A stretch of DNA of 64,000 bases, from NCBI RefSeq assembly GCF_044704955.1, contig NC_091995.1:49910001-49974000 (forward strand), written 5' to 3'. The translations under genes and the position numbers were made by a program. The DNA is from Pristiophorus japonicus (lineage: Eukaryota). Within the stretch, counting starts at the first letter, position 1. Every line of letters starts with the position of its first letter. This document shows positions 1 through 64,000 of this stretch, piece after piece. Under the pieces are notes generated by a model. That model saw nothing but the letters and a program-made list of their open reading frames with translations. It did no database searches and had not been told where the DNA came from.

Positions 1-458
1 ATTTCAAATGATCTTTTAAATGTTTGTATCTGAGACAAATCCATGTATACATTTCTAAAAATAACCGATATATCGTAAAATCCCCTCTGCCCATAATTAG
101 ACCTCACATATCGCTCGTCATTTAACTGGAAGCTTTGATGTAAACTATTCCGACAGTTGCGGTGAAATCTAAAATGAAATTATTTTCTTCATATTCTGCA
201 CATGAAACAATATATCACTGAGAAATCATTCTTTGCTGCTCATTTGCTGAGGAAAAGAACGCGGAGGACAACTGGCAGGAATTTGCAGCCGCTGCCAGAA
301 AACTGAATGATTGAATATTGCAGTCAGAATCGTGCTATCACTCTGAAACATGCATTGGGCATATTTGCAACGAGCAGATACTGGGGTACATTTTCAAACT
401 GACGTTTGGCTTAAAACTGGCGATGGGCCGCTCACTATTATCTGTTAGTGTAACAAAT

Positions 459-600
459 GCTCTGACGAAGAGTCATCGACCTGAAACGTTAACTCTGTTT
501 TTCTCTCCACAGAGGGTGCCTGACCCGCTGGGATTTCCAGCATGTTCTGTTTTTATTTCAGATTCCAGCATCGGCAGATTGTTGCTTTTGTATTATCTGT
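459..600 (+). mobile_element. Penelope-like element pseudo-LTR fragment containing a minimal type I hammerhead ribozyme motif
   Basis: CTGACGA (462-468), stem II AGAGTC-ATC-GACCT, GAAA (483-486), CGTT-AAC. It is followed by the tctctccacaga..gcctgacccgctg..tttccagcat..ttctgtttttatttcagattccagcatc repeat, which also sits next to the GIY-YIG fragment at 58820-59334. Confidence 0.7.
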
Positions 601-1064
601 TAGCCGACCCGCGACGCCGGTTTATACCAGGGACGACAGATTTAAAACTACCCCACGATGTGTCTGGGGGAACAGGGATAAGCAAACCAGCCGCCCCATT
701 GTTTTTTTGCGCCAAGCTGGACATTCGTTTCCGTTGAAGTGAAAGGAAATGAAAATCGGGCGGATTTAATTGCGGCCACCATTCGGAAAAGCCCATTTTT
801 GGTCTGGTGGAAAGTTGGAAATCCAACCATGTCACCCACTGCAGCATTTTCTTTCTTTTGAAGAAACTCAGAATAAATTAGCGACGTGCATCCATAATGA
901 AATGTATCTTTTCTAGAATTACTCGCCTTACCTGCTAAATTGGGAGAAATAGAGAGAGAGATTTGACTGATGAGAAAACTTTCCATAATTTCAAACTAAG
1001 ACCTGTCGACGGATCATCCTGTCAGAGTAAGGAGAGTTAGTAATTTAATTTCCTCTTTTTGCAG

Positions 1065-1999
1065 CTAATTTGGTGACAATCGTCATTCTCTCCCGTGGAA
1101 AGTGCAGTCTCTCCAAATGCATCACCCGTTACCTGGTGGCCATGGCAGCGGCTGATCTAATGGTCCTGATATTTGAAGTAATTCTGTATGAGATTCATGA
1201 TGCTTATTTCCCATATTCATTCCTGAACTATACTCCGATTTGTAGTCTTAACATTGTCCTATATTATTCGTTCATTGATTGCTCTGTCTGGCTAACGGTG
1301 GCTTTCACATTTGATTGTTGTGTCGCTATTTGTTACCAAACGTTGCGAACAAAATATTGTACCGAAAAAACTGCGGCTGTGGTGATAGCAGTGGTGTGTT
1401 TCTTAAGCTTTTTAGAAAATGTTCCCATGTACTTTGCATTTGTACCTCGGGAAATAATTGACAATGTACCATGGTGCTGCTTTGTAAAATCAAGCTTCTA
1501 TACCTCACCCATATGGGTAGCATTTTTGTGGTTGGAAACCATTTTAGCCCCATTTGCACCATTTGTGTTGATCGTGCTGCTCAATGCCCTGACCATCAGA
1601 CACATTGTACTGGCCAATAGGGTGAGGAGGGGTCTCCGAGCAAACAACAATGGTGGGAATCATAAGGATCCAGAGATGGAGAACCGAAGGAAATCCATCA
1701 TTTTACTGCTCGCTATATCTGGCAGTTTTATACTATTATGGACGGTAAATTTCATCGTTATCATATTTGTGCAATTTACAGATACGCAATTTACGGAAAC
1801 AAATTACAACAACTCTTTCACCATTGCAGAAATATCCGGGAATATGCTGAGGTCTTTTAGTGCTTGCACAAACACGTTTATTTACGCAGTATCTCAGAGC
1901 AAATTCAGAGAAGAATTAAAGAATGTGATTATGTGGCCCAAGGCTATCATTACGTATTTAATCAAATTGGTTAAATGTCTTCACAGAACTGAAGTGTAA
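1065..1999 (+). CDS. Exon 2 (bulk of the coding sequence) of a class A orphan GPCR, shark GPR139/GPR142-like family; exon 1 lies upstream of the window
   Basis: Polypyrimidine tract + AG at 1063-1064, then CT AAT TTG GTG = (A)NLVTIVILSRGKC, a phase-1 start matching the phase-1 donor of paralogous exon 1 at 40407-40476. Open frame to TAA 1999 with TM2 LVAMAAADL, TM3 CSVWLTVAFTFD, TM5 PF, TM6 SFILLW, TM7 NTFIY and helix 8 SKFREELK. Confidence 0.9.
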
Positions 2000-2429
2000 C
2001 TACACCCATCGGAAGAGAACAGCTTCTGCACATAATAATCTCCAAAGGAACTGGAAGCTGCCATCTGTTCCCCATATTAGATGTCATATTGTAGGAGATC
2101 AAAGATTCTTGTGGTATTATAAACTTTTTCCGAGAATGTAATACAGCCGCTGTCGGGTTGGAACAAACACATAAGAATTTTTGAGATCCGAAATAAAATC
2201 CATTGGGCAGATATATATGTTGCTTTTAACTGATCTAAATCGAACACCGGTTTCCTTACCTGATTCCTCAATCCCTTCTCCCAACATAACAGAGGTAATT
2301 ATCTGTTGAAGCAGCCAGTTGTTCCCATCAATGGATTAATTTTGTGAATGATCTCCAGGGCGTTTGAATCTTTTAGAAATCAGGATTTTCCTGACCTATC
2401 AATATGTTCCCAAGTTACCAATTTACAAC

Positions 2430-3415
2430 TTTTGATTACAATCTAAATTAATTATTTAGTCTTTGGAATGAAAAACACAATTTCTAAATTGGAAGACGAT
2501 GCCAAATTGTGGCGAGAGGATAGTCTCTACACAGGGGAAATGTAATGAATTGCAAGAGGACATTAATAAACTTGCAGCTTTGTCAAATAATTGACGAATC
2601 CATTTTAACATAAATAAATGTGAGGTATTACATTTTGGTAAGAAATATTAGGTGGTCACAGATTACTTGGAAAATAAGAATCAAATGGATTAGAGGAGAA
2701 ACGGGAAAATCAAATGGGTTTGCGGAGAAATCTGGATCTACAAATACACAAAGCACTCAAAGTTGTGACGCAGGTCAATAAGGCTATAACAAAAGCAAGC
2801 CAAACACCAGGGTTTATTTCGAGAGGGATAGTATTGGCAACTAGTTAGGTTATGCTAAACGTGTACTGAATCTTGGTTAGACTGCACTTGGAGTATTGTG
2901 CATAGTTTATAAAAAGGTCGTCATATTATAAAAAGGATATAGAGGAGGAGAGGGTAAAAAATATATCATAATTGCAGGTTAGATAGACAGGAAAGGGTCT
3001 TTTTTCTCTTTAAAACAAAAGCCTGAGGGGTTACCTAACAGAAGTTTTTGAAATTATGCCAGGTTTTGACAGTGTAGATGCACAAAGAGTGTTTCCACTT
3101 GTCAGGAAGTTTAAAATTATAGACTATTAATATAAATTATTCACCAAGAAATCAAATCCGGACTTCAGAAAAAACGTCGTTACCCAGAGAGTGGTGATAA
3201 TTTGGAACTCACTATCACAGGGAGCTATGGAGGCGAATAGTACAGATGCATTAAAGGGAACGCTAGATAAGCTTATGAGGGAGAAATGTGTAGAGGGTTA
3301 TGCTGATGGGCTTAGATGAGGAAGGAGAGCTGGCTCAAGTCGAGCATTAATGCCAACATGAACTAGTTGGGCTGAATGGCCTATTTCTGTGCTCAGTATT
3401 TGATGTAATTCTATA
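2430..3415 (+). mobile_element. Old, degenerate 5'-truncated CR1 LINE
   Basis: Decayed RT C-terminal motifs (aaatgtgaggtattacattttgg; cacttggagtattgtgca; acccagagagtggtga) and a 3' UTR gggctgaatggcctatttctgtgct with a tctat tail. Confidence 0.8.
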
Positions 3416-4911
3416 AAAACCCAGAGTTCAGATCTCCACTCAGCATTAAAGACACGGGAAAAGAGAAACGCGCAGTTACAGTGGAAATTAATCTGGCTAC
3501 AGACATTAACTTGAAGTTAACTCAGTGGGAGATCGACTGACCTCATAGCTTGTGACGCAATGTTTTAATGTCTGCATATATCCATCCACTAAAAGTTGCC
3601 TTAATTAATCCACAAATAGCTAGAATAAATCAGCCAACTAGATCAGGTCTCAGTTCATATGCATTCGCTTTACAGCTTAATTTTAAAAGAATTTCCGGTA
3701 ATTTATTTCAGAACAAAATCTCAAACGAAAGCAAAGAAACCCCATCAGTTTCGCTGTTTCTTTTTGCTCACAGACAGGTCTACATCATCATTGGCATGTC
3801 ATCAATGGATTTCTCATAATGATGCAGTTTGGTCAATCTATGGAAAATACATATTTCCCTTTCTATTTGAAATCATGCTAATTAAAACGCAAATAAATCG
3901 CAGTCTGTTACAGAATCACGTAAAATAAATCCCATCAGACTTTCCCAACATGCAGACTTCATGGGCCGCCAGTATCAATTCGGAGAGGGAAGCGGAGAAG
4001 ATTTCCCCAATAATTGAATATTGCTGAGACGAATTGTAATGGCTGAAATCGGTGCCCTGACTGGGTTCAGCGAACTCAGTTCCAACTATAGATGAAACTT
4101 TCGGAACAAGTTTGTATAGGACGTTTGGAATGTTTATGCAAGTAGCTTTCAAGTAGCATAACGTGGACAATCTAACTTTCATAAACAAAACTGGCAGCTC
4201 TTTCAGTCAGTCCGCCAAGAACCGCCCTCCCCGCCCCACACCATTCCCAGGAACTGTTGCTGTGAGAATCGGAAGCCATTTGGGGACGAAACTGATTGCT
4301 TATCGGGTTTTTAATGAGGTAACAGAGAGGGTTGTTGAGGTTAATGCGCTCGATTTAGTGTACATGAATTTCCAAAAGGCGTTGGCAAAGTTCCACATAA
4401 TATGCTTGCCAGTAATATTAAATCCCATGGAATAAAAGGCAGCATGCATACGAAATTGGATACATGACAGGAAACAGAGAGCAGTGGTGAACGGTTGTTT
4501 CTCGGACTGGAGGAATGTACCCCAGTTCTATGGCCACTGCTTTTATTGATATATATTAATGCATTGGACGTGGGTGTTCAGGGCACAATTTCAAAATTTG
4601 CAGTTGACTCAAAACTTGGAAGTATAGTGAACAGTGAGGGGGAGAGTGATATAATTCAGGGAGACATAGACAGGCTGGTGAAATGGGCGGACACATGGCA
4701 GATGAAATTTAATGCAGAAAAGCGTGAAGTGGGACATTTTGGTAGGAAGAATGAGGAAAGGACATGAAAAGTAAGTGGTGCAATCCTAAAGGGGGGAGCA
4801 TGAACAGAGGGACCTGGGGGTATATGTGCACAAATCATTTAAGGTGGAAGGTCAGGTGGGTAAATCTGTTTAAAAGGCTTACATGATCCTGGGTTTCATA
4901 AATAGAGATAT

Positions 4912-5788
4912 AGGCTAGAAATTCAGTTTTTGATTATATCGTTTCCCCCCCCATTATTTTACAGCAAAAATACCAGTAAAAACATCGTCATTTATTAAGG
5001 GGTTAAAATTGTCAAAAAAATGCGCCCAACAGTAAAAATCGGCATTGCACGAGGATTCACGGTGAAACCAGCACTCCTCATCAACTTTAGCCCGAGGCCG
5101 ATTACCACCAAAAATACAGGCTCTGGGAGGGGAGAAAACATACCAAAAAATTTCAAAAATAAAAAAATTAAAAATCGGAAAACCTTTACTATGTACTTTG
5201 TGGTGTATGTAGGCACCTTTAGTAATGACTCCACGAGGCAGGGTATGATACTTAAACTGTGTAGACCTGTAGTCCTTTATTGGCAGCTCCTCGAGTGCAG
5301 GACAACAAGCTGTGAGTTCCTTTTTATACTGGGTTACCTGCAGGTAACCCTTATGTCTCCAACAGCAGCACCCTCTGGTGTACAGGTAAGGTGTGTACAG
5401 TGTAAGGGTACATTCAGTATTGCATAACAGTGTTACAGACATCACACAGTGAACAGGCACACATACACAACATACTTAACTAACGAATCGCTGAAAATGA
5501 ATGAAAACATAAAAACTTCAACTTACCTTTTTTGTTGGAGTTCATACCTACCGCTGTTTTTGGGGCTTCAATGCAAGCTTTTTTCTGGCATTTTTATTTC
5601 ACGCTGGGTACGGGTTCGCCGAACAATTTTAAGCAGTGTGGGATTTTTTTTAGCATCTCGATCCGCATTTCAGTGATATTTCAAAACCGCCATTCATTAA
5701 TTTTGGACAATTTAGTTGAGTACCTTTTACCGGCAAAAAAGCAAAATATTGCCAACAAAAAGTGCGCAAGGCTGACCAATTTCTCCCA
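4912..5788. mobile_element. Non-autonomous TIR element (PIF/Harbinger-like MITE) nested in CR1
   Basis: Imperfect inverted termini GGCTAGAAATT...AATTTCTCCC. It is non-coding and interrupts a colinear CR1. Confidence 0.55.
5199..5472 (-). mobile_element. Solo LTR (274 bp, Gypsy-like) with 5-bp TSD
   Basis: TG...CA ends with an 11/12 inverted match (TGTGGTGTATGT / ACATACACAACA). TSD TACTT at 5194-5198 and 5473-5477. Minus-strand TATAAAAAGG (~5320-5329) and AATAAA (~5276-5281). Confidence 0.8.
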
Positions 5789-6454
5789 CAATGATTATAA
5801 ATGTTTTGAAATTATGATGAACCTGTAGAACATAGGCTAGGCCCCAACTGGAGTACTGTGTCCATCTCTGGGCACCAAACTTTAGGAAGGATAGGAAGGC
5901 ATTAGCGCAAGTGCAGAAAAGATTTACGAGAATGATTCCAGGAATGAGGGACTTCAGTTACATCTATAGACTGGAGAAGCTGGGCTATTCTCTTGAAGAA
6001 GATAAGATTGAGCGGAGATTTGATAGAGGTGTTCAAAATCATAAGGGATCTGGACAGAGTAGAGAGAGAGAATCTGTTCACTTGGCAGAAGGGTCGAGGA
6101 CACAGATTTGAGGTGATTGGCACAAGAATCAAAGGCGATGTGAGAAAAACATTTTTACACAGCGAGTGGTTGGGATCTAGAATGCACGGCCAGAAAGGGT
6201 GGTGGAGGCAGACTCAAACTTATCTTTCAAAAGGGAATTGGATAAGTATCTGAGGGGAAAAATGGAGGGCCACGGGGATATGGCACGGGAGTGCAACTCA
6301 TGAGAGTCAGCAAGGGCGCGGCGGGCTGAATGGTCTTCTTCCGTGCTGTAACCATTCTATGATTCTATTCTATCTTTTGAAAATAAATCTCACTAAAAGT
6401 CATCGTTGACCAAATATCCAAAAAGGTGTCGAGCTTTAGGGGAATGCGCCATAT

Positions 6455-8986
6455 TTGAATAAATGGTTCATTCTTCGTTTGGCAATCAGTAACCAGTGGG
6501 ATGCCACAGGGATCAATGCTGGGACCCCAAATATTTACAATCTATATTAACGAGTTGGAAGAAGGAACCGAGTGTAACGTAGCCAAGTTTGCTGATGATA
6601 CAAAGATGTGAGGAAAAGCAACGTGTGAGGAGGACACAACAAATCTAAAAAAGGACATAGACAGGCTAAGTGAGTGGGTAAAAATTTTGCAGATGGAGCA
6701 TAATTTTGGAAAGTATGAGGTCATGCACCTTGGCACAAAAAAAAAATCAAAAAGCAAGTTATTATTTAAATGGAGAAGTATTGCAAAGTGCTGCCGTATA
6801 TCAGGACCTGGTGGTACTTGTGCATGAAACACAAAAGGTTAGTATGCAGGTACAGCACGTGATCATGAAGGCCAATGGTATCTTGGCCTTTATTGCAAAG
6901 GGGATGGAGTATAAAAGCAGGGAAGTCTAGCTACAGTTGTATAGGGTATTGACGAGGCCACTCCTGGAATACTGCGTGGAGTTTTGGTTTCCATATTTAT
7001 GAAAGTATATACTTGGTTTGGAGGCAGTTCAGAGAAGGTTCACAAAGTTGATTTCGGAGATGAGGGGGTTGACTTATGGGGAAAGGTTGAGTAGGTTGAG
7101 CCTCGACTCATTGGAATTCAGAAGAATGAGAGGTCATCTTATCAAAACATATGAAGTGGAAGGTAGCCAATGTAACCACACTTTTTAAAAAAGGAGGGAG
7201 AGAGAAAACAGGGAATTTGACATCGGTAGTGGGTAAAATGATGGAATCAATTATAAAGGATGTCATAGCAGCGCATTTGGAAAGAGGTGACATGTTAGGC
7301 CCAAGTCAGCATGGATTTGTGAAAGGGAAATCATGCTTGATAAATCTTCTGGAATTTTTTGATGATGTTTCCAGTAGATTACGCAAGGGAGAACCAGTTG
7401 ATGTGTGTATTTGGACTTTCAGAAGGCTTTCGACAAGGTCCCACACAAGAGATTAATGTGCAAAGTTAAAGCACATGGGATTCGGGGTAGTGTGCTGACG
7501 TGGATTGAGAACTGGTGGCAGACAGAAAGCAAAGAGTAGGAGTAAATGGGTACTTTTCAGAATGGCAGGCAGTGACTAGTGGGGTACCGCAAGGTTCTGT
7601 GCTGGGGCCCCAGCTGTTTACATTGTACATTAATGATTTAGACGAGGGGATTAAATGTAGTATCTCCAAATGTGCGGATGACACTGAGTTGGGTGGCAGT
7701 GTGAGCTGCGAGGAGGATGCTATGAGGCTGCAGAGTGACTTGGATAGGTTAGGTGAGTGGGCAAATGCATGGCAGATGAAGTATAATGTGAATAAATGTG
7801 AGGTTATCCATTTGGTGGTTAAAAACAGAAAGACAGACTATTATCTGAATGGTGACAGATTAGGAAAAGGGGAGCTGCAACGAGACCTGGGTGTCATGGT
7901 ACATCAGTCATTGAAGGTTGGCATGCAAGTATAGCAGGCAGTTAAGAAAGCAAATGGCATTTTGGCCTTCATAGCAAGGGGATTTGAGTACAGGGGCAGA
8001 GAGGTGTTGCTACAGTTGTACTGGGCCTTGGTGAGGCTACACATGGAGTATTGTGTACAGTTTTGGTCTCCTAACTTGAGGAACGACATTCTTGCTATTG
8101 AGGGAGTGCAGCAAAGGTTCACCAGACTGATTCCTGGGATGGTGGGACTGACATATCAAGAAAGACTGGATCAACTGGGCTTGTATTCACTGGAGTTCAG
8201 AAGAATGAGAGGGGATCTCATAGAAACGTTTAAAATTCTGATGGGTTTAGGCAGGTTAGATGCAGGAAGAATGTTGCCAATGTTGGGGAAGTCCAGAACC
8301 AGGGGTCACAGTCTAAGTATAAGGGGTAAGCCATTTAGGACCGAGATGAGGAGAAACTTCTTCACCCAGAGAGTGGTGAACCTGTGGAATTCTCCACCAC
8401 AGAAAGTTGTTGAGGCTAATTCACTAAATATATTCAAAGAGGAGTTAGATGTAGTCCTTACTACTCGGGGAATCAAGAGGTATGGCGAGAAAGCAGAGAT
8501 GGGGTGCTGAAGTTGCATGTTCAGCCATGAACTCATTTGAATGGTGATGCAGGCTCGAAAGGCCGAATGGCCTACTCCTGCACCTATTTTCTATGTTTCT
8601 ATGTTTCTATGCATAAGTTCATGAGGGGGCATGACAAGCAGGATGCAGAGAGGATGCTTCCACTGATAGGGGAGACTAGAACGAGAGGGCATAACGTAGA
8701 ATAAGGGGCCGCCCATTTAAAATTGAGATGAGGGGAAATTTATTCTCTCAGAGCGTTGAGGATCTGTGGAATTCGCTGCCTCAGAGAGCTGTGGAAGCTG
8801 GGACACTGAATAGATTTAAGACAGAAATAGAGAGTTTCTTAAACGATAAGGGAATAAGGGGTTATGGAGAAAGGGCAGGGAAGTGGACCTGAATCCATGA
8901 TTGGATCAGCCATGATCGTATTAAGTGGCGGAGCAGGCTTGAGGAGCAGTATGGGCTACTCCTGCTCGTATTTCTTATGTTCTTAT
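6455..8986 (+). mobile_element. CR1 LINE (host of a nested CR1 at 7153-8610)
   Basis: RT motifs (ccacagggatcaatgctgggacc, gccaagtttgctgatgat) to 7152. Colinear sequence resumes at 8611 and ends in a ttcttatgttcttat tail. Confidence 0.85.
7153..8610 (+). mobile_element. Younger CR1 LINE (same subfamily as 29690-33355) nested in another CR1
   Basis: [38 protein letters not shown], (ttctatgt)n tail; near-identical to 31890-33355. Confidence 0.9.
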
Positions 8987-9489
8987 ATTTCTAAAATAAC
9001 TCGCTTCAGGCAGGGTTACTTACCATTGGCCCAATGGATGTAACCGCGTCTCGCTCTAAATTCCGACTACAAAGCCAGCGTGAAGGCTCATTTTTGTCCT
9101 TCAAATCCTTAGAATTTGATGGCAAAAAACTCCCATAGCTCTTCCAAAGCTACTGAGATGTGTATCCACGTTTATCTTTCTCACACCCGGTATATAACAG
9201 ATCTGCCATTGTCTCCTCTCCCCTCCTCCCAACGCCTGTTGATGCTGAAATCCAACATCTCAGCATACCCGCGGGGCTGCTCGGCTGCATACAACTGACT
9301 ATATCATTTTCTGTGTATCTGTGAACACTCTTGGATAGAACGTGCACCACGGGGCCTCCTTATATAGATATTATTTCGAATATAAATTAACAAAAAACAT
9401 TTATGATGTACCTAAAATGTAGGTGGTGCTTATAAACCGCTAACATGCAGTTATTTCGTCAAATGCCTTCCATGGATCTATAATGAAAG

Positions 9490-9602
9490 AAAAAAAGAAA
9501 GACTTGGATTAATAAAGCGCAGTTCACGACCACACGACCTCTCAAAGCGCTTTACAGGCAATGAAGTACTTTTGGAGTGTAGTCACTATTGTAATGTGGG
9601 AA
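9490..9602 (-). mobile_element. 3' end of an L2-tailed SINE (SacSINE/AmnSINE-like)
   Basis: Reverse complement gives ttcccacattacaatagtgactacactccaaaagtacttcattgcctgtaaagcgctttgagagg...tttctttt, a typical L2-derived SINE tail. Confidence 0.55.
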
Positions 9603-10333
9603 GGAATGACCTCAGCCTCAGGATTCTGTACCTTTACTTTAGGAGTGCAGATTTCTAAATATTTCATTTTAAACTGTGATCACTGTAATATTCTTGACTT
9701 TTTTTTGAAGGTGAAATGTCCTGCTCACTAACCATGGGTGGAAATATGGCTCGGCTTAATCTATTTGTTCAAATGACTTCAACTGTTAAGAATTGTGCAA
9801 TTCTCTTTTATCACTTGAGCTTTCTCTCAGGTCTTAATTGGACGTCATTTGATAAGCAGAATATCTGTGTGTCCATAAAACTGAAAGAGAGCATCGCTTC
9901 TCCCCCAAAATAGGATAGCCGATAATAATCATGCAGGGAGAAAGCATACACTGATGTATTATTCTAAGAATTGGTGTTCAGAATAATCCGCTTAGGTTCA
10001 GTTAATATTCACCTTTAGCAATATTTCACTGCATCACTGCTCCTGCTGTCGGTGTAATAATCTTATCTCTTTGATTTGCAGACCTCTTTGATGTGCAGAC
10101 AATAATTACCGCCAACAAATAAATAACAATTAAGAAAATTCAAAGTTTCCAACATATTCCTCATGTAATAACCGGATGGACAGCACAATTTGTTCTGAAG
10201 TTTTAAATTAAGCAGGTTAGAGGGGATTTCGTCGCATTTGTAGATAGCTTTGTAATTTTCTTTCAGAGCCAAGTATTTGTATCGCAGCTTGGTTCTGGTT
10301 GGTTAATATTATTGCGAATATTCAGAGATGATC

Positions 10334-11690
10334 CGAGTCTGAGAACGGTAGAGTTCGAGAGTGGGTGGTCCGAGGGTGCGGAGAGTCCGAGAGTTTGGCA
10401 GAGTCCGAGAGTTCGGGAGAGTCGGAGAGCTCAGCGGCAGAGTCCGAGAGATCGGGAGAGTCGGAGAGTTCATGTGAGTCCAGGAGAGTTGGAGAGCTTG
10501 GGTGAGTCTGAGTGTTCGGGAGAGTCGAGAGTTTGGGAGAGTCCGAGAGCTCGGCGGCAGAGTCCAAGAGATCGGGAGAGTCGGAGAGTTCATGTGAGTC
10601 CGGGAGAGTTGGAGAGCTCGGGTGAGTCTGAGTGTTCGGGAGAGTCGGACACTTCGGGAGAGCGGTAGAGTCCAATAGTTCGGGAGAGTGGGGGAGTCTG
10701 AGAGTTTGGGAGAGTGGGAGATTCCGAGAGAGCGGGAGAGTCCAAGAGTTCGGGAGAGTGGGAGAGTCCAAGAGTTTGGGGAGAGTCCGAGAGAGCGGGA
10801 GAGTCCAGGAGAGCGGGAGAGTCCGAGAGTTTGGGGAGAGTCCGAGAGTTCAGGAGAGCCTGAAAGTTTGGGGGGAGACCGAGAACGGGAGCGTACAAGA
10901 GTTCGGGGAGAGTCCAAGAGTTCGATTCCGAGAGCAGGAGATCGGAGAGTTCGGGGAGAGTCTGAAAGTTCGGGGAGAGTGGGAGAGTCCAAGAGGTTGG
11001 GGAGAGTCCAAGAGGTTGGGGAGAGTCCAAGAGTTTGGAGGAGTCCGAGAGCGGGAGAGTTCGGGGAGAATCCGAGATGCCGGGGAGCGTCCGAGAGTCT
11101 GAGAGAGTCCGAGAGTTCGGGGGTCTTTGAGAGTTCGGGGGAGTCCGAAAGCGGGAGAGTCCGAGAGCGAGAGAGTCCAAGAGTTCGGGGAGAGTCCGAG
11201 AGTTCGGGGAGAGTCCGAGAGTTCAGGGAGAGTCCGAGAAATTGAGAGTTCTGGGAGAGTCCGAGAGTGGGAGAGGCTGAGAGAGTCCGAGAGTTCAGGG
11301 GAGTCAGAGAGCCGGAGAGTCCGAGAGAATCCAAGAGTTCAGGGGGAGTCCGAGAGCGGGAGAGTCCATCAGCTCGGGAGAATCTGAGAGTTCGGGAGAG
11401 TTTGTGAGTTCGGAAGACTTTGTGTAGTTCGGGAGAGTGGGAGAGTCAGTGAGTTCGAGTCCAGAGCGGGAGAGTCCGAGTACAAAGTGGGAGAGTCCTA
11501 GAGCTGGAGAGTCCGAGAGTTCGGGAGGTCCGTGAGCTCGGGCGACTTTGAGTTCAGAAGAGTGAGAGTGGGAGAGTCCGTGAGTTCGAGTACAGAGTGG
11601 GAGAGTCCGAGAGCTGGAGAATCCGAGAGTTCGGGGAGAGTCCGAGAGTTCAGGGAGAGTCCGTGAGTTCGAGTCCGAGAGCGGGAGAAT
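10334..11690 (+). repeat. Purine-rich tandem repeat (9-10/19-20 bp units, e.g. GAGAGTTCGG-GAGAGTCC) with a 120-bp higher-order duplication
   Basis: Directly visible. The sequence at 10441-10500 recurs almost identically at 10561-10620. Confidence 0.95.
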
Positions 11691-13180
11691 CTGATAGCAC
11701 GTTTCAGGAGGTGGTCACCCCGCAGCTTAAAAGTGTGCAGGCAGAGGGGAAGTGGGTGAACACCAGATGAAGTAAAAATGCCAGGCAGGTAGTGCAGGAG
11801 TCCCCTCATGAATCCATCTTGCTTTCAAACCAATATTCGCTTCTGAGCATCGGTGAAGGCGATGGTGCCTCTGGGGAGTGCAGCCAGAGCCAGTTCCGGG
11901 GGGGGGTGCGGCGGAGCGACGAAGAATAAAAGGGCTCCAATGATAGGGGATTCTATAGTTAGGGGAACAAAGATGCGTGTCTGCGGCCGCAGACATGACT
12001 GCAAAATAATATGGTGCCTCCGTGGCACCAGGGTCGAGGATGTCACAGAATGGACGCAGGGCATTCTGGGGGGAGAGGGTAAACAGCTAGAGGTCGTGGT
12101 CCATATTGGGACCAATGACATAGGTAGAAGTAGAGACGAGGTTCTACAGGCAGAAGTTAGGGAGTTAGGAAGAAAATTAAAGGATAGAACCTCAAAGGTA
12201 GTACTCTCCGGGTTACTATCTGTGCCACGTGCTAATCAGTACAAGAATAGAAGGACCGAGAGGATGAACATGTGGCTGGAGAGTTGGTGTAGGAGGGAGG
12301 GCTTTAAATTCTTGAGGCATTGGGACCGCTTCTGGTGGAGATGGGATCTGTACTAACCAGACGGATTGCACCTCAACAGCAGTGGGACCAATATCCTCAC
12401 AGGGAGTTTTGCTCGTGCTGCTGGGGAGAGTTTAAACTAGCTTGGCAGGTGGATGGGAACCTGAGAACATATTCAATAGGGAAGGAAGTAAAGCAGAGAT
12501 TGGATAGCAAGAATTTAGAAAGTGAATCTGTAAGTCAGAGGAAACAAGGGTTAGTAAGTAGTAATCAAGGAGGTCTTCCTGTGTTAAATGGTATCAACAT
12601 TAATGTAAGTGGCATAGCAAATAAGGCGGATAAGCTAAGAGCACAGGTAGATACTTGGGAGTATGACATTATAGCCATTACAGAGACAGGGCTGAAAGAG
12701 GGGCAGGTTTGGCACATCAATATCCCTGGTTATAAGATATTTAGACAAGACAGAGAGGTCTAAAGGGGTGGGGGGTCACGGTATTGATTAAATAAACTAT
12801 TACAGTGGTGAGGAGGGATAATATGTTAGAGGGATCATCAAATCAGACCATTTGCGTCAAATTGAAAAATAAAAGAGGGCGATCACACAGCTGTGCATGT
12901 ATTATAGACCCCCAAATAGTGGCAGGGAAACAGAGGAGCAATAATTTAGGCAAATTGGTGTGAAGTCCAAAAATCATAGGGTAGTAATAGTCGGAGATTT
13001 TAATTATCCTAATATTGATTGAAACAAATATAATGTGAAGGGTATAGAGAAAGCAGAATTCTTAAAATGCATTCAAGAGAAATGTATTAGTCAGTATGTA
13101 ACAAACCCCACACGAGAGAGGGCGGTTTTGGTTTTAGTTTTGGGGAATGAAGCTGCGCAGGTAGAATGGGTATTAGTGGG

Positions 13181-13741
13181 TGTTTTGGATCAATAATAAT
13201 AGACCCAGGTTCGGGATCTGGATGAATGTTAAATAATAGACAAGACAAATGAAGTAAAGAATAAGATACAGTTTACTGAGAGAAAAGAAACATTAATAAT
13301 ACAATTTACGAAGAAAAGAGAAGTATGATAAGATGCAACAATGCTCACGGCCTTCCGCCCATCGGGAACTTCACAAGTGACGGCTGGTCTGGAGCATTGG
13401 GGGTCCCGGCACCGCTCGCGAATCATGGTCCAAGGTGAAGTTCAAAGAGCTGCGGGACAGTACTGTACCTTTATTCTATCAAATAAACACACTATTGAAC
13501 AAAACATGGGTGCATGTGGCTTATGGCCAACTCCTAATCTGTAAGGCCCCAGGTGCTTGTCCACAAAGCATGAGACCTCAAGCCGCGGACTGTCTCCTAA
13601 CAAGCTGGTGTGCGTCCCAAGGTCACTTCCCTCTCTCTCTCTCGAAATAGCAACAACATTCTACGGGGCATGGGAGCAGAGACACCCTATGAATGGCTAA
13701 ATATCATAATTAACAATATGTGATTAACCCCATACAATACA
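13181..13741 (-). repeat. 3' LTR of the provirus
   Basis: Direct repeat of 19004-19563. Polypurine tract AAGGGTGGAT (minus strand, 13742-13751) abuts it. Confidence 0.95.
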
Positions 13742-13765
13742 ATCCACCCTTGATATTTAGACATT

Positions 13766-14088
13766 CTAAGTAATATAATCAAGTTGAAGGCGTAATGCAT
13801 CAATTACACGTTGAGTATGCGCAAGCAACGCCCGCAATCTACACCTAAGAATACATACAAGCAGTAATATCGCGACGAGTAAAACAACGATCAGTGTTAG
13901 CTTTTAGAAATTGAGCTTAGCGAGCTAGGTCTACAGTGGGAGGAAGGTTAGTAATTGTCTTGCGTACGATCAGTGTTAACTAACCGCCACCCTATATGGC
14001 CGTCCCATGCTGTGTTTGAGGATGGAAGTAGCATAGCCACAGATAACGAGACACAGAGACTGGCCAGCACAAGCTGGTAAGTCGCCAT
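13766..14088 (-). pseudogene. env: env relic: signal peptide plus transmembrane anchor/cytoplasmic tail, ectodomain absent
   Basis: Minus-strand acceptor tgtgcttcctcccacAG (14103) just after the pol stop, then aaaATGG at 14088 giving MATYQLVLASLCVSLSVAMLL. In another frame LTLIVVLLVAILLLVCILRCRLRALL...DYIT* ends just before the PPT. Confidence 0.65.
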
Positions 14089-14130
14089 TTTGGGCAGAAT
14101 TCCTGTGGGAGGAAGCACAGGTATGTTAAT

Positions 14131-17100
14131 TCAGCCCCGTTTAGTCAATTTACCCTTGTCAACACAGAGAGGAATATCTTGACCAGTCAGGAGCATCCAA
14201 TAAGTGTTTCCTTCTCCTTTTGCTAAGATTTTCCCTGCTTGTAAGGGTTTCTGGGGGTATTGCACCCACACTTTTCCTCCTTCACAAACTGTGTCCTGAG
14301 TCCGATTTCCTTTTTCAAAAGTAGGGATACTAACTTTGCCTAACATGTGGCTTATGGGGGTTCCCCCCCGCAATGGTCGGTGATTCAGATTGCGCACTGC
14401 TTGTAGTAAGACCTTTAACCACCCTTGCAATGTGTTAGTGGGAATTAATATTTTAATCTGTTGCTTAAGTAGTCCATTCATGCGTTCTATCAACCCTGCA
14501 GCTTGTGGATAGTAAGGTATGTGAAACCTCCAATAGATCCCGTTGTCTACCACCCATTGTTGCACTGTTTGACCTGTGGAGTGCGACCCATTATTGGACT
14601 GTACTTCTGCTGGCTCACCGTAATATGTGATTAAATTCTCCAGTCCTTTAATCGTACTTTGTTGACTCGCTTTAGTCACTGGGTAAGCTATCAAAAGTCC
14701 AGAATAGGTATCAACAGCAGTGAGCAAATATTGGAACCAGTGTTGCAATGGTAAAGGTCCTACATAATCAACTTGCCATATTTGTCCTGGTTGAATCCCT
14801 CTCTTAGGGCCCAAGTTTTGGGCCGCGCCTAGAACGGTGCAGCCCAGACCTGGACGCCCGTTTTTTGTGCCACAAAGTGCGCCTAAAAAAAAACTCACCT
14901 CTTCTCCGGCTCCCTGCAGGTCCTCTGGAGCTGGGCGCAGCGCAGCATGAGCTGTTGGGGACGGAGCCAGGTCCCGGCGCTGAAAACAGTGCCGAGACCT
15001 CTGCACATGCGCGTTACAGTCGGCATGCATGTGCAGTAGCTTCAGGCGCCCACAACTGTGGGAGGGGCCCGAAGCACACAGCCCCTAGCCCTGGCCGAAT
15101 GGCCTCACTGGGGCTGCGTGGATAAGGCTCACCTCCCACGTCCAGCTCCCTCCCGACCAGACCCGACTTGACTCCCGCCCCCCCGGACCCGACCCGACCT
15201 GACCTACTATCTCCCCCCACCAACCTCTGCTCCCTGCACCCCCCCCACCCCCCGGTGACCCGACCTCCGCTCCCCCCACCGGCGACCCGACCTCTGCTCC
15301 CCACCCCACCCCCCGGCGACCCGACCTCCCCCCCCCCCCCCGGACCGGACCGGACCCGACCCCCGCTCCCCCAGACCCGACACCCGCTCCCCCCCCCCGC
15401 CGGCAACCCAACCTCCGCTTCCCCCCCCCAGCTACCCGACCTCCGCTCCCCCCCCCACCCCAACCTCTGCGACTCTTTCCCCCCCCGATCTCCGCGACTC
15501 ACCTCCGCGACTCTTTCCCCCCCCTGCCCCCCCAACCTCCGCGACTCCTCCCCACCCCCACCGCGACCTCCGCGACTCCCCCACCCCCGACCTCCGCGAC
15601 TCCCCCCCTGGACCCGGGACCCGACACCCGACGCCACCTACCTGTAAATCCAGCCCGAAGTCTTGGGCCCGGCCCGTTCAGCCTCCTTCTCCCTCCCTGC
15701 CTCCTACCCCCCACTCTTCTCCTCCTCCTCCTCCCCATCTCCTCCTTCTTCTCCTCCCCATCTCCTCCTTCTCCCCCCACTCTCCTCCTTCTTCTCCCTC
15801 CCTCCCCTCTCCTCCCCCTCTACCTCCCTCCTCCCCCCTCTACCTCCCTCCTCCCCCACCCCCCTCCCCTCGCTGTCAGAAACATAGACACTGACAGACA
15901 GAGAGTGAGAGACACACAGACAGGCAGAGAGATAGAGACACTGACAGCGACACACTGGGGAGGCCGTCCCAGCACACTGTTGGAGAGCTCCCAGTGCTGC
16001 AGTCGGTAAGTAGAAAATGTTTTATTTATTGATTTTTTAATTAAAAATTGTTTTATTAATTTTTTTTTGATTGATTTTTTGGTTGATTTATTGATGAATT
16101 TATCATTTATTATTGATGATGGCTCTTTATTTGTAAAACTGAAGTGTTTAATGTTTGTAAACTTCCCTTTAAACCGCGCCCCCCCCATTCCCTACGCCTG
16201 ATTTGTAACCTATGCCTGATTTTCTAAAGTGTAGGCAAGGTTTTTCTGAGCGTACAAAAATCTTCACTTACTCCATTCTAAGTTAGTTTAGAGTAAGTTT
16301 TCACTGCCTAAACTTTCAAAACGAGTGTAAGTGGCCGGACACGCCCCCTTTTGAAAAAAGAAATCTGTTCCAAACTGACCAGAACTGGAGCAAACTAAAT
16401 GCCGAGAATTCAAATTTCTAAGATACTCCATTCTGGACCAGTTGCTCCAAAAAAACAGGAGCAACTCAGGCCGAAACTTAGCCCCATAATATGGTCATTG
16501 TAGGGGAAAATGCTTCACCTTTTGACAAATTTCAGAGGTGTTTATGATCTGTTTTGAAATGTAACCCCCTATTTCGTGCCCATTGTATCATACCTCGAAT
16601 GCCCAAATGTCCAGATTTGTGGTGGGCCCATTTGCCTAAGCCATATTCTTCCTCTTCTGCCTCTTTGACAGCCCATGCCCGGATTATATTATCAACGGTG
16701 TTATTATATTCAGAGGTCTTTGAAGTGTTTTTCATGTGAGCGTTCACATGATATACAGTTATTTTCATCTTCTGGGCTTTGGACCATATTTGTTCCCATA
16801 GTTGCTTTCCCCACAAGTCTTTCCCAGTTATTTGCCAGTTATGTTTATGCCAGTTTCACATCCAGCTCGCCATGCCATTGGCTACCGCCCATGAGTCAGT
16901 ATATATGTGTACTTGTTGCTGTTCCTTTTCTAACGCAAGGACGACAGCTGCTAGTTCTGCTAGCTGGCTGAAGCCTCCCATGCCCTCATCATGCACAATG
17001 GTCTGGGTTTTTGGATGGAAGGCAGCAGCTCGCCATCGCTGAAGGCCATTTTGCCAGACCGCTGAGCCATCTGTGAACCAGGCATGGCTACGCTCTTCAG

Positions 17101-17533
17101 GTGTTAACTGTTCAAAAGACATGCCCCAGGAGATTGGTGACTCCTGGGTTAAACTGACAGATGACTGTGTAAGTTCACTCTCAGCTGTTTGTGGGTATTC
17201 AGCCACATGCTCATGTAGTTGGGTGATTCCTTCTATTCCTTTACTTGCTATGTCTACGATATTCCATCTCCAGCGCACTATGGAGCTTTGCTGCACTCGC
17301 CCAACCTTGTGTGTCTCATTGACCAGGCCGATTACCGCATACCACTCCGCACCTTCTTCAGACAGCCGCTGTGTTATAGTTACTACATCTGGGACAGCGG
17401 TTGCCAGGGGAGGGGCAAATTTGTTCAGTTTTCGATAGTCCACAGTCATCCTCCAACTTTCGTCGGGTTTCTGCACAGGCCAAGCAGGACTATTGTAGGG
17501 GGACACCGCATGTCTAATGATACCCGCCCCCAA
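14131..17533 (-). pseudogene. pol: pol remnant: RT N-terminus, connection/RNase H, integrase (interrupted by a Harbinger-like element)
   Basis: RT stops at WYAVI and joins directly to the connection domain, so no YxDD. RNase H motifs present. Integrase WAHHKSGHLG at ~16600-16630, core at 14131-14806 with the second Asp altered (VQSNNGSH). Confidence 0.88.
14807..16485. mobile_element. Non-autonomous PIF/Harbinger-like DNA transposon with internal C-rich minisatellite, inserted in the ERV integrase
   Basis: Imperfect TIRs GGGCCCAAGTTT / AAACTTAGCCCC with flanks TTA (14804-14806) and ATA (16486-16488). Excision restores the integrase reading HIKRGIQPGQIWQVDY. cccgacc-type repeats at 15150-15870. 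Confidence 0.8.
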
Positions 17534-17790
17534 GAGCCCTTGTATGGTTTTCTGTATAAGGTCTGAAGACTTCCCACATACAGGACAACACTACGAAGGG
17601 TTAAAAAAACCTTCACTCTGTTTGAAAAAGTGGTTGGAGCTAAAACAAACAGGCAGCTCCACTATTTTTCCAAACAGGCTTTCAGACACGTGAAAAATTC
17701 ATTCTGCAGTCAAAACATGACAAAAGCGCTTTCATTCACAGACAGACATTCACAAAGTCTTTCTTCATTCAACAAAGCTTATTATGTTTA

Positions 17791-17809
17791 CTCCCCTGCC
17801 AGGTAAGTA
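17791..17809 (-). ncRNA. U1 snRNA 5'-end fragment (19 nt exact, not a functional gene) embedded in the provirus
   Basis: Minus strand TACTTACCTGGCAGGGGAG equals nt 2-20 of vertebrate U1, followed by weak further similarity (TAAACATAAT vs ATACCATGAT). Confidence 0.6.
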
Positions 17810-18900
17810 ATCGGAATGTATGGCCTCAGATCCCCAGGAGATTAGGTTGATGTGGTTCTAACTGGGAGTGCTCCCGGATCCCGGGCACACCCCGAGTCGA
17901 GGGGATCTTCTACATCCTCGAACATGTCCTAACAATAGGCAGGCGTGCCCCACCTGCTGCCCTTGGGCTGGTCCCAATAATGCGAGTAGTGCACCCTCAT
18001 CATAGGAGGGCCACTCTTCATCAGGCTGCTCCACATTCCTGTCGTAAAGAGCTCCTGATCTGGCCCACCAAATTGTTGGTGATATATTCCTCCCTGTGTT
18101 GCCATGTTGTGCAACTGTATTGCACCCTCCGCCACAGTATTCCAAGGTTTTACCTCCCCTTCCCAATCAACGGCAGAGGGATATTTTTGCCAGAGCCCGA
18201 TAGTAACCAATTCTTGTAACTCACTAGTGGTGAAGTCATACATCCCTCTAGTGGTTACCGGCTGTTCCCCATCTTGCTGTTTCGTCTTATTTGTCATAAG
18301 GGGTCTAGCTTCTGTGCTTGGAGCGTATGGGGGAGGGTCTTTAGTTTCCTTCCGTTCCCCCCCCCCTCCATTTTTTCCAGCTTGTATACATTCCCCACAT
18401 GACTTTGCATGGGCTTTTAAATACTCACTGGGATCGGATTGAGCAAGCCCATACCACATTCAGCAGCAAATACAAAATATATATTTCAAATCCAGCTGTA
18501 ATTTCCGTCGTCTAGCTTTCTTTTTATTTTGTACTGTCGGCAGACGGCATATTAAAGTTTCTGATCGTTCATTGACCTTGTCCGCCAGCTCTTGTGCAGT
18601 GCAGACCACTTCAGTCAGGGTCAAGTTTTGACTTTCCAAAACCTTAACAGCTGTTTTTAACTGTAGGTTTTCTTCCTCACTTTCCTTCAGTTGTTTACAC
18701 ATCGCCCTTAGGGTATCAACAAAATCCATCCCATTTGTGGGGGACTATTTTTCTCCTGTGGGAAGCCTGCTTCCTCCAGGAGAGACAGTACCGCGTGGGG
18801 TATAGTTCTATCTTTGTTCTGTTCCAATAACGGCGTATCCCCATGTTGCGGGAGTCCAAATCAGGCTAGCACCTTGGCAAGAGAGCCAAAACCCTCATCC
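17810..18900 (-). pseudogene. gag: gag remnant (coiled-coil N-terminus, PPPY late-domain motif, capsid fragment)
   Basis: Lies immediately 3' of the PBS. Fragments LKESEEENLQLKTAVKVLE, DPPPYAPS, YDFTTSELQEL and WNTVAEGAIQLHNMA; frameshifted. Confidence 0.75.
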
Positions 18901-18982
18901 CTCGTGCTCCACCCTGGTATTCTATACTTCACCCCAGTAGGAGGAGACTACTTCTTGTCTTTTCTCTTAAACATTTTACCAG

Positions 18983-19000
18983 ATCCTGTTTGTCACGCCA
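18983..19000 (-). promoter_or_regulatory. Primer-binding site, tRNA-Ser(CGA)-like
   Basis: TGGCGTGACAAACAGGAT lies 3 nt after the 5' LTR, a 16/18 match to the complement of the vertebrate tRNA-Ser(CGA) 3' end (ATCCTGTTCGTGACGCCA, from memory). Confidence 0.75.
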
Positions 19001-19003
19001 AAA

Positions 19004-19563
19004 TGTTTTGGATCAATAATAATAGATCCAGGTTCGGGATCTGGATGGATGTTAAATAAGAGACAAGACAAATGAAGTAAAGAATAAGATACCATTTACT
19101 GAGAGAAAAGAAACATTAATAATACAGTTTACGAAGAAAAGGGAAGTATGATAAGATGCAACAATGCTCACGGCCTTCCGCCCATCGGGAATTCCACAAG
19201 CGACGGCTGGTCTGGAGCATTGGGGGTCCCGGCACCGCTCACAAATCATCCAAGGTGAAGTTCAAAGAGCTACGGGACAGTGCTGTACCTTTATACTATC
19301 AAATTAACATACTATTGAACAAAACATGGGAGCATGTGGCTTATGGCCAACTCCTAATCTGTAAGGCCCCAGGTGCTTGTCCACAAAGCATGAGACCTCG
19401 AGCCGCGGACTGTCTCATAACAAGCTGGTGTGCATCCCAAGGTCGCTTCCCTCTCTCTCTCTCTCGAAATAGCAACAACATTCTACGGGGCATGGGAACG
19501 GAGACACCCTATGAATGACTAAATATCAGAATTAACCCTATGTGATTAACCTCATACAATACA
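19004..19563 (-). repeat. 5' LTR of the provirus
   Basis: Direct repeat of 13181-13741, adjacent to the PBS. Confidence 0.95.
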
Positions 19564-21674
19564 GTGGGAGAGCACTTGAGTGCCAGTGACCATAATTCAG
19601 TCAGATTCAAGTTAGTTATGGATAAGGATAAGTATAGGCCTGGAATAAAATCCCAAGTTGGGGAAAAGCTACTTTGGTAAGTTGAGGAGTGATTTGGTTA
19701 TGGTGGACTGGAAACAGCTACTTTTAGGTAAATCAGTGTTAGAACATTGGGAGGGAGGCATTCAAGGAGGAGATCCAGAAGGCTCAGGCCAAACATGAAC
19801 CCTTAAAGATAAAGCATGGGAATAACAATTCTTGAGCCCCCTGGATGTCTAGTGACTTACAAGGGAGGATAACATAAAAAAAGGGAAGCTTATGTCACAT
19901 ACCGACTGCTAAATACTATAGAATCTTTGGAGGAATATAGAAAGTTAAGAGGTAACATTAAAAAGGATATTAGGAATGCTAACAGAGCATGAGAAATTCT
20001 TGCCTAGTAAAATGAAGTGGAACCCAAAGATGTTCTATAAATATATTAATAGCAAGAGGATAACTAAAGAAAGGTTAGTGCCTATTAGAGACCATGAGTG
20101 TAATCTTTGTGTAGAGGCAAAAGATGTTGGTATCGTTCTCAAAGAACACTTTGCATCTGTTTTAACAAAGAAAAGGGGGTAACCAAGACGGCCGATGTGG
20201 GTAGTGTGTATGATGTACTGTATATGGACTTTAAAAAAACTGGTCATGAAGGTTAAAGCCCATGGGATCCAGAACAATGTGGCTAGTTGGATCCAAAATT
20301 GGCTTAGAGATAGGAAGCTACGTGTAATGGTTGATGGATGTGTTCGTGACTGGAAAGATGTTTCCAGTGCGGTTCCGCAGGGCTCAGTACTGGATCCCTT
20401 GCATTTTGTGGTATATATCAATGATTTAGATTTGAATATAGGGAGTATGATTAAGAAATTTGCAGATGATACTAAAATTGGCTGTGTGGTTGATAATGAA
20501 GAGGAAAGTCATGGATTGCAAGAGAGTGAGCAGAGCAGTGGCAAATGGAATTTAATTCAGCAAAGTATGATGTCATGCACTTTGGGAGGGCTAATAAGGA
20601 AATAAGGAAAGGCTATACATATTAAGCGGTAGGCCACTTCATACTGTAGATTAACAACGGGTTCTTGGAGTGCTTGTCCACAGATCCCTGAAAGTAGCAG
20701 GCCAAGTGGATAAGGTGGTTAAGAAGGCATACAGAATGCTTGCCTTTATTGGCCGAGGCATCGAATACAAGATCAGAGAAGTTATGCTCAAATTGTATAA
20801 CACTCTGATTAGGCCACAGCTGGATTACAATATGTAGTTCTGGTCACCATATTATAATAAGGATGTGATTGTACTAGAGAGGGTGCAGAGGAGATTTACT
20901 AGGATGCTGCCTGCAATGGAAAATCTTAGCTATCAGGACAGATTGGATAGGCTGGGTTTGTTCTCATTGGAACAGAGGATGTTGAAAGGAGACCGCATTG
21001 AGGTGTTCAAAAGTTTTGAGGGCCCTGGATATAGTGGATTGCAAGGGCCTATTTCCATTATGAAGGGGCATAGTTTTAAGAAGGTTGGTGGAAGGTTCAG
21101 AGTAGATTTGAGGGGGACTTCTTCACACCGAGGGTTGTACGTTTCTGGAATTCACAGCCTGGAAGGGTGATGGATGCAGCAACACGCACCACATTTAAAA
21201 CGTGCTTCGATGGGCATTTAAAGTGTTGCAATCTGCAGAGTTATGGACCTCGAGCTGGTAATTGTGGGTCAGCTGCATAACCTCTTGTTCGCTGGCGCAG
21301 ATATGATGCTAAGTACTGCTGGGAATCGAATGCGGTCAGGGTGATCTCCTGGACTCGTTTGGATCGACTGAATGGGTCAGAGAGGAATTTTCCCAGATTT
21401 TTTCCCCACTTGGCCTGGGTTTTTATCTTTTTTTCCTCTCTCAGGAGATCGCATGGCTCTGGTTGGGGTAGAGTGTAGAATGTTTCAGTGTAAGGGATAT
21501 CAGAGTTGTGTGAGGCGGACTGGTTGGCTGGGTGCTCTTTACCTTTCCACCATTGTTCATTTTTCAAAGCTTTATATGTAACCTTCAGGGCTGCTGACCG
21601 AGGGCCGTGCGGCTCTTTGTCGGCCGTGTGGACACAATGGGCCCCAATGGCCTCCTTCTATGCTCTAAATTTCT

Positions 21675-21760
21675 ATGATCTGAAGAATATGATTAGCCGC
21701 CTCCAGGCTCCACTAACGGATTCATTTACCTAAGTTAAATAGCTTCATAGAATTAAAGAA
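21675..21760 (+). pseudogene. GPCR C-terminal relic split by the CR1 insertion (joins 10320-10333); second copy at ~25970-26030
   Basis: Joining across the TSD gives FRDDLKNMISRLQAPLTDSFT*VK*LHRIK, versus FREELKNVIMWPKAIITYLIKLVKCLHRTE in the open paralog. Confidence 0.65.
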
Positions 21761-21767
21761 AAACAAC

Positions 21768-21947
21768 GGGGATTTTAACTTTGGGAAAGTGTGCAAATGT
21801 GGCCATATGGAATTGCGTGTCCATTATGCGCCCCACCTAAATTTCCCTTCCATTGACTTCAATGGAATGAACAAACAGGCGCAATGCATAAAGGGAGCGA
21901 ATTTGGGATCATCAATTTTACACTATCGCCCAAAGTTAAATTTAATC
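21768..21947. mobile_element. Palindromic ~180-bp MITE-like repeat with core TTCCATTGACTTCAATGGAA; paralogous copy at 26052-26230
   Basis: Termini ATTTTAACTTTGGG / CCCAAAGTTAAAT and a central near-palindrome at 21848-21867. Related copies recur through the window. Confidence 0.7.
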
Positions 21948-22249
21948 AATTCCTTCTCCCAACCATAAAAAAGTACTTCAATAGAAATTACTTATGCACA
22001 CAGGAATCTCCCGTTGAATTGCTCACACTCAGTGGAAGCATGTGCCGCGGAGCTTTGTGTTTCTGCATTTCCAGCCTGGTTTTATTATCAAATAAACCGA
22101 ATAAATGGGGATGAGAAGTCGAGAGTGCTCAAACTGAAAATACTAGCCATGCGATTTGGAGCTACAGATGGGATATTCTCAAAAAGCTTGCTAACTGCCT
22201 GCACCTCTGGGAACCTGGGCCTCTACACAGGCGTACACTAACAGTGTTT

Positions 22250-22470
22250 ATATGTGTTTGCAGATACTCAATTTATGAAAGCAAATTATAACAACTCTTT
22301 CACCATTGCGGAACAATCCGGGTATATGCTGAGGTGTTTGAGTTCTTGCACAAAACATGTTTATTTATGCAGTGTCCCAGAGCAAGCTCAGAGAGGAATT
22401 GAAGAATGTGCTTCGGCATCCCCTGGCTTTCATTACTAATTTAATCAAAAATGTTAAACTAAAATGGAAC
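22250..22470 (+). pseudogene. 3' fragment (ECL3-TM7-tail) of a GPR139-like GPCR paralog
   Basis: DTQFMKANYNNSFTIAEQSGYMLRCLSSCT aligns to 1781-1870. There is a +1 frameshift at acaaaacatg, and no 5' part. Confidence 0.9.
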
Positions 22471-24483
22471 TACATCCATCGGAAACGAGCAGAAATTCTT
22501 CAACTGACATTTACAAACAGGAATCTCTGAAGGAAATGGAAACTGCCAACTATTCCCAATATTAGATGCCATATTGTAGGTGATAAAATATACTTGGAGT
22601 ATTATTAACTTTTGCCGATTGTTTAAGACAGGTGATGTCAGATATGAACAAATAAATAAGATTTTTTTAGATCCGCATCGAGGATTCTTCTGATAGACTT
22701 AGATGAGGAAGGATGAGAGGAGGTGTGAGTGGAGCATTAATGCCGGTGTGGATTGGTTGGACCGAATAGCCTATTCCTGTGCTGAGTATTCTATGTGATT
22801 CTATGTAAAACCAGAGTCATATTTTCCCTTTCTATTTCAAATCATGCAAATTATAACACAAAAAAATCTTGTTTTGTTACTGAACCACAGCAAACAAATC
22901 GCATCAAACTTTCCCAACATACACACTTTAGGAATGGTCGCTAATATCAATTCGGAGAGGGAAGCAGAGAAGGTTTCCCAAAATAATCGAAGGGAGCTGA
23001 GACAGATTGTAATACCTGAAATTGCTGCCCTGACTGGGATCAGCGACCTCAGTTCCATCTGAGGGTGTAGATTTCGGGAACAAGTTTGGAAAGGAATTTT
23101 ATAATGTTTATAAAAATAACATTCAAGTTGCACAAAGTGGACAATCTAACTTTCATATTCAAATCTAGCAGCTCTTCCCGGGATCAATCCAACACCCCCT
23201 CCCAACTCCAGCAACAGCTGCTGTGAGAATCCTAAACCCTTTGGGAACAATCTGAATGTACATCATCATTTTAATATAAGCCACACCAAAATTCATTGTT
23301 GATCAAATGGTGAAATATCCAAAATGGTGACGGTCATTAGGGGATTGTGCCATATATCTAAAATAACTTGGCTTCAGGCAGGGCTACTTCCCATTGACCG
23401 GAGGAGTGTTACAGGGTCCCGCTCCAAATTAAGGCTACACAGTCGAGTTTGCCCTCCAACTCCTTAGAATTTGACGACTATGATCTCCCATAGCCATTCC
23501 GAACGGCTACTGAGATGGTTATCCACATTTATCTTCCCCGCCTCCGATATATATCAGGCCAGAGCCTGTCTCCTTCCCCTCCGCCCACAGCATGTTGATC
23601 TGAAATTCAACATCTCAGCAGAACAGCGGGGCAGCTCAACTTTATACAACTTTTTGTGTGTATCTGTGAATGCTCTTCGATTTAACGTGCATCACGGAGC
23701 CTCCTTATATTGATATTATATAATATATAAATTTACAAAGACAAAATATGATGCACCAATTATGGAAGTTGTGCTTATCTACCACTAATATACAGTTATT
23801 TCATCTAATGCAATCCATGAAGCTATAATGGAATGAACTCAGCTTCCTTTAGGAATGCAGATTTCAAAATATTTTAGTTAAAAATTTGATCAAAGTGATA
23901 TTCTTAAGTTTAATTTTTGAACGTGAAATGTCCTGCTCCATGATGAGTAGGAGCAAACATGGCTCGCCTTAATTTGTTTGTTGAAATGACTTTAATTAGT
24001 ACTGAATGTACAATGCTCTTTTATCGCTTGAGTTTGCTCTCAAGTCTGAATAGGACCTCATTTTGAAAGCAGAGTATCTCTGTGTCCCTAAAACTGAAAC
24101 ACAGTGTTGCTTCGCTCCGTAAATAGGACAGCCAGTAATAACAGATAGAACGCATATACTGTCCTGTTCTTGCAAAAGTTAGAGTTCCGAATAAGTCGCT
24201 TATATACAGTTAATATATATCTTCAGCAGTATTTGACTGTCTCACTGCTCCTGCTGTCAGTGTAATAATATTATTTGCTTGTTTTGATGTGGTTGATGTG
24301 CAGATATTAATTACCACCAGCAATTAAATAACAATTAGAATACACAAAGTTTCCAACATACTCTTAATGTAATAACTGGACAGGCAGCACAATTTGTTCT
24401 GAAGCTTTAAATTAAACAGTTTAGAGGGGATTTCGATACATTTGTAGATAGTGTTGTAATTTTATTTCGGAGCCAAATATTAG

Positions 24484-25945
24484 CATTACCAAAATTCCCT
24501 GGATTCTGGGGAGCTCCCAGCAGATTGGAAAACTGCAAATGTAACGACCCTATTTAAAAAAAGGAGGCAGACAAAAAGCAGGAAACTATAGACCAATTAG
24601 CCTAACATCTGTGGTTGTGAAAATGTTGGAGGCCATTATTAAAGAAGCAGTAACAGAACATTTGGTAAAGCAAAATTCGGTCAGGCAAATTCAGCATGGA
24701 TTTATGAAGGGGAAGTCATGTTTGACAAATTTGCTGGAGTTCTTTGAGGATGTAACGTACAGGGTGGATAAAGGAGAACCATTGGATGTGGTGTATTTGG
24801 TCCTCCAGAAGGCAGTTGACAAGGTGCCACATAAAAGGTTACTGCATAAGATAAAAGTTCGTGGGGTTGCGGGTAATATATTAGCATGGATAGAGGATTG
24901 GCAAACTAACAGAAAACAGAGAGTCAGGATAAATGGTTCATTCTCTGGTTGGCAACCAGTAACTAGTGGGGTGCCACAGGGATCAGTGCTGGGAACCCAG
25001 CTATTTACAATCTATATTAACGAGTTGCAAGAAGGGACTGAGTGTAACGTAGCCAAGTTCGCCGATAATACAAAGATGGGAGGAAAAGCAATGTGTGAGG
25101 AGGACACAAAAAGTCTAAAAAAGGATATAGACAGGCTAAGTGAGTGGGCAAAAATTTGGCAGATGGAGTATAATGTTGGAAAGTGTGAGGTCATGCACTT
25201 TGGCACAATGAATCAAAGTGCAAGTTATTATTGAAATGGAGAAAGATTGCAAAGTGCTGCAGTACAGCAGGACCTGGGGATAATTGTGCATGAAACACAA
25301 AAGGATAGTATGCAGGTACAGCAGGTGATCATGAAGGCCAATGGTATCTTGGCCTTTATTGCAAAGGGGATGGAGTATAAAAGCAGGAAAGTCTTGCCAC
25401 AGTTATACAGGTTATATGTGCAGTTTTGGTTTCCATATTTATGAAAGGATATACTTGCTTTGGAGGCAGTTCAGTGGAGGTTCACTAGGTTGATTCCGGG
25501 GATGAGGGGTTGACTTATGAGGAAAGATTGAATAGGTTGGGCCTCTACTCATTGGAATTCCGAAGAATGAGAGGTGATCTTATCGATACGTATACAATTA
25601 TGAGGGGGCTTGACGAGGTGGATGCAGAGAGGATCTTTCCACTGATGGGGAAGACTAGAACTAGAGGGCATGATCTTAGAATAAGGGGCCGCCCATTTAA
25701 ACAGAGATGAGGAGAAATTTCTTCTCTCAGAGGGTTGTAAATCTGTGGAATTCGCTGCCTCAGAGAGCTGTGGAAGCTGGGACATTGAATAAATTTAAGA
25801 CAGAAATAGACAGTTTCTTAAACGATAAGGGGTTATGGGGAGCGGGCGGGGAAGTGGAGCTGAGTACATGATCAGATCTTATTGAATGGTGAAGCCGTAT
25901 GGCCTACTCATGTTCCGATTTATTTTGTTCTTATGTTTTTATGTT
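24484..25945 (+). mobile_element. 5'-truncated CR1 LINE
   Basis: QHGFMKGKSCLTNLLEFFEDVT, SGVPQGSVLG and KFADNTK motifs, with a ttcttatgtt tail. Confidence 0.9.
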
Positions 25946-28549
25946 ATGGTTGGTTATTATAATTTAGTAAATACAGGGTAATTTGAAGAATATGATTAAC
26001 CGACCCATGGCTCAAATAACGGATTCACCGAATTTAAAAAAAAAGCACAATGAGAATTTTAACTTTAGAAAATAGTGCAAAAGACGCCTTATGGAATTAC
26101 ACGTCCATTATGCTCCTCACTCTATTTTCCCTTCCATTGACTTCAATGCAAAGAGCAATCAGGCGAGATGCACAAAGTGAGCGAATTCGGTATCGTTCAT
26201 TTTACACAATCGCCCAAAGTTAAAATTAATCAATTCCATCCCTCAACTATAAGAGATGTACTTCAATAGAAATGATATGTGCACACAGGAATCTCCCGTC
26301 GAATTGCTCACACTCAGTGGAAGCATCTGCCCGGAGCTTCGTTTTTCCGAGTTCGCCAGTCTGGTTTCGTCTTCAATTAAAATTAATACATGGGGAAGAG
26401 AAGCGGGGAGCGCTCACACTGAAGACCCCGGCAGTACTATTTGGAACTACAAATGGGGTATTCTCAGTAAGAAGCAATTCAATACTGTCACGGCCCCTGA
26501 TTTAAGATAAGTGAGTAAGTTATTTTCTATTACATGACAGGCTTCCCCTGCTATTCAGATCCCCAGGGGAATGGGTGAGCTTAGACACTGGCCAATGATG
26601 GCAGCGTTCTGACGTTCAGTAATGATGGGACACGATATTTAGGTACAGTGAATCGGATCTCGGGTCCAGGATTAAATGACAGCAGTTGTGCAGTAGGTGT
26701 GCTGAGATTCTGAAGCACAAAGTACTTGGCCGCGGGTTCTGCAGCGTTGCAACAGCGGGTCTGAGGTGAATTAACACTGAGTGATGCGAGGTGGGGGGTT
26801 CGGTTTAGGCCGCACTGGGAATTGGGTATTGCGAGAATCAGCCCCTGGTGAAGCCTTTCCTTTGGCAGCACCGCAGAGGCAGAACATACACTCTGGTGGT
26901 AATCGGGACTGGAATGTGATTTCTGGCGGGGGGAGGAGGTGGAAGTGTCTGAGCCCATGGGTGGGAGTGGGAGGATCCCAGGATCTGGCAGCACTTCGGT
27001 TGTTGGCCATGGTGTGAAATGAATTGTCTCGGAAATCTCTCTGTAGATTCTGAAGTCAGCGATTATCATTGCTTCTTTGAAAATGCCGAGTTTTTATGAT
27101 GTTAACAACAAATAACTGCTTAAACAGACAAATATTGGATAAATACATCATCGCTCAACGTCTCATTTTATTTCAAAGATTCAATTGAAAACATTTATTA
27201 ACATTAAAGAACTGTACAGACAATCGTCATGTAAAAATGATAAACTGAACAATGTAAGGGACTGCTTTAAACAGGGAATTTTCCCTGAGCCAGATTATAT
27301 ATTTTTTACCAAATAAGACAAGGTGAAAATATCTTCATGATCAATTAACTTCAGAAATGTTTTTGCATTGATTTTGTTTCAACTAATGTGAAATAAATTA
27401 ATGAATTATACACAGGGTAAAATACACTTCAATAGATTTAGAATAGACTCACCAGGCTGGAAATTGACGGGTTGATCGACCGCGTGTTTCCTGCCCCACC
27501 TGAGTATAATGGAGTATAATGGGGCGGCCTGTCCCACCCCGTCACTTCACCACTGGGCATGTTGTGTTAGAATTAATTAAATATTAAAATATCAAATTTG
27601 AATGGGAACAAAGGCACAGTTGGTGCAATCATTTCATTGGGCGTTCGTAATTATTTTATCATTCCTACTATGATGCGAGAATATGGGAATAAAATGCCAC
27701 AGCTGATGACACATGGGCTTATCCCGAAGAGCTAAGTTAACATTGCTGCCAGTGTAAAATGGACGGTAATGAATTGCCATCTCATTAGGCGTCACAGCTG
27801 ATTTATATTCCATCCACATCAATGAAATTCAAAGAAGGAGCTCCCTGCTGTTGCTCCTGCCTGGAAGGCCTTTGTGAGCCCTGTGAAACAGCCCAGGAAG
27901 AGGAGGAAGGGGCTTACTACAATTCCAATTCATCCAGAGGGAGAGGAGGAGAGCAGAAAATACAATGAAATTCAAAAGCGGGAGTCGTGTGTAATGGGCG
28001 ATAATTCGATATCCCCCATTTAACTCTGTCCCCAGAAGTTAAAATTACCCCAAGGTCTTAATTGGGTGAATTTCGCTTAGGTGGAATTGAAACACAGACA
28101 AAAGATAATTGGCTACCCGGTTTATATTCTGCCCCATTTCTTGTTCCTTGACTTCAATGAAAGCTAAAATCTGTGGGTATAAAAGGAGCAGCGGATCCTG
28201 TTTCCGCCCGTAAATGGTCATTCAAACAATTGGCCATTTGTTGTAGGTTTAAATCTCCATTTCATTTATCGCTTATCTCCGATAATTACCAGAGTATCTG
28301 TTTGAAGAGTAAGCAGTGTAACCTGACTAAGAACAGATTGGGTTTATTTAGCTCGATTGGTGGCCTGAAAGACATCCGGAAGCAAAAATGTTTCACCTGC
28401 CTCCTAGCTCAAGATCAGAAGTAATTCCTCAACAGGAGTTATTTCCTGTGAACGTAATTTCAGCTGTTCAGCAAGAAAAAGCTTCGATAATTTTGTAACA
28501 AATACCTTTAAACTGCCAAACAGTACTAGCAGACCATTATTATGAGTTA

Positions 28550-29031
28550 GGTGGTACTGCCATGCAAAATCAATCTTCTATAGCTTTCTAACTTGGGGAG
28601 CATTTTTGTTGTTGGACACCATTTTTTCCCTGTTGGTTCCATTAATTTTGATTTTATTGCTCAATGTTCTGACCATTAGACTAGCTGTACTAGGCAATAG
28701 AATGAGAAGGAGTCTCCATGGGAACAACAATGGTGAGAATCACATTGATACAGAGATGGAGAACCAAAGAAAATCTATCATTTTACTTCTGTTCACCTCT
28801 TGTAGCTTTATACTTTTATGGAGGGACATTATCCTATATTATATAATTGTGCAATTTATATTAAGAGAACAATTATTGTGTTCCTCTCACCATTATGGAA
28901 AAAAATGGATAGTACAAGTCGAATTACAGTTCTTCCACGGACAGGTTTGTTTATCAGTGTCCCAGTGGAAATTCAGAGATGCATTGAAGAATATGATTAA
29001 TTACCCTTGGTTGCAACTTTCAGCCAATTAA
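28550..29031 (+). pseudogene. Diverged GPR139-like GPCR fragment (ECL2 to C-terminus)
   Basis: WYCHAKSIFYS..LILLLNVLTIR..NRMRRSLHGNNNGENHIDTEMENQRKSIILLL..SFILLW..KFRDALKNMI. TM7 is scrambled by indels. Confidence 0.88.
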
Positions 29032-29689
29032 ATAGGTAATGACTTCATAGAATTAAATAAATTATATCCATCCAAGCTGAACATAGGTGCTGCAGTATAA
29101 ATAGTGTGTACACGTTCAAAGCTCATGTGCCATGGAAAAGCTCTGTTCCAAGCTTGCTTCATGCACAAAGCAGTACAGGAACTACCGAGACTGGGCTCTT
29201 TTTTTCATACCAAAATGTCATTATCCCATCCTTAAATGGGAATCCTTTAATGTATAATTGTACCATTTTGGTTGCTTAACAGCAATACCTATCATTCCAT
29301 TTTGCTTTTTTAAACAAATGATGCCCAGGCTTGGTGGTTTTACAACAGAGACAGAAATGTGCGCAGCTTTATTTGAAAGTATTTCTCATGGCTCCCGTCT
29401 CGAGCACTCTGTCTTGGAAGCTGAGATAGGGAACTGAATTGGTTATTACCACAACTTTGATACGTCAATATTTGCTCCACCTTCTCAAAAGACTGTGATC
29501 TTTGATGCTATTCGTCTGATATCTGCCGAAAACCAGTAAATCTAGCATTAAAAACCTGAGGCAGTCAGCTTAAGTCCAGAAAATACAAAGCATTCAATAA
29601 AGAATGTTGTCTTTATATTCAATATTCCAACTAAGCAAAATACTGATTGTAAATATTCAAGCTTAATTATTTCAGAAAATAGAGGTAAG

Positions 29690-32600
29690 TGGTGAATTCA
29701 TTATTGGCTGCACGACCTTTGAGAGGAAACCTTGAGATGGAATCAGGAGGGCAAGAAAAAGAGTGGGAGAGCGATAGTGATAGGAGATTAAATTGTAAGG
29801 GGAATAGATAGGTGTTTCTGCGGCCGCAACCGAGACTCCAGGATGCTATGATGCCTCCCTGGTGCAACGGTCAAGGATGTCTCGGAGCGGGTGCAGGACA
29901 TTCTGAAAAGGGAGGGTGAACAGCCAGTTGTCATGGTGCACATTGGTACCAACGAAATAGGTAAAAAAAAACGGGATGAGGTCCTATGAGATGAATTTAA
30001 GGAGCGAGGAGCTAAATTAAAAAGTAGGACCTCAAAAGTAGTAATCTCGGGATTGCTACCAGTGCCACGTGCTAGTCAGAGTAGGAATCACAGGATACTC
30101 AGATGAATACGTGGCTTGAGCAGTGGTGCAGCAGGGAGGGATTCAAATTCCTGGGGCATTGGAACCGGTTCTGGGGGAGGTGGGACCAGTACAAACCAGA
30201 TGGTCTGCACTTGGGCAGGACCGGAACCAATGTCCGAGGGGCAGTGTTTGCTAGTGCTGTTGGGGAGGAGTTAAACTAATATGGCAGGGGGATGGTAAAC
30301 AATGCAGGGAGACAGAGGGAAAGAAAATGGAGACAGAAGCAAAAGACAGAAAGGAGATGAGTAAAAGTGGAGGGCAGAGAAACCCAAGCAAAAAACAAAA
30401 AGAGCCAATTTACAGCAAAATTCTAAAGGGTGAAAGTGTATGAAAAAGGCAAGCTTGAAGGCTCTGTGCCTCAATGCGAGGAGTATTCGGAATAAGGTGG
30501 ACGAATTAACTGTGCAGATAGCAGTTAATGGATAGGATGTGGTTGGCATCACGGAGACATGGCTCCAGGATGACCAAGGCTGGGAACTCAACATCCAAGA
30601 GTATTCAACATTTAGGAAAGATCGACAGAAAGGAAAAGGAGGTGTGGTGGCGTTGCTGGTTAAAGAGGAAATTAATGCAATTGCAAGGAAAAACATTAGC
30701 TTGGATGATGTGAAATCGGTATGGGTGGAGCTACGGAATACCAAAGGGCAGAAAACGCTAGTGGGAATTGTGTGCAGACCTCCAAACAGTAGTAGTGATG
30801 TTGGGGAGGGCATCAAACAGGAAATTAGGGGTGCATGCAATAAAGGTACAGCAGTTATCATAGGTGACTTTAATATGCATATAGATTAGGCTAACCAAAC
30901 TGGAAAAATACCGTGGAGAAGGATTTCCTGGAGTGCATAAGGGATGGTTTTCGTGACCAATATGTCGAGGAACCAACTCGGGGGGAGGCCATCTTAGACT
31001 GGGAGTTGTGCAATGAGAGAGGATTAATTAGTAATCTCGTTGTGCGAGGCCCCTTGGGGAAGAGTGACCATAATATGGTGGAATTCTACATTAGGATGGA
31101 GAATGAAACAGTTAATTCAGAGACCATGGTCCAGAACTTAAAGAAGGGTAACTTTGAAGGTATGAGACGTGAATTGGCTAGGATAGATTGGCGAATGATA
31201 CTTAAGGGGTTGACAGTGGATGGCCAATGGCAGATATTTAGAGATTGCATGGATGAACTAAAACAATTGTACAACCCTGTCTGATATAAAAATTAAAAAG
31301 GGAAGGTGGCTCAACCGTGGCTATCAAGGGAAATCAGGGATAGTATTAAAGCCAAGGAAGTGACATACAAATTGGCCAGAAATAACAGCGAAGCCGGGGA
31401 CTGGGAGAAATTTAGAACTCAGCAGAGGAGGACAAAGGGTTTGATTAGGGCAGGGAAAATAGAGTACGAGAGGAAGCTTGCAGGGAACATTAAAATGGAC
31501 TGCAAAAGTTTCTATAGATATGTAAAGAGAAAAAGGTTAGTAAAGACAAACGTAGGTCCCCTGCAGTCAGAATCAAGGGAAGTCATAACGGGGAACAAAG
31601 AAATAGCAGACCAATTGAACAAGTATTTTGGTTCGGTATTCACTAAGAAGGACACAAACAACCTTCTGGATATAAAAGGGGTCAGAGTGTCTGGTAAAAA
31701 GGAGGAATTGAGGGAAATCCTTATTAGTCGGGAAATTGTGTTGGGAAAATTGATGGGATTGAAGGCCGATAAATCCCCAGGGCCTGATGGTCTGCATCCC
31801 AGAGTACTTAAGGAGGTGGCCTTGGAAATAGCGGATGCATTGACAGTCATTTTCCAACATTCCATAGACTCTGGATCAGTTCCTATGGAGGGTAGCCAAT
31901 GTAACCCCACGTTTTAAAAAAGGAGGGAGAGAGAAAACAGGGAATTATAGACTGGTCAGCCTGACATCGGTAGTGGGTAAAATTATGGAATCAATTATTA
32001 AGGATGTCAAAGCAGCGCATTTGGATAGAGGTGACATGGCAGATGAAGTATAATGTGGATTTGTGAAAGGGAAATCATGCTTGACAAATCTTCTGGAATT
32101 TTTTGAGGATGTTTCCAGTAGAGTGGACAAGGGAGAACCAGTTGATGTGGTGTATTTGAACTTTCAGAAGACTTTCGACAAGGTCCCACACAAGAGATTA
32201 ATGTGCAAAGTTAAAGCACATGGGATTGGGGGTAGTGTGCTGACGTGGATTGAGAACTGGTTAGCAGACACGAAGCAAAGAGTAGGAGTAAATGGGTACT
32301 TTTCAGAATGGCAGGCAGTGACTAGTGGGGTACCGCAAGGTTCTGTGCTGGGGCCCCAGCTGTTTACATTGTACATTCATGATTTAGACAAGGGTTTTAA
32401 ACATAGTATCTCCAAATTTGCAGATGACACTAAGTTGGGTGGCAGTGTGAGCTGCGAGGAGGATGCTATGAGGCTGCAGAGTGACTTGGATAGGTTAGGT
32501 GAGTGGGCAAATGCATGGCAGATGAAGTATAATGTGGATAAATGTGTGGTTATCCACTTTGGTGGTGAAAACAGAGAGACAGACTATTATCTGAATGGTG

Positions 32601-33355
32601 ACAGATTAAGAAAAGGGGAGGTGCAACGAGACCTGGGTGTCATGGTACATCAGTCATTGAAGTTTGGCATGCAGGTACAGCAGGCGGTTAAGAAAGCAAA
32701 TGGCATGTTGGCCTTCATAGCGAGAGGATTTGAGTACAGGGGCAGGGAGGTGTTACTACAGTTGTACAGGGCCTTGGTGAGGCCGCACCTGGAGTATTGT
32801 GTACAGTTTTGGTCTCCTAACTTGAGGAAGGACTTTCTTGCTATTGAGGGAGTGCAGCAAAGGTTCACCAGACTGATTCCCGGGATGGCGGGACTGACAC
32901 ATCAAGAAAGACTGGATCAACTGGGCTTGTATTCGCTGGAGTTCAGAAGAATGAGAGGGGATCTCATAGAAACATTTAAAATTCTGACGGGTTTAGACAG
33001 GTTAGATGTAAGAAGAATGTTCACAATGTTGGGGAAGTCCAGAACCAGGGTTCACAGTCTAAGGATAAGGCGTAATCCATTTAGGACAGAGATGAGAAGA
33101 ACCTTCTTCACCCAGAGAGTGGTGAACCTGTGGAATTCTCTACCACAGAAAGTTGTTGAGGCCAATTCACTAAATATATTCAAAAAGGAGTTAGATGTAG
33201 TCTTTACTACTAGGGGGATCAAGGGGTATGGCGAGAAAGCAGGAATGGGGTACTGAAGTTGCATGTTCAGCCATTAACTCACTGAATGGCGGTGCAGGGT
33301 TGAAGGGCCGAATGGCCTAATCCTGCACATATTTTCTATGTTTCTATGTTTCTAT
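29690..33355 (+). mobile_element. Near full-length CR1 LINE (partial ORF1, disrupted ORF2)
   Basis: ORF1 esterase remnants, EN motifs VGITETWL / IIGDFN / SDHNMV, 397-aa RT C-terminal ORF 32063-33256 with KFADDTK, and an (ttctatgt)n tail. Confidence 0.93.
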
Positions 33356-34035
33356 CATAACAACAGCTTTAGAGTTGCTGGAACAACTTTTAAAGAAGCA
33401 GTGATTTGAAAGTGTTTGAATAAGTTTAAAACAAGACATTATCCTGCAACTGTAAAGTTGTGAATCGGTAGGACTCTCCATTTTTTTTACTTAACTATTT
33501 TGCATTTCTTGATTGTATAACGTATCATGTAGTTTTATAAAACGTGCTGCAATAAATTGAATATGAAATAAATTTCGAACAAAGATGCAGTTAAATCATA
33601 GATATGATTTATCCAATCCAGTAATTAATTGTTGCCAAATAAATTTCATCTGAAATGAATCTAGGCTAAACCATTTTTACTTGGAAATGTATATTTTCAA
33701 ATGTTTTTGGTGAAGGCACACACGTTTCCCAATCTCAACCATTGTTACCTCAAGTGGCAATGCTACGAGCCTTGACCCACCGTACAGCTCCCTCCCCCAT
33801 GCCTTACATTTCATAACATTATGTGACAAAATCCCGAGTGCCACATTATTCACAATGAATAGAGTTAGATTTTACCTCACCTTTGCAATGGCTATAACTG
33901 TACAGAAATAATTTAAATAATTGAACAACTATTTACTTTACTTTTAGCTTCCTTATTAAATCTAATAAGGAAACAAATGATGGACATTGGGAGAAGTTGG
34001 ATGTCTTGATATCCAGAAATGTCTTGATGTAAAAA

Positions 34036-35592
34036 TAATAAGAACACAAGAAATAGGAACAGGCGTAGGCCGGCCAAATGATCCCTCGAGCCTGCTTCAC
34101 CATTCAATAAGATTATGGCTGAACTGATCATGGACTCAGCTTCACTTCCCTGCCCGCTCCCCATAACCCTTTATCCCCTAATCTTTTCAGAAACTGTCTA
34201 TTTCTGTCTTAAATTTATTCAATGTCCCACCTTCCACAGCTCTCTGAGCCATCACATTCCACAGCTTTACAACCCTCTTTGAGAAGAAATTTCTCCTCGT
34301 CTCTGTTTTAAATGGGCGGCCCCGTATTTTAAGATTATGCCCTCTCATTCTAGTCTCCCCCATCAGTGGAAACATCCTCTCTGCATCAACCTTGTCAAGC
34401 CCCCTTATAATCTTACACGTTTTGATAAGATCACCTCTTATTCTTCTGAGTTCCAATGAGTAGAGTACCAACCTACTCAACCTTTCATCATAGGTCAAAC
34501 CCCTCATCCCCGGAATCAATCTAGTGAACCTTCTCTGAACTGCACGCAGTATTCCATGTGTGGCCTCAACAATACCTTGTATAGCTGTAGCAAGACTTCC
34601 CTGCTATTATACTCCATCCCCTTTGCAATAAAGACCAATATACCATTGGCTTTCCTAATCACTTGCTGTACTTGCATACTATCCTTTTGTGTTTCATGCA
34701 CGAATACCCCCAGGTCCCGCTGTACTGCGGCACTTTGCAATATTTCTCCATTTATATAATAACTTGCTCTTTGATTTTTTTCTGCCAAAGTGCATGACCT
34801 CACACTTTCCAACATTATACTTCATCTGCCAAATATTTTCCCAGTCACTTAGCCTGTCTATTTCCTTTTGCAGATTTTTTTCTGTCCTCCTCACACATTG
34901 CTTTTCCTCCCATATTTGTATCGTCAGCAAACTTGGCTACATTACACTCAGTCCCTTCTTCCAAGTCGTTAATGTAGATTGTAAATAGTTGGGGTCCCAG
35001 CACTGATCCCTGCAGCACTCCACTAGTTACTGGTCGCCAACCAGAGAATGAACCATTAATCGTAAAACTCTGTTTTCTGTTAGTTAGCCAATCCTCCATC
35101 CATGCAAATATATTACCCTCAACCCGCGTGAACTTTTATCTTGTGCAGTAACCTTTTATGTGGCACCTTGTCAAATGCCTTCTGGAAGTCGAAATACATC
35201 ACATGCACTGGTTCCCTTTTATCCACCCTGTTCGTTACATCTTTAAGGAACTCCAGCAAATTTGTCACACATGACTTCCCCTTTATAAATCCATGCTGAC
35301 TCTGCCTGACCGAATTTTGCTTTTCCAAATGTCCTGCAACTGCTTCTTTAACGATGGACTCCAATATTTTCCCAACCACAGATGCTAGGCTAACTGGTCT
35401 ATAGTTTCCTGATTTTTTCTGCCTCCTTTTTTAAATAGGGGCGTAACATTTGCAGTTTTCCTTCTGCTGGGACCTCCCCAGAAACCAGTGAATTTTAGTA
35501 AATTATAACAAATGCATCTACAATCTCTGCCGCTACTTTTCTTAAGACCCAAGGTTGCAAGCCATCAGGTCCAGGGGATATATCTGCCTTTA
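34036..35592 (-). mobile_element. 5'-truncated CR1 LINE
   Basis: Minus-strand [25 protein letters not shown] and KFADDT motifs; tail at ~34036-34052. Confidence 0.9.
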
Positions 35593-35612
35593 AAAATTCT
35601 ATGCAAATTGAA

Positions 35613-35693
35613 GGGCTTGTCCGTGATTTGAACCCGGGACCTCTCAGAAATTTCAACTCCGAAACGATAATCATACCCCTAAAAATGATGATA
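35613..35693 (-). tRNA. tRNA-Pro(CGG)-like pseudogene with an intron-like insert
   Basis: Minus strand TAGGGGTATGATTATCGTTTCGGA-gttgaaattt-CTGAGAGGTCCCGGGTTCAAATCACGGACAAGCCC matches the vertebrate tRNA-Pro D arm, T arm and 3' acceptor strand. The 5' acceptor strand is decayed. Confidence 0.75.
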
Positions 35694-35994
35694 TGAAGAA
35701 GTTAGTCACTGATTATAAACCTCGCTCAATTATCCTTTCCATTGAAGTCAATGGAAAGGGAAAGTGTCCGGGCCTATGAAGGGCGAACAATTCGATATCG
35801 TCCGTTTTATACCATCACGTAAAGTTAAATGACTCCCTGCATTATAATGCATATGTTGGAATTTGACTTAATCACACCACACATACAAAGCAGGATTGCA
35901 TTCTGCTGCAGTACAAATCGATAATACACTTTATTATTTACTTATTTGTGTGCCATATTGTTTCCTCACTGGAGGAAAGAGAATATGTCTCAAG

Positions 35995-36180
35995 ACAGCA
36001 ATAACTTGCATTTACATAGCAGCATTAAAGTAGATAAAATGTCCAAGACACATTACAGAAGCTGAAATAAAAATAATAACCAGGAGCAACAGAGAGCGAG
36101 ATTCGGAGGATAGTCTAAACGCCTCATCGATGTGGCGGGTTTCAAGGTGGGCTTTAAAGGAGGAGGGTGAATTAGAGAGA
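35995..36180 (-). mobile_element. Old L2 LINE 3' fragment
   Basis: aacttgcatttacatagc tail and gggtttcaaggtgggctttaaaggagg, typical of L2 3' ends. Confidence 0.5.
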
Positions 36181-36976
36181 ATGAAGCGATTGACGCAGGC
36201 TGCAGGCAGTCTGAGGCATTGGAAAGTAAAATTCGAGCGGTGTGCAATTCGGGCGCCTCATCCGACTTCTGCCGTACCGGATAGGTTAAAATATGGGCTC
36301 CCGGTCTGTAATGATACAAGCTAAAACAATACAGTTACATCCATATTACACGGGAGCTTTAAGTGTCATTTATTGAGGTTGTGGATTGAATACTGAAATA
36401 TAATTCTCAATATTAGCAAATTAACAGTGAAACCAACAAGTCAAGTGCTGTATATTTTTACAGCCTAATATAATATTATGTGAACTAACTTTGTCCAGTT
36501 GTGAATGAGAATAAGGACTCAAATGACCTGGAACTCTTTCTGGTTGAAGCGGATATCACCTCTTAAAAGAGGCAGGTATTTCAGGGAATTCAGGGTCAGA
36601 GTAATCTCCCGACCTAGTTCCGAATATTTAAATGGGTCGGAGAGGAATTGCCCAAATTATTTCTCGCAAATTGGCCTGGGTTCTCAATCTGTTTTTTTTT
36701 TGTATGTCGCAGGAGATCACGTGGTTTGTATAGTATACATATTGTGATACAAGAGGTATCACAATCGTGTGGGAAAGTGTAAATGGACCAAAGGGTTTCA
36801 GCTGTCCTTCATTCTTCGTATTATCTGAAGGAATGTGGAAGTCACAGCACTGGCCCCTTCTTCCAATATTGCTCAAAACAACCAGATTTGGAGTAGTATC
36901 TTAAATATCCGGAGATATTGATGAGACATAGAAATCAAAGATAGTTGAATTTCCAAAGCATGGTAATATTTGGGAA

Positions 36977-37162
36977 TAAAAACAGAAAATGCTGAAAATC
37001 TCAGCGGGTCAGGCAGCATCTGTGGAGCGAAAGCAGAGTTAATGTTTTGGGTCGACCCTAAATTCTAACTCGGTTTTCTCTCCACAGATGCTTCCTGACC
37101 CGCTGAGATTTCCAGCATTTTCTGTTTTAATTGCAGATTCCAGCATCCACAGTATTTTGCTT
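36977..37162. mobile_element. Penelope pLTR-derived fold-back insertion with 13-bp TSD
   Basis: About 75-bp inverted arms centred on GGGTCGACCC (37049-37058). TAATATTTGGGAA at 36964-36976 and 37163-37175. Confidence 0.85.
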
Positions 37163-37295
37163 TAATATTTGGGAAGTTTGGACTGCACTGCTGTTGAATA
37201 TGAACCCCTAGGACAAGAGGTCTCTGTAACGTTTCGGTTGGGCATTAAGACAAGCACAATATGGCTTGGTCTAACCTACCTTCACAGCGCCCATG

Positions 37296-38153
37296 TCAAC
37301 AATGCAAAGCTCGATGTGGAAGTAAGCTGTGAGGAGGACACAAGGAGACTTTAAAGTGATTTAGACAGGTTAATTAAATGGGCAATAAGGTGGGAAAATG
37401 TGCGATTATTTACTTTGGAAGGAAGAACAGTAACACAGATTAAGTTTTAATTGATGAGAGACTAGTAAATGTTGGTGTTCAGTGAAATTTAGGGGTCCTC
37501 GTACAGGAAACACAAATTTAGCATCCAGGTACAAGAAACAAACAGGAAGGCAAATGGCATGTTGACCTTTCTTGCAAGGTGATTGGAATAAATGAGTAGA
37601 GATTTCTTGCTACAATTGACCAGGGGATTTCTATGACCACACCTAGAGTATTGTGCACAGTTTTATTCGCCTTATCTGTGGAAGGATACATGTGCCTTAG
37701 AGATGGTGCAACAAAGGTTCACTAGATTGAATGCTGGAATGAGGTGATTGTCCTATAATGAGAGATTGAGTAGATTGGGCATATACTCTCTGGAGTTTAG
37801 AAGAATGAGAGCTGATCCCATTGAAACATATAAAATTCTGAGTGGGATTGACAGGGTAAACTCATGGCACATGATCAGACTAAGGGGTCGGCCATTTAAG
37901 ACTGAGGAATTGCTTCACCACGATGTTTGTGATTGTTTGAAATTCTCTGCCCCAGTTTCTGTGTATGATGATTAGTTGAGTATATTCAAGGTTCAGATAG
38001 ATACATTTTTAACTCTAGGGGATCCAAGGAATCTTGGGATTGGACTAGAGAGTGGAGTTCAGGTTGAACATCAGCGATGATCTTATTGCATGGGGAGTAA
38101 GCTTGAGTAGTCGTATGTCCTAGTCCTGCTCCCAATACCTATGTTCTTATGTT
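37296..38153 (+). mobile_element. Degenerate CR1 LINE 3' part
   Basis: SYNERLSRLGIYSLEFRRMR motif and a ctatgttcttatgtt tail. Confidence 0.85.
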
Positions 38154-38411
38154 TCAATAGATTCAATGTTGTTGATACCTTCAACCACATGTTCCGCTCC
38201 AAGTCCGACACTATACTGATATGGACATATCTGACCATTCCAGATCTCCCGACCGCACCCTAGTGTGGTTAACTAATCCCCATGGATTTCAGAGGTCCAA
38301 GAATCAGCACATTATCAATGATGCCAGAGCTGGTCATTATTTGCAGCTTTACCCGTATTGCTCCCATATTAAGAACTGAAAAATGGTGTTCTGGAGCGCC
38401 TATCTCTCTAA

Positions 38412-39145
38412 GGGAGCGAAATTGTCCAGCACCCCGATTGAACGTGGTAACTTTCTTGGGCCGAGACTTCAAGCGCCCGGCGCAGAAGTCCCACCCCCAC
38501 TGCGGAAATGCCTTTACCCCACTCAAACAAGCGGAGCACAATCTCGCATGCTCCAATTCCTTTGGGGATGGTAAACGGGACGCTGTGGGGATGTTGAAGG
38601 AAGTGGTACGTGGATGCTCTGCGGAGTGATGACGTGTTTCAAAGGCCTTCCCCTTAGATTGAAGGGGAGGGTCACTGGGCACTCTGTAAGGCCCCTGCTG
38701 GCCTCCAGTAGGACACCAAGGCAATGTGTGAACGGGTCTAAAGCCCGACACCAAAGAAAGCGTGCCGGGCTGCACGTTGACGGCCCAAACCACACTAAGG
38801 CCGCTATCATTGAACTGACCCGAGAGTCGGCCTACCAAAAAGATAATGGCCCGGCTGCTGCCGCCCTCCCTTTAACTAGCGTCATGAGAGAGGAAATCGG
38901 ATAGCTATGCGATCGCCTGCCTCGCGGCCCATGGGTATTAATGGGTTGGTGAGGGGCGCTGAGGTGTCGCCGCCCACGGTGACGATTCGTTCGCTGGTTC
39001 CACGGCCACCCGGATGCTAACCACAGGGTGTGGCTGTGCCATGGAAGCACCTCCGTCAGCTCCCAGGAAATTTCCCAGTTGGCCGTAGTGCCCCCTCCCC
39101 CAGGCAAAAAGTGGCTTGTGCTACAAAAAGGGACAATTTCGCCCT
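38412..39145. mobile_element. GC-rich non-autonomous TIR element (Harbinger-like)
   Basis: Inverted termini GCGAAATTGTCC / GGACAATTTCGC with G/C ends; no coding motifs. Confidence 0.6.
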
Positions 39146-40293
39146 CACTTCAGACGTTCTCCTAGTGATACTAAGCACCCATCGAAAAGAATACACTGCA
39201 AATGTAGAAATTAGAGCAGCATAACACCTTTCCTGCGCTCCACAGCGAGTGATAATTCATCAGGTCTATAATTCCAAGTTCCTCGCACCAGGCTTTACAT
39301 GTACTGAACCGACTGTCCAGCGAAAGATGATTCAGGGCAGGATGCAACTTCCAAGAGGTCTCTGTAGCTTGCTGCAGTAATATTGGGGCCTCCCTCCATT
39401 CATTGCTATCGATATGTGTAAGGACAGCTCACTCATTTCTGTGAGCTACACGGACAGCAATAAACCATCCACATGTTCTGCTAATGCATTTAACTCTCCA
39501 CCTTTAACACTCGCAGTTTCCAGCCACAAGCGGAACACCGGCGCCAGCATTTGTATGTGGCACTATGCAACACTTGTGACCATGAATCGCCAGCCCATTT
39601 CACACTCGGCTCCATTTTAAAAATAAAATCAGGTGGCGTATAAATTGCGTTGCTGAATTGCTAGCACGTGTACTGACTGCCCTACTGCTCAAGAAGTATT
39701 TCACCCCAGTCAGTGTAATAGACTTGTCTTCAGATCATGGGCATTATGTCCGCGAGCAGCGCTCCTGATAATTCAGGCACGTGGCAACAGTATTCCATAC
39801 ATTAATTTCAATGGAGATAAAATCAGGCATACGTCATGCACAATGTTACACTAGGCATTCCCAACACACAGCTCTACTCCTTAATTCTGACGGAGAAATG
39901 TTGGTAAAATTATTTCCATGTTACCTTATGGTGCTTAAACACGGTGCAGTAAATTGGATGAAGAACAAAAGAGAAATACTTAGGTAAAACGAAGATAGTG
40001 ATAATCTAGCATCAATACACATTTTTCATCAAATTATTCAGTACATCATTGAAAATGTGAGACATGTTTTGCTTGTGAGTCCTGTCCAAGAAGAATCCTC
40101 ACCAGTACTGCACAAGACACTTCCTGGAGTACTTTACCTTCTAAATAAATCAGTGTCAATTTCCAGACTTCAAAATCTTGCAATGCTGCTGTAACCTATG
40201 AATATAAAAAGTCCCCCCCCCCCACTCTGGTGATTAGAGGAGGGGCAACTGCCTAATCTGTTTGTTCAATGACTGTGACTAATGTCAGTAATA

Positions 40294-40335
40294 GGGTAAT
40301 CTGATTACCCCGTGGGCTCTCAGTCAGGTATAAAA
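40294..40335 (+). promoter_or_regulatory. Putative GPCR core promoter: palindromic P3 homeodomain site plus TATA box
   Basis: GGGTAATCTGATTACCC (40294-40310) and TATAAAA (40329-40335), 72 nt before the ATG at 40407. Confidence 0.6.
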
Positions 40336-40406
40336 CAGTGGTTAGTGTGAAGTCATTTCATCTACTTCTTAATTAGACGAGCCAGCAAGATCACCGCTTC
40401 TCGAAA

Positions 40407-40476
40407 ATGCGACGGCCAATAATTGTGCAGATAGAAGCAATTTTCTACCCGATTCTTGCAGCGATTGGTGTTCCTG
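40407..40476 (+). CDS. Exon 1 of a GPR139-like GPCR (MRRPIIVQIEAIFYPILAAIGVP)
   Basis: aaaATG, 23 codons + 1 nt, then a canonical G|GTAAGT donor. It encodes the first half of TM1 and is phase-compatible with the acceptor at 1064/1065 of the paralog. Confidence 0.85.
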
Positions 40477-42104
40477 GTAAGTCATTCTGATCAATTGTTA
40501 TTCCCCTTACTGATGGTTAACAGTATCCAAGCTCTTGCTGTCCAGCAACATTGGGGTAGATCTTGACTTTGTGCTATGCTGTAAAGTGGGTGATAGGGAA
40601 TGAGCCATCTGCTTTACATCTCTCCTGGAGTTTATTTCCACTGACTTCAATTAAATAAATAATCGGGGGAGATGCAAATCACGCTGCCGATTCGCTATCA
40701 CCGTTTGACATCATCGCACTAAGTCATAATCTGCCAATCTCTATTTCTGTTCCGATGTTTTCACGCAGTTAGTTATAGCTATCGTCCCAGTAAAGTCAAT
40801 GGAATAGGGAATCGGACGAGGTGTATAATGGGAGGTGATTTGGAAATCCCTCAGGTTACAACATTGATCGAAGTTAATATTACACCCTGTCTAATTTGAG
40901 TTTCCATTGGGTGGATTTCTGCTTTTAGTTATGAACGAAAATCAGTAAGTAGATTATTGGCTGCGGATGTTACAACTCGCTCGACCTTTGCTTACGTTGA
41001 ATTCATTGAAAATGAAAGTCCAGTGCCGTGTAAAACACGCGGCTGATTGACACAAGCCGGTTTCTGCCGGGCAGCAAAAGTGAAAATTCACCCCCAGTGA
41101 AGTTCATGGGAGCACAATAGGTGGAGGTGCAAAACTGGTTGGTTCAGTTTCCCACTCGGCAGATTAAGTTAACATTAGCCCAGAGCCTCATCTACAAAAT
41201 GAGGAAGGAGATGCTCGTTCGTGACCTGTGGCACTATCCGTGTATGGAACAATCCCGATACAACAGTAAGCCCCCAACACTGGGTGCCCATGAGGCACTG
41301 TGGTCACAGTTCCAGTGAAAGTGTTTACCACCAATGTCTCACTCCTCCAATATCATCCAGCCAGGAGACCAATCCGGGTTTAATGCTGAGTGTTGAAAAA
41401 TGTGCGTCATGTACGCCATTAATAGCTAATGAGAGACTCATTTGTTTACTTTGTTGCTGGGACGTGGGTGACGCTGACAAGGCTACATTTATTACCCAGC
41501 CTGAGTTTCCAGGAAAAGCGCCTATTGAGTAGCATGCTGGAAGTGGTTCCAATGAAGATTATGTCAAATTTGGGCATTAGCGACAAAATGGACAATATCC
41601 AATTGAGCACCCATTGTGTGCCCGCTGGATTCCCCTTCCATTGACTCCAGTGGATGGACAATGGGAAGCGGTGTATGAAGGGTGGATAACTTCATATCAG
41701 CAATTTTACATAATGGGCCAATGGTAAAATGAACCCCAATGTGCTTCTTAATGCGAGCAGACAGACTATTACACTGTGAATCCTCACATCATTAGATTAC
41801 AGAGCAGTATCAATCAGATTATTTGTAATAAAGGAAACTAATCCATGACAATGCGATAGAGTAAATACTCGTGAAGTCAGTGAAATGAAATATCGTCCAG
41901 TTGGATAACGGACCACGGATCCGCTTTCGCCTGTTTCACACTATCGCCACTGTTAACATTATCCCCCAATGTGTGTTCTCTGAATCGGTGGGGACGATCT
42001 TTCTTTGCAACTTTGTGGATATAAACTGATGCAATCTGGAGACAATCACTTCATGCCACAGCACTTTGTTGTTTCCTTGAAATAATTCCCAGAATAAATT
42101 CGAC

Positions 42105-43907
42105 ATTTTGTGACAATCACTCGCTATCTGATCACCATGGAAATCGCGGATCTTTTGGTCATGATATTTGACGTGATACTGTATGCGACCAACGATATTT
42201 ATTTCCCATATTCATCCTGAACTATACTTCCGTCTGCAGAATCAATCTCTCTTTGATTTATTGTGTCATTGATTGCTCAGTCTAGTTCATAGTGACTTTC
42301 AGTTTTGATCGCTTTGTAGCCATTTGTTGCTGGAATTTGAGAACTAAATATTGTACCGAAAGAACCGCAGCTATCGTTATACTGACAGTTTGTTGGTTGA
42401 GCTTTTTAGAAAATGCTCCAATGTATTTTAAATATGAACCCTCGGAAATAATTGACAATGCCTGGTGGTTCTGTACTGTTCAGTCCAGCATCCATACCTC
42501 TCCTGCCTGGATGGCCCATCTCTGGTTGGACAGCATTTTAACACCATTAACCCCATATCGCCAAGTTTGTAGATGACACTAAGCTGGATGGCAGTGAGCT
42601 GTGAGGAAGACGCTAAGAGGCTGCAGGGTGACTTGGACAGATTAGGTGAGTGGGCAAACGCATGGCAGATGCAGTATAATGTGGATAATTCTGAGGTTAT
42701 CTACTTTGGTGGCAAAAACACGAAGGCAGAATATTATCTGAAAGGCGGCAGATTTGGAAAAGAGGAGGTGCAACGAGACCTGGGTGTCATGGTACATCAG
42801 TCATTGAAAGATGGCATGCAGGTACAGCAGGCGGTGAAGAAGGCAAATGGTATGTTGGCCTTCATAGCTAGGTGATTTGAGTATAGGAGCAGGAAGGTCT
42901 TACTGCAGTTGTACATGGCCTTGGCGAGGCCTCACCAGGAATATTGTGTGCAGTTGTGGTCTCCTAATCTGAGGAAGGACATTTTTGCTATTGAGGGAGT
43001 GCAGCAAAGGTTCACCAGATTGATTCCAGGGATGGCAGGACTGACGTATGAGGAGAGACTGGATCAACTGGGCCTGTATTCACTGGAGTTTAGAAGGATG
43101 AGAGGGGATCTCATAGAAACATATAAAATTCTGACTGGACTGGACAAGTTAGATGCAGGAAGAATGTTCCCGATGTTGGGGAAGTCCAGAACCAGGGAAT
43201 ATAGTCTAAGGATAAGGGGTAAGCCATTTATGATTCAGATGGGGAGAAACCTCTTCACTTAGAGAGTTGCTAACCTGTGGAATTTTCTATCACAGAGAGC
43301 TGTTGATGCCAGTTTATTGGATATGTTCAAGAGGGTGTTGGATATGGTCCTTGCGGCTAAAGGGATAAGGGGTATGGAGAGAAAGCAGGAAAGGGGAACT
43401 GAGGTGAATGATCAGCCATGACCTTATTGAATGGAGGTGCAGGCTCGAAGGGTCGAATGGCCTACTCCTGCACCTATTTTCTATGTTTCCATTTGCTACA
43501 TTTGTTTTGATTTTCCTCCTCACCACTTTGACCATCAGACATATTATAGAAGCTAATCCTTTCCGCAGGAGAATGCAAGGCAGCAATGGTGAGAATCACA
43601 AATATCTCGAGCTGAGGAATCGAAGGAAGTCGATCATCTTCCTGCTTGCCATATCTGGTAATTTTGTATTGCTGTGAATGTTGGCACTTATATATTACAT
43701 TTGAATACAAATGACAGATTCGGATTTTTTTCGGGCAGATTACACCGACCCTTTCACCATCATGGATAAAATGGGCTATCTGCTTCAGCGGCTCAGTTCC
43801 TGCACCGACATCTTTATTTGGCAGTGGCCCAGACTAAATACAGAGAGGAGTTAATGAACACGGTTAAAAGTCTCTTCACTCTAATTATTAATTCAATGAA
43901 ACATTGA
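42105..43907 (+). pseudogene. Exon 2 of a disabled GPR139-like GPCR
   Basis: Aligns to 1065-1999 (TFSFDRFVAICC..KYCTERTAA..NRRKSII). Lesions: no AG at the expected acceptor, a 42-nt deletion, a frameshift near 42215, TAG at 42283, a CR1 insertion in TM5 and TGA at 43675. Confidence 0.92.
42549..43488 (+). mobile_element. 5'-truncated CR1 LINE inserted in GPCR TM5
   Basis: RT C-terminus and ttctatgttt tail. Candidate TSD CCATT at 42544-42548 and 43489-43493. Confidence 0.9.
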
Positions 43908-45489
43908 TGTGAACAAGTTTGCTTCATAGGTAACTAGAACCCACATTGCTTCACAATCTTACCTTCGCAAAACAGAGCAATAAAGGTTAGATTTTCAATC
44001 GAAAGGAAGTCAGGTTCGATACTGGGTGGTTTATCAGCTCCGTCACTCATCACTCGCACCATGCAAGTGTAAATATACCGCGAGCAGTTACACTGTAGCC
44101 TCAGAATGTTGCTCCTCAGAAGGGACAATAAAGAATCTGCACCTCTTTTTTACATTGTGAAAGATTTTCCTTTTCAGGGAAATTGGGCGCCTGTATCACG
44201 TGCCATTCACTATCGGCCGTTTCCGTTTACTGGCAAAGTCCAATCTCTTCCCCAAAGTTTGTGTTCGCAAAATATTCCTCTACACAGAATTTTGTCAGTG
44301 GTGTAAATTCTTCATAGTACCCCTTCCCTCTCAATAAACACGTCAGAAGTTTTGAGGGGCAGAAGTGGCACTGCGGGATTTGCGCTCCGTGCCTTGTCCA
44401 TTGGAACTGGGTTGGGACGGAGGCTTTTGCAGAGACAGGTCAATTTTAACCTGCCTCGCCTGGCGGATAGTCCACGGCATCGGGTGGAACACCCGGTTTA
44501 CAACCCGCTCGAGATTACTCTCAGCTGACGTTATTGATGAGTGGTTCTAAATATGTGGGGTGAAATCCAACGCTGTGTCGATTCGGTCAGTTTCCTGACG
44601 GGCGGGTCAGGTTAAATTGCAGTTGAGACGAGTCTCGGAGGGGCAATGCCAGCTTCGCATCAGTGACTCGCATCGACACCAAAGGTCCAATGTAAATGTC
44701 ACTTTAGAAATGTCCTCACCGGTAGACCCTTGAAAACAAATGAATTTCGCCGCAGTGGTATGTTTCGTTTCTTTAAGGTGAAGTTTGATTCAATCAAATT
44801 GTTATTTCTTGAACCATCAGTGAAAGCTGAATGGTCGCTCTGAGAACATCTTCACTGGGATGTTAAAGTATATTTCAAGAATTGTTTCCACTTCAACTCA
44901 TCTGGGAGTAAAAGTACTTTTGATTCAAATGGATAAATATCAAATGGTCTCAATATTGAATTTACTCAAGCCTTTAGGAGCAGTACATGTCCTGCTCTCA
45001 TAACAATAGGACAGAAAAGCAAGCGGGATAATTTACCCTTTTGACAATAATGTACAAGACCCGACACCCCCTTATACACCTCGCCCGAATTTCCTGTCGA
45101 TTTACTTCCATGATATGGAAAATCGGGAGGGCGAATGATGTGCAGCCGATCCGATGTCGCCTGTTTAATATTGTTGCCAACAGTTAAACATTCTCCAAAT
45201 TAGTTGAGAAGATAACGAGATATAGCTAGAAATTGGTCCTCATGTCTGTTTTACATGTGCAAGGAAGGTCAATTTTAGAAACACTTGTCCGGTGTCCAAT
45301 CAACGCCAGAATTAGAGGCACTGCTGTAATTGCATAGTCAGCCCCTCAGGCGCTGGTGCACGCGCCTAAAACAGGCGTTAGGCCCGGTAGATATATAATT
45401 GCAGGCCTAACATCTGTTTCAGGACCCCTGCACTAAATTGGAAGCAATGTGAGGAGCAGGCTCTGGGCTTTCTCTGCTGATATTCATTC

Positions 45490-47100
45490 ATCATTCTGAA
45501 AAGGACCCATTTGTCCAGACTCTCTGCTTCCTGTCTGCCAACCAGTTCTCTATGCACGTCAGTACATTACCCCCAATACCATGTGCTTTAATTTTGCACA
45601 ATAATTTCTCGTGTGGGACCTTGTCAAAAGCCTTTGGAAAGTCCAAATACACCACATCCACTGGTTCTTCCTTGTCCACTCTATTAGTTGAATTCTCAAA
45701 AAATTCCAGAGATTTGTCAAGCATGATTTACCTTTCATAACTCCATGCTGAATTGGACTGATCCCGTCACTGCTTTCCAAATGCGCTGCTATTTCATCTT
45801 TAATAATTGATTCCAACATTTTCCCCACCACCAATTTCAGACTAACTGATCATTAATTAACCGTTCCTCCCCCTCCCTCCTTTTTTAAAAAGTGGTGTTA
45901 CATTTGCTACCCGCCAGTCCAAAGGAACTGATCCCGATTCGATAGACTGTTGGAAAATGATCACCAAGGCATCCACTATTTCTAGGGCCACTTCCTTAAT
46001 TACTCTAGGATGCAGACTATCATGCCCCAGGGATTAATCGGCCTTCAATCCCATCAATTTCCCTAACACAATTGTCCACCTAATAAGGATTTTCTTCAGT
46101 TCCTCCATCTCATGAGACCCTCGGTCCCCTCGTATTTCTGGAAGGTTATTTGTGTCTTTGTGAAGACAGAACAAAAGTATTTGGTCAACTGGTCTGCTAT
46201 TTCTTTGTTCCCCATGATAAATTCACCTGAATCTGACTGCAAGGGACCTACATTTGTCTTCACATATCTATAGATATGTGAAGAGAAAAAGATTAGTGAA
46301 AACAAACGTAGGTCAGTTTTTATGTTCCCAGCAAGCTTCCTCTCATAATCTATTTTCCCCCTCCTAATTAAACACTTTGTCCTCCTCTGCTGGATTCTAA
46401 CTTTCCCCCAGTCCTCAGGTTTGCTGCTTTTTCTGGCCAATTTATATGCCTCTTCCTTGGATTTAAAACGATCTTTAATTTCCCTTGTTAGCCACGGTTG
46501 AGGCACCTTCCCCATTTTATTTTTACTCCAGACAGGGAAGTACAATTGTTGAAGTTCATCCATGTGATCTTTAAATGTTTGCCATTGCCTATCCACCGTC
46601 AACCCTTTACGTATCATTTACCAGTCTATTCTAGCCAATTCACGTCTCATATCATCGAAGTTACCTTTCCTCAAGTTCAGGACTCTAGTCTCTGAATTAA
46701 CTGTGTCACTCTCCATCTTAATAAAGAATTCTACCATATTATGGTCACTCTTCTCCAAGGGGCCTCGCACAACAAGATTGCAAATTTGTTCTTTCTCATT
46801 ACACATCGCCCAGTCTAGGATCGCCAACCCTCTAGTTGGTTCCTCGACATATTGGTCTACACAACGATCCCTAATATACTCCAGGAAATCATCCTGCACC
46901 TTATTGCTACCAGTTTGGTTAGCCCATCTATATGCAGATTAAAGTCGCCCATGATAATTGCTGTACCTTTTTTGCATGCATCCCTACTTTCTTGTTTGAT
47001 GCTGTCCCCAACTTCACTACTACTGTTTGGTGGTCTGTACAGAACTCCCACTCACATTTTCTGCCCTTTGGTATTCCGCAGCTCCACCCATGCAGATTCC
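45490..47100 (-). mobile_element. Internal CR1 ORF2 fragment (endonuclease to RT)
   Basis: Minus-strand YRPPNS, IMGDFN, SDHNMV and VVYLDFPKAFDKVPH motifs. Confidence 0.9.
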
Positions 47101-47465
47101 AAAGCTTTGCAAGGAGCTTGTGCATGTTGCAGAGCAGTGAGTGCAGTCTGAATTCAGTAGCTGGAGTTCAGATTGTGGCGTGGTAGGTACAACGGATGCA
47201 AGTGATCGCCACTGAAGCTTGTAAAGCAGATTTCATACTATTCTGGTTTTACACTTGGTCGAGTAACTAACGTTATCAGGGTGAGACAATTCCCTCCAGT
47301 AAATCTGACTATGGGTCATTGCAGATGAAAAGTTCACTATCAGTCTAGATTTACAGCATCACTTTGTGTCCGTGCGAAAATGAAACGGCCTGCAACTGAC
47401 GATGGGTTTGCGGTGTAAATACATTCAGCAAGCAGGATTCAGCAGTGAGAGGACAGTACACTGCT

Positions 47466-48136
47466 TGTAAGAAATTATGAATCTGAAGAAATTGCGAAAT
47501 ACAAAAGAAATAATGATTATATAAATGAAGTAATGATGTCTGCTCAGCAGAAACAGAGTGCCACGATTGATACGAGGTCAAGACACGAATTAAAGGCCGT
47601 CCAGCAGACATGATTAAACTGAAAACGGAGGTTGCAAGAAGCTGTAGGTTTAACAAACTCCCTATAGAAGAACATCAAAACATTTAGAAAAGAGATAAGG
47701 GAAAAATAACCTCATGAGGATTGGAGGGAGCTGTCAAAGATACTCACTCCCCTGTAATTGGACCATGGAATGGGTAAAAGTGATTGTTGCAAGGTAACCA
47801 CCATCCCACCGAAACAAGGTATAACAACTGGTAACCGAGAGAGAAACAGGCAGACTGAGGAGAGGTTTCCTCAAGGTAGACCTCATGCTGGCTTCGGACT
47901 AACACCTCCACCAGCTCGGCATCTGCTCCGAGACCACCGTTCTCCCTCAACGTCCGTCCGTTCCATTCCAGGGCCGTAGATCATTCTCATCTGTCACGGG
48001 TTGTATGTCTATTATATCTATCTTCATCGCGTGTTGTATCTGAATTTGCTTATAACTGCTACTCCTTAATAAAACGTCTTACAACTTGTAAGCCCCTTTG
48101 GGTAATCTGTGTGTGACCTCTGCTCCAAATCTTACA
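47466..48136 (+). mobile_element. Solo LTR (671 bp) with 4-bp TSD, related to the LTR at 54509-55110
   Basis: TGTAAGA...TCTTACA termini, TSD TGCT (47462-47465, 48137-48140), AATAAA at ~48068. Colinear with the reverse complement of 54509-55110. Confidence 0.88.
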
Positions 48137-48649
48137 TGCTGGAATTTCTGACATGCCCTCACTTCCAGATTCGCCCTTATCCCGCCGATATACCTGATCT
48201 GACTGTAGGTGCTTTTCTTTATCAGAGGCCGGGAGACCATAGTCGTGTCCCACATGACCCACACTGCAGTTCGCAGGTGCTTTCCCTGACCTTAAGTGGC
48301 TGACATTCTGGACCTGGCCCGCGCTGCCATTCCCTGCCTTGTTGTACCGTCATACACAAACTAACCTCTGTTGCCTAACCAGATAAAATTCTACACCTGT
48401 TATCTCTTTGCAGTTTATCCATTTATCATATGTAATGCGAAAATAAAAACCAAGGTTTTCAACTTTAGCACCAAGTTAGCAAATGACCGCTTTAACAGAG
48501 AAATAGTGGATGAATGCATAAAGCGAATTCGGATGGTTAAAGGATTCGGTACAGTAGATAGAGACAAACTATTTCCCCTCAGCCTTCTCTTTTCTCGATA
48601 TATGATTACAGAATGCTCAGCCTTTCCTGGTAACTATGACTTCTCTGTT

Positions 48650-49430
48650 CTAGTATCATTCTTGTAAATCTTAGTTGTTGTGCCTTTTCCAGTGCCTCTG
48701 TTCAATTGTTTTTACAATATGGAGACCACAAATGTGTGCAGTATTCTAAGTATGGTTTAACCAAGTTTCGATGGATTTTAACATTTCTTTTCTGTCTTAG
48801 CATTTTACTCCTCTACAGATAAAACCCAATGTTTTGATTTCTGTTTTATGGCCTTACCCACACTTGTCGCTCTTTTTAGTGATTTGTGTATCCGTACCCC
48901 TAGGTACCATTGCATCTTTTCCCCATTTAGACTTTTTTCCAACCAGTATTTGGCCTTCTTATTCCTCATACGAAAATATAACACCTCACACATATCTTTA
49001 TTGAATTTCATTTTCCAATTAAATGTCCATTATGCAGGATTATTGATGTCCTCTTGTAGTTCGTGGCAGAAATACACAATATGCACAATATTAATGATAG
49101 CCCCCGATTTGGTATCGACCACAAGTTTTTAATTATACTTCTGATTCCCGAGTCCGAAATCGGTAAATTGTGAACAACAGTGGTCCCACAACCAGTCCTT
49201 GTGGAACATCACATACCGACTTTTGCCAGTGTGAGCAGATATCCTGAACCCTTACTCTTTGTTTTTTGGACAGTAGCAAGCTTGATATCCATTCTGTTCC
49301 TTGCCCCTTGACTCCACAAGCTCTGATCTTAATGTTGAGTCCAGTATGCAGTACCTTATCGAAGACCATTTTAAAATCCAAATATCTTACATCTACAACA
49401 ATATCCTTGATCACCATTCTGTGACTTCTT
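48650..49430 (-). mobile_element. Degenerate CR1 LINE fragment
   Basis: YLDFKMVFDKV, VPQGLVVGPLLFTIY and MKFNKDMCEVLYF motifs. Confidence 0.8.
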
Positions 49431-49554
49431 CAAATAATTCAATGTGGTATTATATCTTTTTAATTATGTGTCTTATCTGGTCTCTTGATCCCGGGACTTG
49501 TTCTATTTAAATATAGGCATAACATTAGCTGTATGCATGTTATCTGGCACGATT

Positions 49555-50850
49555 CACTTTTCAAATGTACAGTGTGGTTTAGCCTCAGAGAATTGCCAGG
49601 GAGGGGGATGGAGTCAGTGACTTGGGAACGCAGTTTGCAGCAGGGACCGAAAACAATGGTTTCGGTCTTCCCGATATTTAGCTGGAGGTAATGCCTGCTA
49701 CAGCAGTACTGGATCTCGGACAACCAGTCTGACAATTGAGAGAAAGTGCGAGGGTCGAGAGAGGTGGTGGTGAGGTAGAGGCGGGCGTCATCAGCTTACA
49801 AGGGGCAGCATGTAGATGATAAAAAGGAGGTGGGCGAAGGATAGATCATTGGGGGACTCCAGAAGTAAAAATAAAGGAGTGCGAAGAGACGCCATTGCAG
49901 GAAATTCGCTGGCTATGATTAGGCAGATAAGAATGGAACCAAGCGAGGGCAGTATCACCCAGATGGACGATGGTGGAGAGAGGAGCTGGAGGACGCTGAA
50001 GTGGTCAACCATGTCAAAGGCTACAGACAAGTCAAGAAGGGCGAGGAGGAATAACTTACCTTTGTCACATTCACAAAGGATGTCATTTGTGACTTTGATT
50101 AGTGCCGTTTCATTACTGTAAGGGGGGTTGCAGTGGTAAAAATGATTGGAGGGATTCAAACATGGAGTTCCAAGAAAGCTGGGCACGCACTTTTGAGGTG
50201 ACAGCATATTCAATGACTTTGAAGAGGAAAGGGAGGTAGGAGATGGGGCGGTAGCTTGCAAGCACAATGGGGTCACGGGCTGATTTTTGAGGAGAGGCGT
50301 GATGAGGGCAGATTTGATGGTGGGGGGCACAGTACCTGAGGAGAAAGAATCATTAACAATGTCACCTGACATGGGAGTCAGAAAAGGAAGTTGGGTGGTG
50401 TGCAGTTTCATGGGAATCGGGTCGAGAAAGCAGGAAAGGGTTCTCATGGACAAGATGAGTGCAGCGAGGTCATGAAGGAAGATCGGAGAGAAACCAGAAA
50501 AAAATGCGAATTTGGGGCTAGGGCAAGGGGGATCCTTAGAGGAGGTTTAGCCCTGTGGGACAGACAAAGGAAGGAAAGTGGCTGAGGCAGCTGATTGGAT
50601 GGTCTCAGTCTTAGAGTCAAAGAAGTCCATGATCTTCGTGCCCTTGTTGGAGGTGAGAGTGGAGGAGACAGTAGAGATGGGTTTAAGAAGATGGTTAGCA
50701 GTCAAGCATAGAAGCCAGTGTTATCTTTACATTCCAGAATGGTGCTGGAATAGTGAGCAGTTTTGGCAGTTGAGAGCAGGGCACAATAATGCTTTATCAA
50801 CCAGATCTGGTGGTGAATGTCTAAGCCATATCTATTCAGGTTTGTGTCAC
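49555..50850 (-). mobile_element. L2 LINE RT fragment
   Basis: SCFLDPIP, KSALITPLLK, ETALIKVTNDIL, LLDLSVAFDMVDH and LQLNIGKTETIVF motifs. Confidence 0.88.
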
Positions 50851-50964
50851 TTGGACTTAAGTGAGTGGAGATGAGGGCTATACCAAGGGGAACGGGCAGG
50901 GTGGGGTGGTTAACTGGGCTGGGGATGATTTGGCCCCGTTTAATTGCCTTAAATTTCGCCTGAA

Positions 50965-51170
50965 ATTCACACACAATCCTGACTTGGAAGTATGTCGCCA
51001 TTCCTTCATCGACGTTAAGTCAATATCTTGGAAGTCCTTCCCTAACAGCACTGTGGGAGCATCACCACCACATGGACTGCAGCGGTTCAAGACTGCGGCT
51101 CACCATCATCTTCTCAAGGGCAATTAGGGATCGACAGCAATGCCCACAACCTATGAACGAATAAAATTAA
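50965..51170 (+). mobile_element. LINE (CR1/L2 clade) 3' end
   Basis: tggaagtccttccctaacagcactgtggg..gcagcggttcaag..caccatcatcttctcaagggcaattaggga..aataaa. Confidence 0.65.
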
Positions 51171-51174
51171 ACTT

Positions 51175-54100
51175 TATTCAGTGCAAGTTCACCATGCATT
51201 TCCTGATGGTACTTGCTTCATATGTAACAAATCACAGTTACACCCTTATAGTCTCACTATCATGTACACGTGCCAGCCAATACTAGCTATTCTTGGGCTT
51301 TCAGGTTATCTTATCAAAAGATTTCAGTCATCGGGAAAACTCCCCGTGCATGGTCCCGATGTCTTGGGCAGTGGTTAGGCTATCAATTAAGTTTTATTGG
51401 AAGGTATATAGGCACGAACACAAATGTCTCCGATAAAAAAACTATCAATTTACTGCCTATAACTACACTTTTCTGAATTTCACTAGAAAGCTAGGACTAT
51501 TCCATTTGTTAATGTGATTTGCCTGTATCCATCTGCATTGTAAGTGGGGCATCCCATTAATTACCATTCCATATCTTTCATGAGTCCTGCAGGAACTTTA
51601 TTGTCTAATACAATAGTTAAGATAGAAGACATAGCTCAAAACATCCCGCTTGATCAAGTTATATCTGCCGATGTCTGCTGTTAAGTTCTTCAATGCTTAA
51701 AACTGCTGGATCACTTGCAGCGCCAGCATTAATAATGTTAAATAAAACATTTTCATCAGGGAAGATAATAGTATTAGATTACAAAATCCAGTAAATTATA
51801 TCATATTTCTCTTTGTTCGTTCTTCAGATGCCTTTTAAATGACTAAAAATATTGACTAAAATGGAGAAAAAATAGTTTTCACATTTAAACAAATCAAGAC
51901 AAACTGCTTTGGAAATTGATATACCAACTGCGACTCCAAGGTTAAATCTTAGACTGAAAATTAATCTTCTTTTAAATATACTTTTTCTTTCGTTTTTCTC
52001 ACTTTTTCCACCAGCTTAACTTAAATACTTACACACATTCTTAAAACCTCCAAACCAAGATAAGATTACAAAGTGTTAAACGGCTTTTAGCTCTTTGCAC
52101 AGAGAACTGGGGAAACTAAAACAAACAGATCAGACACATTTTTTAAAGACAGACTTTCAGACAAAAGTAACACTGTAACTTTTACATGCTTTGTAAAAAA
52201 ACATTAACATTCACACCGAAGACAAAAAAACAGTAGAACGGCAGGAAAGATACATGGTATTTCTTTTTCTTCTTTATTTCATCCTTTCCACATAACCCAA
52301 TTTTCAATTTCTGATGTTTTCTACTGAATCCCACATTTTTACTGATTACTGCCATTGGGGATCTGGGAGAGTAGGGTGGGGGTCTCCCGAACCAACGGGG
52401 TACACGCTGGGGTGGCTGAGTTGAGTTTGCTATAGTCAATAGTCATCCGGTTGTGATCCAATTTTATTAACCATCCAAACTGGGGAGTTCGTCGTAAATT
52501 TGCTTTTGTGAACAATACCCCACTTTAGCTCAGAGGGACGGGATCATTGTATAGTTATCTGCACTGAAATGTCTAATCACAATAAAAGGTGGGGCATGCC
52601 CTTTGTAGGATCGGAGTCAGGTTCATGAATGATGGTGACGAAGGAGCCAGAGTTGATGAAAATTAATTGTGAACGGCTGCCAGGATTGAAATGCAAACTA
52701 CCACCATCACGGTATTGGAGAGAAGTTATCTCCCCCTGAGAGGCCTGTAGGAAACACAGTGGCGGTGGAAGCGGAGCCGTTAGCTTGGGTTGCTGATGCA
52801 CCGCAGCAACCAGTCATACCTTCAGGCCGATTTGCATGACCCCTAAAGCTGCCTCCAATCTCCCTAGCCAATGTTCGACCGAGTTGGGCTCTGTTCGTCT
52901 TGGTGCGGGTTGTGGCATTGACGGGCATAGCGGCCAAGGCGATTGCAGAGATATCAGCGCACTGGGACACCTTTGTCTGGCCCGGGGGTTTTGGACAGAG
53001 CTGATCTCTGGTAAGACAGCAGGCCTTCGGCGGTTGCTACTTTTAACTTTAGTGCAATAGAAGATATTGAGGTAGAACTATTTGAAACACTATGGGAGGA
53101 GAGCTTCAACTTCCACCAGCTCCTAGCTAACACCAAGCAGGGCCCTACTGAAAGCCCGAATGCCTTCACATAAAAACTTCATTACATCTGTCAGTGCAGC
53201 AGCGGTGAACTACATTCAAACTGTCTTTTTGAACAGGTTCCAACTATTGGTCCATAATGCATTGGGCACTTACGTCTCCAAAGACAACCCAAGGGACAAG
53301 TACGCAGCTATGCCAGGAGGCTTGGGACCAGACCCGTGCCTACATCCCCTAGAACACCCACATTGCACCATCCGCCAGAATTTCCAAATCCATTTCTGTT
53401 TTGATTCTGAGGAACACACATGCAGGAGTACCTGTTTAAAGTAGTCCCCTTCTAGTTCTGGATGTGTAAACTACAAAATCCTCCACCACTGCCTGAGGCT
53501 GAGGAGGCTGATGTCCTTGTTCACCGCCCCCAGTTTAGCTTGAGGAGCTCCGACCTCAACCGTGGTTGTGGTAGTGGTTTATACCTCGTTAATCGTGGTC
53601 GAGGAGTTTTGTTTCCTGTCCAGGACACGGTCAGCCTGGCTCTTGGGCTCACTCACTGCCTTACCTCGGGTGACCACACACACACTGGTAACACCTCATC
53701 TGCCTTGCCATCCTTGTAATGTGGAGGTGGGAGAGAGGGAACAGGATTCTCAGGTATACTGTCCCAGCAAGGGCCGGAATATTTCCATTTGATTTGGGAG
53801 ACAGCAGCCACCACTGCCCCCTGTTGGCTGATTTGTGTCTGAAGCTGTTCGATTTTTGCTAAGCACGGGGAGTGGTCTGCTTTTGGGGAGGCGAAGGTTT
53901 AGCGAAGGTTTAATTCCCTTAAAGTGCCCCTTTCATCGTCTAACCTTACCCAACCTGGTATATTCTGCCTGTAGTTCAATGTTTTGCTCTAGTATTTGGT
54001 TTAGTTCTTTTCGTCACAGGTCTTTCTTTCCCAGCGTATCTGGTTGTGAAGGACAGAAGTGATTTCCTGACAATCGTTGCTAACTTTTGTGCGCTTGTCT

Positions 54101-55110
54101 ATCTCTTCTTTTAAGTCATTATTTTCTTATTTAACTGTGCATCGCACAATTGTGCTCCATAAGCTAACATATCTTGGCCTTCTTTCAGCTTAAGTTTGCT
54201 TTTTTGGATAACCTCAGAGACTCTTTGAAGAATGTAATCATAGTTCTCGTAACTATATTCGAGGATTTTTTAGAAGGTCCTTCGCTGCAAACGCGTCAGA
54301 TTTTTCTGTCAGACTGTATATTAATGTTCGCGGTGATAAGCCAATGCCATTGTGTTTCTGTTTTTACTTATTTATCATGCTCTTTTTGACTTCTTTCAGA
54401 GAGTCCCCTATCCAGTCTTAACGATGATCACATGCATGTTACCAAGTCTCCCCGGTCCTCAAACCAACCTGATAACTCCTATGCCTGTGACCCCACTTCT
54501 GACACCACTGTAAGATTTGGAGCACAGGTCTCACATAGAATATCCACGGGTCATAGAAGTTGTAAGGCATTTTATTAAGGAGTGGCAGTTATATAACGTG
54601 CGATGAAGATAGATATAGTCGACATACAACCCGTGACAGACGAGAATGGTCTATGTGCCCGGCACAGAACGGACAGACATTGAGGCAGAGCTGTAGTTTT
54701 GAAGCAGATCACGAGCTGGTGGACGTGTTAGTCAGAAGCCAACATGATGTTTACCTTGAGGAAACTGTTTCCTCAGTCTGCCTGTTTCTTGCTCTCAGTT
54801 GCGAGTTTTTATAACTTGTTTCAGGGCGTCCATGGATACCTTGCATCAATCATTTTTACTTAATCCATGATCTCCCATCCTCGATAAGTCAGCTTTTTCT
54901 TTATCTCTGTTCTAAATGCCTGTTGTTCATCTATAGACAGTTTTCATATCCTACAGCTTCTTGCTACCCCCGTTATCAGTCTAGTCATGTCTGCTGGAAG
55001 ACCCGTTTTTCAAGTCCTGACCTCGTATCAAACTTAGTTCTCAGTGTCTGCTGAGCTGGCAAAATATTTATTTTATAAATACATTATTTCTTTAATAACT
55101 CGCAATTTCT
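51175..55110 (-). mobile_element. Decayed tRNA-Leu-primed retrovirus-like LTR element: 5' LTR, PBS, coiled-coil gag, CCHC, protease, RT N-terminus, possible env start
   Basis: LTR from 54509. PBS TGGTGTCAGAAGTGGG (54492-54507). gag DHSPCLAKIEQLQTQI; knuckle (C)YLCNRLG(H)YARQC at ~52916-52957; protease FI(N)SGSFVTII at ~52625-52645; RT TNSPVWMV..RMTIDYSKLNSATP at ~52360-52500. Confidence 0.78.
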
Positions 55111-55114
55111 TTGG

Positions 55115-58100
55115 ATTCATGATTTAATCTACATATAGACTGGGCAAACCAAATATACACTAATAGTGTAGAGGACGAATTCATGGAATGTATACATGAT
55201 GGTTTTCCAGATCAGTATATTGAACACCCAAAGAGGGACCAGGCTATTTTAGATCTAGTATTGTGCAATGACAAAGGATTAATTAATGACCTTGTAGTAA
55301 AGGGGCTTTTTTATGGATGAATTACCATAGTATAATAGAATGTTATTTTGAGTTGGAAAGATTTAATTAAATCCGAAACTAAGGTCTTAAATCTAAACAA
55401 AGCAAACTACGTAGGTATGAGGGGTGAGGAGGCTACGATAGATTGGGAAACTACATTAAAAGGTAGACAAGCAATGACTAGCATTTAAAGAATTAATACA
55501 TAATTTTAAAAAACATAGATTCCTTTAAGGCACCAAAACCCACACAGGAATAGAGGTCCAACCGTGATAAACAAGATAAGTTAAATATAGTATTATTTCA
55601 AAGGAAGAGGCTTATAATGTTGCCAAAAAGAGCAGTAAGCTGAGGATTGGGAGGACGTTAGAATTCAGCAAAGGAGGATGAAGACATTGACCAAGGAAGG
55701 AAGAAGATAATATGAGAGTAGACTTGTGAGAGACCTAAAAACAGATGGAAAAGGGAAGGAAAAGCGTAGAGAAAGTAAATGTGGATCCTTCACAGGCTCA
55801 GACAAGAGAAATTATAATGGGGAATAAGGAAATGGCATGGAAATTAAACACATACTGTGTGTCTGTCTTCACGAAAGAAGACACGAACAACCTCCCAGAA
55901 ATAGTCGAGAAACAAGGGTCTAGCGAGAATGAGGAACAGAAAGAAATTAGAATTAGTAAAAAAATAGTACTGGAGAACTAAATGGGACTGAAAGCCGATA
56001 AATCCCCTGGATCTGAAGGCTTACATCCTCGTGGTTTGAAAGCGGTGGCAATAAAGATAGCGGCTGCAGTGCTAGTCATCTTCCAAAATGCAATACATTC
56101 TCGAACGGTTCCCGCAGATTAGAAGTTATCTAATGTAACCCCACTGTTTAAGAAAGGAGGGAGAGAGAAAACGTGGAATTAAAGACAAGTTGGATTGACA
56201 TCAGTCGTAGGGAAACTGCTAGAATCTATTATTAAGGACACGGTAACAGGGCACTTAGAATACAATTATAGCATTGGGTAGAGTCAACACAGATTTACGA
56301 AAAGGAAATCATGTTTGTCAAATATGTTGGTTTTAACTAGTAGAATAGATACAGTGGAACCAGTGAATGTGGAATATTTGGATTTTCAGAAGGCATTCAA
56401 TCCGGTGCCACACAAGAGGTTATTAAACAGAATTAGGGCTTGTGGGAGTGGGGGTAATATACTAGCATAGTTTGGGGATTGGTTAAAGGACAGAAACCAG
56501 AGAGTAGGAATAAACGGGTCATTTTCAGGATGGCACGCTGTAACTATTGGGAAGCCGCAAGCATCGGTGGTTGGGCACCAGCTATTCGCCATCTATATCA
56601 ATGATTTGGATGAGGGGACCAAATGTAATATCTTCAAGTTTGCTGATGGTACAACACTCGGTAGGAATGTAAGTTGTAAGGAGGATGCAAAGAGGCTTCA
56701 ACTGAATGGGCACGAGCATGGCAAATGTAATATAATGTCGAGAAATGTGAAGTTGTCGACTTTGGGAGGAAAAATAGAAAATCAGAGTCTTTTTTAAATG
56801 TTGAGAGATTGGGAAATGTTATTGCTCAGAGGAACCTGGGTGTCCTTGTACAAGAATCACTGAAAGTTAACATGCAGGAACAGTTAGCAATTAAGAAAGC
56901 AAATGGTATGTTGGCCTGTATTACAAGAGGATTTCAGTATAATAAGTAAAGACATATTATTGCAATAATATCATCATAATTGGCAGTCCCTCGAAATTGA
57001 GGAAGAATTGCTTCCACTCTAAAAGTGAGTTGTTAGGTGACTGAACAGTCCAATACAGGATTTATAGTTTCTGTCGCAGGTGGAGCAGACAGTCATTGAA
57101 GGAAAGGATGGGTGGGAAGATTGGTTTGCCACATGCTCCTACCGCTACATGCACTTGATTTCTGCATGCTCTTGGCGATGAGACACGAGGTGCTCAGTGC
57201 CCACCCGGAAGCTCCTCCTCCACTTAGGATGGTCTTCTGCCAGGGACTCCCAGGTATTGGCGTGGATGTTGTATTTTATCAAGGAGGCTTTGAGGGTGTC
57301 CTTGAAACGTTTCCTCTGCCCACCTGGTGCTTGCCTGCCGTGTAGGAGCTCCAAGTAGAGTGCTTGCTTTGGGAGTCTTATGTCAGGCATGTGAAGAATG
57401 TGGCCTACCCAACGAAGCTGGTCGAGTGTGGTCAATGCTTCAGTGCTGGGGATGTTAGCCTGATCGAGGATGCTAATATTGGCGCATCTGTCCTTCCAGG
57501 GGATTTGCAGGATCTTGCGGAGACATCGTTGGTGATATTTCTCCGGCAACTTGAGGTGCCTACTGTATATAGTCCACATCTCTGAGCCATACAGGAGGGC
57601 GGGTATCATTACAGCCCTGTAGACCATGACCTTGAGACCAGATTTGAGGTCATGATCTTCGAACACGCTCTTCCTCAGATGGCCGAAAGCTGCACTAGTA
57701 CACTGGAGACGGTGTTGAACCTCGATGTCTGCCCTTGCTGATAATATGCTCCAGAGGTATGGAAAGTGGTTCACGTTGTCCAACCCATGGATCTTGATGA
57801 CTAGGGGGCAGTGCTATGTGGCAGGATCAGTTTGGTGGAGGAACTTTGTCTTATGGATATTTAGTGTAAGCCCCATGCTTCCATGTGCCTCAGTGAAGCT
57901 GTTGACTATAATTTGGAGTTCAGTCTCTGAACGTGCACAGACACAAGCGTCGTCTGCATACTGTAGCTCCACAACAAATGTTGGGGCGGTCTTGGATCTG
58001 GCCTGGAGACGCCGAAGGTTGAACAGGTTCCATTGGTTTTGTAGTTTAGTTCCACTCCAGCGGCATTTAATATGGTGCCATACAAATGATTATTAAACAA

Positions 58101-58350
58101 GATTAGGGCTCGTAGGACTTGGGGTAATATACCTACGTGGTAAGACCGCACCTGAAGTATTATGTACAATTTTGAAACCCTTACCTAATTAAGGATATAC
58201 TTACCATAGAGGAATGCAATGATGGATCACAAGACTGATTCCTGGGATGTGGGCATTGTCTTATGAGGAGAGATTGAGTATACTAGGCCTTTTATTTAGA
58301 AGAATGAGAAGTGATCTCATTGAAACATAAAATATTCTTACTGGGCTTGG
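55115..58350 (+). mobile_element. Degenerate CR1 LINE interrupted by an RTE
   Basis: IMGNKEMA..SVFTKED and IYINDLDEGTKCNIFKFADGT motifs; resumes after ~58065. Confidence 0.85.
56972..58062 (-). mobile_element. 5'-truncated RTE LINE
   Basis: VNHFPYLWSILS, VYRAVMIPALLYGSEMWT, QLRWVGHI and GGQRKRFKDTLK motifs, with an (atg)n-like tail at ~56972. Confidence 0.9.
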
Positions 58351-58819
58351 CAGCCGTTCTGGAAAGAAACCACACGGAGTCATGGATAGGCTATGATATG
58401 AGAACATGTTTTAGCTCACAAATGTCCAAACTTCTCGTCATGCCTTGGGATTACAACGGCTTATTAAAAACATAGCTACAGCATCCATTCAAAGGTCATT
58501 CTTATTTACACGTGATGAAATAATCTCTGGTTCTCATCACATCAGCACATTAAGCAATCCTATTATTCCCTTAAGCCACCTTGTCTGATCCAGGTAGGAC
58601 ACAGCCAGCCCCGAATTCTCCACTCGTGAGATTATCCAGGGATCCGATTGGACTCTCGCGGGTCTTGAATTCATTACTTTCAAGGTTCTCTTACAGCTTC
58701 ACTGATGTCCTGGTGATATTGACTGGGCCTGAAAACATATATAGGTCAGATCTATATGACATATGGATTCATTGGTACCTCCTTCTCTGATTGCCGTGAT
58801 GTAACTATGGGCACGAGGG

Positions 58820-61800
58820 TAAAACCCGAAAATGCTGGATATCTCAGCATCTGTGGAGAGGAAGCAAAGTTAACATTTTGGGTCGATGACCCTTTGTCAG
58901 AACTGGAGAATGTTTGGAAAGAACATATTCTTAATGAGCACTGAAAGGGGATGGGAAGAAATAACAAAAGAGAATGTCTGTGATATGTTGGAAGACAGGA
59001 GAGATTAGGGAGACAAAAGGGATGTTGGCAAAAATTCAACTGGTATTGCCAGGTGTTTGGAAATCATTAGTTAACATAGAATGTGAATAGTGGGATAATG
59101 ACCAACTGCCATTAGAGACAAGGAAAAAAAAAAAGAAAGTAACAGTCTCTGATGTCGTGGGTGGGGGGTGGGAGTGGAGGAAAGGGAGCCAAAGATTGAC
59201 AGGCGACCAGAAGCTCAGGGTGACACTTGCAGATTGAACAGAGGTGCTCCGCAAAGCGGTCACCCAATCTACACTTGCTGTCCCCAATGTAGAGGAGGTC
59301 ACAATGTGAGCAGCGAATACAATATATTAAATTGAGGCTTGGTTGGGGGCAGGCATTGGGAGGGTCAGTGCCCCACTGGAGTTCAGAATGGGAGGTCAGG
59401 GAGGTCACAGCTATGATGCTCACCACTTGCTGGAGGAGGAGAAGAGGCCAGGCCACCTCTGGGGAAGGAGAGGTCCAGCCGTCATTGAGGAGGCCCAGAA
59501 GCCGTCATGGAGGAGAGGCCCTGAATGCCATTGGATGGGTGGAGGCCTGTCGCTGGAGGGGTGATGGCCAGTCGCTGGACGGATGAAAGGACGGCCCCTG
59601 GAGGGGTAAACAGGCCCCTAACCAAGTCTCGGATCACCTACCATCAAGGGCGTTACTCAGCGCCGAGCTTGCAGTCAACATCTTGCTGTAGGCAACTAGG
59701 CTCATACAGCAGTGCCTGGTCTCCAGTCGTCTTGGACCCCCTTGCCACTGGATTAAGATCTTGCTCAGCTAAGCCTGTGTGTTAGCCAGTGTGCAACGAC
59801 CACCCAACATTAAAAGAACTCAGACACAGGCACATCCACTCCTCCAACATGAAGTTCAGGACATGGAACGTCAGGACCTTCCAACAGCGACAGACCAGAA
59901 AGCCACACCGCCATAGTTGCCTGGGAACTTAGACAGTTCGATATTGACATCGCCGCCCTAAGCGAGACCCGACGGGCAGGGGAAGGCCAGCTCAAGGAAC
60001 AAGGTGGAGGTTACACCTTCTTCTGGAAAGGGAATCCAGAGGCAGAATGCTGCCTTCATGGATTCGGCTTCTCCATCAATAACGAGCTGGTCAACTACCT
60101 CAAAGACTCCTCCTGCGGGGCTAATGAACGCCTCATGACTCTTCGACTCATTCAATCCCAGAATGAATGCACAACAGTCATCAATGCATACGCCCCAACA
60201 TTCGATGCATCAGATGAGACCAAAGAGGGTTTCTACTCCAACCTCAAAAAATCCCTGAACCGCGTCCCCGCGGATGACAAACTCATCCTCCTCGGTGACT
60301 TCAAAGCCAGGGTTGGCAATGACACAGCCCTCTGGGGAGGCGTGATTGGCAGTGAGGGGGTAGGGAAAGCCAACTCCAATGGTACCCTACTCCCGACAAA
60401 ATGTCTACAACATGAATTTGTCATCACCAACACCTTGCCCTGCTAGAGGGACAAATACAAGTCATCGTGGCAACACCCTCGCTCAAAACGCTGGCACCTG
60501 CTCGACTATGTCATCATCCGACCAGTGATCACAATGATATGCGTATCACCCAAGCCATGAGAGGAGCTGGCGACTGCTGGATGGACCACCGCCTAATTTG
60601 ATGCGTCATTGACATCAACATAGTTCCCAAGTGGAGGGGGCAGCAGAAGCAGTGCCACAAAAAAGTCAATGCCGGAGCATTTAAACCCAGCTAAGAAAGC
60701 CCTATACAGTCAGCACCTCACAGCTAACCATACGTGCGCTGATGACCCCGAGATGCAGAATGCCCACAGCACTTGGTCTGCCCTTCAGGCCTCCATAACC
60801 AGAGCCTGCAAAGAGATGCTCGGTCATTCAACCAGGAAGCACCAGGATTGGTTTGATGAGCATGATCAGGAGAATGAAGAGCTAATAGATCGCAAGAGCG
60901 GGGCATTTCTGAGCCTTAAACAACCCAACTCAGGAGCAGCAAAGCAGCATTACAGACGGCTCAAGGCTGAGGCCCAACAAAAGCCCGGGACCTAAAGAAT
61001 AGGTGGTGGATGGAGAAAGCACAGGAGATACATCAGCTGGCCGCCAGTCATGATGTGCGAGGATTCTTCATCACAGTCAAGGCCACCTACGGTCCAAACA
61101 CCCAAGGCTCCATCCCACTGCTGGCTGAGAATGGGGAAACACTCATCAAGGACACTGAGGCAGTCAGGACCTGCTGGAAGGAACACTTCGAAGAGCTCCT
61201 CAGTCGAGACTCTGCCTTTGACTCGAGTGTTCTCGACTCCATCCCGCAGCATACTATCTGCCACCACCTCACTATAATCCTAAAACTGCACGAGGTAGAA
61301 AAAGCCACAAAACAGCTTAAAAACAACAAGGCTATGGGAGCGGACGGAATCCCTGCGGAGGCACTGAAGTACGGTGGAGAGGCACTACTGGCGTGAATAA
61401 ATGACCTCATCTCTCTCATCTGGAGAGAGGACAGCATGCCGGGAGATCTCAGAGATGCAGTGATCGTGACTATCTTTAAAAAAGAGGACAAGTCCGACTG
61501 TGGCAACTACGGAGGAAGCTCCCTATCAGGCACAGGGAAAGTCGTCGCTAGAGTTGTCCTCAGCCATCTTCTCCCTGTGGCAGAGGAGCTGCTTCTGGAG
61601 TCACAGTGCAAATTTCATTCCCTATGGAGCACAACGGACATGATTTTTGCAGTGCGACAGTTGCAGGAAAAATGCAGGGAGAGCACCAGCCCTTAAACAT
61701 GGCCTTCTTCGACCTCACAAGGGTCTTTGACATTGTCAACTGCGAGGGTCTATTGAGTGTCCTCCTCGTTTTCGGGTGTCCCTAAAAAAACTTCACCATC

Positions 61801-62905
61801 CTCCACCTGCTCCTCGATAACGTGCATGCTGTGATCCTTAACAATGAATCCATCACAGACCCAATCCATGTCTGGACCGGGGTCAAGCGGGTCTGCGTCA
61901 TCGCCTCAACCCTCTTCTCAATCTTCCTGGCTGTCATGCTCCAACTCACAGTCGAAAAGCTCCCCGCTGGAGTGGCACTAAACTATGGAACCAGTGAGAA
62001 CCTATTCAAACTTCGCCATCTCCAGGCCAGGTCCAAAACCATGCCAACCTCTGTCATTAGCTACAGTACGCGGATGATGCCTGCGTCTGCGCACATACAG
62101 AGGCTAAACTCCAGGACATAGTCGACATATCTATAAAAGCATGGGCATTACACTAAACATCAGTAAGACAAAGGTCCTCCACCAGCCTGTCCTCACCGCA
62201 CAGTCCTGCACCCCCCAGTCATCAAGATCGACGGCATGGCCCTGGACAATGTGGACCACTTCCCATATTTCGGGAGTCTCCTATCAACAAGGACCATGTA
62301 CAGTAGACACCGCAAGTCACTGGAGAAATACCACCAACGATGCCTCCGCAAGATCCTACAAATCCCCTGGGAGAACAAACACACTAACGTTAGCGCCCTC
62401 AACCAGGCCAACATCCTCAGTATTGAAGCACTGATCACACTGGGTCAGCACCGCTGGGCAGGCTACATATTTCGCATGCCAGACACGAGACTCTCAAAGC
62501 AAGCGCTCTACTCGGAACTCCTTCACGGCAAACGAGCCAAAGGTGGGCAGTGAAAATGTTACAAGGACACCCTCAAAGCCACCCTGATGAACTGGAGGAA
62601 GTTCATCCAGGAGGGTGCTGAGCAACCTGAGTCTCATCGCTGAAAGCATGGAAAAATCAAGCGCAGGCAGTGGAAAGAGCATGCGACAAACCAGTCCCAT
62701 GCACCCGTTTCCTCAACGAGTACTTGTCCCACCTGTGACAGAGACTGTGGTTCTCATATTGGACTGTACAGCCACTAAGGACTCATGTTAAGAGTGGAAG
62801 CATGTCTTCCTCGATTCGAAGGAATGATGATGCTGATGATGATACTAAATTGGATGAATTACAAGTACATTGCTGTTTCACCTGGAAGGAGTATTTGGGG
62901 CCCTG
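58820..62905 (-). mobile_element. Penelope-like element 3' end (GIY-YIG endonuclease + pLTR), split by an RTE into 62842-62905 and 58820-59334
   Basis: QGPKYSFQVKQQCTCNSSNL joined to IYCIRCSHCDLLYIGDSKCRLGDRFAEHL. pLTR with a decayed hammerhead at ~58868-58905. Confidence 0.85.
59335..62841 (+). mobile_element. Near full-length RTE LINE (APE endonuclease + RT, disrupted)
   Basis: MKFRTWNVRT, DIAALSETR, NAYAPT, ILLGDF, GADGIPAE and QHRWAGY motifs; (ATG)n tail. TSD ATA(T/C)TAAATTG at 59324-59334 and 62842-62852. Confidence 0.92.
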
Positions 62906-63675
62906 GGACACAGGAGCATACCTTTTCTTTGATATCATTACCCTCTGCACCACTTGTCACACCACCAGTCTTTAATAGCAATCGACGCACAGACTGGTAA
63001 TCAAGATGAGCACTGAGGCGATGGCAGCTGCCATTCTCCATATCTCCCACCAATTATACTGAAGTTTTCCTGATTGGTGGTGCAACTTAGACCTGTCGCT
63101 GGTGGAGTCCTCCACTGCTTCGGCCGATCCTTTGCCAACTCTACCTGAACCCGTCCCCCAGCGATGATCTGCCGACTTTGACAGATACATCTCATCGCTG
63201 TGGTCAGGGTCTTCTCTACCGCTGCCTGAGTGGTGTGTGTCATCCACATCCAGCTCATCATCCCACCATGGGCTAAAGACCGGGCCGGTAAGGGCTCTAT
63301 CTGCCAGGTGGAAGTCTCCCAAGGTGAAGGAGTCTGAGATTTGGAGACAGAAGGTATAATTATTCACACATATTAATCCTCCATAGAGGTAGTACTTTTT
63401 GTCAGACAGAAGACACAACTGGGTCGGAGATGCTTGTACTGTCCTGGAAGGAATCTCTAGAGGCTCAACTGTTACCACCACTGCAGAGTTATTATCTATA
63501 GGTTTCAGAGCATTGCAGTTACACACTATGTAATGCTGCGATTCGGTGAAGCAATCACCCGTGGTCATAAGGAGTGTGTTATTGGTGCCTGGCTCAGTAT
63601 ACCCATGTGCCCCTACTCGGTAAACCAACTTGTCTCTGATCACTCCCAGAGATTCACATTTATATACCTCTGTAT
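62906..63675 (-). pseudogene. env: C-terminal half of a viral-type envelope glycoprotein (Cys-rich ectodomain, heptad region, Trp-rich segment, TM), candidate F-like env
   Basis: VYKCESLGVIRD..LMTTGDCFTESQHYIVCN..TQLCLLS..CVNNYTFCL. A shifted frame gives QAAVEKTLTTAMRCICQSRQII, then NWWEIWRMAAAIASVLILITSLC. N-glycosylation sequons NNT, NNS, NYT. Confidence 0.6.
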
Positions 63676-64000
63676 ACATAAGAACATACGAACATAAGAA
63701 ATAGAAGCAGGAGTAGGTCTTACAGCCCCTGAAGCCTGCTCCGCCATTCAATAAGATCATGGCTGATCTGATCATGGACTCAGCTCTACTTCCCTGCCTG
63801 CTCCCCATAAACCCTTATTCCCTTATCGTTTAAGAAACTGTCTATTTATGTCTTAAATTTATTCAATGTCCCAACTTCCACAGTTCTCGGAGGCAGTGAA
63901 TTCCACAGATTTACAATCCTCTGAGAGAAGAAATTTCTCCTCATCTCTGTTTTAAATGGGCGGCCCCTTATTCTAAGATCATGCCCTCTAGTTCTAGTCG
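63676..64000 (-). mobile_element. CR1 LINE 3' end (continues beyond the window)
   Basis: Reverse complement of the 3' end seen at 8680-8986; acataaga tail. Confidence 0.9.

Follow-up and report, generated by a model that had tools for sequence, protein, structure and literature searches.

GPR139 and GPR142 are class A orphan receptors activated by L-Trp and L-Phe (PDB 7vug, 9m42), and their Trp/Phe site consists of F3x33, H5x43, W6x48 and N7x38 in the excerpted text of PMC5430874. Beside them stand 'GPR210A/B', orphan sets of fish and coelacanth according to the part of the survey consulted (PMC6504862). These are low-copy non-mammalian relatives of GPR139/142, and two such single-locus receptors (L094, L095) occur in the genome analysed here (G000). 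Unlike the shark family described below, the sets in that survey show no expansion, and the word 'shark' has no match in the portion consulted (PMC6504862). Sharks are credited with a relative paucity of GPCRs (PMC8455134, in extract), and cartilaginous fishes with very few OR, TAAR and V1R genes (PMC10116579, in extract). No description of the shark receptor family was found in the literature searched.

The window, that is, the whole stretch of 64,000 nucleotides of Pristiophorus japonicus DNA analysed, lies on contig C19 and was confirmed by tblastn and nhmmer to hold six traces of this family, all on the + strand: one open gene (A) and five pseudogenes (B-F) (Table 1). The first-pass annotation had reported at least five same-strand paralog traces, which agrees with this count, and the common orientation holds within the window but not among the C19 neighbours, which occupy both strands. 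The family genes have two exons and almost no N-terminus, as had been noticed. Exon 1 of copy A lies about 3 kb upstream of the window start (G000:C19:49,906,969-49,907,038) and together with exon 2, whose AlphaFold model has a pLDDT of 93, gives an open 7TM receptor of 334 aa. The shared 70-nt exon 1 proposed earlier holds for L096 and for 43 of the 53 long loci that were parsed, but the exon measures 100 nt in one subfamily (3 loci); within the window the 70-nt exon is intact only in F (40407-40476, coding, with a GT donor), decayed in B and D and lacking in C and E. Likewise, the ICL3 motif described as conserved (NNGENHxDxEMENRRKSII) is present in A, E and F but not in the remaining window copies.

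Table 1. Receptor-family features in the window (window positions).
Feature	Position	Strand	Remarks
Copy A exon 2 (second half of TM1 to C-terminus)	1065..1999	+	ORF; PF00001 E 3.5e-19
Copy A position 3.50 = Cys (TGT), DRY arginine lost	1316..1318	+	
5' part of relic B: promoter and ATG-less exon 1, both decayed	9634..10333	+	
Insert within relic B, inserted repeats	10334..21680	.	ATGATC at both junctions
3' part of relic B, with the helix-8 tail and its 3' flank	21675..22181	+	
Pseudogene C: last quarter of exon 2 and 3' flank, frameshifted	22239..22922	+	E 8e-159
5' part of relic D: promoter and exon 1 (about 24123-24193), both decayed	23844..24481	+	
3' part of relic D, with the helix-8 tail and its flank	25967..26466	+	
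Pseudogene E: 3' half of exon 2, including the ICL3 motif and degenerate beyond TM6	28552..29083	+	E 3e-88
Exon 1 of pseudogene F and its promoter module (forkhead-like, homeodomain-like, O/E-like, TATA)	40258..40476	+	
Pseudogene F exon 2	42116..43907	+	42116-42556 E 2e-82; 43487-43903 E 1e-58

The relics noted at 10320, 21675 and about 25970 exist, the first two being a single dead gene, B, split by about 11.3 kb of repeats (a simple tandem repeat, LINE pieces and, on the minus strand, a retrovirus-like element with integrase and RNase H frames). In its 5' part an old internal deletion fuses the exon 1 region (decayed exon 1 at about 9909) with the beginning of the coding tail for helix 8, of which a remnant lies at 21680-21769 (E 7e-8); the relic is uninterrupted at a second locus, L231. 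The 5' part of relic D is a duplicate of relic B (78.5% identity), parted by a LINE at about 24545-25942 from the 3' part, which carries a helix-8 remnant (25967-26032, E 5e-4). Pseudogene C is about 89-90% identical to the paralogs L021, L023, L024 and L026, and pseudogene E was copied together with C and D at other C19 sites. Pseudogene F is 92% identical to the intact L123, and its exon 2 has no acceptor, has lost its first 55 nt, carries a 1-nt deletion near 42215 and a stop near 42284, and is interrupted by a LINE at about 42557-43486, with more stops 3' of it.

Genome-wide, the family motif has at least 1,014 matches (control 1), so the family is not small, and the main exon is open in 30 of 40 sampled matches. 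The region of C19 from 36.4 to 57.4 Mb holds 103 of the best 127 matches, and members are present in sharks, rays and one chimaera. The earlier picture of an expanding family with birth and death is upheld by these matches, the broken copies and cassette duplication; that of a simple tandem gene array gives way to multi-gene cassettes, dead genes included, spread over about 21 Mb and many contigs. Relics B/D are carried at 8 of 12 loci and E at 6 of 12, and several window pseudogenes were already dead when the cassette that holds them was duplicated. An independent gene death for each relic is rejected. In a lineage mainly on C23, all 15 copies are broken. Amplification has been very recent (median nucleotide identity 95%), and between some copies on separate unplaced scaffolds there are 2-3 base differences over 3.9 kb, which may reflect assembly redundancy. 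Eight assembly proteins (P0051, P0054, P0088, P0091, P0100, P0104, P0185, P0181) lack the exon 1 peptide, their starts lying in the intron or in exon 2, and thus cannot serve as evidence that the exons are spliced.

The family has the features of class A GPCRs, with seven helices, helix 8, a PF00001 match of 69.7 bits and class A receptors as best fold matches; the predicted fold is peptide-receptor-like with an ECL2 hairpin. In a Pfam-A search at E 0.01, PF00001 was the sole match, with no OR, TAAR, V1R or V2R family profile, and the receptors closest to the family are GPR139-like orphans. Among 113 distinct intact copies, N1.50, D2.50, C3.25, D3.49, R3.50, P5.50, W6.48, N7.49 and Y7.53 are near-invariant, the activation residues being invariant in 112-113, and W4.50, P6.50 and P7.50 are missing across the whole family. 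Copy A, annotated as open, indeed has an intact ORF, but it reads D-C-C at the DRY motif: position 3.50 is Cys only here and Arg in 112 of the 113 copies, with an Arg codon in 58 of the 59 subfamily copies and TGT in copy A. The omega of the copy A branch (0.50) is similar to background, so this R3.50C change is recent or tolerated, and copy A is likely to be weakened or newly dying.

The label GPR139/142-like, given at first, is right insofar as these receptors are the best solved-structure sequence match of the shark family (E 6e-8). As in GPR139/GPR142, exon 2 starts at an ANxxT site in TM1, N5.58 and W6.48 are present, and W4.50 and P7.50 are missing; unlike them, the shark family has C3.25, lacks P6.50 and has mostly replaced H5.42, R6.51 and N7.39. 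GPR139 and GPR142 are, in addition, each a separate single locus in G000 (L033 on C15 and L221 on C16), and a clade shared with GPR139 was rejected (AU p=0.0128) in a relatives tree that included no GPR142, OR, TAAR or V1R sequences. The family is thus not an expansion of GPR139 or of GPR142. Automatic database naming calls the shark family 'probable GPR139'. In the C19 subfamily, an aromatic residue at 3.33 is found in 55 of 59 copies and W6.48 in all 59, with His 5.42 in 4 and Asn 7.39 in 1; the Trp/Phe site has not been retained as a whole and therefore gives no ground for expecting amino-acid ligands, and assigning them by homology was rejected. Sister to all members of the shark family, with 100/100 support, is a conserved orphan receptor of amphibians and sturgeon (P0224, P0279, P0281, P0295), similar in length and in the ICL3/TM6 motif and bearing the same automatic name. 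It differs in having one 90%-cluster per species (20 amphibian rows and one sturgeon), and the amphibian counterpart is apparently single-copy. A one-to-one orthologue of it was not found in G000, where the best matches reach 34%. A parallel with the nematode srw receptors was left unused because there was no PF10324 match and no supporting paper in the literature searched.

Conservation is inverted between the two groups. In the 113 shark copies the predicted ligand pocket is the most variable class (entropy 1.89 bits vs 0.94 at other helix positions, p 1e-7), whereas in 20 amphibian orthologues it is near-invariant (0.07 vs 0.54 bits). The variable extracellular loops of the first-pass annotation are part of this pattern, the outer face being variable and the intracellular face conserved. 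Nor is dN/dS neutral, as helices and inner loops have an omega of 0.37-0.41 (p < 1e-11). In a young subfamily of 28 genes, omega is 3.09 on 81 pocket and loop codons (p 2.6e-8) and 0.52 on the 206 others, a tree-free estimate gives 2.28 vs 0.44 with similar synonymous divergence, and of the 23 sites with high omega, 19 fall in the pocket or a loop. The window's own subfamily is under purifying selection (omega 0.45; pocket 0.58), with a marginal excess above omega 1 at one site (2dL 7.6), and pocket and loop omega is 0.59 in the C9 set; diversifying selection is thus shown in one of three sets.

Diverged copies have a compact, conserved promoter in common. Upstream of exon 1, 19 promoter lineages were compared: a TATA-like element occurs in 19, a forkhead-like in 16 (shuffle expectation 1.6), an O/E-like in 15 (2.2) and a homeodomain-like in 11 (1.0). 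Because the motif names follow consensus sequences, two of the patterns were drawn up with the alignment in view and the promoters share descent, the figures speak for conservation and not for factor identity, and such sites are not confined to sensory cells. An NKX2-type reading also fits the C19 element. The single-locus relative L177 has no TATA, no O/E-like site and one forkhead-like site, a thin control because exon 1 was located for one of three such relatives. In mouse, odorant-receptor promoters are enriched in O/E, homeodomain and TATA elements, in the excerpt of PMC3247239.

A large clustered family with birth and death and a diversified pocket has the hallmark of a chemosensory repertoire. 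Since the pocket varies between shark copies but is fixed in the amphibian counterpart, the members are likely to be unrecognised chemical sensors, and the first-pass interpretation, a candidate chemosensory repertoire, is partly supported. On the sequence evidence, we lean towards the view that this class A family of cartilaginous fishes is such a repertoire, with many of its copies predicted to differ in ligand while sharing a signalling face. An ancestral single gene would have had one fixed, GPR139-like pocket, and duplication would have released that pocket from constraint; the family, dead genes included, was spread by multi-gene cassette duplication. Expression of every copy in a single cell type would follow from the common promoter, with sensory cells (nasal or extra-nasal) as the most likely candidate, and as ligands one would expect small molecules or peptides originating in the water or in other animals. 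Two reports count against this reading: catshark olfactory neurons are microvillous and V2R-dominated, with ORs not detected (PMC10116579, in extract), and a brain-plus-olfactory library has no GPCR in its top 50 genes (PMC11979771, in extract). No match to the family was found in the supplements of PMC8455134 (12 of 24 files), PMC10529500 (1 short file) and PMC12421772 (12 of 44 files).

An immune or host-pathogen role, in which leukocytes or barrier epithelia would use the receptors to sense peptides from microbes or damage, or in which the outer face would escape a pathogen ligand, is unlikely. Formyl-peptide receptors do sense such peptides, and the peptide-receptor-like fold with its ECL2 hairpin, the very recent amplification and an omega of 4.4 on the extracellular loops of the young subfamily fit this role. 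O/E (EBF) and forkhead factors are active in B cells too, with which the forkhead and O/E-type sites are compatible. Strong selection on outer loops suits a host-pathogen arms race as well as it suits a chemosensory role. However, the nearest relatives of the family are neural or endocrine orphans, not chemoattractant receptors, and, a weak point, a 'receptor 139' row is absent among the 46 'coupled receptor' matches listed in the part of the bamboo-shark immune atlas supplement consulted (PMC11372145).

Still less likely is internal signalling, in which the receptors would keep a GPR139/142-like job in gut, gonad or brain and respond to diversified peptides or metabolites of endogenous origin. 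The amphibian sister keeps F3.33, W6.48, N7.39 and a basic 6.51 as in GPR139, and GPR139 relatives are related to MIP/proctolin receptors (PMC12208981, in extract). Yet an endogenous ligand should fix the pocket, as in amphibians, and the shark pocket does the opposite; the lack of a match in two catshark pancreas, liver and brain supplement files (PMC4362833) adds weakly to this. Mostly passive amplification, in which segmental duplications of a repeat-rich genome would carry the copies along as passengers and few of them would matter, could account for the co-duplicated relics, the uniformly broken C23 lineage and the nearly identical scaffold copies, but it is quite improbable in view of the constraint on helices and inner loops, by which the selection tests already weaken it, the invariant activation residues, the conserved promoters and the presence of members in sharks, rays and a chimaera.

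Returning to a chemosensory repertoire, we would tentatively go further: cartilaginous fishes may possess their own, independently evolved chemoreceptors, up to about 1,000 genes in this shark, which would descend from a single GPR139-related orphan, offset the tiny OR/TAAR/V1R sets and have been hidden under the name 'probable GPR139'. Several hundred to about 1,000 open, selected receptor genes alter the shark GPCR count whatever their job. If sensory, they bear directly on shark chemical discrimination; if immune, they form an innate receptor system not known before. The conserved amphibian sister gene, present in Xenopus, offers a laboratory handle on the ancestral ligand. Compared with the known repertoires of OR, TAAR, V1R/ORA and V2R/OlfC receptors, the shark family shares clustered birth and death, a compact coding region, a variable pocket on a fixed core and promoters with putative O/E-like, homeodomain-like and TATA elements, but it differs from them in its independent origin near GPR139/142, its match to PF00001 only and its two coding exons.

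The 64-kb window of shark DNA (contig C19, 49,910,001-49,974,000) holds six traces that belong to a single class A receptor family, all on the plus strand (copy A open, B to F pseudogenes or relics), and tblastn and nhmmer agree with the receptor coordinates of the first-pass annotation. Exon 1 of copy A (70 nt) lies 3 kb upstream of the window and, joined to exon 2, gives a 334-aa receptor in which TM1 starts after only about four residues. Copy A carries Cys at position 3.50 (codon 1316-1318), where Arg stands in 112 of 113 distinct intact copies; by what is generally known of class A receptors, the substitution would weaken G-protein coupling. The omega of the copy A branch in the codon model (0.50) is close to the background (0.45), which argues that the change is recent or tolerated.

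Receptor traces and inserted retrovirus-like element in the window
Feature	Position	Strand	Domain
Copy A exon 2, open	1065-1999	+	PF00001, E 3.5e-19
Relic B, decayed promoter and exon 1 fused to helix-8 tail	9634-10333 plus 21675-22181	+	
C, 3' fragment	22239-22922	+	
Relic D, decayed promoter and exon 1 fused to helix-8 tail	23844-24481 plus 25967-26466	+	
E, 3' fragment	28552-29083	+	
F exon 1, intact	40407-40476	+	
F exon 2, broken, interrupted by LINE	42116-43907	+	
Retrovirus-like element inside relic B, frames fragmented	10334-19500	minus	
Integrase of the element	14131-15084	minus	PF00665
RNase H of the element	16856-17590	minus	PF00075
Further frame of the element	17929-18459	minus	no Pfam match

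The A-plus-B and C-plus-D pairs are duplicates of a single gene-plus-relic cassette (74-79% identity). The B/D relic lies downstream of 8 of 12 other genes on the same contig (C19), and E in addition at 6, so live and dead genes of the family were copied together and relic counts exaggerate the number of gene deaths. Since relic B is uninterrupted at another locus (L231), 10334-21680 is an insertion, within which a long simple tandem repeat precedes the retrovirus-like element. A stop-free minus-strand frame of 280 codons at 62972-63814, with several cysteines and a terminal hydrophobic stretch, matched none of the Pfam models and may belong to a membrane protein of a mobile element.

Beyond the window, the best 127 of 3,922 first-look candidates all pass E 1e-10, and 103 of them fall in the 36.4-57.4 Mb interval of C19, on either strand; further queries recover further subfamilies across many contigs. 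A 22-base TM7 motif, carried by 82 of 113 intact copies, has 1,014 matches in the assembly against 1 for the reversed control. In an even sample of 40 from the first 100 motif matches listed (contigs C3-C9 only), 30 are open through TM1-TM7 and 26 also pass the DRY pattern; open frames and motif frequency together suggest a total of open genes between several hundred and roughly a thousand. Four copies on different unplaced scaffolds (L035, L036, L038, L039) are identical but for 2-3 bases over 3.9 kb, which may reflect very recent duplication or an assembly redundancy that may inflate this number. Fifteen copies of one lineage, mostly on C23, are all interrupted by internal stops (L065-L067, L069, L075-L077, L079, L080, L082, L083, L087-L089, L091), and many of them agree in the lengths of their open segments; this lineage likely amplified after its death.

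Of 3,500 candidate proteins in the databases, 2,029 pass E 0.001. Every named row within the top 120 comes from a shark or ray, and most of these carry the automatic name 'probable GPR139'; a chimaera protein (P0135) was placed within the family. Because locus L002 is identical to P0001 over the kept columns, Pristiophorus-labelled rows were not counted as independent of the assembly. Models such as P0041 and P0086, with LINE-derived starts and unrelated names (chemokine, capa receptor), help conceal the family.

The first-pass annotation had called the family GPR139/142-like, but it does not join true GPR139, a separate single locus (L033), and one clade of the two is rejected (AU p=0.0128). 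Another single locus (L221) is GPR142-like, named by similarity, with 57% to GPR139. In a maximum-likelihood tree of 57 rows, the 37 chondrichthyan rows form one clade (support 97/91), whose sister is an amphibian and sturgeon receptor (100/100); next branch L094, L095 and two amphioxus proteins, with GPR139 outside. L094 (C17:83.59 Mb) and L095 (C7:215.37 Mb) are shark orphan receptors from the GPR139 neighbourhood, each a single locus, that have coelacanth, teleost and frog partners and may correspond to the 'GPR210' sets; the name 'GPR210A/B' is used for low-copy relatives in fish and coelacanth by a paper whose accessible passages and supplement do not mention sharks (PMC6504862). The amphibian gene occurs once per species among 20 rows, a one-to-one counterpart sought in the shark assembly was not found, and the relationship is probably one-to-many orthology. 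This amphibian and sturgeon receptor (P0224, P0276-P0295), mislabelled 'probable GPR139', is conserved with a nearly invariant, GPR139-like pocket, and makes a good target toward the ancestral ligand.

Parsing succeeded for 143 of 153 loci and left 119 intact copies, 113 of them distinct. The pocket, which we take to be 33 standard class A positions numbered from motif anchors, is the most variable class in these 113 copies (1.89 bits vs 0.94 at other helix positions), a set biased toward top-scoring matches, whereas in the amphibian orthologues (n=20) the order is reversed (0.07 vs 0.54 bits). The predicted model of copy A exon 2, a confident 7TM bundle with ECL2 hairpin (pLDDT 93), most closely matches peptide-type class A receptors (TM-score ~0.7), a likeness of fold that does not identify a ligand.

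A common module recurs within about 170 bases upstream of the ATG in diverged copies from several contigs, comprising a TGTTTGTT-type element, an ACTAAT-type element and a pseudo-palindrome 20-25 bases ahead of the TATA box. When 53 promoters were clustered into 19 lineages, a TATA-like element was found in all 19, and those presumed to be forkhead-like, O/E-like and homeodomain-like in 16, 15 and 11 (shuffle expectations 1.6, 2.2 and 1.0). Two patterns were written after the data were seen and the promoters share ancestry; the result is one of conservation, and suggests shared cell-type-specific transcription. The exact O/E consensus occurs in two copies of a young, recently amplified subfamily (L175, L176). 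In the positively selected subfamily (L160, L175, L176), exon 1 is 100 nt, the intron is about 8 kb, and the promoters have a near-perfect or perfect O/E palindrome but lack the forkhead-like element.

The analysis shows a large family under selection that was amplified via cassette duplication; its copies combine a single signalling face and a single promoter plan with many pockets. We lean toward a repertoire for many external ligands within one sensory cell type: different pockets on the common signalling face would admit many ligands, and the one promoter plan would place all copies in one cell type. Against a nasal role count catshark olfactory neurons, described in the accessible text as microvillous and V2R-dominated (PMC10116579), and a brain-plus-olfactory library whose top 50 genes, as reported in the accessible part, include no GPCR, although sparse receptors would be diluted there (PMC11979771). 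An immune or host-pathogen role is unlikely; 'receptor 139' is absent among the 46 'coupled receptor' matches listed from the accessible shark immune-atlas supplement (PMC11372145), which speaks weakly against leukocyte markers. Internal peptide or metabolite signalling is less likely still.

Omega was estimated with a purpose-written codon model in three sets. The window's subfamily (59 genes) gave 0.45 (0.58 in the pocket, 0.60 in the loops and 0.37 at the remaining helix sites), and evidence of sites above 1 was marginal; a set on C9 (11 genes) gave 0.46 overall. The young subfamily (28 genes) reached 3.09 over its pocket and loops together (p 2.6e-8) against 0.52 for the rest, 19 of 23 high-omega sites fall in pocket or loops, and a tree-free pairwise estimate is concordant (2.28 vs 0.44). 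Site-wise dN/dS was proposed in the first-pass annotation as a check on a chemosensory repertoire; these estimates refute neutral evolution of the family and show diversifying selection in one set of three, the young subfamily. Mostly passive amplification is very improbable.

The family is real, and we judge it an independently derived receptor repertoire. A search of the accessible literature turned up no paper on the expansion; the word 'shark' is absent from the accessible text of a 2025 GPR139 review (PMC12208981), and a whale-shark paper, in its accessible part, calls GPCRs relatively scarce among cartilaginous fishes (PMC8455134). New here are the cassette as duplication unit, the R3.50 loss in copy A, and the fixed amphibian versus variable shark pocket.

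The Trp/Phe site of GPR139 is given, in the accessible text, as F3x33, H5x43, W6x48 and N7x38 (PMC5430874); the amphibian gene retains F3.33, W6.48 and N7.39 with a basic 6.51, whereas 5.42, 6.51 and 7.39 are mostly replaced in the shark family. Mouse odorant-receptor promoters are enriched in O/E, homeodomain and TATA sites (PMC3247239).

Follow-up and report, generated by a model that had tools for sequence, protein, structure and literature searches.

Retroviral envelope (Env) proteins with the core of the paramyxovirus/pneumovirus fusion protein (F) are known from lokiretroviruses and foamy viruses, and, separately, snakehead retrovirus (SnRV)-like endogenous retroviruses (ERVs) are known from sharks. 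Additional modules are described as N-terminal to the core in the coronavirus spike and as inserted in foamy Env (accessible text of PMC11468914). The elephant shark was already reported to carry SnRV-related ERVs (PMC4422223), and clade Huo is described as spanning all vertebrate groups (PMC6001957); in the accessible portions of these two papers and of PMC4977317, the SnRV-like/clade Huo classes are based on Pol and no F-type Env is described. In the literature searched, an incomplete set from which subscription papers are mostly absent and which takes in the accessible text of 10.1101/2023.10.26.564294, 10.1101/2024.03.17.585361, 10.1101/2021.11.23.469661, PMC12583693 and PMC4977317, the combination of an F-type Env with an SnRV-like ERV was not found stated.

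The window analyzed here comprises 64,000 nucleotides (C19:49910001–49974000) of the 5.92-Gb Pristiophorus japonicus genome, which was the search space for family copies. One stretch of it is very probably the dead 3′ third of an env gene from a multi-copy ERV that is likely SnRV-like (clade Huo/class III) and has a predicted F-type class I fusogen as its Env. The host is a cartilaginous fish, as for the SnRV-like/clade Huo ERVs that include CmiERV lineage I of the elephant shark (PMC4422223, accessible text).

The env remnant and its provirus

The env fragment, the 3′ third of the gene, lies within a decayed provirus at 63679–62972 on the minus strand, where a frame of 235 codons opens with ATG and ends at a stop. 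The features of the locus, in window coordinates and in the order of the minus strand, are:

63680–64000, minus strand: 3′ end of a LINE, presumably of CR1 type, inserted into env and running on past the window end
63242–63679, minus strand: env ectodomain remnant of 146 open codons (Cys-rich F1-like β domains), mapping to residues 498–630 of the teleost homologue P0018
63140–63241, minus strand: membrane-proximal heptad (HRB-like) helix, moved out of frame by two frameshifts (frame analysis)
62972–63139, minus strand: Trp-rich pre-membrane segment, transmembrane (TM) anchor and premature stop (frame and motif positions)
62900–62971, minus strand: start of the env cytoplasmic tail, carrying a further stop (frame analysis)
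62842–62899, minus strand: start of a GIY-YIG element, which we take to be Penelope-like, inserted in the env tail and common to other C19 copies (copy comparison)
59340–62841, plus strand: LINE of 3.5 kb, presumably RTE-type, inserted into the GIY-YIG element and missing from copy L033 (copy comparison)
58830–59335, minus strand: remainder of the GIY-YIG element, ends approximate (copy comparison and domain match)
58582–58820, minus strand: final env codons and the region preceding the 3′ long terminal repeat (LTR) (copy comparison)
58356–58581, minus strand: remnant of the 3′ LTR, internally deleted in the same way as in the C19 copies (LTR comparison)

The ectodomain piece (146 codons) contains seven cysteines and three N-glycosylation sequons with no interruption, bearing out the uninterrupted Cys-rich glycosylated ectodomain described in the initial annotation, which was made from the sequence alone. 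The segment TTGDCFTESQHYIVC, at 63565–63521 (minus strand) within this piece, had been likened to the DxxxC spacing of F1; the segment is present, but its literal spacing is D-C-x9-C. The heptad-like helix that was proposed to follow is also present, although outside the main frame, displaced by frameshifts near 63240 and near 63140 between which ~34 codons are out of frame. NWWEIW (63055–63038) and the hydrophobic anchor (from 63034, with a mean Kyte-Doolittle value of 2.19 over 19 residues) are both at the positions claimed for them and are followed by the premature stop at 62974–62972 (all minus strand). Neither CX6CC nor a QNR motif was found in the window env peptide, in agreement with the reported absence of CX6CC and of an immunosuppressive motif. 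The window peptide aligns with the intact 744-residue teleost protein P0018 at 37% identity over 135 residues (pairwise E 9e-29).

The fusion peptide and pol had been expected just past position 64,000. Inspection of that sequence instead revealed LINEs, which we take to be CR1-type, the 3′ part of pol and the 5′ part of env being deleted. Beyond these LINEs, 4–10 kb past the window (loci L031/L032), lie the start of the reverse transcriptase (RT), the protease, gag and the 5′ LTR; the RT start, which LINE insertions precede, ends abruptly at the catalytic motif. The window copy is thus without the 3′ half of pol, integrase included, and without the 5′ two thirds of env. Its gag encodes coiled-coil repeats and zinc knuckles; a 14-residue coiled-coil repeat, EEIVEQLATREEDK, is expanded in the N-terminal part (L031:8399–9208, minus strand). 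The continuation of the GIY-YIG element matches the GIY-YIG domain at E 0.0025, below the curated cut-off.

The window family is an endogenous retrovirus, as its LTRs, primer binding site, target duplications and gag-pro-RT...env order show. The LTRs are ~640 bp long with TG...CA ends, and a search for them gave 1001 candidates, 40 of them scored. The primer site corresponds to the 3′ end of tRNA-Ser(AGA) in all four loci read, among 1028 pattern matches, and 5-bp target duplications match in two of the three dispersed LTR pairs examined; those of the window copy itself do not match. The tRNA-Ser 3′ motif (1028 matches genome-wide) also forms long tandem arrays with a period of ~1.95 kb at ~11.7–20.5 Mb of C23.

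Other features of the window include a second decayed and unrelated ERV at 14131–18459 (minus strand), with RNase H and integrase matches, whose RT start resembles the HERV-L/MuERV-L rows in the accessible part of the lokiretrovirus paper's alignment; the available text of PMC4977317 describes such ERV-L-like elements chiefly from tetrapods. Positions 10200–11700 hold a low-complexity, strongly G-skewed tandem repeat with overlapping long frames.

Homologues and predicted fold of the Env

Searched against 1.84 billion representatives, the upstream env frame matched 16 proteins, among which those named are from catshark, white shark, loggerhead turtle, zebrafish, dace and goldfish; a second homologue search yielded 43 proteins, of which all those named are teleost and several are intact at 700–750 residues. 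Relatives of pol were found in Mustelus and Heterodontus. The closest env and pol homologues are shark sequences, consistent with a shark host, as had been proposed for the fusogen from the letters of the window. Unannotated env-like proteins from ERVs of teleosts, sharks and turtles (such as XP_077104191.1, XP_072343881.1 and CAM2111711.1) have 26–43% identity across the stretches that match and the same cysteine pattern; many of the teleost members are intact (700–750 residues), whereas all scored copies of the shark family are broken. In the alignment, the teleost proteins carry R-x-K/R-R followed by a D/G-x-x-G-x-x-G-L-F-G-S-x-N-S segment, and all four shark copies read have a degenerate basic site at the point of cleavage. 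The furin site is preceded by 294–325 residues in each of the eight long homologues and by ~316 codons in shark copy L037. CX6CC is absent beyond residue 330 in all eight long homologues and, judged by these sequences, the Env of the window family is not gamma-type. The Env of SnRV was not among the homologues listed from the sequence searches. No stretch of the env alignment was conserved enough for an IMG/VR scan, and an IMG/VR scan for SnRV-like RT gave one weak match.

Profile methods gave no match to fusion proteins. No F or Env family of Pfam was found in three window frames, 13 element pieces, 13 homologues and the env of a related young family (see below); PDB sequence searches gave no match to Fusion_gly, Baculo_F or any Env; and the env alignment profile matched only the TM regions of opioid receptors, at E of at least 0.017. 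The 146-residue window peptide alone gave no usable match in Atlas, a language-model search.

Structural comparison employed two AlphaFold2 models, both of intact teleost homologues (P0018, 744 residues, and a protein of 474 residues) and not of the shark protein. The mean pLDDT values for the two models are 46.6 and 53.7, the segment homologous to the window belongs to the least confident parts, and the head region of the 744-residue model is below 50. With P0018, all 21 Foldseek matches listed at E ≤ 0.001 (of 24) are paramyxovirus/pneumovirus F proteins (best E 2.1e-6; TM-scores ~0.2–0.3), and the three further ones are extra chains of entries already listed. The 50 VIA matches listed for P0018 are likewise all F proteins (best Z 8.5, rmsd 5.7, 234 aligned), with model residues ~250–685 laid colinearly on F residues ~30–517; the segment homologous to the window (498–630) falls inside the range aligned to F proteins (252–685). 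A Foldseek-free VIA comparison of the 474-residue model with 48,161 chains placed foamy Env first (Z 8.0, rmsd 5.1, 126 aligned) and Newcastle disease virus (NDV) F second (Z 6.6, rmsd 4.3, 129 aligned), with unrelated coiled coils below (Z 5.1–5.5), the matches being confined to the N-terminal 215 residues; Z values of 6–8.5 lie close to what common arrangements attain. For the full-length (744-residue) model, the matches listed do not include foamy Env. In BFVD, the seven matches at E ≤ 0.001 comprise baculovirus F, several negative-strand virus glycoproteins and respiratory syncytial virus (RSV) F, and SnRV Env was not among the 50 matches listed. The Atlas neighbors are Gypsy-env, Baculo_F and Fusion_gly clusters at 0.93–0.95, each family label being carried by under half of the cluster members.

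These comparisons predict that the Env is, by its core fold, an F-type (subclass Ib) class I fusogen. The fold predicted for its homologues would bear out the F-like (paramyxovirus/pneumovirus) env initially proposed, with no PF00523 match; of the profile and structure comparison suggested at that stage, the structural part gave matches to F, with homologue models of low confidence, and the Pfam part gave none. In the models, the F2 strand and helix, fusion peptide, HRA, β domains, HRB and TM segment would be alike in order and fold to those of the paramyxovirus/pneumovirus F proteins (RSV, hPIV3, NDV and Nipah) and the baculovirus/errantivirus F proteins, from which the Env differs in its ~10–12% identity, an extra head and retroviral coding. 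That the Env is not truly homologous to F, and that long helices and weak models account for the matches, is very unlikely: the low pLDDT values and TM-scores, the Z of 5.1–5.5 reached by unrelated coiled coils in the wide search and the missing profile match all fit such an account, but two models, three libraries and the language-model search agree on F-type proteins, and the aligned ranges are colinear across the whole ectodomain.

Since the predicted F core starts at approximately residue 250, an extra head of ~250 residues lies ahead of it, which likely serves in receptor binding. The ancestral Env would have comprised, in order, a signal peptide, the ~250-residue head, an F2-like strand and helix, the furin-type R-x-K/R-R site, a fusion peptide, a long HRA helix, the Cys-rich β domains, an HRB helix, the Trp-rich segment and the TM anchor. 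By analogy with the F proteins of RSV and measles virus, after cleavage and triggering it would refold to an HRA/HRB six-helix bundle and so merge membranes. As a separate observation, the Envs of walleye epsilonretroviruses appear weakly in the BFVD comparison (WEHV1, E 0.007, rank 18; WDSV, E 0.029, rank 26), hinting that they may have an F core too.

Retroviral affinity of the family

The best RT matches in the PDB are to foamy Pol (103.6 bits), followed by MLV (87) and HIV (46–49). In the accessible part of the lokiretrovirus paper's supplement, YTWTRLPQG occurs three times, each time in SnRV rows, and CPFG and NSPAEF occur 77 and 57 times, in lokiretrovirus rows wherever shown. Among the 15 RT rows checked none has PFG or NSPAEF and seven have LPQG/MPQG..NSP.IF; the other eight, the decayed RT of the window included, are broken or not caught by the pattern. 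By hand count, the RT of copy L020 is identical to that of SnRV at 68 of 154 positions (~44%) with no gap, and over its first 130 positions has 46% identity to SnRV versus ~38% to one lokiretrovirus RT. The RT motifs place the family among retroviruses proper, and the RT is likely closest in class to that of SnRV, by motifs and hand count and at motif level, not tree level. SnRV has an RT colinear with that of the window family, YTWTRLPQG and P.VAS in common with it, and the same LTR-gag-pol-env order.

The lokiretrovirus-type label first given to the env does not hold. A lokiretrovirus, which would be the first from a cartilaginous fish, has in its favor that an F-like Env with an R-x-K-R site, fusion peptide, coiled coil and TM segment is the lokiretrovirus hallmark in the accessible text of PMC7947760, that C-x9-C spacing with HY also occurs in the lokiretrovirus Env rows available there, and that the related pol has a dual RNase H (tether plus RH); a relation to Mononegavirales F is a further likeness. 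We nevertheless consider this highly improbable. CPFG/NSPAEF are missing from all 15 RT rows, of which the seven readable ones have LPQG/MPQG..NSP.IF; the best PDB matches of the RT are foamy, then MLV; and the Env has 294–325 residues before the furin site (8/8 homologues), compared with ~100 in the lokiretrovirus Envs available. The ~250-residue head, a different fusion-peptide sequence and the lack of a PF00523 match set the family further apart. Lokiretroviruses are also characterized by an RT that is sister to those of all other retroviruses, by an integrase related to CGIN1 and, in some members, by an smc gene. In the parts of the lokiretrovirus material available, GLFGS and CCHET occur 0 times in the supplement, and the six cartilaginous-fish genomes checked in the table of PMC7947760 carry no lokiretrovirus mark.

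A foamy-like ERV (clade Tu/FLERV), whose Env is known to contain an F core, is also very unlikely, even though foamy Pol heads the PDB RT matches and foamy Env (8rm0) the VIA matches of the core model. No SnRV RT is among the PDB matches, so that foamy is simply the nearest solved RT, and the motifs and gap-free colinearity favor SnRV over the FLERV and foamy rows. The Gag of the window family has zinc knuckles, whereas we know of no zinc knuckles in foamy Gag. Foamy Env (8rm0/8rm1) is a retroviral Env on a paramyxovirus/pneumovirus F core, as predicted here from the model comparison, but according to the accessible text of PMC11468914 its additional module lies between the subunits. The module of the window family is N-terminal to the predicted core, like that of the coronavirus spike.

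Copies, decay and a young relative family

The 146-residue env piece has 82 matches in its own genome (121 candidates, all scored), which merge by eye into ~45 places, ~15 of them in C19:45–52.2 Mb. No scored match has an open frame longer than 337 residues, compared with 700–750 for an intact Env, and among the 44 genome matches of the fusion-peptide region the maximum is 297 residues. The intact or domesticated copies that the initial annotation had envisaged are thus missing from the scored matches of the window family. Among 30 loci compared, 12 C19 loci have one 5′ env junction in common; the 3′ flank and junction are common to the four C19 copies read, and the window copy and one other C19 copy share 3.5 kb of flank at 84%. 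Because of these common junctions and flanks, the C19 copies are regarded as segmental duplicates of one already defective insertion. A single-exon, apparently intact rhodopsin-family GPCR gene is present in the window at 1049–1999 and a fragment at 28546–29031 (both plus strand), and the duplicated block with the ERV copies at C19:45–52 Mb is possibly a cluster of GPCR genes.

Mismatches by codon position (1/2/3) between the window env and 13 dispersed copies number 193/217/228, the third-position excess not being significant in any single one of the 13; against 12 C19 siblings, which are not independent, they number 148/182/208 (lowest single p 0.058). A divergent sublineage has 33/28/67, which points to past purifying selection on env. 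Together the counts suggest purifying selection on env for as long as the virus was replicating, and decay thereafter. On this sequence evidence, the window env copy is dead, neutrally decaying and not domesticated, and likely has no function today. Domestication of the 235-codon frame, or of another copy, as a fusogen or restriction factor might be argued from the opening ATG and terminal TM segment of that frame and from the retention of ~15 copies in one region beside GPCR genes; it is extremely improbable, given that the window copy has neither signal peptide nor fusion peptide and has ~34 codons out of frame, that substitutions are near even over codon positions, that breaks differ among sibling copies and that the longest scored frame (337 residues) falls far short of an intact Env.

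Dispersed LTR pairs with matching target duplications have K2P distances of 0.042 and 0.063, and a third pair 0.065 over 224 bp. The dispersed insertions would be roughly 95–145 million years old, a figure wholly dependent on the shark rate of 2.2e-10 per site per year assumed in PMC4422223 (accessible text). Dating by the LTRs of the window copy itself (K2P 0.149 over 178 bp; 0.153–0.163 for three siblings) was set aside because the 3′ LTR carries a deletion and the target duplications do not match. The history would have begun with germline infection, followed by loss of 3′ pol and 5′ env, insertion of the GIY-YIG element, segmental duplication to ~15 copies on one chromosome arm and further LINE insertions in the window copy.

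The RT search also gave a second family, with ~57–63% identity, which accounts for 143 of 150 scored matches. All three of its loci read have a pol frame of 1179–1181 residues and an env frame of 741–750 codons, and the parts of gag covered are open. Its env has 19% identity to that of the window family (hhalign probability 97%, E 8e-11). The env search gave 16,399 candidates, of which the 150 scored are all 99–100% identical; a frame of 737 codons or more is present in 12 of these 150, and shorter frames of 344 or 567–570 recur in most. The recurrence of these truncations suggests that defective lineages have been amplified. In the one LTR pair compared, 675 of 675 bases agree. This high-copy family is SnRV-like, distantly related to that of the window, has intact genes and appears to have spread through the genome very recently. 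Intact F-like envs, proposed to exist elsewhere, are thus found in this genome, although in this distant family (19% identity) and not in that of the window. Of the three criteria for invading ERVs in the accessible text of PMC10435555, whose pipeline required a tm motif in Env, two apply to the young family.

As a dead fragment the window copy is unremarkable; the more testable lead is the young family, since it offers intact proteins for structural work and insertion polymorphism that can be scored. It is possible, though we hold it with slightly less than even confidence, that SnRV-like (clade Huo) retroviruses in sharks, teleosts and turtles normally enter cells by means of head-bearing F-type Envs, which, taken with the lokiretrovirus and foamy Envs, would make the F fold the likely ancestral retroviral Env, and that the young cousin of the window family is still invading the shark germline with thousands of near-identical copies. 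If so, the F fold would have been missed by screens based on gamma-type TM motifs; the family is invisible to both Pfam and gamma-type Env screens, and such ERVs may therefore be under-counted. A third retroviral branch with an F core, its module placed before the core, would bear on the question of the ancestral envelope and, through the placement of that module, on how receptor-binding modules were added.
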